Notes: a model not told the origin generated them from the letters alone. Positions 1 through 64,000 are shown, counted from the first letter of the stretch. The stretch: 64,000 bases of DNA from Macrostomum lignano (GCA_002269645.1 NIVC01000411.1:1-64000), one strand, 5' to 3'. Translations and numbers: made by a program.

Positions 1-300
1 ACTAAGTTTTCAGCTCTTAAGTTAGGAAAAATTTCGAATTGGATCTCCGGTGCACCGCTGCTGGCTGAGACAGGGTTCATCTCCAATACTACTGTCTGTT
101 TAACCACGGAGGACAATTTCCAATTCTTCTTGGGACCTTTGTGGATCACCACAGTAGATGGCGGTGCGGTTGGTGCTGGTCCGAAGACTGCTCGAGTTGG
201 TCAGGCTGACCCTCATCAAGGCTGGAGTCGACCGCATGTGCGTCGGTTTCTGTGGCCTCTGTGGACTGCGAATGCATCTCAGCAGTTTCGTTCGAGGGTG

Positions 301-1662
301 TCAAAAGATCGGTGATTGAGCACTGTCTAGGCTAGCACCTGCACTGATGCTGCCGGTAGCAGGTGGGGATGTCTGATCGCAGACCACCCCCGTGTCGAGC
401 TCCTGAGCACAGGCAGCCCGACCCTGCGACTCGTCTGGATTAGCACTACTAGGAAGTGAGGGAGGTACATTTACAGAGCATGCGATGTCTTCACTGGTAG
501 CTCTGTTGCTTTGCTCAGGTGGGAATGTCTGGTCACAGACCATTCCCGTGTCAAGCTCTTGAGCGCAAGCAGCTTGACCCTGATTTTGGACATCTTGCTC
601 TTGTGATAGCGCTACAATAGGCGGAGACGGTGGTTCATTGCTCGCCGTCATTTCTCGGTGGCTAAGCATGCTTGGTTCCTCATTGAACTCGCATGAGTCC
701 CAGGACACTTCATCCACAGCAAGGCTGCAGTACCCAATCTGTTGTGTCACCTGACTGCTCTGAAGACTGTCACTAATCTCAATGGGATGCTGCGTATTAG
801 ACTGAATGTCTGTGACAACATTGGTCCCATGAGGGGTGTTTTGTGGGTTTTGTGGCCCTACAGTAAGAAAAGTACATACATGGAGGAGCTCACCAGTGTT
901 CTCGAGTCCAGGTACCTTCAGTCGATGGTTCAACCTTTGCAACTCGTTCTGAAGTTCGCCGGGAGAGATGTTGAACCTCTTCCCCTGGTCCTTCGAGGCC
1001 CAGCGGAAGCCCACCTGCCAGCCTGTCCTCAGTGTGTCTTGGTCAACGTTGCCGGAGGCCTCTAGCAATTCGTCCGCAGTGTTGATCATGCAAAGCTGGT
1101 AGTGGCCCTCCATCGTGTCCTGTGTGCTAGTTTCCCAGGCCTCCGCGTTCTCCTTAACTCGTTTGATGGTTCCGTCGGTAGGCATAGCCGGTCGGATGAA
1201 GGATTCTAGCTGTTCAGCTTTTTTATGTACACTTTTAGGCACATTGCGCCAGTTATTCAAGTGGTGGGCAGCCCGAAAGAGTTTCTTAGACAGGCGAGCG
1301 AGTTGAGATGCGTCATTCGGTAGAGCCACTGCGGCGTGGGCGCGAGGGTCAGTATCTTTTCTTCGAGAATCACGTCGCTCGTCATTGTGTTTCATAGTTC
1401 GTCGAGGTTCGTTGTCGTTGCGGCGAGATTTAAAGTTGTTACCTCGAGCCTCACCCTGAGCACGGTGAGGTACGCCGCGGTTCCGGCGATCGTTCCAGGA
1501 CTTTTCCCGTTGTTGGTGCGCCCATCTAGCAGCGTCTGGAGGCCTGTGGTCTGGCCGTGAGCGGTGTTGATGCCCTCCAGTGCGGGTGTTTTGATGTTGT
1601 CGGTAATTTCGCTCAGCAGGTTTTCTTTCAGAATTGTGCCATGTGCGGCTGCTTCTCGGCAT
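301..1662 (-). CDS. PLE ORF1-like protein (basic N-terminus, HHLxNW..P helical region, low-complexity tail); likely continues frameshifted below 301
   Basis: First ATG (MPRSS) is at 1662 within track ORF 301..1788. HHLNNWRNVP...FIRP resembles Neptune-type upstream ORFs (from memory). Internal duplication AACAQELDTGxVCDQT. Sequence 1-300 reads as a frameshifted KKNWKL..VV-IGD-like continuation. Confidence 0.6.
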   Translation of the reverse strand: MPRSSRTWHNSERKPAERNYRQHQNTRTGGHQHRSRPDHRPPDAARWAHQQREKSWNDRRNRGVPHRAQGEARGNNFKSRRNDNEPRRTMKHNDERRDSRRKDTDPRAHAAVALPNDASQLARLSKKLFRAAHHLNNWRNVPKSVHKKAEQLESFIRPAMPTDGTIKRVKENAEAWETSTQDTMEGHYQLCMINTADELLEASGNVDQDTLRTGWQVGFRWASKDQGKRFNISPGELQNELQRLNHRLKVPGLENTGELLHVCTFLTVGPQNPQNTPHGTNVVTDIQSNTQHPIEISDSLQSSQVTQQIGYCSLAVDEVSWDSCEFNEEPSMLSHREMTASNEPPSPPIVALSQEQDVQNQGQAACAQELDTGMVCDQTFPPEQSNRATSEDIACSVNVPPSLPSSANPDESQGRAACAQELDTGVVCDQTSPPATGSISAGASLDSAQSPIF

Positions 1663-1807
1663 TCTCAGATAGCCAAAGAGAGAGCTGACTGGTCCAGGGA
1701 GTAGATAGACGTTTAAAAAAAACCTCTCACGCAGTGGCAGCTCTAACCAAGGTAACTGAGAAATAAATAAGATAGTCACAAAGGTCAAAAAATATAAGAA
1801 TTATGGT

Positions 1808-1848
1808 AAACCGATATTTCGGCCGTGAATTGGCCTTCGTCAGGGTTT
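1808..1848 (-). ncRNA. Minimal type I hammerhead ribozyme of the PLE
   Basis: Sense strand AAACC-CUGACGA-A-GGCC-aauucac-GGCC-GAAA-UA-UC^-GGUUU: stem I AAACC/GGUUU, stem II GGCC/GGCC, intact core, palindromic AUAU stem III. Predicted cleavage between 1813 and 1812. Confidence 0.88.
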
Positions 1849-1983
1849 TACAATAGTATAATTGTGCTATAAAATGGAACGAAGTTGATATTGTAAGTGG
1901 GAAATAAAATGTATTGTGAGTTAGTTTATAAAATCAAATAGCGTCTCCGTCGCACGTTGCTCAATAGTGCTCACTCTGAAAGT

Positions 1984-2862
1984 TTAATCAATACCATCAG
2001 TGAGGGCAGGCAGTTTTGAGGGGCAAAGAATGTCCTTTAGAGAGGGTGCTCGAGTGTACGCAGCTACAGTGTCCAACCCATGTGCATGGTTTGAGAGAAC
2101 AGTGCGAATTTCGTGTACAATATTAGTCGATCTATCCGTAAAAGGAATAACTATTGGGATACAAGCGCTTGTGTTGCTGTTAATTGTATTGAGGCCTGCA
2201 GGTGACTGCGTGCTCAGCAGGGAGATGAGTTTCTGTTCCATGACCCTGCGTCTGCGTAGCGCTCCTTCTTTGCTGGTCTCGCTCTCGGTGCTGAGATACC
2301 AGAGCCCCATGAAGCGAAGATCGTCGAGGCAGTGATTCGGAGAGCAAAAATGTCTGCTAACAGGGGTGTCCTTAGCGAGCCTAATGTCACTTAGGTGGGC
2401 CTGGAGTCTGACCTTGATAGTTCCACCTGTTTCGCCGACATAAATGCAACGGCCATTGCAGGTGTTGCAAAGAATTGCGTAGACCGCGCACCTGGAGTCA
2501 CAGCGGACCTTCTGGCAAATTCTGTAGGCCATTTTAGTTGCTGTGGAACCGGGACAAACTTGGCCAAAGCAGCCGTGTCGTCGGCATACAGCACAGTCTC
2601 GGTTTCTGCAGTCTTGAAAGCCGAAAGCCCACTGAAAATCTATGTAAAGTCCAAGTTGTATGAGAGCTGACTTTTTAGCGTCTCGGATCAAGCGGACCGA
2701 GTGTCCCTGCTTTTTAAGGATGCTCATCAGGCTGCTGCTAGCCTTGTCAAAGTCCTCTTTGAAGGTGCAGCGGCGAGCGTAGCGGAGAAACTGGGATTTC
2801 ATGATGCCTTTGAATGTGTGCTTTGGGTGAAAAGAATTCGGGTTCAGTAATTGGCGGGAATC
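1984..2862 (-). CDS. PLE RT C-terminus + GIY-YIG endonuclease (5'-truncated)
   Basis: Frame is open from GAT at 2862 to the stop at 1984. Motifs SQFLRYARRC, CRNRDCAVC, VYAILCNTC, IYVGET, PVSRHF, HCLDDL, PAGLN. Confidence 0.9.
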   Translation of the reverse strand, partial: DSRQLLNPNSFHPKHTFKGIMKSQFLRYARRCTFKEDFDKASSSLMSILKKQGHSVRLIRDAKKSALIQLGLYIDFQWAFGFQDCRNRDCAVCRRHGCFGQVCPGSTATKMAYRICQKVRCDSRCAVYAILCNTCNGRCIYVGETGGTIKVRLQAHLSDIRLAKDTPVSRHFCSPNHCLDDLRFMGLWYLSTESETSKEGALRRRRVMEQKLISLLSTQSPAGLNTINSNTSACIPIVIPFTDRSTNIVHEIRTVLSNHAHGLDTVAAYTRAPSLKDILCPSKLPALTDGID

Positions 2863-2863
2863 C

Positions 2864-5181
<2,318 letters not shown>

Positions 5182-5280
5182 CTAGATACACAGGCAGACA
5201 GAAAGCTACTAGAAGCGGCATCAAGCAAACAACAGTCACCACTTTAACCACAGAAGTGGCACGTCACAACTCTCTACCTT

Positions 5281-5310
5281 CCTATTGGCTGAGCGGCGCT
5301 GACCAATAGG
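5281..5310. promoter_or_regulatory. Inverted pair of CCAAT boxes upstream of HS3ST
   Basis: CCTATTGG (5281-88) and CCAATAGG (5303-10) form an inverted repeat about 140-170 bp before the ATG, with a CRE-like GCACGTCA just upstream. Confidence 0.35.
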
Positions 5311-5448
5311 CGCGCAGCTGGCCTGCCAAGCAGTTCATCAAGCAGATAAACTTCTCTAAGATATGATGCTCCAGTTGAGGCAGGCAGCTGGCAGCACAGA
5401 GTGCATTGAACAGCTCAGATAACTGACATCAGAGAATCGCTGTAAACT

Positions 5449-5735
5449 ATGAGCCCCCGGTCGTTCCCGCGGCTCTTCATGCTGCTGCATCTTACAGCCG
5501 CTCTCGTGGCAGCTGTTCCAGTCTCCTCTTCATCAGCCGGCGGTGTCAACTCGACTTCACAGCCGATCGATGCCACATTCGCTCGGCGTCTTCCGCAGGC
5601 GCTCATCATCGGAGCCAAGAAGTCCGGGACTCGAGCCCTGCTGGCGTTCATCTGCATGCACCCGGACGTGCAGGCGCCGGGGCCTGAGGTGCACTTCTTC
5701 GATAGAAACTACCATCGAGGCCTGGACTGGTACAG
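5449..5735 (+). CDS. HS3ST: Heparan sulfate glucosamine 3-O-sulfotransferase, exon 1
   Basis: Hydrophobic N-terminal anchor; [20 protein letters not shown] (5'-PSB), [16 protein letters not shown]; donor AG|GTGAG (phase 2). Confidence 0.95.
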
Positions 5736-5829
5736 GTGAGGTGCTGGCTGACGGTCACTGTGGCGTTACACCTGACTAGATTTGGGAGGTCATTTTTCCC
5801 AGCCTGATGCCCGTTGGAAGATTCCGCGT

Positions 5830-6120
5830 TCGTTTCAAAGATCTGGGGGTCATTTCAAAGCTCAGGGGTCATTTCAAAGCTCAGGGTCATTTCAAAGCTC
5901 AGGGGTCATTTCAAAGATCTGGGGGTCATTTCAAAGATCTGTGGGGTCATTTCAAAGATCTGTGGGGTCATTTCAAAGATCTGTGGGTCATTTCAAAGAT
6001 CTGTGGGGTCATTTCAAAGATCTGGGGGTCATTTCAAAGATCTGTGGGTCGTTTTAAAGATCTGTGGGGTCATTTCAAAGATCTGGGGGTCGTTTTAAAG
6101 ATGTGGGGTCATTTCAAAGA
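5830..6120 (+). repeat. ~20-21 bp minisatellite (GGGGTCATTTCAAAGATCTGT)
   Basis: Tandem copies start shortly after the HS3ST donor. Confidence 0.95.
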
Positions 6121-6609
6121 TTGGGGGTTCATTTTTTCAGAGCGTGGTGGTATTTTGCAATCTTCTCATAGCAACGTCTCCAGGTGTTGGTAGGGAAGTT
6201 TATCGAAGCAACCAAGAGAAGAAAATCACAAGTCTGTCTGATTGCCAAAACAGTCTAAAAATAAAACGCACTGATTTCTATGAAATCAATAAGCACTTGC
6301 GCCGGTGAACTGGGCCTTGAAAACTGAAGGAAATTGTGTTCCAAGATTTTGCTGCAAAAGCAATCATCGATCTCGCTATTCAAAATTCCCAGGAAAATTG
6401 GTTCATTTAAAGCATTCGCAAGAGCGCCTTATCGAATGGGGTGACTGCTGTATGCTGTCAGATTCAGGTTTTGAGTTAACATCAAAATGAACTGGAAAGC
6501 TCAGGTTTGAGTCAGATTCCAGTCGGCAAGAGGTTTGTTTATAGGAGAGTAGAGAGATGCAAAAAATAAGAGGGTTGGAGAGGAATGTGATTAAAAGTAG
6601 ATAGTGAAG

Positions 6610-7565
6610 GAGTAGAGAGGTGAAAAAGTAGAGGTGTGAGAGAGTAGAGAGGTGAGAGAGTAGAGAGGTGAGAGACTAGAGAGGTGAGAGAGTAGAGAGG
6701 CGAGAGAGTAGAGAGGTGAGAGAGTAGAGAGGCGAGAGAGTAGAGAGGCGAGAGACTAGAGAGGTGAGAGAGTAGAGGGGTGAGAGAGTAGAGAGGTGAG
6801 AGAGTAGAGAGGTGAGAGAGTAGAGAGGTGAGAGAGTAGAGAGGTGAGAGAGTAGAGAGGCGAGAGACTAGAGAGGTGAGAGAGTATAGGGGTGAGAGAG
6901 TAGAGAGGTGAGAGAGTAGAGAGGTGAGAGAGTAGAGAGGTGAGAGAGTAGAGAGGTGAGAGAGTAGAGAGGCGAGAGACTAGAGAGGTGAGAGAGTAGA
7001 GGGGTGAGAGAGTAGAGGGGTGAGAGAGTAGAGAGGTGAGAGAGTAGAGAGGTGAGAGAGTAGAGAGGCGAGAGAGTAGAGAGGTGAGAGAGTAGAGAGA
7101 TGAGAGAGTAGAGAGGTGAGAGAGTAGAGAGGTGAGAGAGTAGAGAGGCGAGAGAGTAGAGAGGTGAGATAGTAGAGAGGCGAGAGAGTAGAGAGGTGAG
7201 AGAGTAGAGAGGTGAGATAGTAGAGAGGCGAGAGAGTAGAGAGGTGAGAGAGTAGAGAGGTGAGAGAGTAGAGAGGCGAGAGACTAGAGAGATGAGAGAG
7301 TAGAGAGGTGAGAGAGTAGAGGTGTGAGAGAGTAGAGAGGTGAGAGAGTAGAGAGGTGAGAGAGTAGAGAGATGAGAGAGTAGAGAGGTGAGAGAGTAGA
7401 GAGGTGAGAGAGTAGAGAGGCGAGAGAGTAGAGAGGTGAGAGAGTAGAGAGGTGAGAGAGTAGAGAGGTGAGAGAGTAGAGAGGTGAGAGAGTAGAGAGG
7501 CGAGAGAGTAGAGAGGTGAGAGAGTAGAGGGGTGAGAGAGTAGAGGGGTGAGAGAGTAGAGAGGC
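6610..7565 (+). repeat. 16-bp minisatellite (GAGAGAGTAGAGAGGT)
   Basis: Direct reading. Confidence 0.95.
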
Positions 7566-8145
7566 AATAAAATAGAGGCCAGATAGTAATGTGAGGAAGA
7601 GAAGAGTGGAAAGAGAGAGAGAGTAATTTATGGAAGAGTAGAGAGAGAGAGTAGACAGGCATATCAGCAGAGATTAGAGAGCGGAGTCAGAGAAGCTGTT
7701 CTCTCATTCTCAAAGCCTGGAGGCAGGTTCTCAGACTCCTCAGTTTCAGCCAACCAAATTATACACGGCAGAAGGTGTGGCAGGCAGCCAGGGACTGTCA
7801 TTGCGGCCGAACATCTGTCGCGTTTCGTTTGGCACTCAGTCCGTCATGGGGTGCGGGAAACTGCACAGAGAGTTAGGATGAAGGGAGTTGACAGCAGTTC
7901 ACGGTTGAGTAGGCCGAAAGCCGAAAAATAGCCCCAGGGGGCTCTGGTTTTTGAAACGTAACAAAAATAATTAAACAAATGCTAATTCGTAACTCAACTG
8001 CATGGATTTTCGATTTTATGATGACATCCAGTTGTGAATCGCACAAAATACGCGTAGATGAATCAGGGATTTGGGAAGAAGAGTTTGTAGTCCACAGCTC
8101 CAGGTTCATTCCCAATCAAACTATCGAAGATATAGAAGAGGTAGA

Positions 8146-8760
8146 AGAGGAGAGAGGAGAGAAGAGAAGATGAGAGACAGGAGAGAAAAGAAGAGGAGAG
8201 AGAGGAGAGAAAAGAAGATGAGAGATAGGGGAGAAAAGAAGATGAGAGAGAGGGGAGAAAAGAAGATGAGAGAGAGGGGAGAAAAGAAGATGAGAGATAG
8301 GGGAGAAAAGAAGATGAGAGAGAGGAGAGAAAAGAAGAGGAGAGAGAGGAGAGAAAAGAAGAGGAGGTAGGAGACAAAAGAAGATGAGAGAGGGGAGAAA
8401 AGAAGATGAGAGATAGGGGAGAAAAGAAGATGAGAGAGAGGGGAGAAAAGAAGATGAGAGAGAGGGGAGAAAAGAAGATGAGAGAGAGGAGAGAAAAGAA
8501 GATGAGAGAGAGGAGAGAAAAGAAGAGGAGAGAGAGGAGAGAAAAGAAGAGGAGAGAGAGGAGAGAAAAGAAGAGGAGATAGGAGACAAAAGAAGAGGAG
8601 AGATAGGAGAGAAAAGAAGATGAGAGATAGGGGAGAAAAGAAGATGAGAGATAGGGGAGAAAAGAAGATGAGAGAGAGGAGAGAAAAGAAGAGGAGAGAG
8701 AGGAGAGAAAAGAAGAGGAGATAGGAGACAAAAGAAGATGAGAGATAGGAGAGAAAAGAG
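8146..8760 (+). repeat. 24-bp purine-rich minisatellite (GAGAGAGAGGAGAGAAAAGAAGAT-like)
   Basis: Direct reading. Confidence 0.95.
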
Positions 8761-9229
8761 CCGAAGAGAGACTAACCCTGAGCGGGCCAGATTGCCATCG
8801 TGAAGACCAGAACCTTCAACTTGGGCTTGAACTGCTTGTAGACAAATCTTTCCAGCCAAAGTGGGGATGATCCAAAATTTAAAGAAAATACTCCACTCCA
8901 CCAAGTTTTCTGATCTGCGAAGAGTCTTTTATTGTCCTCTTTTAGTGGGTGAAAATTGCAGCCAGACTTGTTGTCCGAAAGAAGAGAGAACTGAACGAAG
9001 TGGCAGATTTTTTACCCTGGCGCCCTTGTTCGACAGTTCGACAGTGCCTGCAGTTATTGCGGAGCCGCTGCGGCTACTGGGCTTCAACTTCAGTTTGACA
9101 ATAAAATCTTCTTTTTACGAGTTGCAAGGCTTGAGGCTTAGGAAATATGTTGGAAGATGATCTGCTTCTGCTTGTTTGGAAATGCTTCCAACGAGAGTGT
9201 AACGATGATATTTAAGTGCACAGGATACA

Positions 9230-10030
9230 TATGAGAGTGAGAGTGAGAGACATGAGTGAAGACATGAGAGTAGACATGTGAGTAAACACAAGAGTAGGCA
9301 TCAGAATAGACATAAGCGTAGACAGTAGAGTAGAAACTAGAAATGATAGTAGATATGAGCGTAGACATGAGAGTAGAAATTACAGTAGATATGAGAGTAG
9401 ATATTAGAGTAGAAATGAGAGTAGACATTGACATGAGAGTAAACACAAGAGTAGGCATCAAAGTAGGCATAAGAGTAGCCATGAGAGTAGCCATGAGAGT
9501 AGCCATGAGAGTAGCCATGAGAGTAGCCATGAGAGTAGCCATGAAAGTAGACATGAGAGTAGCCATGAGAGTAGCCATGAGAGTAGACATAAGAGTAGGC
9601 ATGAGAGTAGGCATGAGAGTAGCCATGAGAGTAGCTATGAGAGTAGCCATGAGAGTAGCCATGAGAGTAGACATAAGAGTAGACACAGAATAGGCATGAG
9701 AGTAGCCATAAGAGTAGACATAAGAGTAGACACAAGAGTAGGCATAAGAGTAGCCATGAGAGTAGCCATGAGAGTAGTCATGAGAGTAGCCATGAGAGTA
9801 GACATAAGAGTAGGCATGAGAGTAGGCATGAGAGTAGCCATGAGAGTAGCCATGAGAGTAGGCATGAGAGTAGCCATAAGAGTAGACACAAAAGTAGGCA
9901 TAAGAGTAGACATCAGAGTAGGCATTAAAGTAGACATGAGAGTGGACATGAATGTAGACACTAAAGTAGACATAAGAGTAGACACAAGATTAGGCATAAG
10001 AGTAGACATGAGAGTTGGCATCAGAGTATA
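9230..10030 (+). repeat. 12-bp minisatellite (ATGAGAGTAGCC)
   Basis: Direct reading. Confidence 0.95.
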
Positions 10031-10626
10031 GGTAGGGAAAAGAAAAGAAAATCTCCGCACAAATAATCTGCAAAAGCATCGCCAGAGAAGATTAATAAAG
10101 CAAAACTCAGCAGAGGCCCCGCCTCGGACAAGCGGCTGTCATTTCACGGCCACAGGCGCTATTCCCCGACCCAACGCAAAATTTTTCTAACGACCAAAGA
10201 ACGGGCCGCAACGCGCTATGAGCCGGAGGCGCAGTGCGACTGCCTCTGTCGCCGCTGTCGTCAGAGCTACATGCAGAAGAAATTGATTGCGGCAGACAGT
10301 TTCCAGTTGTCAGGTAAAAACTACGGCATCCGGGATGTCCTCCTCCTCCAGACAATTCAGTTCGAGTTTGAATTCCGAATTCAACGGCACTCGGGCGGGC
10401 AGCGAAATGAAGTGTCTGAGGCGCTGCGCTGTCTCCCTTTTATGGAAGCCGTGACAGATCACCGCCAGCCAGTGCGACTTCGCCTGTTTTCTGCTCCGAG
10501 CATGGAAGAAAAATAATTAAAAACATTTTTTCGCCAACTTTTCTAATTTTCAAAAAAAGTTTCAGTCTGGAAAACCTATGGGCCTCTCTGGCCTTCATTA
10601 GCTTTTCTCTCACTCTCAGTACCTGT

Positions 10627-11320
10627 CTCTCCCTGATTCTCTTCCTGATTCTCTCCCTGATTCTCTTCCTGATTCTCTCCCTGATTCTCTCCCTGATTCT
10701 CTCCCTGATTCTCTTCCTGATTCTCTCCCTCCGATTCTCTCCCTGATTTTCTCCCTGATTCTCTTCCTGATTCTCTCCCTGATTCTCTTCCTGATTCTCT
10801 CCCTGATTCTCTTCCTGATTTTCTCCCTGATTCTCTTCCTGATTCTCTCCCTGATTCTCTCCCTGATTCTCTCCCTGATTCTCTGCCTGATTCTCTCCCT
10901 GATTCTCTCCCTGATTCTCTCCCTCCGATTCTCTCCCTGATTTTCTCCCTGATTCTCTTCCTGATTCTCTCCCTGATTCTCTCCCTGATTCTCTCCCTGA
11001 TTCTCTGCCTGATTCTCTCCCTGATTCTCTCCCTCCGATTCTCTCCCTGATTCTCTCCCTGATTCTCTCCCTGATTCTCTCCCTGATTCTCTTCCTGATT
11101 CTCTCCCTGATTCTCTCCCTGATTCTCTCCCTGATTCTCTCCCTGATTCTCTCCCTGATTCTCTCCCTGATTCTCTCCCTGATTCTCTCCCTGATTCTCT
11201 CTGATTCTCTCTCTGATTCTCTCCCTGATTCTCTCCCTGATTCTCTCCCTGATTCTCTCCCTGATTCTCTCCCTGATTCTCTCCCTGATTCTCTCCCTGA
11301 TTCCTTCCTGATTCTCTCCA
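10627..11320 (+). repeat. 12-bp minisatellite (CTGATTCTCTCC)
   Basis: Direct reading. Confidence 0.95.
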
Positions 11321-11562
11321 ATGCATTGGGGACAGAGAAGTATAGAACTCGTGTTCGCACCGGCAATCAGTTAAAGTATCTCAACCTAACGGGAAGTTCA
11401 GGTCTCGCTCAGGTGAACCGGGACTCCAGCTCTGCTGGCTGCAGTTTTATAATTCCCCTGCAGCTCACCTTCCTAGGATTGGGAGGCCAGGCGTGAGACT
11501 AACACAGCTATGGGGCAGCCAGCAGTGGCCCAGGGCGATTCAACTATATGCATATATACCCA

Positions 11563-12046
11563 TGTACATGGGTAGAAGGGGACATGGGTAGAGTGGGACA
11601 TGGGTAGAGTGGGACATGGGTAGAGTGGGACATGGGTAGAGTGGGACATGGGTAGAGTGGGACATGGGTAGAGTGGGACATGGGTAGAGTGGGACACGGG
11701 TAGAGTGGGACATGGGTAGAGTGGGACATGGGTAGAGTGGGACATGGGTAGAGTGGGACATGGGTAGAGTGGGACATGGGTAGAGTGGGACATGGGTAGA
11801 GTGGGACATGGGTAGAGTGGGACATGGGTAGAGTGGGACATGGGTAGAGTGGGACATGGGTAGAGTGGGACATGGGTAGAGTGGGACATGGGTAGAGTGG
11901 GACATGGGTAGAGTGGGACATGGGTAGAATGGGACATGGGTAGAGTGGGACATGGGTAGAGTGGGACATGGGTAGAGTGGGACATGGGTAGAGTGGGACA
12001 TGGGTAGAGTGGGACATGAGTAGAGTGGGACATGGGTAGAGTGGGA
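11563..12046 (+). repeat. 16-bp minisatellite (CATGGGTAGAGTGGGA)
   Basis: Direct reading, near-perfect copies. Confidence 0.95.
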
Positions 12047-12647
12047 TAGGCCAGTCATCATGATTAGCTAGACCGAATATCCATAGGAGCGACAAAGCGG
12101 ACTCAACAATTGATTTTTCTTTCTCCATCTCCCTTTGGCCTCGGTGGAAAACTCGATAATTCGAGTTCGCAGCTGGCTCGGCAAAGAATCTGATTACAGG
12201 AGCAGAAGACTCCTGTCTGCCTGCTTGACAGGGAAGCATCTGATTGTGGGCGGGACTGCAGCGCCAGATTCGCAGGCGTTCATTAGGCAGGTCTGGGCAG
12301 CGGGCGGGCAACACGCCGCATGCCAGACTGACTCACTGACTCCCTGACTCACTCCCTGAGCTGCTGTTCTCACTTTCTCCTGAGATAATACCTGCGGGAT
12401 TTCGTGTTAAATTCAATAAGCCAGCCTCTCTCTTGCTTCCTCAGTGATGGGAGGCGATCCCTGCGTCTTCGCGGGTAGGATAGATGAGGGCGAGAAGGGA
12501 AGGATGTAAGAAGCTGGCCCTTTTGATGGCAAGGGATCAAGGGATAGAATATGGCAACAAGGATGGGGAGGGGTAGGGTTTAGAGAGGGAGATTTTATAG
12601 GACGTGAGGCGGCAGCCTAATTAAGCGGAGGGAAATGCTGTCTGGCA

Positions 12648-12682
12648 CTATCTATCTATCTATCTGTCTATCTATCTATCTG

Positions 12683-12757
<75 letters not shown>

Positions 12758-12758
12758 G

Positions 12759-12809
<51 letters not shown>

Positions 12810-12810
12810 G

Positions 12811-12841
<31 letters not shown>

Positions 12842-12842
12842 G

Positions 12843-12881
<39 letters not shown>

Positions 12882-12882
12882 G

Positions 12883-12945
<63 letters not shown>

Positions 12946-12954
12946 GTCTATCTG

Positions 12955-13001
<47 letters not shown>

Positions 13002-13030
13002 GTCTATCTGTCTATCTATCTATCTATCTG

Positions 13031-13077
<47 letters not shown>

Positions 13078-13107
13078 GTCTATCTATCTATCTATCTATC
13101 TATCTAG

Positions 13108-13141
<34 letters not shown>

Positions 13142-13148
13142 TTGACGG

Positions 13149-13219
<71 letters not shown>
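12648..13219 (+). repeat. (TATC)n array with TGTC variants, flanking the LINE 3' end
   Basis: Direct reading. Confidence 0.98.
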
Positions 13220-13220
<1 letters not shown>

Positions 13221-13315
13221 GACTTACTTGACTTAGCTGCAGGGGGCTCCGTGCGTCCGGAAACAGCGAGGAGGCGTTGCCGCCCATATCGCTAACCCCT
13301 GGCGACCACGGGCAG

Positions 13316-17060
<3,745 letters not shown>

Positions 17061-17064
<4 letters not shown>

Positions 17065-18530
17065 GGCGAGTTGTGCAGGAGAGCTGCCTCTTCTGCCTCG
17101 CCGATAGCTCCAGGCTCCAGCTCCATGGGCTCCTCCCGGATGGATTCCATGGTCGAGGGCGAGGTCGCTACCAGGGCGGCATTCTCGCTCTCGGCCCGGT
17201 TTTCCGGGGGGGCCGCAGTGGTGACACTGGGCTGGGGGTGGCTGCGGTTGGGGGCCTTGGCGGTGTCCAGCAGCTGCTTCGCGCGCTGAGTTAGACCAGA
17301 GCGGATAGTGTTCCGGGCGGGTTTCCGGCCCTTTCCACGTCCGCCTGTTGCTGCAGCTTTCGCGGCTTTCCCTCTGACAGGGTCCACGTCCTCGGAGGGG
17401 TCGTGACGACCGGGAGCTTCTTTTCCTGGGCGTTTCCGCCCGGCAGAGCCCCCGACTGCCCGCTTACGCTTCTCCGGGGGCGGTGGGCGGGTGGCGTCAG
17501 ACTCAAAGCTAAAGAGCTGAATCTGCAACAGCCCGACAGAGATGATGGACATGTCCGGGTAGCGGAGCATCCAGCTATCCGACAGTCCAAGAATAGCCGT
17601 GAAACCGTCTCCGCCTGGCTTGGAGATGGTCTCGTGAACTACGACACCGTTGGCCGGTAGCTCCGGGTTGGAGGCCACTAGCAGGTGACGCAGCTCGTCG
17701 GCCTTGGTGATGCAGCTGCGAGCCGGAATCCAGGCACGGTGCCGGTGTGTCCGGGGTCGCTCGTCCTCCCTGTAGATGAACAGGTTCTCCAGCTCCGTAC
17801 CCCAGTCGAAGGTTTTCAGCAGCTCGAGGAGCTGCTGTCCTGACTGGCTGTCGGTGGGCTGGATATAGAGGGCTTGGTCCTCGACTTTCGTCTTTTGGAC
17901 TCGAATAGAAGTGCCGCTCAAGGCCATCTTGACCAGGTGGGAGTCCAACCTGCGCCAGATAAGGTCGAGCTGTTCGGCCGTAAGAGGCGTCTCCTGGCCT
18001 TGGATAACCAGGGCCGGCTGCCTTTTGGCCATAGCCGCGTAGGTTCGCTTCGGCTTTGTGGTTTGGCCAGCGCCCCCCGCTTTGGATCCCTCCACGGCCG
18101 TGGGAGCTTCCACACGGGCAGAGGTCCGGTCACGGGAGGGGCCAGCCGCACCAGGAGCTTCGGCGGCACCTGACGCATCAGACCGGCGCGCGGGGTCCAC
18201 CCCCTTGTCGGATGTCGGCTCCTCTGCGGGGTTCGCAGAGTTACCGGCACCCTCCTCAGAGGTGGCCGGAGGGGCGGCTTTCGCATTCCTCCGTTCCTCC
18301 GCTTTGCGCTGGAGAAAGGCTTTGTAGCGAGCAATGCTACGGGCCTTCTTTTTCGAAATCTGAGGTCCGCTGTCTTGTCCAGCCACTCCGGTATTATCCT
18401 GAGCGGCGGCAGCGGCAGATTGAGAGGCACCGGGGGTTCCGGTGTTGCGAATGTCCGGCTGGGCCGCGGTGCCAACCTCGGTTGGTGCTCCAGCAGCCTC
18501 GGACGTGTCGGAGGTAAATGAATACTCCAT
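17061..18530 (-). CDS. LINE ORF1 (nucleic-acid chaperone-like; DUF4780-like core, no CCHC knuckles)
   Basis: ATG-initiated 489-aa ORF directly upstream of ORF2. TYAAMAK and L..SNPELP..G..V....G...ILGL motifs recall Loa-clade ORF1 (from memory). Confidence 0.8.
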
Positions 18531-19135
18531 GAGTCGCTGAAAGGCGAGTGGGGACTAAAGGTGAGAAGCCGCTGGGCCGTAACCCCAAACCCAACAACCA
18601 GGCCAAGAGGTAGCGACCGGGGGGTGGCTTAAGCCCGTACCGGCCCGACCGCTAGCAACCGAGAAACTCCCCGGCTAAGAGCCCGGCTTGGAAAAACCAG
18701 AGACCGAACCAAAGGACCATCAGCACGGTACTACACTGGGCCCTTGAGGGAAGCAGGAGGACTGCCTCCGGAGCCTGCGGACTGGCCGCATACCCTGTTA
18801 AGGTCAGAGGGTGGTACCTGTTCCTCAGAGCCGTGGCCAGAGGTACCTGATACGCACAGGTGCACTTCCGGGCGGAGCCCGTACCCAACTTGGCCAAAAG
18901 GCCACGGATGGGTTGCCGCCGCCGGAGCCCAGTCAGTCCAGCAGCCCTGGAGCTGCCTTGAACACATGCGGGGCGTGAACCCCTGGGTCGGCTTGCGAGT
19001 CAGCTTGGAGAGAGTTCTCCTGCCATTCCTGCACCAGAATAGAGGGGGTGCAGGTGTGTAGGATCGCAGACCTTAGCCCGTAGGCCTAGTCTGTCTCATG
19101 CTACACAGGCGTGCTGTACCCGCCATTGCATGCAA

Positions 19136-19589
<454 letters not shown>

Positions 19590-19747
19590 ATGGATCTGTC
19601 TAGCCAATATATTTGTTTTTAAACCCGAATAAATAAACCCTGACGAAGGCCCAGTCCAGGCCGAAATATCGGTTTCTGAATATTCGACAACTAACGTTCT
19701 TCAATATTTCCGTGTGTGTGGTTTGCAGTTTGAAGCTGCCTTTTGCA
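19590..19747 (+). mobile_element. ~160-bp non-coding hammerhead-containing insertion (PLE pseudo-LTR remnant or retrozyme-like) between TATC arrays
   Basis: Non-repetitive island bounded on both sides by (TATC)n and containing a hammerhead. Confidence 0.7.
19635..19675 (+). ncRNA. Minimal type I hammerhead ribozyme
   Basis: AAACC-CUGACGA-A-GGCC-cagucca-GGCC-GAAA-UA-UC^-GGUUU. Identical to the 1808-1848 motif except in the 7-nt loop II. Predicted cleavage at 19670/19671. Confidence 0.88.

Positions 19748-19822
<75 letters not shown>
19748..19822 (+). repeat. (TATC)n array
   Basis: Direct reading. Confidence 0.97.
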
Positions 19823-20449
19823 TCAACTCGGGCTGTTTAAAAAAGAATAATTTAAGCATTCCTTACATGCGAGGACCCCTTGACCTCCATAGCCAGAATC
19901 CGCGGTTCTGATGATGATGAAGCAGCAGTTTCCATCCTCCTGCCCATCCACCTCCTTAACAAAGATCCCGGATCAGCTCTGCGAAAGCTTTATTGCCCCA
20001 GACAAGCTCGCATCCCAGGGGATTCGCGCGTGGAGGAGAAGCCGCGGCAAGCAGCAAAGCGTTGGCAACAGGGGGTTAGGGTGTTGGGCAGAATAAATGA
20101 TGCGCCCAAGAAGAACAAAGACCTTGCCAGAGAGGGAAGAAAAACTGCTAATCGGATTTTCGCGGCTCCCACCGCCGCTCCCGGCCGTCCTTGACTGACT
20201 TGATACTCGAGAGCGAGTGGCGCTGGCGATTGCCTTAACGATGCCGCCGAGAGCTGTTCATAGGGGATGAAGGGTGACTCAGCAGGTGCCTCTCGGTCGG
20301 GGGCAGGGCCTGACTTATTGGCTTTCTCCCCATCCTTGCAGCAATGCCCCTGCTTTGTGCTTCTCAGCAACAGCTGGCTTGAGATAGTAAAAGATCTGAA
20401 TGTGTTTCAACAGTAAATGATATTGAGATATTCTAGTAAAATATCGGAA

Positions 20450-20845
20450 TAGACAGTCTGGTAGCTTTCGGAGTAGGGTAGACAGTCTGGTAGATTTTGG
20501 AGTAGATAGACAGTCTGGTAGTTTTCGGAGTAGATATACAGTCTGGTAGGTTTTGGAGTTAGGTAGATTGCCTGGTAAGTTTCGGATTAGATAGATAGTC
20601 TGGTAGGTTTCGGAGTAGATAGACAGTCTGGTAGGTTTCGGAGTAGATAGTCTGGTAGGTTTCTGAGTAGATAGACAGTCTGGTAGGTTTCTGAGTAGAT
20701 AGACAGTCTGGTAGGTTTCGGAGTTAGGTAGACAGTCTGGTAGGTTTCTGAGTAGATAGACAGTCTGGTAGGTTTCGGAGTTAGGTAGACAGTCTGGTAG
20801 GTTCCGGGATAGGTAGACAGTCTGGTAGGTTTTGGGGTAGGTAAC
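20450..20845 (+). repeat. ~28-bp minisatellite (GGTAGGTTTCGGAGTAGATAGACAGTCT)
   Basis: Direct reading. Confidence 0.9.
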
Positions 20846-21984
20846 AGGTATATAGTCTACTAGTGTGGATATAGATATATAGATTCATGTAGATAACCAG
20901 TTAGCATTCTGAGTTGACAATCTGGCAGATTTTGAAACAGAAGATCACTAGCGAACATGACAAAATTATCATATAGTTTGTGCATTTTAAAGAATTTTGT
21001 GCTTAATTATCCTTTAATTGCGGATTAGCTGCTGGCATTTGATGCAGGTAGAGAAACAGATGAATGAAACTTGCTCATTTTTCACCTGTCTTCTAAAGCA
21101 CTGATTTAGAACTTAGCTCATATAATTGATATTAATGATCACCAAAAAATCCCGGAACTCACGAAATCTCCAACCCAAGCCTCATGAGCCTCATCAGTCT
21201 CTTTCGCTCGAGCTGACTTCCACAAAATGATGCTTCGTGACAGAGCCGTCAGACCGGCCTTGGCAACGCTTCCCTCCCTTAGTAACTGGGAAAAACTCGC
21301 TGGCAATGTGGAGTGTGTGGTTTTTTGCCGGCCGTGATCTCCGAGGAGTCAAATTGGCAAACCAGGCGGAAGAGCCGATGGCAGACTGAGGAATTCAGTT
21401 TGATGATGGAACCCCCCCCCCAGTTCATTTCCTAAGATTTCTAAGATTCATAGAAACCAATAGCATGCAACTAACCATAGATGGGGATAAATCTATCATG
21501 GAATCATTCATATGGATACAATTGTTTTTTTTCATAAAAATACAATCGTCTGTCGTTTTGCTTTGAAATTTTAAGCCTGGCAATTGAACTGATAGCATTG
21601 AGGCAACCTTTCTGAGAACTCGAATTTCCATTTTGAAATGCTTGAAAAAAACAAAAACATAACCAGCTTTATCAAAAAATATTTTAAAAGGATTTGGAAT
21701 AAAAATTAAGAAATTATAAATATTTCATAAAGATTAAAGAACAATCTGTGTCGACGTTTTTCAAGACTCACAAAATTCTAATACAATAAGAGATAAATCA
21801 GCAGCAATAAAAGTCGATAAAATTCCACTGCACTACAACTGCGCCGACCGCAGTTGTTTAAGCCCATCCCATTCCGCCAGGCTTAAGTCAATAATATCCC
21901 CACCCCACTACTAGCCAATAAAACCTCACCCACCTCACTCTGCCGGCCGAAAGCCGCAAGTCTATTAAACAACATCCCACTCTG

Positions 21985-22710
21985 CTAGCCGCAGTCAATA
22001 AAACAACGTCCATTCCACTCCGCCAGCCACAAAGTCAATAAAACACCACCAACCCCACTCCGCCAGCCACAAAGTCAATAAAACACCACCACCCCACTCC
22101 GCCAGCCACAAAGTCAATAAAACACCACCATCCCCACTCCGCCAGCCAAAAAGTCAATAAAATACCACCAACCCCACTCCGCCAGCCACAAAGTCAATAA
22201 AATACCACCAACCCCACTCCGCCAGCCACAAAGTCAATAAAACACCACCAACCCCACTCCGCTAGCCAAAAAGTCAATAAAACACCATCAACTCCACTCC
22301 GCCAGCCAAAAAGTCAATAAAACACCACCAACCCCACTCCGCCAGTCACAAAGTCAATAAAACACCACCAACCCCACTCCGCCAGCCACAAAGTCAATAA
22401 AACACCACCAACCCCACTACGCCAGTCACAAAGTCAATAAAACACCACCAACTCCACTCCGCCAGCCAAAAAGTCAATAAAACACCACCAAACCCACTCC
22501 GCCAGCCAAAAAGTCAATAAAACACCATCAACTCCACTCCGCCAGCCAAAAAGTCAATAAAACACCACCAACTCCACTCCGCCAGCCACAAAGTCAATAA
22601 AACACCACCAATCCCACTCCGCCAGCCACAAAGTCAATAAAACACCACCAACTCCACTCCGCCAGCCAAAATGTCAATAAAACACCACCAACCCACTCCG
22701 CCAGCTTCAA
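21985..22710 (+). repeat. 39-bp minisatellite (CCACTCCGCCAGCCACAAAGTCAATAAAACACCACCAAC)
   Basis: Ends ~30 bp before the HS3ST exon 2 acceptor. Confidence 0.95.
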
Positions 22711-22745
22711 AGTCAATAAAACCCCATTCCAACACTCGTACACAG

Positions 22746-23481
22746 AAAGCGCATGCCAGCCAGCTTGCCCAGTCAGCTGACCATGGAGAAAACACCCGGT
22801 TACTTCATCTCCGAGTCGGCGCCAAGCCGGGTGCACTCGATGAACCCGGACACCCGCCTGGTGCTGGTTGTTCGCGACCCGGTCACGCGGATTCTATCCG
22901 ACTATGCGCAAGCCTCGGCCAACGCAGCCGGCGGCTCATCGCGCCGTCGAAATCGCAGGAATCGCCGGAGGAAAAATCGTCGTAAGCACCGCCGACGCCA
23001 AGCCGGCCGCCGCGGCTCCTCCATCAAACCAATCGAGAGTCTGGCCTTTCGAAGTCGACCGGGCAACGGCAGCCAACCGGAGCTGCTGGAGGTCTCAGCC
23101 AACTGGACAGCAGTTCGAATTGGCGAATACGCCCGCCACCTGGCCAACTGGCTGGCCGTGTTCCCCCGCCAGCAGATCCTCGTGCTGTCCGGCGAGCGAC
23201 TCGTCGCCGACCCCGGCGCCGTCATGGAGGAGCTGCAGCGATTCCTCGGCCTTGAACTGATCATCACTGGGCGGCACTTCTACTTCGACAGGCGGAAAGG
23301 ATTTCACTGCTTGAAGAAGGCCGGCCGGCGGGGCAAGCCGCGCTGTCTGGCTGGCAACAAAGGCCGGCGCCATCCCAACCTGGCGCCCGAGCTGATCCGG
23401 CGCCTCAGGCAGTTCTACGCACCCAAGAACCGCGAGTTCTACGCCATGACCGGCGTCAACTTTGGCTGGCCCGAGCTGTGA
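22746..23481 (+). CDS. HS3ST: Heparan sulfate 3-O-sulfotransferase, exon 2
   Basis: Acceptor CACAG|A restores WYR-KRMP in phase. MEKTPGYF, RDPVTRILSDY (3'-PB), YFDRRKGFHCL, CL..NKGRRHP, LRQFYAP.N.EFY.MTG..FGW. Confidence 0.95.
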
Positions 23482-24129
23482 GCATGTACATAGGAATACT
23501 GCTGTGCACTAGCGAGATCGAGCGGTCACAGGTGTTCAAGAACACCTAGAATATCGGCGTCTGGATTGGAATTCACAAATAATTATCTGTCGATTTTAAT
23601 TTTTAGCATCCCAAAAAAAATTGTCATTTTTCGAGGCGGTTTTTTAAAGCTACCTCCATGTTCCATTGCCATCTCAAAGCCTATAGAGTGAAGCCCGCGC
23701 ACATTGAGAAGTTCTCAACGTCTGTGATTGTTATTCGCGAATGTCATTAGTCTGTCACAAGCTAGTATGATTTATCCTACTCGAAATTGCTGCTGTTTGT
23801 TAACATAAATTTTTTGTGTATTTTTGTGTAAACAAAAATTAACTATAACACTATAGAGGCGCATAGGCACTTACTTTGGAGTCGCAGTTGTGAGCTCTGG
23901 GGCCAATCTTTGAGCTCAAATGGACCCGACGGAGCTCAAATGGGACCGAAAGTTGGATAAATCTCCCATGGGAAATTGCAGGCTCCGCCCTATTAGGCAG
24001 GGAGCGACATGCAGTGACGTCTTGGGAGGGAGGGAGAGGGTTGGAAGTAGGGAGACAACTTTCCCTATAGTGCGAGTGGGGGTTTCCTTTACTGCTTTTG
24101 CGAGCAGAATGGTTGAGATAGCTGGGAGA

Positions 24130-24570
24130 GGGAGATAGAGGGAGTGGAGAGAGGAGATGGAGAGATGAGATGGAGAGAGAAGAGATACGATGGGAAGACG
24201 AGAAAAGAAATGGAGGGGGAGTGAAGAGATGGAGAGAGGAGAGATGAGATGGAGAAAGGAGAGACGAGATGGAGAGAGGAGAGAAGAGATGGAGAGGCGA
24301 GAGATCTAATGGAGAGACGAGAAAAGAGATGGAGGGGGTGGAGAGATGGAGAGAGGAGAGACAAGATGGAGAGAGGAGAGACGAGATGGAGAGAGAAGAG
24401 ACGAGATGGAGAGAGGAGAGAAGAGATGAAGAGACGAGAGATGAGGTGGAGAGAGGAGAGACGAGATGGAGAGGCGAGAGAAGAGATGGAAAGGCGAGAG
24501 AAGAGATGGAGAGAGTAGAAAAGAGATGGAGAGTTACATGAGAGTAGAGAAGAGATGTGAAGAGAGAGGG
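24130..24570 (+). repeat. ~20-bp GA-rich minisatellite (GAGAGAGGAGAGACGAGATG)
   Basis: Direct reading. Confidence 0.9.
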
Positions 24571-26064
24571 AAAGGTTCTGACAGGGAGTGAAGATGAGGC
24601 TTGGGAGAGCAGCTCTAGATGGCTGGAGAGCAATTAAGGTTGATCGGGGCTCCCCAGTTCGACAGGCCCGTAAAAGCACTCAGCCGTGGCCTCGGCCAGC
24701 AGCTCACAGGCATAAGCCGCTCCCTCATTAATCCAGTGTAGAAAATTTCCGCTTATAGACGACTTCATCAACTCGAGGGAAGTCTGATTCGAGCTCAGAA
24801 ACCGCCAGCAGAAATCAATATCCGTGACCCAGCGGTCAAGGAGGCTGGACCGATTCGGGGGCCCTCAGAACCCCCACGAGGTTCCCGCGGAATCGACTTC
24901 CCCTTCATCAGAGTAGAAGTTTTGATCCCACGAATCAAGTGAGGCTTTGAAGCCCGAGATCCCCTTTCCCATTTGACTGGAAAGGTTTGAAATACAGTCC
25001 AAGCCAGAGTTCTCCCGTGTCAAAAGGAAAAATTAAAAAAAAAATCGATAAGAGTTCATTCAGAATTATGGCGAAGTGTTATAAATCTGAGCCAGAGAAA
25101 CGCTGAGCATATCACGATTGTAAATATTTTCCTGTTATTATTTATAATTCTGTTCGTATAGTTAGCTTCATCTCGAATTTTAACCCAAAATAAATTCACG
25201 TCAAGCACTTCAACTATACTATCTTAATCAATAATTTCGCTTTTATAAAAATCAAATTTGTCCCACTAACAGCATCGCTCCGCCGTTTGCAGTATTTTTC
25301 TCTGTGCGCTTTGAGAATAAATTCAAGCTGATTAATTATTAATTAGCTGCTAAATACACTTGGGGCACATACGTATTGTTTCTCAAATCAGTGTGCTATT
25401 CGTCTTGTTCAATAAATAAATATGATTATGATTATGATTAAGTAAATATGATTATGATTATCTAGATATGATTAATACTATGTAGATAAGATTATTAAAG
25501 TGTGATATAAACGCACACAGATTAAAATGAATAATGCAAGCTCTACCAGAAATTTTAGCAAGCATTTTATTGCATCGCATAGTCAAAGAAAGATTCACAA
25601 GAAAAAGTTTGGCAACCAGCTGTTGTTGCTGCACGGTCAAAGCAGCCAGATGCTGCAGTCCACTCAACACACTCAAGCTCAGCAACCCCTAATTTCATCT
25701 GCAACAGCTTGTATTTAGTTGTTAAGTGCGGCAAATACGCGGCGATATTGTTATTGTTATTCGAGAAACATACAGAAAACTATGCTAAGATTCGTATCAG
25801 GTGTCAGCCTGCCGATGCTTGAAGATGAAGAATAGGCGATGCTCAGATGCAGATTGGTCCAGAGATTCTGACAAAAGTTGTTGTATGAAGCCAATTTACA
25901 TTGTCAGCAAATCTGCTTAAGGGGAGGGGGCAGACAGTCAGACGGCTGAGATGACAACTCTCTGCCACTTGTGACTTAATAGATTGTTAGGCCAGGGACT
26001 GCAACTGGCGAGGTAAATCTGGACTGGAAATACCCTAGGTGGGGCGAGCACAGTCTGAGGCGAC

Positions 26065-26602
26065 AAGATGAGAGTCTATGAGGCGCCAAGATAAGTGTCT
26101 ATGAGGCACCAAGATGCTTGTCTATGAGGTGTCAAGATGAGAGTCACTGAGGCGCCAAGATAGGTGTCTATGAAGCGCCAAGATGAGTATCTATGAGGCG
26201 CCAAGATGAGTGTCTCTGAGGTGCCAAGATGAGTGTCTCTGAGGCACCAAGATGAGTGTCTCTGAGGTGCCAAGATGAGTGTCTCTGAGGTGCCAAGATG
26301 AGTGTCTCTGAGGTGCCAAGATGAGTGTCTATGAGGTGCCAAGATGAGTGTCTCTGAGGTGCCAAGATGAGTGTCTCTGAGCCTGAGGCGCCAAGATGAG
26401 TGTCTCTGAGGCGCTAAGATAAGTGTCTCTGGGGTACCAAAATGAGTGTCTCTGAGGCGCCAAGATGAGTGTCTCTGAGGTGCCAAGATGAGTGTCTCTG
26501 AGGTGCCAAGATGAGTGTCTTTGAGGTGCCAAGATGAGTGTCTCTGAGGCGCCAAAATAAGTGTCTCTGAGGCGCCAAGATGAGTGTCTCTGAGGCGCCA
26601 AG
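26065..26602 (+). repeat. 23-bp minisatellite (GAGTGTCTCTGAGGTGCCAAGAT)
   Basis: Direct reading. Confidence 0.95.
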
Positions 26603-27029
26603 GTAAATGATGTGTATCAAAAGGCATCAATGCGATACATTTCATACAGTATCCTACAGTCCAGAAAGTATTTGTAGCAGTCCATGGTCTGAAATAATGG
26701 GACACAAACATGAGCAGTACTGAGCAGTATATTTAGAATGAATGAAACTCAGCAACAAAACTATAAATGCCAGCCCTTTCTTGTCCACTGCCTCAAGGCC
26801 CTGACACGTCTGTTCGATGGCTGCTCGGTCAGGCGTGAAATGCAAAGTTGGACTTGGCTAAGAATGAAAGCAGAGACTGAGGCATCAGCTGCAGGGTTTC
26901 TGGACAGAAAGATTAATGAGATAATAAGGTTCTGATGAAAAATTGGCAGGCGCGTGTATTGTGGCTATTGGCGCCACACGCAGAGGCGCTAAAATGGCGC
27001 CGAAAATAGACACCCAGTGGCGCCAGACG

Positions 27030-27732
27030 TAGAGACGCTAAAATGGCGCTTAAAGAGACTTGCAATAGCGCCCCATACGGACGCTAAAACGGCGCTCAAA
27101 AAGACTTGCAATAGCGCCCCATACGGACGCTAAAACGGCGCTCAAAAAGACTTGCAATAGCGCCCCATACGGACGCTAAAACGGCGCTCAAAAAGACTTG
27201 CAATGGCGCCCCATACGGACGCTAAAACGGCGCTCAAAAAGACTTGCAATGGCGCCTCATACGGACGCTAAAACGGCGCTCAAAAAGACTTGCAATAGCG
27301 CCCCATACGGACGCTAAAACGGCGCTCAAAAAGACTTGCAATGGCGCCTCATACGGACGCTAAAATGGCGCTTAAAGAGACTTGCAATAGCGCCCCATAC
27401 GGACGCTAAAACGGCGCTCAAAAAGACTTGCAATAGCGCCCCATACGGACGCTAAAACGGCGCTCAAAAAGACTTGCAATAGCGCCCCATACGGACGCTA
27501 AAACGGCGCTCAAAAAGACTTGCAATGGCGCCCCATACGGACGCTAAAACGGCGCTCAAAAAGACTTCCAATGGCGCCCCATACGGACGCTAAAACGGCG
27601 CTCAAAAAGACTTCCAATGGCGCCCCATACGGACGCTAAAACGGCGCTCAAAAAGACTTCCAATGGCGCCCCATACGGACGCTAAAACGGCGCTCAAAAA
27701 GACTTCCAATGGCGCCTCATACGGACGCTAAA
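27030..27732 (+). repeat. 46-bp minisatellite (CGCTAAAACGGCGCTCAAAAAGACTTGCAATAGCGCCCCATACGGA)
   Basis: About 15 near-identical copies. Confidence 0.95.
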
Positions 27733-28559
27733 AAAGCTTCCATGCAGAAAGACTGGGCAAGTCTTGTTTGAATAATTTATCGCGGATTGAACGCTGACTG
27801 TGCGGCACACAAAGCTTTAAAAAACAAAGACTAATTATCAAGAGATGAAGAGAAGGAGCATAAATCAATCATTGCTAAGCTATATAAATGATTAGTTTGA
27901 CATGACAGTCGCAGTAATAAAAGCATGGGATCTGGGTTATGGTTCCATGTTTCTCTGTGGAACAAGAGACCCTCCTCACAACGAGTAAGCTGTGCAAAAT
28001 GAAGGTCCTTATTTGGAAAAATCTAGCTGTATATTCTCTAAGTTTGGCTACCATAATGCAAGCAAAGCTACGCACGCATGCTGGGTTGCTGGCTAAAAAC
28101 TGCTCAGCCGTGAAGCATGAAATGCATTGTTGTCAGCTTAGCTAATCAGCTATGCGGCATGATGAGGTGGGAAGACACAGCAGGGGATGTGTCAAGTCTG
28201 CCTCCCCTGACACTTCCCAAAAATAGGCAGAAGCTGGAAGCTGCTGACTGCAGCTCACAATGGACGCGTTAAAAAATGTGTTTTTTTATTCCTAGTGCGA
28301 TTTTGCAGCCTCCGTAGCTGCCGCTTGCCAACCCCGCGGGCGCATCCTGCCTGACCTCCACCCTGCCTGCTGCGAGAAAATTGCCCCAATGTCCCTCCCG
28401 CAGTCCTGTGGCACTACTAATTAGAGCTTGTCTCTTCTGCTGAGTCTCTCCACACTGACTGTCGTGTGCGCGGCGGCGCCGCTGAGGCGCGACTTTTGGC
28501 ACCGACTCCCGAGGGGTCAAGAGCGCCAAAAAAGTATTAAATCTTCTAGTTGGGTGTCA

Positions 28560-28930
28560 AGAACACTGGAATAGCTGAGGCTCCCTACGGAACAATGTTT
28601 AGCGCCAATAACACTGGAATAGCTGAGGCTCCCTACGAAACAATGTTTAACGCCAATAATACTGGAATAGCTGAGGCTCCCTACGAAACAATGTTTAGCG
28701 CCAATAATACTGGAATAGCTGAGGCTCCCTACGAAACAATGTTTAGCGCCAATAACACTGGAATAGCTGAGCTGAGGCCCCCTACGGAACCAATGTTTAG
28801 CGCCAATAACACTGGAATAGTGGAGGCTCCCTACGGAGCAAATATTTAGTGGAGGCTCCCTATGGAACTAAATGTTTAGCGCCCATAACGCAGGAATGGC
28901 TGAGGCTCCCCACGGAGCAAATTTTTAGCG
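28560..28930 (+). repeat. 48-bp minisatellite (AACACTGGAATAGCTGAGGCTCCCTACGAAACAATGTTTAGCGCCAAT)
   Basis: Direct reading. Confidence 0.9.
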
Positions 28931-29584
28931 CCCATACCACCCAAATTCCCCTAAATATATCTACTAGTCATAAGCAGCTGTCCTCAGCCTTTTCACAGCA
29001 TGCAGCTATATATTTGCACATCGACGGCTCAGTTATTATTTACAACGAAGAGACCTCTGCCGCCAGTGTCCTAGTCCAAAGCGACACCTACATGAAAGGA
29101 TTGAAGCCGACAATATTGTCTCTCTCTCTCTCCCCATTCTCCCTTCTCTGCACCACCATCCCAGCCCTAACTAGCCATTGCAATATGAATATGGATTGGA
29201 TTGGTTATGCCATTCTAGTTGCTAGTCACTAAAAAACAAATAATACTTATTGCTTTTGGCTGCATTTTGCTGCTTTTATTCCATCGGCAATTATACTAAA
29301 AAGAAGTACAGTGTAACAGAAAGAGTCGGTGTTTTACATGGCTATAGTGCTGGTAGACAATTTGCTCAATGAATTGGCAACAAAGTAAGGGAATTATGGA
29401 GAGAAGCAGTTACCTGTGTGGCCGTTAACTACCTTTTTACAGGAATTGCATTAGTGCTTTATCGGTGGTCTCCGCGTGGATCCTGTCCAGTTTTCTCTAT
29501 CTCTGCTCTTGGGTCTGGCCTCATTTATGATTTATTCTTCATCTAGTATACTCTCTTAATACTCTTGCCTGATCCCCCTTTATC

Positions 29585-30026
29585 TTTCCTCTCCCCCTTC
29601 ATCCCTTTATCATCCCTTCTCTCCTCCCTGCATCCCTTCTCTCCGCCCTTCATCCCTTTTCTCCTCCCTGCATCCCTTCTCTCCTCCCTTCATCCCTTCT
29701 CTCCTCCCTGCATCCCTTCTCTCCTCCCTGCATCCCTTCTCTCCTCCCTTCATCCCTTCTCTCCTCCCTGCATCCCTTCTCTCCTCCCTGCATCCCTTCT
29801 CTCCTCCATTCATCCCTTCTCTCCTCCATTCATCCCTTCTCTCCTCCATTCATCCCTTCTCTCCTCCCTTCATCCCTTCTCTCCTCCCTTCATCCCTTCT
29901 CTCCTGCATTCATCCCTTTTCTCCTCCCTTCATCCCTTCTCTCCTCCCTTGCATCCTTTCTCTCCAACCTTCATCCCTTCTTTCCTCCCTCCATCCCTTC
30001 TCTCCTCTCTTCATCCCTTCTCTCCC
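29585..30026 (+). repeat. 20-bp pyrimidine minisatellite (TCATCCCTTCTCTCCTCCCT)
   Basis: Direct reading. Confidence 0.93.
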
Positions 30027-30879
30027 GCAGGCACAGTCTTTGGTGGTTAGAGAAGCAGTCAACGCAGAATCGCAATTCTCAGGCCTCTAAAAGCATCTTG
30101 TACTATTTCGGTTGAAATGTGGAGCAAAAAAGAATTCTGTGCATTCTTGTAGTAGAAATTGGATTAAATAAAGTAAGAGCGAACGAGTGAAGAGAAATTG
30201 CTTCTCTCTCGCCACACGCCACGTATCTAAATTTCTCCGCACGCAGATGGAGAAATCACTCCGGACTGAGGAGATAGCAAAGACAGAGGGGAGTTAAAAA
30301 ATGATTTCGTGACTGCGCGGAGCCGGGAGCCGCACGTTGGATTGGAAGCCAATAGCTAATTACAGGGAGGAAGCAGAACCAGTGTCTCAAGTTCAAGCTG
30401 CATCAAGCCCTAGCAACTTCTCTATGGCCATAGTAGTAAAAAGTAAAAGTTTTCATTTTTATCCTTCAGCTTATTCGCACGCAAGGGCAAAGAGCAAGAA
30501 TTTTGCATCTAAACTCTGAGACAACAAAACTTACGGATATAGTTAGGCACGTCTTCTAATGAATATTTTCAGAGGAAATTACTTTTTATTAATGACCGAC
30601 AATTGGACAACATTGTAATCACGATTATCTCTCGCGCATTCGCTGACTCTCGAAGTCTTCCCGAAGCTTCCCGAATGCGCCCCGATCACGAGCCTTTTAA
30701 AGCACGGCTTTTTAGCGCTTATTGCATGCCTGAATCGTGTTGCAATGACAGTGCCCCAGAAGGGGGCGTAGATTGCTAGTCCAATGTACTAAAATAGAAA
30801 AGTACTAATCTATCCACCCATCTGCCGTCTAAGTAGCTGATTTTAAGGAGAACTATTCAACATATATCCTTAGCTCTAA

Positions 30880-31130
30880 CAATAATAATAATAATTAAGA
30901 TTACACCTGCTCCAATTGGGACAAGTGTGCAACTGACAGCTCAGCCGCAGCTATTGCGCGGTGCATCTGAAGGCTGCGTACGGCTGTTCAATCCAAGGGC
31001 TGGGGGGTCGCCACATACGATTACCCTCAATTACCCCAGATAACGCTGGTACCCATTTTCAAGCCGGGTGGACTGAAGCAATGCAAAGTTAAGCGTCTTG
31101 CTCAAGGACACAGATAGTTCCAGTGGGATC
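30880..31130 (-). mobile_element. tRNA-derived SINE, 5'-truncated copy with (ATT)n tail
   Basis: Matches the 51403-51722 copy in the central (CTTGAGCAAGACGCTTAAC...AAAATGGGTACC) and 3' (GCAGGTGTAATC) regions. Confidence 0.8.
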
Positions 31131-32129
31131 GGCTGAAGATCCGGACTATCCACGAAGAAAACGACAAATGAGAATTTAACCAGAGTCCAAAGAAATTTTG
31201 TTAAAACTGAATGAATGCTTCAATACTTCGGCGGTCTTAAATGTGCTTTGATTTTTCGACCTAGTAGAGCGTATGTCTACTATGAGTAGCAAAACAAAGT
31301 AATTCAACGCTAAAAAGCTTCTAGAAGAAAAATAGAAATCGAAAAAATGGACCCAGCTCAGCTAATTAAGGAGGCTTTGAACGCAAATGTCCTTGTTAAG
31401 ACTGACACAGACACCTGTCGGTTGCGCAGTAAAACTGAAACTACGAGCTAGTTGCAATGCAAATCACCTTCGCCATGAGCTTCGGTTGGCTGTCAATCGC
31501 TTCTGGACGCCTCATAAATGCGTGTATTTTTCAGCTATCAATATTACGCTTCAATTTGTCAAGCAGGCAGTGCTTGTACATTCTGTACACTCTAGGTCAA
31601 ATGAGAGGCGAGATGAGAGATGAGAGAGGAGAAGAGAGATGAGAGACACAAACCTTGAGCGGGCTGGATGGCTATTGTGAAGTTTCAAAGGACCCGAGAG
31701 CCGGATAGAGAGGGCTCTCGGCGTTTGAGCTGTAGGCCGGCATCGGCAAAAGTTCTGCTAAAATATATCGATACCGCAGTCAGACAATCAGCGAGGATGC
31801 AATCTGGCTTGTGATTACCGCTACACCCGGAGCAAACGCACGCACACTCACAAAGGGTTTGTACACCTGCCCCGAGCTAACATGACGATAAAATAGAAAC
31901 ATTTAATTGAATATTATATTTCGTATTGGAAAAATGTTTTTTCTAAAGTAGCAAAAAACACCGGACAAAAAAACTGGCAGAGCTGAATGAAATAAAACAG
32001 GAGTGAAAAACGCAAAACTGGAAAATGCACAAAGCAATCAGATTCGCTGCTGCTAGCAGAGTCTACAGCATCAGAAATGAGCAAAACTTGCTGAAACTAC
32101 GAAGGAATAACTACGTTCTGAAAATTAGA

Positions 32130-32680
32130 ATCCGTTGCTAGGGAGAGTGTTGCTATAATCAAAATCCGTTGCTAGGGAGTGTGTTGCTATAATCAAAATA
32201 CGTTGCTAGGGAGTGTTGCTATAATCAAAATCCGTTGCTAGGGAGTGTTGCTATAATCAAAATCCGTTGCTAGGGAGTGTGTTGCTATAATCAAAATCCG
32301 TTGCTAGGGAGTGTGTTGCTATAATCAAAATCCGTTGCTAGGGCGTGTGTTGCTATAATCAAAATACGTTGCTAGGGAGTGTTGCTATAATCAAAATCCG
32401 TTGCTAGGGAGTGTTGCTATAATCAAAATCCGTTGCTAGGGAGTGTTGCTATAATCAAAATCCGTTGCTAGGGAGTGTGTTGCTATAATCAAAATCCGTT
32501 GCTAGGGAGTGTGTTGCTATAATCAAAATCCGTTGCTAGGGGGACAGTGTCGCTAAAATCAAAATACGTTGCTAGGGAGACAGTGTCGCCATAATCAGAA
32601 TACGTTGCTAGGGAGACAGTGTCGCCATAATCAGAATACGTTGCTAGGGAGACAGTGTCGCCATAATCAGAATCCGTTGC
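32130..32680 (+). repeat. 32-34 bp minisatellite (AATCAAAATCCGTTGCTAGGGAGTGTGTTGCTAT)
   Basis: Direct reading. Confidence 0.95.
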
Positions 32681-32759
32681 TGTGAGGTTTACATCACACA
32701 CGCTTTTCACTGGATAAATACTAGTTATAGTTTACAGTTCTGTGGCTAGGAAACCTTTG

Positions 32760-33000
32760 CTATAGGACGCGTTTTGCAATCTTGACAACGGAGCGGAGGG
32801 CCAGCGCGGTGAAGCCGGCGGTGCCCATCCAGATGGCCAATCGTAGCGGGAGGCTGTGCCGCAGGCGGCTGTGCGGCTCCAGCCAGAACTCTTCGCTGTC
32901 CGCCAGCTCCTTGGCGAGATCGCGAGCACCAGCAAATGACGACATGGCGATGAGGATCTGCCGGCCGGAGTTCAGGCTGCGCAGGCCGGCCAGACCGAAT
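32760..33000 (-). CDS. PNLDC1: PARN/PNLDC1-like nuclease, last exon (RRM-like remnant + hydrophobic C-terminal tail)
   Basis: Acceptor CCGCAG|A is phase-compatible with exon 4. FGLAGLRSLNSGRQILIAMSSF...LAIWMGTAGFTALALRSVVKIAKRVL*. Confidence 0.7.
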
Positions 33001-33039
33001 CTGCGGCGGACAGGGTTCGATTCTGAGGGTTAAAAACTA

Positions 33040-34260
33040 TTCACACAACTCCATACCATTCGCACAATTCCCTGACCTCCAGACTATTCCCTGAACATTC
33101 ACACAATTCCTTGACTATTCACACAATTCCCTGACCACTCACACAATTCCCTGATGATTCACACAATTTCCTGACCACATTCACACAATTTCCTGACCAC
33201 ATTCACACAATTTCCTGACCACTCACACAATTCCCTGATGATTCACACAATTTCCTGACCACATTCACACAATTTCCTGACCACATTCACACAATTTCCT
33301 GACCAATCACACAATTCACTAACCATTTGTCCAATTAACTAACCATACACACAATTCACTAACCATACATACAATTCTCTGACTATTCACACAATTCACT
33401 AACCATTTGTCCAATTCACTAACCATTCACACAGTTCACTAACCATTCACACAATTCACTAACCATACATACAATTAACTAACTATTCACACAATTCATT
33501 AACCATTTACAAAATTCACTAACCATTCACACAATTCACTAACCATACATACAATTAACTAACTGTTCACACAATTCATTAACCATTTACAAAATTCACT
33601 AACCATTCACACAATTCACTAACCATTCACACAATTCACTAACCATACATACAATTAACTAACTATTCACACAATTCATTAACCATTTACAAAATTCACT
33701 AACCATTCACACAATTCACTAACCATTCACACAATTCACTAACCATACATACAATTAACTAACTATTCACACAATTCATTAACTATTCACACAATTCATT
33801 AACCATTTACAAAATTCACTAACCATTCACACAATTCACTAACCACACATACAATTAACTAACTATTCACACAATTCATTTACCATTTACAAAATTCACT
33901 AACCATTTACACAATTCACTAACCATTCACACAATTCACTAACCATACATACAATTAACTAACTATTCACACAATTCATTAAACATTTACAAAATTCACT
34001 AACCATTCACACAATTCACTAACCATACATACAATTAACTAACTATTCACACAATTCATTAACTATTCACACAGTTCACTAACCATTCACACAATTCACT
34101 AACCATTTACACAATTCACTAACCATTCACACAATTCACTAACCATACATACAATTAACTAACTATTCACACAATTCATTTACCATTTACAAAATTCACT
34201 AACCATTTACAAAATTCACTAACCATTTACACAATTCACTAACCATTCACACAATTCACT
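33040..34260 (+). repeat. 20-bp minisatellite (CACAATTCACTAACCATTCA) filling an intron
   Basis: Direct reading; variant units recur in 80-100 bp blocks. Confidence 0.95.
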
Positions 34261-34295
34261 GCCTATCTAATCCCCATCAAAATAGCAAAGCTCAC

Positions 34296-34491
34296 ATAGC
34301 CACCAGATCCCTAACCCAGAGCAGATCGATGGGGCCGCCGTCCCACCTGCGCAGCACGAGAACGGGCGGCCGGCGCGACTTGGGATCGGGCGCGTCCAGC
34401 TTCACGCAGTGTTGCTTGGCTTTGATGAGGTTGACGCAGTTCGCCCGGCTCTCCAGCACTCGCCTGTAGGCGGCAAAGCTTGGACGACGGA
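34296..34491 (-). CDS. PNLDC1: PARN/PNLDC1-like nuclease, exon 4
   Basis: Acceptor CGCAG|TC (phase 1), donor AT|GTGAG (phase 2). NCVNLIKAKQHCVKLDAPDP resembles the PARN segment after the nuclease domain. Confidence 0.7.
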
Positions 34492-34570
34492 CTGCGAAAG
34501 GCATTCGAGAGAAGGTGTTTATATTGGATAGTTAAGTTTATAATATTTTCGAATTTCGAAATCTTTCCGG

Positions 34571-35700
34571 GGGTAGCTAGATTAAGCGCGCCAGGAACAA
34601 GCGCGCATTTTCGCACATATTTTACATGGTTCGGAATAAGCGCGCAGGAGAACGGACCAAAATCAGAATAAGCGCGCAGTATTTTTGATCGATACAGGAA
34701 AAAGCGCGCAGGGTAAAATTTTACCCGCTTTCAGAATGAGCGCGCAGCTGCTTTTGTACTGACGGGATTAAGCGCGCAAATGATGATTTTAACTGACTGA
34801 CTGCAGGGGCCTGAAATTTTCAAAGGGCATGGGCCTTTAGGCTCAATATCTGACTGACTAGCCACAGTTGGCTCTCTCGGCTTCTGATTGGCTGCAGGGG
34901 AGAGGGGTGCAATGTACAGTGCCCAGCGCATGGAGCGTGCAAATCAGGTTGTGCGCCTGATATGACTTACATTTTCAATTGCGGCGTTTAAAAGCCGATT
35001 ACACTGCGATCAAATTATTCAGTGTTACTTCTAGCTATGGAGTGCATAGAAGGAAACCTTCGCGGTTCAAAACTTTTTGTAAAGGACGAATTCGTCTATC
35101 GAAAAGACAGTGGCAGAGATAGAAGCAAAGTCGGTTTCCGCTGCTGCGACAAACACTGTCCTGGTCGCCTACTGCAGCGTACTGAAGCAGCCGGCTCTGG
35201 ACTCTCAGCCTGTCTCGTATCAGCAGCTCCAGCCGGCTCTGGACTCTCAGCCTGTCTCGTATCAGCAGCTCAAGCCGGCTCTGGACTCTCAGCCTGTCTC
35301 GTATCAGCAGCTCCAGCCGGCTCTGGACTCTCAGCCTGTCTCGTATCAGCAGCTCAAGCCGGCTCTGGACTCTCAGCCTGTCTCGTATCAGCAGCTCCAG
35401 CCGGCTCTGGACTCTCAGCTTTTAGCAATTTTAACTTTGTAACCTTGCTTCGTCTTAAATACATAGTTTAAATTCGACTTTAATCTTAGTTCTGTTGAAA
35501 ATCTGTGCGCGCTTATTCCAGGACTTTTAAAAAACGTTGCGCGCTCTTTCCTGTACCTAGGAATGTGGATGCGCGCTTATTACAGTATTTTGATATATCG
35601 CAGCGCGCTTATTCCAACATTTTTCCCTGCGCGCTTATTCCGACGTGTGCAAAAATATACACGTGCGCGCTTATTCCTGGCGCGATTAATCAGCCCTCCC
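34571..35700 (+). mobile_element. Non-autonomous MULE-like DNA transposon with long repeat-rich TIRs and a FLYWCH remnant
   Basis: Termini GGG..GATTAA.CGCGCCAGG are inverted; ATAAGCGCGCA motifs repeat in inverted orientation at both ends. Direct repeat CTTTCCGG at 34563-70 and 35701-08 (8-bp TSD). Internal ORF LFVKDEFVYRKD......FRCCDKHCPGRL. Confidence 0.75.
35186..35420 (+). repeat. 42-bp in-frame minisatellite inside the MULE-like element
   Basis: CAGCCGGCTCTGGACTCTCAGCCTGTCTCGTATCAGCAGCTC, about 5.5 copies. Confidence 0.93.
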
Positions 35701-35774
35701 CTTTCCGGATATAGCTTGGAGATTCCCAACAAGCTTTAGAGATTCTGGGGTAGCATGGAAATTCTTATGTAGCT

Positions 35775-36115
35775 TCAGAAATCCTGGGTAGCTTAGGGAT
35801 TCCTATGTAGCTTGGGGATTCCTGTATAGCTTGGGGATTCCTGTATAGCTTGGGGATTCCTGTATAGCTTGGGGATTCCTGTATAGCTTGGGGATTCCTG
35901 TATAGCTTGGGGATTCCTGTATAGCTTGGGGATTCCTGTATAGCTTGGGGATTCCTGTATAGCTTGGGGATTCCTGTATAGCTTGGGGATTCCTGTATAG
36001 CTTGGGGATTCCTGTATAGCTTGGGGATTCCTGTATAGCTTGGGGATTCCTGTATAGCTTGGGGATTCCTGTATAGCTTGGGGACTCCTATGTAGCTTGG
36101 GGATTCCTGGGAATC
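35775..36115 (+). repeat. 19-bp minisatellite (GTATAGCTTGGGGATTCCT)
   Basis: Starts ~25 bp from the exon 3 donor. Confidence 0.95.
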
Positions 36116-36134
36116 CTGAGTCCTGAAAGCTCAC

Positions 36135-36717
36135 CAAACTCGACTCCTCCGCTGTCGCTGCTGACCGCAGAAACCGCAGTGGCAGGAGGCCTCAGGCTGA
36201 GCAGCAGCATCCGATGCGACACGCGCAGGAACACCTCCCCGGCCATGAAGGCGTCCCAACCGGCCCGGTGCGCGGCCGCCCACGAGCCGCCGCCGCCGCC
36301 CCCACTGGTCGCTGAGGACTCGGCCAGGCCCAGCTGCCTGATTGTCGGCGCCGAGCCCGCGCCGCCGGCGGCGTCCAAAGCCGTCAGAGCGTCGCGCGCC
36401 TCCTCCAGCGAGCCGATAGGCAGCGAATTGAATTTACACGCGCTGCGAAACTCGTACAGCAGGTGCTTCGTGTCCCACACTAGCGGGGTCAGCCGGTGGA
36501 AACTCTCCGCTTTCCAAGCCTCGTAGTCAACTGGCAGCGGCCTGTAGAAGTACTCGTACATGGCCAGCAAGTCTAGGAAGCAGTTGTGCCCGACCAGCGG
36601 CTTGCGCAGGTTCACCAGGGCGCGGAACACCCGCGAGAAGCCGACGCAGCGGAGCGCAAACGATTCGGTCTCGGCGACATCGTCTGAGGCGCCGACAACG
36701 GCGGCCGAGGTGGAATC
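36135..36717 (-). CDS. PNLDC1: PARN/PNLDC1-like nuclease, exon 3 (CAF1/DEDDh C-terminal half)
   Basis: LVGHNCFLDLL..Y.YFY.PLP, WDTKHL, HRAGWDAFMAG; donor G|GTGAG. The acceptor could alternatively lie 24 nt further upstream. Confidence 0.85.
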
Positions 36718-36814
36718 CTGCTTTGAAGCGATTGATGATACCTTTGTTTGTAGAATCTTTAATAGCATCAGACTAATTGAACTTATATTGTGCTTATATA
36801 CTAATATAACTTAT

Positions 36815-37021
36815 ATCCAAGGACTCGGGGGTCGCTACACACAGCCTCAATTACCCCAGCTACTGCTGGTAACCCTTTTTACAGCTGGGTGAACTGAAGC
36901 AATGCAGAGTTAAGTGTCCGACCGCAGCTCATGGACACAAATTATTCCGAGTGGATCGAGAATCGAACCCCCGACCTTTCAGTCGCGGGTTCGACACTTT
37001 AACCTCTAGGCTACAAGCCCT
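36815..37021 (-). mobile_element. tRNA-derived SINE copy
   Basis: Box A TAGCCTAGAGG, box B GGTTCGATTC, and the shared central domain. Confidence 0.8.
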
Positions 37022-37439
37022 GGTCCTAGGTGAAAAAGTGTCCTAGTGTCACTAGCGTCGCCCCAGAGTATCTGAGTCGTGCCAGGGTCGCTGTAGAATC
37101 ACGGAGTTGCGTCTAAAGCGCATCTGCGTCACATTGTGAATCAGAATCGTATTTCGCATTTATTACACAACTCTTTTTAGTCTACTTGAGTCAGTAGACA
37201 GTTAAGCGCTAGTGACTCAACAGTCGCTTCTCCATCATCTCTACAGTTGTTTGAGCGTTAAAAGGTCACAAGAGTGGTTCCAGAATCGCTAGAGTCACTA
37301 GTGAGTTGTTTGCAATGACTTTCAGCGATTCTTGTCACCGTAACGTTTTCAACGGGTTGCGTAGGTGTCACAGGGTGCCTTATTAATAACGGTTGCTTTG
37401 AGTCCTAGCATGTCATTTACTGTTTCCCTGTGTTCTCTT

Positions 37440-37810
37440 TCTCACTCTCTCCTCCAATTCCCAGCTCCCCCATTTTCCATTTCACTCTCCTCCCGAATTC
37501 CCAGCTCCCCCATTTTCCATCTCACTCTCCTCCCGAATTCCCAGCTCCCCCATTTTCCATCTCACTCTCCTCCCGAATTCCCAGCTCCCCCATTTTCCAT
37601 CTCACTCTCCTCCCGAATTCCCAGCTCCCCCATTTTCCATCTCACTCTCCTCCCGAATTCCCAGCTCCCCCATTTTCCATCTCACTCTCCTCCCGAATTC
37701 CCAGCTCCCCCATTTTCCATCTCACTCTCCTCCCGAATTCCCAGCTTCCCCATTTTCCATCTCACTCTCCTCCCGAATTCCCGGCTCCCCCATTTTCCAT
37801 CTCACTCTAC
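37440..37810 (+). repeat. 40-bp minisatellite (CTCACTCTCCTCCCGAATTCCCAGCTCCCCCATTTTCCAT) followed by a CT-rich tract
   Basis: Direct reading. Confidence 0.95.
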
Positions 37811-38197
37811 CTCTCCCCTTTTCCCTCTATTCCCCTTCTCTCTCTCCCAATCTCTATTTTCTCTCCCTCTCCCTCTCTTTTTCTCTCCCTCTCCCTCTCT
37901 TTTTCTCTCCCTCTCCCTCTTCCTCTTCTCTCCCACTCCCTCTCTCTCTTTTCTCTCCCACACTCTCTCCCTTTCCCTCTACCTTTCCCCCTCTCTCCCT
38001 CTTACTCTAACCCCCCGATCCCTCTACCTCTACTCCAGTATTTAACGTATTTTCGCTACATGTTCGTAGTTGATTCTATAGTAGCTTAATGTGAATTACT
38101 TAATTTACACAACATATCGGCAGTTAGCCTACACACAGACGAGATTTAAAGGACAACTCAGAGCAGTAATTATAACTAGCTCTTCGTAGCTAATCAC

Positions 38198-38471
38198 CTG
38201 ACGCTGGCGCACCACCCATAGCACGCATCCGTCTGGCTGAATCGTGTCGGCAGCGGCAGCTTCAGCTCTGCAGTAGCCATCGCCAGTCTGTCCCAGGTTG
38301 CCACCAACGGGCGGCTCGCAGCGCAGCAGCAGCTGGCAGCCATCGGCCGGCCGTTGTAGGCGAGCGGCCAGGGCCACCCGAACGCCTAACGAGCTGACGC
38401 AGCCGATGCGGCGGACAGGGATTCGAACCTCGGCAGACGGGTCCGGGGCGGCCGACAGCAGGTTGGAGATC
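38198..38471 (-). CDS. PNLDC1: PARN/PNLDC1-like nuclease, exon 2
   Basis: GC-rich open frame. Acceptor TTAG|G (phase 2) matches exon 1; donor CAG|GTGATT (phase 0) matches exon 3. Confidence 0.65.
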
Positions 38472-38639
38472 CTAACGCGGTTGAGCGGATATATTTTTAG
38501 TTGCTTTGACTATATTTAGAGCTTGATTGGCATTTAAGTAGCTTAGAGAGTTGAATGTGCTTCGAGATTAAAGAGGCTTTAAGATTTTTAAATAAAGGGT
38601 TTTGAAGAGCTTTGGGATTCTCTGGTCCCAGAGAAAACG

Positions 38640-39145
38640 GTAGATTAGGGATTTGGAAGGATTGAGAATATACAGGTAGATTAGGGAGTTGGGGGACTAG
38701 GAATACACAGGTAGATTAGGGAATTGGGGGATTAGGAATACATAAGTAGATTAGGGAGTTGAGGGATTAGGAATATACGGGTAGATTAGGGAATTGGGGG
38801 ATTAGGAATACATAAGTAGATTAGGGAGTTGGGGGACTAGGAATACACAGGTAGATTAGGGAGTTGAGGGATTAGGAATTTACGGGTAGATTAGGGAGTT
38901 GAGGGATTAGGAATTTACGGGTAGATTAGGGAGCTGAGGGATTAGGAATTTACGGGTAGATTAGGGAGCTGAGGGATTAGGAATTTACGGGTAGATTAGG
39001 GAGCTGAGGGATTAGGAATTTACGGGTAGATTAGGGAGCTGAGGGATTAGGAATTTACGGGTAGATTAGGGAGTTGAGGGATTAGGAATTTACGGGTAGA
39101 TTAGGGAGTTGAGGGATTAGGAATACACAGGTAGATTAGGGAGTT
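38640..39145 (+). repeat. ~34-bp minisatellite (GGTAGATTAGGGAGTTGAGGGATTAGGAATTTACG)
   Basis: Direct reading. Confidence 0.92.
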
Positions 39146-39179
39146 AGATCCCAGGGAATTAAGAAGACTAAGACCTCAC

Positions 39180-39703
39180 CTCTCAGCCTCGGCAGCCAGT
39201 TCGCATTCATCAGCGGCGCCAAGCGGTTCAACGCCGGTGCCGCCAGAGCCACCGCCGGCATTCAATAGACGCCGAAGCTGCGCCTCCTGCGCCTCATTCA
39301 AATAGTACACGCCGCAGTCCACCACCCGGTTCAGGTCCAGGCCGTGGCGCCTCAGGAACTCCAGGCTGGCCGCGGTGCAGACGAACTCCCTGCCCAGCGG
39401 CTCGAACGTGGCCGGATACAGCGGGACATTGAACACGCGAGCCTCCCACTGATTGTCGAAGCCGCCGCCGTCGCCGACTGAAACCCGACGGAATGCGGCC
39501 AGGCCGAATTCCAGCACGGCGCTCTGGCGCAGAGCGGCGCGGCACTTGGCGTAGCGCTCGGCGGGGGTGTCGAAGAAGCTTCGCCTGGCCGAGGCCGTCT
39601 CGATGCCCGTGTACTCGCCGTCTATGGCGACAAAGTCGGCCGAAGAGATCGAGTCCAGAATGGTTGCCAGGTCGGATTCGAAACTCTGCCGGGTCACCTC
39701 CAT
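39180..39703 (-). CDS. PNLDC1: PARN/PNLDC1-like nuclease, exon 1 (CAF1 N-terminal half)
   Basis: MEVTRQSF..., ADFVAIDGEYTG (ExoI), FDTPAERY, FGLAAF, SLEFL..HGLDLN...GVYYL; donor AG|GTGAG. Confidence 0.88.
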
Positions 39704-40315
39704 TGTTGCAGGGTCTGAGGGTTCAGGATTGTTGCAGGGTCTGAGGGTTCAGGAATGTTGCAGGGTCTGAGGGTTCAGGATTGTTGCAGGGTCTGAGGGT
39801 TCAGGATTGTTGCAGGGTCTGAGGGTTCAGGATTGTTGCAGGGTCTGAGGGTTCAGGATTGTTGCAGGGTCTGAGGGTTCAGGATTGTTGCAGGGTTTGA
39901 GGGTGAATTGTTGCAGGGTCTGAGGGTGAATTGTTGCAGGGTCTGAGAGTGAATTGTTGCAGGGTCTGAGGGTGAATTTTTGCAGGGTCTGAGGGTGAAT
40001 TGTTGCAGGGTTTGAGGGTGAATTGTTGCAGGGTCTGAGAGTGAATTGTTGCAGGGTCTGAGAGTGAATTGTTGCAGGGTCTGAGGGTGAATTGTTGCAG
40101 GGTCTGAGAGTGAATTGTTGCAGGGTCTGAGAGTGAATTGTTGCAGGGTCTGAGGGTGAATTGTTGCAGGGTCTGAGAGTGAATTTTTGCAGGGTCTGAG
40201 GGTGAATTGTTGCAGGGTCTGAGGGTGAATTGTTGCAGGGTATGAGGGTGAATTGTTGCAGGGTCTGAGGGTGAATTGTTGCAGGGTCTGAGGGTGAATT
40301 TTTGCAGGGTCTGAG
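39704..40315 (+). repeat. 23/26-bp minisatellite (TTGTTGCAGGGTCTGAGGGTGAA) abutting the nuclease start codon
   Basis: Direct reading. Confidence 0.95.
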
Positions 40316-40563
40316 ACTTAACAATTGAAATCTATCGTAGATTAATAGATTCCTCAATGTAAGGCTAGCATTGCATTAAAAAAGTGAACACAAACACGGT
40401 AGAAAATTTAATCGCAGCTATTTCGCGCACACAGCAGCTAAAAGTAAAAAAGCAGCGCGATGACAGAAAAAATGCTAACAAACTTCTGACGGAGGAACCG
40501 CTCTTTATTTGAACTAATCCGGGCATCTTAATTGATTACAGAGAACTGCCAGTAAGTCATAAA

Positions 40564-40635
40564 TTATGAAGCGGCTTGTCGTTCTGTCGTCCGCTTGGTT
40601 TGGCCAGCTTGCTGAGCTGATGAAGCATCCAGTTT
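40564..40635 (-). CDS. MRPS35: Probable last coding exon of MRPS35
   Basis: Acceptor TTTGCAG| in phase 0 gives KLDASSAQQAGQTKRTTERQAAS*; AATAAA (minus strand) at 40504-09. Confidence 0.5.
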   Translation of the reverse strand, partial: KLDASSAQQAGQTKRTTERQAAS

Positions 40636-40664
40636 CTGCAAACGATATGGTGTAGTAATTAAAA

Positions 40665-41890
40665 TGTCCATTTCTAGCTAAAGTATATGCCATTATCTCA
40701 GAATGCATTTCTAGCTAAAGAATATGCCATTATCTCAGAATGCCTTTCTAGCTAAAGAATATGGCATTATCTCAGAATGCCTTTCTAGCTAAAGAATATG
40801 CCATTATCTCAGAATGCCTTTCTAGCTAAAGAATATGGCATTATCTCAGAATGCCTTTCTAGCTAAAGAATATGGCATTATCTCAGAATGCCTTTCTAGC
40901 TAAAGAATATGGCATTATCTCAGAATGCCTTTCTAGCTAAAGAATATGGCATTATCTCAGAATGCCTTTCTAGCTAAAGAATATGCCATTATCCCAGAAA
41001 TGCCATTCCTAGCTACAGAATGTGCCATTATCCCAGAAATGCCATTCCTAGCTACAGAATGTGCCATTATCCCAGAAAGAAATGCCATTCCTAGCTACAG
41101 ACATGAATGTGCCATTATCCCAGAAATGCCATTCCTAGCTACAGACATGAATGTGCCATTATCCCAGAAATGCCATTCCTAGCTACAGACAGTGAATGTG
41201 CCATTATCCCAGAAATGCCATTCCTAGCTACAGACAGTGAATGTGCCATTATCTTAGACTGCCGTTTCTTGCAACAGACACTGAATGTGCCATTATCCCA
41301 GAATACCATTTCCAGCTACAGACAGTGAATGCGCCATTATCCCAGAATACCATTTCTAGCTACAGGCACTGAATGTGCCATTATCCCAGAATGTCATTTC
41401 CAGCTACAGACACTGAATGTGCCATTATCCCAGAATACCATTTCCAGCTACAGACACTGAATGTGCCATTATCCCAGAATGCCATTTCCAGCTACAGACA
41501 CTGAATGTGCCATTATCCCAGAAATGCCATTCCTAGCTACAGAATGTGCCATTATCCCAGAAAGAAATGCCATTCCTAGCTACAGACACTGAATGTGCCA
41601 TTATCCCAGAAATGCCATTTCTAGCTACAGACACTGAATGTGCCATTATCCCAGAAATGCCATTTCTAGCTACAGACACTGAATGTGCCATTATCCCAGA
41701 AATGCCATTCCTAGCTACAGACACTGAGTGTGCCATTATCCCAGAATGCCATTTCCAGCTACAGACACTGAATGTGCCATTATCCCAGAATGCCATTTCT
41801 AGCTACAGACACTGAATGCGCCATTATCCCAGAATGCCATTTCTTGCTACAGACACTGAATGTGCCATTATCCCAGAATGCCATTCCTTG
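40665..41890 (+). repeat. 39-45 bp minisatellite with a unit gradient (GCCATTATCCCAGAAATGCCATTCCTAGCTACAGACACTGAATGT)
   Basis: Fills an MRPS35 intron; the unit changes progressively along the array. Confidence 0.95.
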
Positions 41891-41913
41891 CAAGAGACAC
41901 GATCATAACCAAC

Positions 41914-42367
41914 CTTAACAGGGCCGCCACCGCCGCCGCCTCCACCCTTGCCGATTCCCAGCAGGAACTCAACAGCCCGGCCGTACTGCCGCAGACTGTC
42001 GTGAGTCTCTCCAGTGCCGCCATTCTCCGGCTGCCTATGCAGTTTAATCAGCGCATTGCGATAGTGAGTCACAGCATTAGTCGCGGGTTTGTTAGCCAGT
42101 TTGGCCAGCTTCTTCTGGCTCGAACTGCCGTCAAATTCGTAGCGTTGATTGTCGATCCAGGCTTTGCCGGACTCCCAAGACTCGTGGCGCAGCGACTGGC
42201 TGTACAGAGCCGACAGGGCATAAATCAGATAGTCGTAGTTCTGGAAGCGCCAAGGACACCGGTCTGACCACATGCGCAGGTGGCGGACCCGGGAGGAGCC
42301 AACAAACTGTGTGTCCACTTTGGCAAAGTTGGAGAAGCTCACCAGACAGAGCAGCTTCTCGAGGGAT
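41914..42367 (-). CDS. MRPS35: Mitochondrial ribosomal protein S35, exon 2
   Basis: Acceptor CCAG|A (phase 2) gives RSLEKLLCLV. SDRCPWRFQNYDY..Y.L..LY..S...ESWE matches the MRPS35 family. Confidence 0.88.
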
Positions 42368-42414
42368 CTGGATTGGGGAGGGGTGATGGCACAGTTGGTT
42401 TAAATAGTTGATTC

Positions 42415-42850
42415 TAGTGCCATTGTGGCATTGGGGGAATCAGTGTCATTGTGGCATTGGGGGGGGGGAATCATAGTGCCATAGTGGCATTGGGGGGAAT
42501 CATAGTGTCATTGTAGCATTGGGGGGGGGAATCATAGTGCCATAGTGGCATTGGGGGGAATCATAGTGTCATTGTAGCATTGGGGGGGGAATCATAGTGC
42601 CATAGTGGCATTGGGGGGAATCATAGTGTCATTGTAGCATTAGGGGAATCATAGTGCATTGTGGCATTGGGGGAATCATAGTGTATTGTAGCATTAGGGG
42701 AATCATAGTGCATTGTGGCATTGGGGGAATCATAGTGCATTGTGGCATTAGGGGAATCATAGTGCATTGTGGCATTAGGGGGATCATAGTGTATTGTGGC
42801 ATTAGGGGAATCGGGAATCATAGTGATATTGTGACATTAGGGGAATCGGG
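42415..42850 (+). repeat. ~27-bp minisatellite (CATAGTGCATTGTGGCATTGGGGGAAT)
   Basis: Direct reading. Confidence 0.92.
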
Positions 42851-43051
42851 AATTCATTCCCCTAATCGCCAATAAATAAAAAACTAAGGTTGTTTTTTTA
42901 TTTTCAATATTCAAGATATTAAAAGATACCGTACGGGTTTATATGATCCTTAATTTTTCCTCAAAAAGCGTTACTTTCTACTGTTTGTCAGTAGACGATC
43001 TCTCACAAACAGTCATAAAATAAAATATCCCATCAGAAATGAACAAGAAAC

Positions 43052-43809
43052 CTTTTATCCAGTTTCACAAGCCGGTCAAGGCAGAGGCTGAGGTCAACCC
43101 GCCGAGCCCGAATATCGCGGATGCTGTGATGCGAGCGCAGGTAATCCGTAGTGACCACTCGCAACGGCAGCTGCTTATCAATAACGCCGGGCTCGTCAAG
43201 CGCCTTCGGCCAAGGAGTGCACAGGTGCTTAATAGCGGCGCAGTGAGCTGCCACGTGAGCCGGCGTCAGGTGTAGAAAATTGGGCACCTTAATCAGCTCC
43301 GTGTTGCCCCATTTATTCGGCGATATGCCCGCATTCTCCGTGGCATTGTTGGGCCGGCCCTGGCGCACCGGCAGCGGCACCGCGGCCGGATGGAAGGTGC
43401 GCGCCGTCGGCCAGACGCTCGGCCAGCTGCTGTGCGCCGGCTTCATCCGGCCGCAGCGCGGCGTCAGCGGGTGCCGGCTGCGAAGGAGCGGCGGCTTTGC
43501 TGCCTCCTTGGTGAGGCCGGGCACCACCAGGGAGCGAAAGCCGGCGGTATTGGAGGCAGCGGCAGCGGCGGCCACGTCAGCCGCGGAGTAGCCGGCAAAT
43601 CCGGCGCGTCGGGAGCTGGCGCCGCGGCGCCCCGACACTGAGGCAGCTCCGGCGTCGTCGACGCCGCCTTCGCCGATGCTCCAGACGTCGGAGGAGTTCG
43701 ACGAAGATGAATTCGAATAGCCGGCGGCTGCCAGGCTGTGGTTGCTAGGGGCGGCTAGCAACCGCCTGGCCAAGCCGGACAGGAGCAGCAGTTTGCCGGT
43801 TGGCGTCAT
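43052..43809 (-). CDS. MRPS35: Mitochondrial ribosomal protein S35, exon 1
   Basis: ATG at 43809 (MTPTGKLLLLSGLARRLL, targeting-peptide-like). WPSVWPTARTFHPAAVPLPVRQG, NTELIKVPNFLHLTP....HC.AIK.LCT.WP; donor AG|GTTTCT. Confidence 0.9.
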
Positions 43810-43899
43810 GCCATGCAGTGCAAAGCGGCAACGTAGTTTTTGGATGCCTGCGTTGAAGAATTCTAGTCTGCTGTTGTTCCTCAAAATATTACAGAAAGG

Positions 43900-44192
43900 C
43901 AGTCAGACTGACAGGCAGGCAGACAGACAGACAGACTGACAGACAGACAGACAGAGACAGACAGACTGACAGACAGACAGACAAACTGACAGACAGGCAG
44001 ACAGACAGCCATACGGACAGACAGACAGACAGACAGACAGATATACGGACAGACAGACAGACAGATAGACAGACAGGCAGGCAGAAAGACAGACAGACAG
44101 CCATACGAACAGACGGACAGACAGACAGACAGGCAGAGAGACAGACAGGCAGGCAGGCAGGCAGAAAGACAGACAGACAGACAGCCATACGG

Positions 44193-44224
<32 letters not shown>

Positions 44225-44287
44225 GCAGAAAGACACACAGACAGACAGATATACGGACAGACAGACAGACAGGCAGAAAGACAGACA

Positions 44288-44320
<33 letters not shown>

Positions 44321-44372
44321 AAAGACAGACAGACAGGCAGGCAGGCAGAGCGACAGACAGACAGACAGACAA
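43900..44372 (+). repeat. (GACA/GGCA)n microsatellite
   Basis: Direct reading. Confidence 0.95.
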
Positions 44373-44944
44373 TTCTAAAAGTGCACCTGGGGGGAAGACA
44401 AACAGCTGTACAGTGAAACGGTCTGTTTTGAATACAGCCTGAGCTGAAATGAAGTCAGTCATAAACAAATGCTCAGTTTCACCGATTAGAGAGAGATCAA
44501 TGCCATGTTTAGCATGAACCCCGCCAATAAGACGCATTTATTTTTCCATAATTAAAAGCAAAGGTGTGAAGACAGCAAAGTACAATTATGACAGGAAAAA
44601 ACACTAGGTTCAATTACAATACTAAGCTAATAAATGGACCAACGGATAGTTAGGAAACATAAGGGACTTTCTAGATTTAACTGAAACTCACTGTAAAGTA
44701 TTTTTGCAAGGAGCACATGCATATATTAATTACTCGTAGCTATTTTTTACGCACGCGGAAACTTAAGAAAGCATGCTGACAACATGACAAAAGAATAACA
44801 AAGTATTAATAACCATGATTGATTTAAACAAACTAAGCTATTCAATAACAAAACAGGAGCATGCAGAATGACAAGCAGTTATCATGTGAGGGTTTGTAAC
44901 ACTGTTACTGAACTAGACAAATACAGTGACTTAACTTTTTTGGG

Positions 44945-46215
44945 CTGACTCTCATTGTGACTGAGGGCGATTTTCATTGCGGCAGAGGGCGATTCTCATT
45001 GTGGCCGAGGGCGATTCTCATTGTGGCTGAGGGCGATTCTCATTGTGGCTGAGGGCGATTCTCATTGTGGCTGAGGGCGATTCTCATTGTGGTTGTGGGC
45101 GATTCTCATTGTGGCTGAGGGCGATTCTCATTGTGGTTGAGGGCGATTCTCATTGTGGCTGAGGGCGATTCTCATTGTGGTTGAGGGCGATTCTCATTGT
45201 GGTTGAGGGCGATTCTCATTGTGGCTGAGGGCGATTCTCATTGTGGCTGAGGGCGATTCTCATTGTGGTTGAGGGCGATTCTCATTGTGGCTGAGGGCGA
45301 TTCTTATTGTGGTTGAGGGCGATTCTCACTGTGGTTGAGGGCAATTCTTATTGTGGCTGAGGGCGATTCTTATTGTGGTTGAGGGTGATTGTCATAGTGG
45401 TTGAGGGCGATTCTTATTGTGGCTGAGGGCGATTCTCATTGTGGTTGAGGGCGATTCTCACTGTGGTTGAGGGCGATTCTTATTGTGGCTGAGGGCGATT
45501 CTTATTGTGGTTGAGGGTGATTGTCATAGTGGTTGAGGGCGATTCTTATTGTGGCTGAGGGCGATTCTCATTGTGGTTGAGGGCGATTCTCACTGTGGTT
45601 GAGGGCGATTCTTATTGTGGCTGAGGGCGATTCTTATTGTGGTTGAGGGTGATTGTCATAGTGGTTGAGGGCGATTCTTATTGTGGCTGAGGGCGATTCT
45701 CATTGTGGTTGAGGGCGATTCTCACTGTGGTTGAGGGCGATTCTTATTGTGGCTGAGGGCGATTCTTATTGTGGTTGAGGGTGATTGTCATAGTGGTTGA
45801 GGGCGATTCTTATTGTGGCTGAGGGCGATTCTCATTGTGGCTGAGGGCGATTCTCATAGCTGAGGGCGATTCTCATTGTGGTTGAGGGCGATTCTTATTG
45901 TGGTTGAGGGCGATTCTCATGGTTGAGGGCGATTCTCAAAGTGGCTGAGGGCGATTTTCATTGTGGTTGAGGGCGATTCTCACTGTGGCTGAGGGCGATT
46001 CTCATTGTGGCCGAGGGCGATTCTCATTGTGGCTGAGGGCGATTTTCATTGTGACTGAGGGCGATTTTCATTGTGACTGAGGGCGATTTTCATTTTGGTT
46101 GAGGGCGATTCTTACTGTGGTTGAGGGCGATTCTTATTGTGGCTGAGGGCGATTCTCACTGTGACTGAGGGCGATTCTCATGGCTAAGAGCAATTTTCAT
46201 TGTGACTGAGGTCGA
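44945..46215 (+). repeat. 22-bp minisatellite (TGTGGCTGAGGGCGATTCTCAT) with a 132-bp higher-order repeat
   Basis: The variant GTGATTGTCATAG recurs every 132 bp, four times. Confidence 0.95.
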
Positions 46216-46596
46216 TTCCTGAGGTGAATGAGAGCGATTTTAAAGATAAGGGGTTGATACTTAAAATGACTGGGGTGATTCTCAATGTGAATCCTTATTC
46301 TAAAGATGACTGACTAAAGGCGATTCTCAAGATGTACGCGTAGACGAAAGAGTTGCATTCTGCAATCGCACGCACATTTATTTGGATAATTCCAGGTAAA
46401 ACTAAAAGCGATCAGAAGGCGACTTTCAGCATTGTTATAATTCGAATTGCAAATCAAGGACGACTTAAGTAGAAGGCTGGAAAAATGGTTCTTAGAAAAG
46501 TAAACAAATAAGAAGTTGTCAAGCGCTCTAAGAAACGATCTTCCTCCTGTACTTCTACTCAAGCCGTCTCTCTGTTTCAAACTGCCCCAGCATCCC

Positions 46597-46992
46597 CTAC
46601 AACTGAGACTGAGTGTGAAATCCCAAGCCAAACATGGAGGTGACAAAGGTGGAGAACAGGGACCAGAACAGGCCGTAGCTGAGCAATCCGCCGGCTGTCT
46701 GAGGCGAAGCCAACGATCTGAGCTCGTCAACTCGGCTAGTAAGATCGGCCACTAGTGGATCATCTGTGTAGGCTTTCAGCCAATCAGGCAGGGCGTTCCA
46801 CGTGGACGTATTTGATTGGCTGGTAGAATTGGCCCTGGCCAGATTATACAGAGGCAGGTGGCCGGACAGTCTGCCAGAGTCCCAGCTGCAGCCGGACAGG
46901 GTCTTGTACATCAGGGCCAGGAACAGCGTGACAGCCAGCGGGCACAGGTACTGCAGAGATATCACGCCAAGGAACCGGTTCACGTTGGACAC
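46597..46992 (-). CDS. TMEM161: TMEM161 family protein, last exon
   Basis: VSNVNRFLGVISLQYLCPL..TLFLALMYKTL, ...GLFWSLF..F.TSMFGL.FH; acceptor TGCAG|. Confidence 0.88.
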   Translation of the reverse strand: MSNVNRFLGVISLQYLCPLAVTLFLALMYKTLSGCSWDSGRLSGHLPLYNLARANSTSQSNTSTWNALPDWLKAYTDDPLVADLTSRVDELRSLASPQTAGGLLSYGLFWSLFSTFVTSMFGLGFHTQSQL

Positions 46993-47059
46993 CTGCAACA
47001 ATAGTGTGAAAAGTTTCTGGCGTTGAATAGGATGCTGAATACTCTACTTTTAGTAATAA

Positions 47060-47270
47060 AACTTATGGCCTAGTGGTTAGAGCGTCGGACTCACGACTTG
47101 GAGGTCGGGGGTTCGATTCCCTATCCTACAGAAACAAATAGTGTGTCCTTGAGGAAGATTCTGCACTTAACTCTGCATTGCTTCAGTTCACCCAGCTGTA
47201 AAATGGGTGCCGCATTAGCTGGGCCGGGGTAATTGAGGGTTTTTGTGGCGAGTCTGGCGACCCCCCCCCC
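47060..47270 (+). mobile_element. tRNA-derived SINE copy
   Basis: Box A TGGCCTAGTGG, box B GGTTCGATTCC, and the central domain. Confidence 0.8.
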
Positions 47271-47447
47271 ACGTGATGCAGCCGCCTCTCCCAGTTGCAT
47301 TACAGTAGTTTAGGTAGTTAAAAAGTCGCAAGAGTCGACTCAGAAACGTTAGAGTCACTAATGAGTTGTTTGTAATGGCTCTAGCGATTCAGGAGTCAGC
47401 GGAATGAGATAATCTCGTAAATTCAACAGGCCGCCTACAGCCCCTAC

Positions 47448-47591
47448 CTGCTCCTGCAAATCCCGATTGCTAATCCGTCCGGCCTCGCGATTCAGTCTGG
47501 CCAATCGAGTCGAAGCCGAGTGCAGAAACGCCTGCAGATGGCCGGGCATGCAGACCAGACGGAGCAGGCACAGCAGCAGCACGGCGTACAC
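47448..47591 (-). CDS. TMEM161: TMEM161, internal exon
   Basis: LLCLLRLVCMPGHLQAFL..A..R...L.REAGRIS..DLQ (family motif); phase 0 at both ends. Confidence 0.88.
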
Positions 47592-47654
47592 CTGATGAGC
47601 AAAGGCGAATCAAGACTCAAATTGGTGATCATTTTCAAAATTTCATTAAATACG

Positions 47655-47735
47655 AGCTATGTAGCCTAGAGGTTAGAGCGTCGGGCTTACGATGAAAAAA
47701 TTTCTGGGGTTCGATTCTTGACTCAATTGGCAAAC
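47655..47735 (+). mobile_element. SINE head fragment
   Basis: TAGCCTAGAGGTTAGAGCG...GGTTCGATTCT. Confidence 0.6.
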
Positions 47736-47809
47736 AGCCTCTTCAACAGGTGGCACCGCATGACAGTGGACATCATATTGTGACTAATTCCGATTTGATT
47801 TCGGGCCAT

Positions 47810-48058
47810 TAATAATAATAATAATAATAATAATTGATTACACCTGCTCCTATTGGACCAGATGTGCAACCGACAGCTCAGCCGCAGCTATTGCGCAGCG
47901 CATCTGAAGGCTGCGTACGGCTGTTCAGTCCAAGGACTGGGGGTTGCCACAAAAAAACACCGTCAATTACCCCAGATAATTGCTGGTTGTCTTGCTCAAG
48001 GACACAAATTGTTCCAGTGGGGTCGGGAATCGAACCCCCCTAATCACTAGGCTACATG
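47810..48058 (-). mobile_element. tRNA-derived SINE copy with an internal deletion and (ATT)n tail
   Basis: Head TAGCCTAGTG...GGTTCGATTCC; 3' GCAGGTGTAATC followed by (ATT)n. Confidence 0.8.
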
Positions 48059-48086
48059 CTAATTAATAACGAAGACAAAAACCAAC

Positions 48087-48749
48087 CTGCACGGTGCACA
48101 AATCCACCGCCGTGATGCCGCGACGCACGGGAACAAACCAGGTGAGCAGACAGCCCAGCGGAGCATAGAAACTAAGATGATGCAGCAGCAGGGTCAGCCG
48201 CCGACTCATCGTGTCCATCAGTCCGGCGGCCGAGTCCGTCTCCAGACAGGCGGTGTCCGGACTAACCAGATCCCAGTACACTCGCGAATGTCGAATAGCC
48301 GAGAAAGTGACCAAGGCTCCATAGAACCCGCCAATCAGTACTAAACAAGCTCGGAGCACCTGGTTATCTGACAGAGGCGGCGAGTCCAGCCCCAGCTGCA
48401 GCACTGTGGGCGGCAGCACCAGCACGCCCATAGACATGACCGTGTAGAAAAATGCAAATGTAACCAACAGTACAAACTCGGACGCATTAGCGGAGTACAG
48501 GCGAACAATGGATAGCAAGCCTTTGAGAGCAAAGCCAACGCCAAGGCAGCACCACACTAGGGACAGATTGGTTCTGTCACTTTTGCCGCCATTCAATGCT
48601 CCGTAGTAGAACTCCGTGATGCCGTACACAATGCAGGCAATCAGGCTGAAGTCCAGCAGCCACTGCCAGTCCGAGTAAAAGTGCAAATCTCGCAGGTCCA
48701 GCTCAGTCTGTCGGGTGCTCACCAGCGGGATGCGAATCGATTTGGCCAC
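48087..48749 (-). CDS. TMEM161: TMEM161, large internal exon
   Basis: DL..LHFYSDWQWLLDFS, NLSLVWC, hydrophobic helices, HHLSFYAPL..LL.W..PV; splice sites CAG|GTG and CAG|GTTGGT. Confidence 0.9.
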
Positions 48750-48784
48750 CTGGAGCAGCGAGTGCAGGGAATTCTTTAGAAACA

Positions 48785-49450
48785 TGTCCAGTTTGAGCTG
48801 GCCTACTCCCAACTCCCCCTTCAGAGGCCTGTCTGTCCAGTTTGAGCTGGCCTTCTCCCAACTCCTCCTTCAGAGGCCTGCCTGTCCATTTTGAGCTGGC
48901 CTTCTCCCAACTCCTCCTTCAGAGGCCTGTCTGTCCATTTTGAGCTGGCCTTCTCCCAACTCCTCCTTCAGAGGCCTGTCTGTCCAGTTTGAGTTGGCCT
49001 TCTCCCAACTCCTCCTTCAGAGGCCTGCCTGTCCATTTTGAGTTGGCCTTCTCCCAACTCCTCCTTCAGAGGCCTGCCTGTCCATTTTGAGTTGGCCTTC
49101 TCCCAACTCCTCCTTCAGAGGCCTGTCTGTCCATTTTGAGCTGGCCTTCTCCCAACTCCTCCTTCAGAGGCCTGTCTGTCCAGTTTGAGCTGGCCTTCTC
49201 CCAACTCCTCCTTCAGAGGCCTGTCTGTCCAGTTTGAGTTGGCCTTCTCCCAACTCCTCCTTCAGAGGCCTGCCTGTCCATTTTGAGCTGGCCTTCTCCC
49301 AACTCCTCCTTCAGAGGCCTGTCTGTCCAGTTTGAGCTGGCCTTCTCCCAACTCCTCCTTCAGAGGCCTGCCTGTCCATTTTGAGTTGGCCTTCTCCCAA
49401 CTCCTCCTCCAGAGGCCTGTCTGTCCAGTTTGAGTTGGCCTTCTCCCAAA
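48785..49450 (+). repeat. 49-bp minisatellite (GTCCAGTTTGAGCTGGCCTTCTCCCAACTCCTCCTTCAGAGGCCTGTCT)
   Basis: Fills a TMEM161 intron almost completely. Confidence 0.95.
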
Positions 49451-49479
49451 CCCTCCTTCTTCTCTCATGCTCAACCCAC

Positions 49480-49671
49480 CAGAAAGATTCCATCTCGATC
49501 TGTTTTCGGCGACTTTTTAATATTAGCCGCCTCCGCTATTGTCCGATCGCTGGGCGGTTTGAAACGGCGCAACGATAGTAGCACACGGCGGCCGAGCGAG
49601 TAGTGCCGGCTGATGGTGGACAGCACCGACGCTGACACCAGGGTGACGACCAGCTGGAAGCCAAACACAGC
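49480..49671 (-). CDS. TMEM161: TMEM161, N-terminal conserved exon (no ATG of its own)
   Basis: AAG|GCT GTG TTT GGC gives AVFGFQLVVTLVSAS, the TMEM161 N-terminus; donor CTG|GTGGGT. Confidence 0.85.
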
Positions 49672-49834
49672 CTTCAATGCGGGCGGACGGGGAGGAATGC
49701 AATTGAGGAGCGATTAGTAGACGGAAATTAAAAAATGATCTACGTCTAGCTAGTCAAATATAAAAATTAAAGCATTGTCGAAGGTAACCTAAGAACAGAC
49801 TGAAGATCTGTGAAGGTGGCGAGTCGCGACCCAA

Positions 49835-50745
49835 CACCTGAGTTTCTGGAAGGGTGGATGGAGGCTCAACACCTGAGTATCTGGGAGTGGTGGATGGAGG
49901 CTCAACACCTGAGTATCTGGGAGTGGTGGATGGAGGCTCAACACCTGAGTATCTGGGAGTGGCGGGTGGGGGCTCAACACCTAAGGATCTGGGAGTGGTG
50001 GATGGGGCTCAACACCTGAGGATCTGAGAGTGGCGGGTGGGGGCTCGGCACCTGAGGATGTGGGAGGATGGCAGCTCAACACCTGAGTATCTGGGAGTGG
50101 TAGATGGAGGCTCAACACCTGAGTATCTGGGAGTGGCGGGTGGGGGCTCGGCACCTGAGTATCTGGGAGTGGCGGGTGGGGGCTCGGCACCTGAGGATCT
50201 GGGAGTGGCGGGTGGGGGCTCGGCACCTGAGGATCTGGGAGTGGCGGGTGGGGGCTCAGCACCTGAGGATCTGGGAGTGGCGGGAGGGGGCTCAGCACCT
50301 GAGGATCTGGGAGTGGCGAGTGGGGGCTCAGCACCTGAGGATCTGGGAGTGGCGGGTGGGGGCTCAACACCTGAGGATCTGAGAGTGGCGGGTGGGGGCT
50401 CGGCACCTGAGGATGTGGGAGGATGGCAGCTCAACACCTGAGTATCTGGGAGTGGTAGATGGAGGCTCAACACCTGAGTATCTGGGAGTGGCGGGTGGGA
50501 GCTCGGCACCTGAGTATCTGGGAGTGGCGGGTGGGGGCTCGGCACCTGAGGATCTGGGAGTGGCGGGTGGGGGCTCAGCACCTGAGGATCTGGGAGTGGC
50601 GGGAGGGGGCTCAGCACCTGAGGATCTGGGAGTGGCGAGTGGGGGCTCAGCACCTGAGGATCTGGGAGTGGCGGGTGGGGGCTCAGCACCTGAGGATCTG
50701 GGAGTGGCGGGAGGGGGCTCAACACCTGAGGATGTGGGAGGATGG
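49835..50745 (+). repeat. 36-bp minisatellite (GGCTCAGCACCTGAGGATCTGGGAGTGGCGGGTGGG) with a ~355-bp block duplication
   Basis: Direct reading; duplicated pseudo-ORFs start at 50037 and 50392. Confidence 0.95.
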
Positions 50746-50784
50746 CCGTTGCTGGATGGATCTGATGGGGTCTGATGGGCTTAC

Positions 50785-50844
50785 GCCACGAATATAAATT
50801 GGAATAACTCGAGTAAAAAGCTTTAAGACAAGCATTTCTTGCAT
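50785..50844 (-). CDS. TMEM161: Candidate short first exon of TMEM161
   Basis: Open frame MQEMLVLKLFTRVIPIYIRG ends at a consensus donor GGC|GTAAG in phase 0, compatible with the 49671 acceptor. Confidence 0.4.
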
Positions 50845-50985
50845 GACAGAAGACTAATTGTCTCCTAATTATATTTATTACATTTATAAGCTAAGTTCTA
50901 ACAAACTTGCACAGATTTGCACGAATCAAATATGAATATGAATTTAGTCAGACACAAGCACTAAGTAGCATCAACAGTCAGTCAT

Positions 50986-51282
50986 TTATCGAGGCCAAGG
51001 CGAAGGCCTGTTCGTTCGCATTAGAAACTTGATCTTCCTGGCCATCTCGGCGTCGTAAACCCGCTTGCAGCGCTCGTAGATGACTCGTCTGCGCCATTTG
51101 TCCGGCGTCTCGTAGTAGATCTGACTGTTGAAGGATTTAACGTAGCCGTCCTTGGATAAAATGCGTTGCAGTCCGTTGAACGACAGCTCAAGTCCGCCAT
51201 TGGCCTGGTCCATCACTTTGACGCTGCGTTGAAGGAATTTGAAGTTGCGAAAGTATTGATCGGGCGACAGGCGTCCTGCCAT
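50986..51282 (-). CDS. MRPS21: Mitochondrial ribosomal protein S21
   Basis: FKFLQRSVKV...L.RIL..DG.......YYETP...RRR..YERCKR.Y..EMARKIKFLMR.NR..PW matches MRPS21. Acceptor TTGCAG 16 nt before the ATG; AATAAA at 50874-79. Confidence 0.93.
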   Translation of the reverse strand: MAGRLSPDQYFRNFKFLQRSVKVMDQANGGLELSFNGLQRILSKDGYVKSFNSQIYYETPDKWRRRVIYERCKRVYDAEMARKIKFLMRTNRPSPWPR

Positions 51283-51402
51283 GCTTGTGCTGGATTGGCT
51301 GCAACAGTGAAATTAGCTTTAATGATTGAAATATCAAGACATTCTTTGACAGCAGGATAGGATAATGTTGCTATCATGCTATTAAAGCATCCTAAGCTCT
51401 AA

Positions 51403-51722
51403 AGAGGGGTTGCAGCCTAGTGGTTAGGGCGTCGGACTCACGACTTAAAGGTCGGGAGTTCGATTCCCGATCCCACTTGGAACAATTTGTGTCCTGGAGC
51501 AAGATGCTTGCCTAACTCTGCATTGCTTCAGTTCACCTGGCTGTAAAATGGGTGCCAGCATTAGCTGGGGTAATTGAGGGTGTGGTGGTGTTCAGTAATT
51601 GGACTGAACAGCCGTATGCAGCCTTCAGATGGGCCACACAATAGCTGCAGCTGAGCTGTTGGGTGCACATCTGGCCTAATTTGGGCAGGTGTAATCAATT
51701 TTTACCATTATTGTTATTATTT
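51403..51722 (+). mobile_element. Near full-length tRNA-derived SINE (~320 bp)
   Basis: Box A CAGCCTAGTGG, box B AGTTCGATTCC, central domain, 3' GCAGGTGTAATC and a (TTA)-like tail. Confidence 0.85.
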
Positions 51723-51932
51723 TAAGCTTTAAAACTAGAGTTTCTACTGTAGTTACAGACATTGCAGTTTGAAAGGCAGGACATACAAATATGGATATGG
51801 AAACACATTTCTTATTCCTATATACTAATAATAATGGCCACTCAATAACTGAGGCTTAAAATAATTGATTTTATTGGTTGGTTGAGTTAAGCAATAGAAT
51901 TTAATGAATTTCTTTCAGTTTTAAATCTTTTG

Positions 51933-52724
51933 GGCCTATTCCATATAAGATAGACATATTTGGAAAATAGAAAAAAGTCAATATTTTTGCTTGTCATTGC
52001 CTTATCAGCCAATTTTTTTACCAAATCTTTTTTGTATGTAATGTATACAATCTAAGAATAAATAAATGATAAAATGTTGGATTAGTATGTTATCAATTAG
52101 CAAAAAGTTGTTTTTGTGAAAAATTGGACATTTTCTAAGCAAAAGACATCATTAAGTTTATGTACCTTTTAAAAACAAATAGAAAGCTTTAGAAGGTTAA
52201 AACAAACTATATATACAATTATAGTACTTGCATCATCAGATAAAAACATTAGCAACCATATAATCTATTATATTTTTAATATATTAGTACTTCAAAGTTA
52301 CTGAATTGACAGAAAAAAATATGTTATGACCATAATGTTACGACTATAAGGCTGCCTTTTCTTTTGTATCTTTGTTGCCTTTTTGAGTTTATATATTCTA
52401 ATAAAAGAGTATGACTTCTAAAGATGTTCCTAGTCAAATTTAAAAAAAATATTGCACAATATAAAAAATGAAAAATTTTATAAGACTTTTACTTTTTAGT
52501 TTCTATATGTCAAAAATCCTGTTGTTATGACCATAGTGCCATTCAAGGTTTAATAGCATCTAGGCCTATACTAATGATGATATCCTACATGAAACTTTAT
52601 AAACATACTCTTGACAAAATAATCTTTCATTCAAAATATTGGTTCAGTATATTCTATTATTTGATTTGATTTTATAAGTAAAAATAGTCTGTCATGTTAC
52701 AACCATAATTATATGGAATGGACT
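51933..52724 (+). mobile_element. ~790-bp AT-rich MITE, copy 1 (4-bp TSD TTTG)
   Basis: TIR GGCCTATTCCATATAA ... TTATATGGAATGGACT; TTTG on both flanks. Confidence 0.8.
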
Positions 52725-52973
52725 TTTGTAAGAAGAATTCTAAGGTCAAGCACTCTACAACAGAGATTTTTGGTCATATGTACATTGTGTTATTGAGCTA
52801 GTGGGGACTTAGATGAATGCAGCCCAAAACATTCTTATAATACAATACATGAGATATTGTTCATGAGTGAGAGGTTAAACTATTGCTATCATTTTCCCTT
52901 TTTCATTATATTATAATTAATGATAGAAAACTGTTTGTTTTGGATTTAATATCATTTTTTATTTTTTGCTATT

Positions 52974-53761
52974 GGGCAATTCCATATAATTATGGTCGTA
53001 ACATGACAGGCTATTTTTACTTATAAAATGAAATCTAATAATAGAATACACTAAACCAATATTTTAAATGAAAGATTTTTTTGTCAAGAATATTTTTATA
53101 GAGTTTCATGTAGATATCATCATTAATATAGATGCTATTAAACCTTGAATGGCACTTCTGGTCGTAACGACAGGATTTTTGACAGATAGAAACTAAAAGG
53201 TAAAAGTCTTATAACATTTTTCATTTTTGATATTTTGCAATAAATTTTTTAAAATTCGACTAAGAACATCTTCAGAAATCATACTCTTTTTGTAGAATAT
53301 ATAAACTCAAAAAGGCAACAAAGATACAAAAGAAAAGGCAGCCTTATGGTCGTAACATTCTGGTCGTAACATATTTTGTTCTGTCAATTCAGTAACTTAG
53401 AGGTACCAATATATTAAAAATATAATTGATTATTTGTTCATCAATACTTTTATCTGATGATGCAAGTACTATACTTTTATCTATAGTTTGTTTCAACCTT
53501 CCAAAGCTTTCTATTTGTTTTTAAAAGGTTCACAAACTTAATGATGTCTTTTGCTTAAAAAACTGTCCAATTTTTTACAAAAATTACCTTTTGCCACTTG
53601 ATAACATACTAATCTAACATTTTATCATTCATTTATTCTTAGATTATAGATGTTACACATAAAAAACATTTGGTAAAAAAATTGGCTAATCAGGCAGTGG
53701 CAAGCAAAAATATTGACTTTTTTCTATTTTCCAAATATGTCCATCTTATATGGAATGAGCC
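52974..53761 (-). mobile_element. ~790-bp MITE, copy 2, inverted relative to copy 1 (4-bp TSD TATT)
   Basis: TIR GGGCAATTCCATATAA ... TTATATGGAATGAGCC; TATT on both flanks; reverse-complement similarity to copy 1 along its length. Confidence 0.8.
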
Positions 53762-54807
53762 TATTTCATTTCATCTTATTTAACCTTGGATTAGGACTGT
53801 ATATGCTACACTGGTGCTTCTCTCTACCCCTAACATAGACCACCTCTCACACACATTGTTAATTGTTATAATTCCTTGGCTTAAGCATAATTGCTAGGCT
53901 ACCTAGGCTTAGGCCTAGGCCTAGCCAAAAGTGTAGCTGTATAGGCCTATAATTCATCATAGGCCTATACAACATTTCACTGTAACAACATTTCACTGTA
54001 TTTTGCTTTATGTAGGCCTAGTAAGAATATTCAGACTCAAATTATATTAGAGCCTATGACTTAATTATTAAGCTCTTGACATTATTTTTAGGGCCTAGGT
54101 CTATTTTATTAAACAGGGCTAAGCCTAACTTTTGCAAAATTTGCATTGCCCATATAAAAATGTTACATATTGGGTAGCAATGCCAATATCCATGGCATAA
54201 GCATAATGTGTTGCACAGGCAGCACAGCCAAAATAGGCCTAATACAGAAATTATGTAAGTATAGGTATAGCCTAGTCCTAGGCCAAGTCCAACTCCAAGT
54301 GATCTCTGTATCATTGACAAAGCTTGCGAGCTAGGCCTACCTTACTTTATTATGTTTACTGGTGCCAGTGCTAGCTAGCTTATAGTTATATACCTTCAAT
54401 ATTTACTGTTTTGAGTCTTTTGACCTACTAAGCTGATTGCAAGCAAGCAAGCAAGTATACTATAAAACTGAATTGCTGGTTGTTTCAAATCGCAAAGATT
54501 AACAGTTTCGGTTAATTAGTTTAAACAAAACTTTACCAGGTAAAGTTTTGCCAGCGAAGTGCCTTCAGTTAATGTGAGGCAGATTATTTGCTAACTATTA
54601 AACGCTTAATTTAGGCGGTTTTAATGCTACAGCAATAAAAAATTAGCAGAGATGCTGTTGGATTATTCAACCCTAGCTCGTCGGGTCGTAATTTATCTAC
54701 AATTCAGGTTCCTTTCACGCCGCCAAAATGAGGTCAAACTTCGAGTAGCTAAACACTCGATTGCATTGATAATGAATGTACAGCAGTCTTGTTGTCTATA
54801 CTGTTTA

Positions 54808-54845
54808 ACAACAACAACAACAACAACAACAACAGCAACAACATG

Positions 54846-54892
<47 letters not shown>
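54808..54892 (+). repeat. (ACA)n microsatellite, probably the 3' tail of the adjacent LINE fragment
   Basis: Direct reading. Confidence 0.95.
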
Positions 54893-54893
<1 letters not shown>

Positions 54894-54894
54894 A

Positions 54895-55335
54895 ATACGC
54901 AGTTAGCGTCATAGGGCGCGCCTTCAGGTCGCGAATGAACGCCACGCCGCCGGCCGAATCCGGGGCGCCGGCGTCAGCCAGCAGGCAGTCGACGAAATGC
55001 TGAGTGCGCGCCTGCCCCCGTAGGTAGTATAGGGTGCCTGCAGCGGTTAGCAGCACCTCCTGCACCGGCTCTCTCGGCAGTTACTCAGCACGGATGATGT
55101 GGCCTGCCAGCTGGAGTCGCCGACGGTGCAATAGATCGCTTGGACGGACCAGGCCGGCGCGGCGATACAAAGCCGCGTTGGTCACTCGCTCGTAGCCGAT
55201 CTTGAAGGTGACCGCGCAGCAGACCAGCATGCGCCGCGTCAATTTGTTTGCTAGAGCGACTCCGTCAGCGTCCAGGTCTCGGCGTTGTACAGCAGGACGG
55301 TCTCGATCACCGCCTGGAACAACGCCGCCCTCTGG
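54895..55335 (-). mobile_element. Degenerate 5'-truncated RTE-like LINE 3' fragment
   Basis: Frameshifted translation LFQAVIETVLLYNAETWTL...RRRLQLAGHIIR...PVQEVLL, followed by (GTT)n. Confidence 0.75.
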
Positions 55336-56879
55336 ACGTTGTAAATACTGTTGTAAATACTGTATACTGTATGTTGTAAATAACTACATGTTTATATTAG
55401 CTATCTGATTGTACCATGTAAGTACTCGTAGCTAAGTTCTACTTTTCGAATGCGAAAAGTTCCTCAATTTACATGTACCAAAATTAACAGCAACAAAATA
55501 CGTTGTAAATAAACAATTAATGTCACGCGAGCCATGAGAGAGCTGAGAACGTCACAGTGCTCGTTTCGAAGCCTGAGCGCAAACGCCTGAGCCGCACCAC
55601 CGGAAGTATTTGGGGCGCCCACGCTGGCAGCATAATTCGGCAAAAAACCAGAATCTGCATCACTCTGCCGTGATGGGGCTGGAACCCGCGTTTTTGCTCA
55701 GGCCGCAAATACGGATCACAGCACGGACTGCAACCGCAATAAGCAGTATCTGCATGTAGTGAGCCGCTAGTTTGGTGTCAGGCGTCGCAGTATTGTCAGC
55801 AGTTTCCCTCGCCCTCGCCCTTGGGTTGCTGTCTGCCGCTGGGCAGCCTTCCTCCAATCTTTCTGCCTGTTCTCTGTCGCCCGCCCCCTCTTCTCTGCGC
55901 TCTTGCTTGTAGCCACGAGCTTCTCTGCTGTGGCCTGCTCTGCGTTTCGTTCCTGTCCTGAGGTCACGCTGGTGGCCTGTTTTTGTTATGTAAGCAAGTC
56001 ACATGACAGTCTTGTTTTCTCGAAGTCCGTGTTTGGTCCGTGTTTACTGAGGAATCACGTTGTCCAAGCCCTTCCCTTCCCTAAGGAAAGGAGTGACTCA
56101 TGTTTCTAAAATTAGACATTGAGTCACAGCCTGGTGCACTCTGCCCGAGGACCCAAGTGACGTCAGTTCTAAAAATAGAACAAAGTCACGAGGTCTTGTG
56201 CGCATTGGGGCAGTGGAGAATCCCAGGCCATAAATACGGACCCCTAAGCCTTGGTTCAGTCAAGGAAGTTCTTAAGTTTGTGTTTTCCAATCTATTTCTT
56301 AGTTTCTCCGTTCTTAGTGTCTATAGTTTCTCAGTTTCTGAAAGTTTTTCTGACAGTTCTATTGTCCAATCAACTCTTCCTTTATTGGCCTGACTAAACT
56401 TAGACGCCCAAGCCTAAAGGAGGCTAATACGGCCTCCCCACCACCCACTGAACCCGGTGGGATCTGCTGACCAGACGCCTTGTTCGTTAATCTTGAAATC
56501 TGCACGCTGTGCTGAGTTCGTTGACTTGTTTATTTCGTTGGGACGGGAAGCTCACCTCACTGAAGGCCGAGACCTGAAGGAACTGGTGGCAGCACTACCT
56601 ACGCTACTAAGAGCTACAAGAAGACTTCCGAGCTGAGAGGCTCGAGGCTTAAGGCAGAACTTAAGTGCCTGCAAATCAGGAAGGAAATTAAAGCTCTGTA
56701 CTCTACTGGTGGCAGCGGTGGGATTCAAAGACCCACCAGACCACCCCAAGACAACCCTCACTATTTCACATGGTTGAACAGCTTCGGGGCGCAGGACTGC
56801 AGGCAGATGCCTCGGCGCTCCTTTAACGTTAAGGTGCCGGGCTTCTTTGGAAAACCGACGATGTGCGTCGATGTGCCGC

Positions 56880-57450
56880 CTCTCCAAAAAGCGCATCATC
56901 ACACTGCATGGCTACCTCGCTGGCCACTGCAGAGTATTGTCGCAGCGCCTCGATGGGCACCATGTCCAGATCCAGCGCTTTGCCGCCAGAGTGAGCTTCA
57001 TGGGCACGAGCATCACAACAAGTCGGCTGTGCTGACTGGGGCTATACATTGAAGCCGCGGCGCGTTGACGATGGCGGTGAAGCACTCGATTGCGCAGCTC
57101 GACATTTATGCACTCATCTAGAGTGTCGCCAGCTAGGTTAAGCGGGATGCGAGGCTTCCGCCCGGTCAGAGCGTTGACGGCGGACCAGGCCACGGGCCCT
57201 AATTTGGCGTCGGGTTCAGCGGCGGTGGCGGTGGTCATCAACAGCTGCCTGTTTTTATTGCAGGTAGACAGCCTAGACTTACTCCTCGTACTCTGGCACG
57301 CCCTGGCGAAGGCGCTGGCGAAATGGCGACATGTCTCGGTGCACATGTAGTAGCACCGCGGTGGCCGCTTCAGCAGACGGTAGAGCGGATCCCATAGACG
57401 TAGATCGCAGACGCGGAGCCGATGGTATCACGACGATATCGGCGTTATGG
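56880..57450. pseudogene. Degenerate LINE-derived fragments
   Basis: AWSAVNALTGRKPRIPLNLAGDT (minus) resembles an EN-RT linker; YLAGHCR (plus) resembles an RT tail. Both are disrupted. Confidence 0.35.
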
Positions 57451-59113
57451 CACGACAGTTGACGTCGCGGCGGCGCTCAAGAAGACGCACAAGCACGTGA
57501 TCGAGCTGTGCCTGCCTCCGTGACGCATTCCGGCCGCGCGCATTCCACTGCCTCCGCTTGCAGCCTACTAGTCGCGAGCCTGCCGGGTGGCTTGCGGAAG
57601 CAGGTTTTGGCCGAAACCATGCATGCACTGCTTCTCCATGAATTCTTCCGGTACAAGGTAATTGTGCAGGCATGTACATGTAAATCTATTTACATGCATA
57701 TGAGCGTGCATATAAACGCACGAGAAAAAAAAACTGCACTTTATACATTTAAACATGTGCATGGATAGCTGGCGCCCTGGAAATGATTAGAAACCCTATC
57801 TACATGTATCATGTACATGTACGCCACCACCGCCCATGCAAGGAACTGCAATGCACCATAGCGCGGTTCCCCGGACCTTGCCCCAGCTAATGTACTATAT
57901 ACACTTGTACTTCAGAATTTTGATAGTATACCTGCACAAGCAGTGCAACTGCGTACATGTGCGTGCATTTGAGGAGTAAATTTAGGTAATTTTTAAAACA
58001 TTATTCGTACTAGCGTATATTTTCATAATAGCCATTGATTACTATTTGGCGTAAAAGTTGTTAGACTGTTAGACATATTAGAGAGAAGAGAAACGGCACT
58101 AAATAAAAATTTCATAGCGATCAACGCACCAGATAGCCACGAGTAAAAATTACTTCAAAGCACAAAGCAGAATAAATAATGGCAGAAATACACAGAGAGA
58201 TTGTAGCTACGAGCGTATAAGTAATACACATGGGCACATAAAAAGTTTAAAAAACGGAAGAAATTCGTTATCATGTTTATGTTCATGTATGTACGAGTAT
58301 GAATGGTAGCACATACACCAATACGACGTACTACACAATATGCACCAACTCATTGTCCAAAAATATAATTTCAACTGAATATTTTGTGCATGTGCAGATG
58401 TGAATAAAGTTTTGTCGATAATATATAGCGACAAATTATAAAAACAACTGCATTATCGGCTAAATAACATATTTTAGGTTAATGCGAGTAGTTAGAGTCG
58501 GCCGTCTGGTCACTCAGGCTTCTCATTCTAGGGGGTTTATGCAGGTCATTGGAAGGTTAATGCAGCTCGATTACATATATACGGCAACACTCGAATAGAA
58601 GTGGTGAAGAACACTGCAGGAAAAATTTCAAAGCATCGGAGAGGGCCATGGACCGGTCTTCTCCTTAGCTACCTAGAACTGACTCGACCTAGGTGTACAT
58701 GTAGCTTGATTCAAGGCACGAGTTACATTAAATTTAAAGTAACTTCAAAAGGGCACCCGATGCCTCGGCCTCAACTATTGTTCGGACTATATCTGATTTC
58801 TAAGTTTTGGATGATTTTCTCGTACACGTATACCATTGGTGAAAGGAGGTTAGACGTCCGTGGATTCTCAGTGACCCTCACCGAGACCCTCAGACCGAGA
58901 CCGACTCGAGACCGAGACTCGGTGACCCTCAAGGGTACTCTTTGATTAAAACAAGAGAAGTTAACTTAAAATTTCATCCCATGAAACTGCAGAAAAGAAG
59001 AAGGGTGCAAAAAGATAGCATATGCTTGGAGTGTTCAATTTTATAGTGTTCGAAACAAAAACGCCAAAATTCATTACAGTATTTACGAGCGTAATTCAAA
59101 AACAACTTGCTCT

Positions 59114-59933
59114 TCATTGAAGATCGTTCAGAAGAGTCGGAGCGGAAGGCCTATCCTCAGGCAGCTTCACGTAGACTCTCAGAAAAGCATTCTGAAGATT
59201 TTCCGGAAAGATCCGACGCTGCTGTAGCATGGTACTGGGCACATTGTCCAGGTTTTGAACTCTAGCAAATGTGCGAGTCACATAATCGGCGTCGCTGCCA
59301 AGGTTCTCCGCGCCCCGTTCTGGCGGGGCTCCGATTAGAACCTCGTGCAAGGTGCAGCCGAACGCCCACATGTCCACAGCTGTTGTTGATGTCGTAAATA
59401 ATCGGTCGATCGCGCCAGTTCCAGTCAGTTGACGCTCCTCAGGCGCGGTAAACGGATCACTGCGCCAGTAGCCGGGCTGTTGATAGTGCTGGCTGAGTCT
59501 GCTTATGCGCATCAGCTGGCCGTACTGTCCCAGCCTAATTTCCTCGCCAACAATTCGTATGTTCGTCAGCCGAAGGCACCCGTGTACAATGCCTTTTGAA
59601 TGAAGATATTTCAATCCGGAGAGAATTGACTTGGCGGTTTTAAGGCCAGTGCCTTCTGGGAGGTAGCGATGCTCTCGGTCTCGCAGCTCTTCTAAATGAT
59701 CTTCCAGTGGCCGACCAGGCTGATCTGTCTTCACTTCAATACAGAGGCTCGGTGGTTGCATACGGCAAAGATGATTTTCTACAACGTCCCTTTCGCTCAC
59801 AAGTTTTCTTAGCTCTTCAAGAGATTTGATCGCTTGCTGTATATTGGCTTCCGTAGGGTTGACAATCTTGATAGAAACAGTCGATTTGCCAGCCTCATAG
59901 ACTTCAGTGCTGATCACATTCCCTCTGAGTCGC
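59114..59933 (-). CDS. Ankyrin-repeat pseudokinase, last exon (kinase-like domain)
   Basis: Acceptor TTTCCAG|G (phase 2). VSIK, YLHSKGIVHGCL (no catalytic Asp), QYG in place of DFG, APE, VDMWAFGC. Confidence 0.85.
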
Positions 59934-60188
59934 CTGGAAACGGGGTAATGAAAATATTGTTTTAATTTATATCAATTTAAATTTTATATTTTAATATCAA
60001 TTTTATAAATTTGTTTTATTTTATTTATTTTATAAATTTTTATATCAATTTATTTAATTTACTACGGCAAAATAGGTTATCCAACCCAAGCTTCCGTTAA
60101 ATAAGGTTTCAACCGAACCCACTTCACAGCCTAGTTTGCATACAGTGAATTATAATTTATTATGAAGCTCAAAAACTTATGCACGAAC

Positions 60189-60458
60189 CCTTCCGATGGT
60201 CGTTCAGACTGTGGCACTGATGTCCTAGTCACAGCGCTGCCAGCTGTGCGCCTGCTGATCACTGACGGTGCTCGTACTTCGCTCTGAGCCTGATATGGCT
60301 CATCTTGTTGTTGAACTGCTTCGGGCTCTTCGTTCGCCTCGTCTTCAATTTCGACGTCTGACTCGTCCAGCTGCTCAGCGGGTTCTTCCTCGGGAAAGTG
60401 GTCGTTGTAGTGAATGCTTTTGAGGGAGCAGTGTCCCAGCGAGTGTCCAAATACAGGC
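60189..60458 (-). CDS. Ankyrin-repeat pseudokinase, acidic linker exon
   Basis: 270 nt, open frame, phase 2/2 (CTTCTAG| ... GG|GTTCGT); EEEPAEQLDESDVEIEDEANEEPE. Confidence 0.7.
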
Positions 60459-60545
60459 CTAGAAGAGTGTTGCGGAGTTTTTTGGCAAGAATTTTGAAAT
60501 AATAGAAGTTGATTTTGAATATAGCGTAGGTTCAGAAATTCCTAC

Positions 60546-63500
60546 CCGCTTTGCCGCTCCAACTGAAGTTGTTCCTGCAACTCTTCACTCAATTTCCGCA
60601 TAGATTCATCCTTGCTGTGCTGCATGAGAGTCAATGCGCTCTCTCCATAAGTGTTCTCCGTCGTAGCTGATGCACCCTTTCTCAGCAGAAGGTCAGCGCA
60701 ATCGACTGAATCCGACTGAACAGCCAGCATCAAAGGTGTAGCGCCATCCATGTCCTGGATGTCCACAGTTGGGTTTCTGTCCAGCAGCAATTCCGTGATA
60801 TTCTTGTCCGCATTTAGCGCGGCCCAGTGAAGAGCCGTGCTACTAGTCTTATTTTTATTGTCAATTTCCGGACTAAATTTCTCCAACAAGTATTTGACAG
60901 ACTCGGATTTTGAATACAAAACAGCCAGCATTAACGGTGTGTTTCCGTGTATGTTACATGCGTCGAAGTATGCTTCTGGCAGGTGCTGCTTTATGTACTC
61001 AAATATTTCAAGGTTTCCGGTTATTGCAGCGTAGTGAGCGGCATTGAATTGCAGCTTGCATTCTTTTTTAAGATTGCACTGGTACTCCGAGTGCAATATT
61101 TTCACAAACCTACAATTTGAAGCCCACACAGCCTCTAATATCGGTGTGCCCCCATCGTTGTCAGTTTCCTCTCTTGGGCATCCTTTTTGGAGGACATAGC
61201 GCAGCAGCGGTTCGTTCCTTGAGCAGACAGCCATGTGCAGCAGGCTGGAGCAATGCTTAGTGCGAGCGGAAGTACTGCATTGTTGTTCTTCAAAAATCTT
61301 TCTTACAATATGAAAGTTCCCACCAAGCACCGCAGCTAGGGAGCCTGGCTGGCCATTTGTGCTGTCTCTCTGCTCTAAATCCACTCCCCTCTTGATAATC
61401 CAGTCAGCCATCTGCTCGTGGCCACTGACGAACGCCGCATTTCTTACAGACAAGAAGCCAGAGTCTTCAAAGTTGACTCCTGTGGATCGACAAAACCAGT
61501 CGAGTGTTTTCATCTGGCCCGCTTGTGCAAGTAGCTGAGGAATAGAGGGACCGGTCTTGCCGATGTGCTTCGATAGGACGCCAGTTTCATGCAGCTGTCG
61601 AACAAAGCTCATGTTGCCAGAGAGAACGGCAAGATGTCCAACGCTAACTTTTGTCTTTGAATTCACGCTAGCTTTTATTTTGTTTGTAGCATCCCAGCCT
61701 TTCTTGAGCAACATCTCGTACATCTCCATGCTTCCGACAGCAGCTGCAACATGCAATGCCGTCCTGCCACTCTTGTTGGCTTGGGTCTTATCAAATGTAT
61801 ATTTACCGAGAATCCACTGTAGCGTGCTCGGTTTGCCGCTTAGAACGATTATGTGTAGTATAGTATTGCCATCGTTGTCAACATCATCTTTGGCGTCAGG
61901 GCATTGCGATAGGATTTTGGTTGCCATATCGATTCTACCATGTATAATTGATTGAAATAAAGGAGTGCGTCCGTTAACGTCCTTTACTCTCAATTCGGCA
62001 TTCTTGTCTAAAAGAAGGTTGATAATATCGCTGCGGCAAAACTCGATGGCATGGTGCAGCAAGTGTGCGCTGCCTTCGCGTCTGTCAACAGGGAGGCCTT
62101 CAGCAAACAAACGCTTTAAAACTTTTATGTTCATATTTTTCAGATTTTGCGAGAATATGCCGATATTTCCAGGCAACTGCTTAAGATTGGCGTTTATAGT
62201 TGGGTGTTCAGACTTGAGCAGCCGAACGATTGCACTCCTGCCTTCGTAGTACGCCTTGCAAAGAACGGACATTCCATCTTTATTCACGGCATTCAGATCC
62301 GCACCGTTTCGGATCAGGACGGTGCAGGTTTCAATTGAGTCCTTTGCAATAGCATGGAAAATTGGAGTTTCTCCTTTGTCATCAATAGCGTCGACATTCG
62401 CATGGTGCTGCAGCAGCAAAGTAACCAAGTCGTCCTTCCCAGAGCGGCAGGTGATGTGCAGTGGCGTCTCCGAGCGATCGTTTGTTGCATCAACTTCCAT
62501 GTGGTGTTCAGTGATCAATTTTTGTATCACTTCTTTCGACCCACCCTCACAGGCAAAGTGCAAAAGCGTATTGTCATTTGAATATCGTTTTGTTGTCTCA
62601 TCGGAAGACAAAGGAAACATCATTGAAAATATTTTTTCATCTCCTCTCAGACACGCCAGTGACACAGCGGAATGTCCCTGCGAGTTCGTGTGCCTTCTGT
62701 CAAGTTCGGACTCAAGTAGCAGATTGATGAGATCAGGGTCACTTTTCGGCACTGCCAGTGTCAGACACGAATCACCATTCTGCGTGAGAGTGTCCAAACC
62801 TACTCCTTTCTCCATGAGCTTCTTCAGACTGAGCAGCTTGTTGAATTTGCATGCTACATGAGCTGAACTAAGACCATCTGCAGCTTTTTTTAACACATCG
62901 GATCCGCTATTGATCAGTAAGGCTGCCACTTTCTGCTTGTCTTTGACTGACTTCTCGAGAGCCAGTAGCAACGAAGTTCTGCCATCGTCCATCACATGTT
63001 CAACGTCACTGCCACTGTCAATTAGTAATTCCACTATTTTCACGTGGTCAGAGAGAATTGCATGATCAAGGGCTGTTTTCCCTGACTCATCACTCATTGA
63101 TAACAACTCTTTCTTCTTTTCGAGTAGAAACTGGGCGACCTTTATAAAACCGCCTCCGGCTGCGATCATTAGTGGAGTTACACCGCTCGTATCTTTCGAG
63201 TCGATCGGCACGCCCAAGTTGACAATCCGCCTGACCACGGGCAAACTGCCGCCTTCACAGGCGGCGTGGATCAGCTGGCGGCCGTTTCTAACCACTGAGT
63301 TTTTAGCGCAGTCTTTCGATAGAAGAAAATTAACAGCTTCCAGGTTTTTCTCTTTGCACGCCAGCATCAAGGGTGTGACGCCATTCTTGTCTTCCTGATC
63401 TAAATAACACGATTTCATGCTCAGGTACCTCAGCATATCAGCGTGATTTCCCTTCACAGCGAGATAGGCGGAGTTCTCACCATTTTTATTTCTCAGATGA

Positions 63501-64000
63501 ATGTCAGCACCAAAGTCGAGCAGCTTCTCCGCCACAGACTTGTGTCCCTTGCCAGCAGCCAGCATGAACGGTGTGTTGCCATTCTTGTCTGCCAAATCGC
63601 AGTTCGCCTTTATCTCGTTTTTCAGAAATTCAATTATCTCTAACCGGCCAGAGAGAGCAGCAAAATGGACCGCTGTTTTCCCATTTATGTCTGTTGAATT
63701 GACGTTTGACTGCGATGCTGAAGTACTTATAACCTTCATTACCTCAAGGTGATTTCCTTTTGCAGCTTGCATTGTGGTCGTCTCACCAGTCTTTGTAATA
63801 TTCCCGAGGTTACCTCCGACAGAGATCAGATAGTTCAAGGCCTCCACGCTGCCTTGCTCTACTGCAATGCTTGTAGCGGTTTTACCTTTATTGTTTTTTG
63901 TCTCCACGTTGCACTTGAGCTCAATGAACTGCTTCATCAGATCTAAATTTGTTGGTTGAATTGTTGCAATAATAAGAGGCGTATTTCCTTTGTTATCTTG
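60546..64000 (-). CDS. Ankyrin-repeat pseudokinase, giant ankyrin exon (5'-partial)
   Basis: About 30 G.T.LH.A-type repeats. The frame stays open from 63937 to the window edge (QDNKGNTPLIIA); donor GG|GTAGG at 60546. Confidence 0.92.

What the first reader, a model, noticed from the sequence alone, without database searches (positions are those of the whole stretch)
32760..51298. Candidate four-gene trans-spliced operon: MRPS21 > TMEM161 > MRPS35 > PNLDC1-like
Seen: four co-oriented genes. At each of the three junctions the upstream AATAAA (50874, 46377, 40504) is followed ~53-66 nt later by an AG acceptor-like site (TTAAAG 50821, CTTTAG 46314, TTTTAG 40438), and then by a minisatellite that could lie in a first intron. 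This leaves no room for separate promoters. Known: flatworms and nematodes resolve polycistronic pre-mRNAs by coupled 3'-end formation and SL trans-splicing. Two mitoribosomal subunits and a probably mitochondria-anchored nuclease suggest functional clustering (inference). AG dinucleotides are common, so spacing alone is weak evidence.
Basis: partly seen in the sequence, partly recalled or inferred. Interest (0 to 1): 0.7.

Follow-up and report, generated by a model that had tools for sequence, protein, structure and literature searches.

The report
Flatworm four-gene candidate trans-spliced operon

Summary
The window is Macrostomum lignano scaffold NIVC01000411.1, positions 1-64000 (100% identical over 23 kb, same coordinates). 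The four minus-strand genes are real: MRPS21, TMEM161, MRPS35 (mS35) and a PARN-family, PNLDC1-like nuclease. My exon models reproduce the GenBank proteins exactly. However, AG occurs at 6.4% per base, so 6-7 fall within 100 nt after each hexamer.

TMEM161 has no genomic start codon. Its first exon begins at GCT (49671), directly after an AG. That codon aligns with residue 2 of homologues that begin "MA...". The published M. lignano spliced leader ends in ATG. TMEM161 is therefore almost certainly trans-spliced at 49672, after the minisatellite, not at 50821.

The spacers measure 1202, 2567 and 800 nt, of which 906, 1758 and 612 nt are tandem repeats. The non-repeat remainders (296, 809, 188 nt) pass the published <1 kb operon criterion for this species.

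Trans-splicing of MRPS35 and the nuclease, and a single promoter, could not be tested because no reads were available.

The parts
50986..51282 (-). MRPS21 (bS21m) single-exon CDS, 98 aa plus stop. The GenBank model is 5'-partial ('SMAGRL...'), so its transcript start lies at 51285-51287, which is not preceded by AG.
   Evidence: Pfam PF01165; the exact 99-aa protein is on record on two scaffolds; tblastn
50874..50879 (-). AATAAA poly(A) signal of MRPS21; it ends 112 nt after the stop codon.
   Evidence: identical in paralog L001
50821..50822 (-). It has a weak polypyrimidine tract (35th percentile) and is not supported as the TMEM161 5' end.
   Evidence: the annotated TMEM161 mRNA starts 1150 nt further downstream
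49835..50740 (.). 36-nt minisatellite (25.5 copies) in the MRPS21>TMEM161 spacer. It lies upstream of the TMEM161 trans-splice site, so it is spacer (outron), not intron.
49672..49673 (-). Inferred SL trans-splice acceptor AG of TMEM161 (tccccgtccgcccgcattgaAG|GCT). The exon starts at 49671 with codon 2 (Ala).
46597..49671 (-). TMEM161 gene. Exons: 49671-49480, 48749-48087, 47591-47448, 46992-46597. It encodes 464 aa without an initiator Met (PAA83691.1, 'partial'). Intron 1 holds a 49-nt minisatellite at 48785-49459.
   Evidence: the exon model reproduces P0002 exactly; Pfam PF10268, E 9e-87
46377..46382 (-). AATAAA poly(A) signal of TMEM161; it ends 220 nt after the stop codon.
43810..46376 (-). 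TMEM161>MRPS35 spacer (2567 nt). It holds a 22-nt minisatellite (44942-46218), a unique AT-rich 570 nt (44372-44941) with a further AATAAA at 44542-44537, and (CTGT)n at 43891-44371.
40564..43809 (-). MRPS35 (mS35) gene. Exons: 43809-43052, 42367-41914, 40635-40564; 427 aa. Intron 2 holds a 1.2-kb minisatellite (40663-41900).
   Evidence: the exon model reproduces P0113 exactly; mS35 homologues at E about 1e-50, PF10213. The GenBank versions are 5'-truncated inside the CDS.
40504..40509 (-). AATAAA poly(A) signal of MRPS35; it ends 60 nt after the stop codon.
   Evidence: also present in L001
39702..40315 (.). 23/26-nt minisatellite filling most of the MRPS35>nuclease spacer and running into the ATG. 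Each unit carries a CCCTCAG acceptor-like site.
32760..39703 (-). PARN-family, PNLDC1-like nuclease gene. Exons: 39703-39180, 38471-38198, 36717-36135, 34491-34296, 33000-32760; 605 aa, complete (PAA83689.1). The CAF1 domain covers residues 3-429. No PARN RNA-binding domain is detected. A C-terminal hydrophobic segment spans residues 580-598.

Best explanation
This is a cluster of four co-oriented conserved genes in Macrostomum lignano. It has the organisation that the species' own literature calls an operon with repeat-inflated intercistronic spacers.

Proposed mechanism:
1. Transcription starts just upstream of MRPS21, which has a very short 5' UTR and does not appear to be trans-spliced.
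2. Each upstream mRNA is cleaved and polyadenylated at its AATAAA.
3. Each downstream mRNA is capped by trans-splicing of the single 35-nt SL (...TTGCATG) at an acceptor next to its coding start, downstream of the minisatellite.

For TMEM161 the acceptor is the AG at 49673-49672, and the SL's terminal AUG serves as the start codon. That step is close to shown from sequence. Trans-splicing of MRPS35 and the PNLDC1-like gene, and read-through transcription across the three spacers, are inferred.

My estimates: TMEM161 trans-spliced, about 0.9. MRPS21-TMEM161 co-transcribed, about 0.6. MRPS35-nuclease co-transcribed, about 0.5. All four genes in one unit, about 0.35-0.4.
For: - Identity of the window: 100% identical over 23,075 nt to GCA_002269645.1 NIVC01000411.1, at the same coordinates.
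- Species biology: one SL, CGGTCTCTTACTGCGAAGACTCAATTTATTGCATG. About 30% of genes are trans-spliced and about 15% are in operons. Repeats inflate operon spacers, the repeat-adjusted distance peaks near 100 bp, and the operon threshold is 1 kb. 18% of operons start with a gene that is not trans-spliced (PMC8629364).
- TMEM161:
  - The GenBank CDS is 5'-partial and begins at AVFGFQ (49671), right after an AG, in both paralogous copies.
  - An in-frame TAA lies 45 nt upstream with no ATG in between, and the spacer holds no ATG followed by a GT donor.
  - Pfam profile position 1 aligns to this residue.
  - 38 homologue alignments reach query residue 1. In 29 of them it pairs with the homologue's residue 2, and 27 of those 29 proteins begin 'MA[VIL][FLM]...'.
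  - All flatworm SLs end in ATG, which can serve as a start codon (PMC12582326).
- Spacers: non-repeat lengths are 296, 809 and 188 nt. No opposite-strand gene is annotated between the four genes, and the ORFs there lie in tandem repeats.
- The same gene order is present in the paralogous copy NIVC01000103.1.
Against: - No SL-containing reads, CAGE/RAMPAGE data or junction-spanning RNA could be examined.
- The raw spacers are long (0.8-2.6 kb).
- The 163 nt upstream of the TMEM161 acceptor and the 570-nt unique AT-rich block before MRPS35 could each hold a promoter.
- About 60% of trans-spliced M. lignano genes are not in operons.
- The GenBank MRPS35 models begin inside the CDS, at different bases in the two copies. 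No trans-splice boundary was therefore recorded for it.
- No candidate acceptor between (CTGT)n and the MRPS35 ATG puts the SL AUG in frame.
- The four genes carry different name prefixes (Mlig015014, Mlig022886, Mlig023704). That may mean they were assembled as separate transcriptional units. The naming rule in PMC5730564 is not explicit enough to be sure.
- Synteny between the two copies carries no weight, because the unique sequence checked at junction 1 is about 95-98% identical, indicating a recent duplication.
Confidence: 0.55

Rival explanations
1. The four genes are independent transcription units that only happen to be neighbours. Each downstream gene has its own promoter inside the spacer. 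TMEM161, and perhaps others, is trans-spliced as a monocistronic transcript with a short outron.
For: - Spacers of 1202, 2567 and 800 nt.
- A T/A-rich stretch (ttaatttttatatttgac) lies about 90 nt upstream of the TMEM161 acceptor.
- 570 nt of unique sequence at 35% GC lie in the second spacer.
- Most trans-spliced genes of this species are not operonic.
- The MRPS35 models have imprecise 5' ends.
Against: - 69-77% of each spacer is tandem repeat. After subtracting repeats, all three fall in the short-distance mode that the species' literature assigns to operons.
- No promoter evidence of any kind could be obtained. The only promoter scan available is for bacterial promoters and is irrelevant here.
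Confidence: 0.3
2. There are two two-gene operons, MRPS21>TMEM161 and MRPS35>nuclease. They are separated by a promoter in the long second spacer.
For: - The second spacer is the longest (2567 nt raw, 809 nt non-repeat).
- It holds the only sizeable unique block.
- It has an extra AATAAA at 44542-44537 that could end a longer TMEM161 3' UTR.
- The first and third spacers leave only 296 and 188 nt of non-repeat sequence.
Against: 809 nt is still below the published 1-kb threshold. There is no direct evidence for a start site there.
Confidence: 0.2
3. SL acceptors lie 53-66 nt after each AATAAA (50821, 46314, 40438), and the minisatellites are removed as first introns.
For: - Donor-like sites precede two of the arrays: GTAAGC at 50784 and GTTAAG at about 40327.
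- A 36-nt mini-exon (50820-50785) would be in frame with the SL AUG and TMEM161 exon 1 (my reading).
- The 40438 site has a strong polypyrimidine tract, at the 99th percentile.
Against: - The AGs are at chance density.
- The TMEM161 CDS is 5'-partial from 49671 in both copies. A mini-exon would have extended the open frame.
- The extra 12 residues are absent from the start of 27 homologues examined, and the Pfam profile starts at the Ala.
- The complete nuclease CDS needs the in-frame stop at 39829-39827. At least 124 nt of the array are therefore exonic in the annotation.
- The 50821 site has a weak polypyrimidine tract.
Confidence: 0.07

Closest known systems
Macrostomum lignano SL trans-spliced operons (Wudarski et al. 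2017, PMC5730564; Ustyantsev & Berezikov 2021, PMC8629364)
   Same: Same species and same genome assembly. The genes are co-oriented and conserved, at least one downstream gene is trans-spliced, repeats fill the intercistronic spacers, the repeat-adjusted distances are below 1 kb, and the first gene is apparently not trans-spliced.
   Different: Only one of the three downstream genes can be shown, indirectly, to use the SL. I found no text naming this particular cluster: the gene IDs occur in no indexed paper or held supplement.
Flatworm spliced leaders that donate the initiator AUG (Cheng et al. 2006, as cited in PMC12582326)
   Same: The SL ends in AUG. The TMEM161 exon starts at codon 2, in phase, so the leader's AUG completes the conserved N-terminus 'MAVFG...'.
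   Different: This is shown here by sequence and homology only, not by cDNA or translation assays. For MRPS35 and the nuclease the SL AUG would instead open a short or overlapping upstream reading frame.
Caenorhabditis elegans SL2-type operons (my own knowledge: Blumenthal & Gleason 2003)
   Same: 3'-end formation of the upstream gene would be coupled to trans-splicing of the downstream gene. Such operons are enriched for mitochondrial and housekeeping genes.
   Different: There is no specialised SL2-like leader in M. lignano. Raw spacers are 0.8-2.6 kb rather than about 100 nt, and they are swollen by minisatellites.

Membership tests
M. lignano operon (operational definition of PMC8629364) | The locus lies in a genome that uses SL trans-splicing. 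| tested here: met
   The window is 100% identical to M. lignano NIVC01000411.1. The SL is described in PMC8629364.
M. lignano operon (operational definition of PMC8629364) | Adjacent genes are on the same strand and not interrupted by an opposite-strand gene. | tested here: met
   Four minus-strand gene models are consecutive in the annotation. Plus-strand ORFs in the spacers lie in tandem repeats.
M. lignano operon (operational definition of PMC8629364) | The repeat-adjusted intergenic distance is below 1000 bp. | tested here: met
   296, 809 and 188 nt remain after subtracting TRF arrays. Measured from the AATAAA to the next coding start, so these are slight over-estimates.
M. lignano operon (operational definition of PMC8629364) | The downstream gene is SL trans-spliced: TMEM161. 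| tested here: met
   Indirect but strong. There is no genomic ATG, the exon starts at codon 2 after an AG, both paralogous models begin at the same base, and homologues start with 'MA'. No reads were seen.
M. lignano operon (operational definition of PMC8629364) | The downstream gene is SL trans-spliced: MRPS35 and the PNLDC1-like gene. | tested here: inconclusive
   Both have their own ATG. The MRPS35 models are 5'-truncated at different bases. Candidate acceptors exist, but none is singled out. No transcript contigs are on record.
Operon in the strict sense (one promoter, polycistronic pre-mRNA) | A single transcription start and RNA spanning the junctions. | not testable with these tools
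   No RNA-seq, RAMPAGE or long-read data could be reached. The literature notes that assembled units break in repeat-rich spacers.
C. elegans-type SL2 operon | Intercistronic distance of about 100 nt and a specialised downstream leader. | tested here: not met
   Raw spacers are 800-2567 nt. M. lignano has a single SL (PMC8629364).
PNLDC1 (PARN-like domain-containing 1, pre-piRNA trimmer) | A CAF1/PARN-type nuclease domain without PARN's RNA-binding domain, plus a C-terminal membrane anchor. | tested here: inconclusive
   The CAF1 domain covers residues 3-429 and the full profile. PF08675 is not detected. The best PDB matches are PARN (E about 1e-31). A hydrophobic segment spans 580-598 of 605 residues, with a Kyte-Doolittle mean of only 1.46. 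Orthology to PNLDC1, and any mitochondrial location, were not tested.

The most novel reading that the evidence does not exclude
The minisatellites are not just neutral filler in a working operon. The array upstream of the PNLDC1-like gene is a tandem amplification of the trans-splice acceptor plus the 11-nt 5' UTR, running right up to the ATG (26 units here, about 15 in the paralog). It would offer a ladder of alternative SL acceptors. Because the SL ends in AUG, each would create a different short upstream reading frame. Repeat copy number could then tune translation of an operon gene.
Probability: 0.1. Interest if true: 0.45.

Novelty: new member of a known kind. Interest (0 to 1): 0.2.

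Why it matters
The finding adds little at the level of principle. SL trans-splicing, SL-donated start codons and repeat-inflated operons are all published for this species, and the locus is already annotated in GenBank.

Its use is as a clean worked example.
- A conserved gene (TMEM161) cannot be translated without the leader's AUG.
- An intercistronic distance of 1.2 kb is 75% one minisatellite.

If junction-spanning RNA were shown, the cluster would be a convenient test locus. M. lignano is transgenic-capable, so it could be used to ask how 3'-end formation and trans-splicing stay coupled across kilobase-long repeat arrays.

Tried and rejected
- A chimeric four-gene protein query was swamped by low-complexity words. 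It returned one hit, which still identified the species.
- Exact-sequence look-ups for transcript-derived contigs found only the genome scaffolds. No cDNA 5' ends were available.
- The third homology search did not return the annotated nuclease. I recovered its model by enumerating GT-AG combinations that give 605 aa and confirming the best one by exact look-up.
- Rfam gave no hits. The SL sequence is not in the window at up to 3 mismatches, so there is no SL RNA gene here.
- The promoter/terminator scan uses bacterial consensus sequences and is irrelevant to a flatworm.
- I hoped the paralog comparison would show selective constraint at junctions. The unique sequence I aligned, at junction 1, is about 95-98% identical, so the comparison has no power.
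- Gene IDs Mlig015014, Mlig022886 and Mlig012591 occur in no indexed paper or held supplement.
- I considered a cis-spliced upstream exon as the source of the TMEM161 ATG. I rejected it because the spacer has no ATG followed by a GT donor, and the homologues show no N-terminal extension.
- I considered MRPS21 being trans-spliced at TTGCAG|CC (51299). This stays unresolved: the SL AUG would be out of frame, and the annotated 5' ends (51285-51287) do not follow an AG.


Full report
**Where the window comes from.** A protein search with the window's exons returned a Macrostomum lignano TMEM161 protein. The scaffold carrying its near-identical paralog, GCA_002269645.1 NIVC01000411.1 (range 36597-59671, reversed), is 100% identical to window 36597-59671 over 23,075 nt. 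The window is therefore positions 1-64000 of that scaffold in the published Mlig_3_7 assembly. A second, collinear copy of the same four genes lies on NIVC01000103.1. A third copy of MRPS21 sits at the end of NIVC01002210.1.

**Check of the observation.** All four genes are on the minus strand.
- *MRPS21*: a single exon, 51282-50986 (Pfam PF01165).
- *TMEM161*: four exons, 49671-49480, 48749-48087, 47591-47448 and 46992-46597. This model translates exactly to GenBank PAA83691.1 and matches PF10268 at E 9e-87.
- *MRPS35 (mS35)*: three exons, 43809-43052, 42367-41914 and 40635-40564. This model translates exactly to UniRef A0A1I8GXN1. Homologues named mS35 score E about 1e-50 and carry PF10213.
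- *PARN-family nuclease*: five exons, 39703-39180, 38471-38198, 36717-36135, 34491-34296 and 33000-32760. I found these by enumerating GT-AG combinations and confirmed them as exactly PAA83689.1. Its CAF1 domain covers residues 3-429. No PARN RNA-binding domain is detected. PARN is the best PDB match, and residues 580-598 are hydrophobic. 'PNLDC1-like' is a fair label, but orthology and mitochondrial anchoring were not tested.

The hexamers are meaningful. Only eight AATAAA occur on this strand between 32 and 52 kb, and three of them end 60-220 nt after the stop codons of the first three genes. The AG sites are not meaningful. AG occurs at 6.4% per base, so 6-7 AGs fall in the 100 nt after each hexamer. 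None of the three is a CAG, whereas eight of the nine cis acceptors in these genes are. Their polypyrimidine content ranks at the 35th, 74th and 99th percentile of all AGs in the region.

**What is known for this species.** M. lignano has one 35-nt spliced leader, CGGTCTCTTACTGCGAAGACTCAATTTATTGCATG. About 30% of its genes are trans-spliced and about 15% are assigned to operons. [quoted passage not shown] The authors therefore call an operon when the repeat-adjusted distance is under 1 kb and the downstream gene is trans-spliced. 18% of operons begin with a gene that is not trans-spliced (PMC8629364). The annotation pipeline cut transcripts at SL-read peaks and poly(A) peaks (PMC5730564). All known flatworm leaders end in ATG, which can serve as a start codon (PMC12582326).

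**The one junction that sequence alone can resolve.** TMEM161 has no start codon in the genome.
- Its first exon begins at GCT (49671), immediately after tccccgtccgcccgcattgaAG.
- The two codons upstream are TTG AAG. An in-frame TAA lies 45 nt upstream with no ATG in between.
- The whole spacer has no ATG followed by a GT donor.
- Both GenBank paralogs are '5'-partial' and begin at this same residue, AVFGFQ. As I understand TransDecoder's behaviour, this happens only if the annotated transcript starts at 49671-49673.
- The Pfam profile starts at this residue.
- In an exhaustive HMMER search, 38 alignments reach query residue 1. In 29 of them it pairs with residue 2 of the homologue, and 27 of those 29 proteins begin 'MA[VIL][FLM]...'.

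Exactly one residue is therefore missing, the initiator Met, and the leader's terminal AUG supplies it in phase. That repeat is spacer (outron), not a first intron. It happens to be in frame, but it would add 12 residues that none of the 27 homologue N-termini I examined carries, and it would have extended the annotated open frame.

**The other junctions.**
- *MRPS21*: the annotated CDS is 'SMAGRL...' in two copies and 'STSMAGRL...' in the third. The transcript starts recorded 3-9 nt upstream of the ATG do not follow an AG. It looks like a first gene that is not trans-spliced, with a very short 5' UTR. A TTGCAG acceptor at 51299 cannot be excluded.
- *MRPS35*: the GenBank models start inside the CDS, at +9 nt in this copy and +18 nt in the paralog. 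These 5' ends are limited by read coverage, and no trans-splice boundary was recorded. Six AGs lie in the roughly 100 nt upstream of the ATG. None puts the SL AUG in frame. Those at 43863 and 43848 give 19- and 14-codon upstream frames that end in a UGA overlapping the main AUG. The one at 43908 gives a 9-codon frame that ends 71 nt upstream of the main ATG.
- *The nuclease*: the annotated CDS is complete from its own ATG. The nearest in-frame stop upstream is at 39829-39827, so the annotated transcript must include at least 124 nt of the minisatellite as 5' UTR.

**Spacers.** From each AATAAA to the next coding start there are 1202, 2567 and 800 nt. Of these, 906, 1758 and 612 nt are tandem arrays, which leaves 296, 809 and 188 nt. 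All three pass the published 1-kb rule. The first and third sit near the short-distance mode. The second spacer holds a unique, 35%-GC block of 570 nt with its own AATAAA at 44542-44537. This could be an alternative TMEM161 3' end or a promoter. The arrays sit in the same places in the paralog but are shorter there; the array before the nuclease has about 15 units against 26. The unique junction-1 sequence I aligned is about 95-98% identical between the copies. The duplication is therefore recent, and shared synteny says nothing about constraint.

**Conclusion.** The anatomy was wrong. The acceptors that matter lie next to the coding starts, and the minisatellites swell the intercistronic spacers, which is the pattern already described for this species.

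From sequence, TMEM161 is shown to depend on the leader. Operon status is inferred: one promoter, RNA that spans the junctions, and SL use by genes 3 and 4. The cluster meets the published operational definition, but independent promoters in the spacers remain a live alternative. So does a split into two two-gene operons.

Functional clustering of two mitoribosomal proteins with a possibly membrane-anchored nuclease is suggestive only. Enrichment of mitochondrial genes in nematode operons is known (my own knowledge), and TMEM161 does not fit that theme.

Novelty is low. This is a candidate new member of a well-described class in an already annotated genome.

Noticed in passing
window 39702-40315 (minus strand); L001 19804-20153: The minisatellite before the PNLDC1-like gene ends inside the ATG. 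Its unit (ACCCTGCAACAAT[TC]C...CCCTCAG) contains a CAG acceptor-like site plus the 11 nt that precede the start codon, as if acceptor and 5' UTR had been tandemly amplified. There are 26 units here and about 15 in the paralog.
   Followed up: partly
window 44372-44941: A unique, 35%-GC block of 570 nt lies between the 22-nt minisatellite and (CTGT)n in the TMEM161>MRPS35 spacer. It has its own AATAAA at 44542-44537. It could be an alternative TMEM161 3' end or a promoter region for MRPS35. It is not repeated elsewhere in the window.
   Followed up: partly
window 51700-51410 (-), 47240-47068 (-), 47832-48039 (+), 36840-37016 (+), 30899-31132 (+): Five copies, 80-92% alike, of a SINE-like element that appears tRNA-derived. 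They lie upstream of MRPS21, in TMEM161 introns 2 and 3, in a nuclease intron and downstream of the cluster. ARAGORN calls no intact tRNA.
   Followed up: partly
window 51282-51300: MRPS21 has an annotated 5' UTR of only 3-9 nt in three paralogous models. A TTGCAG acceptor-like site lies 16 nt upstream of the ATG and overlaps a CCAAT motif. It is unresolved whether the gene has a very short capped leader or is itself trans-spliced out of frame with the SL AUG.
   Followed up: partly
window 31907 (ATTAAA) and 32129-32681: The PNLDC1-like gene has no AATAAA after its stop codon (32760). The first variant signal, ATTAAA, lies 853 nt downstream, beyond a 34-nt minisatellite. Its 3' UTR may therefore also carry a repeat array.
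   Followed up: no
window 13316-18530 (-), 2864-5181, 5449-5739 (+), 22753-23481 (+), 59114-63937 (-): Other content of the window:
- a LINE-like element with reverse transcriptase, RNase H-like and ORF1-like reading frames;
- a (GATA)n array of about 580 copies;
- sulfotransferase-like ORFs on the plus strand;
- an ankyrin-repeat/protein-kinase gene on the minus strand that ends 7.8 kb upstream of MRPS21.
   Followed up: no
window 48785-49459 and 40663-41900: Introns of TMEM161 (49-nt unit, 13.8 copies) and MRPS35 (44/37-nt units, about 1.2 kb) are also largely minisatellite. Repeat arrays are therefore not specific to the intergenic junctions in this locus.
   Followed up: yes
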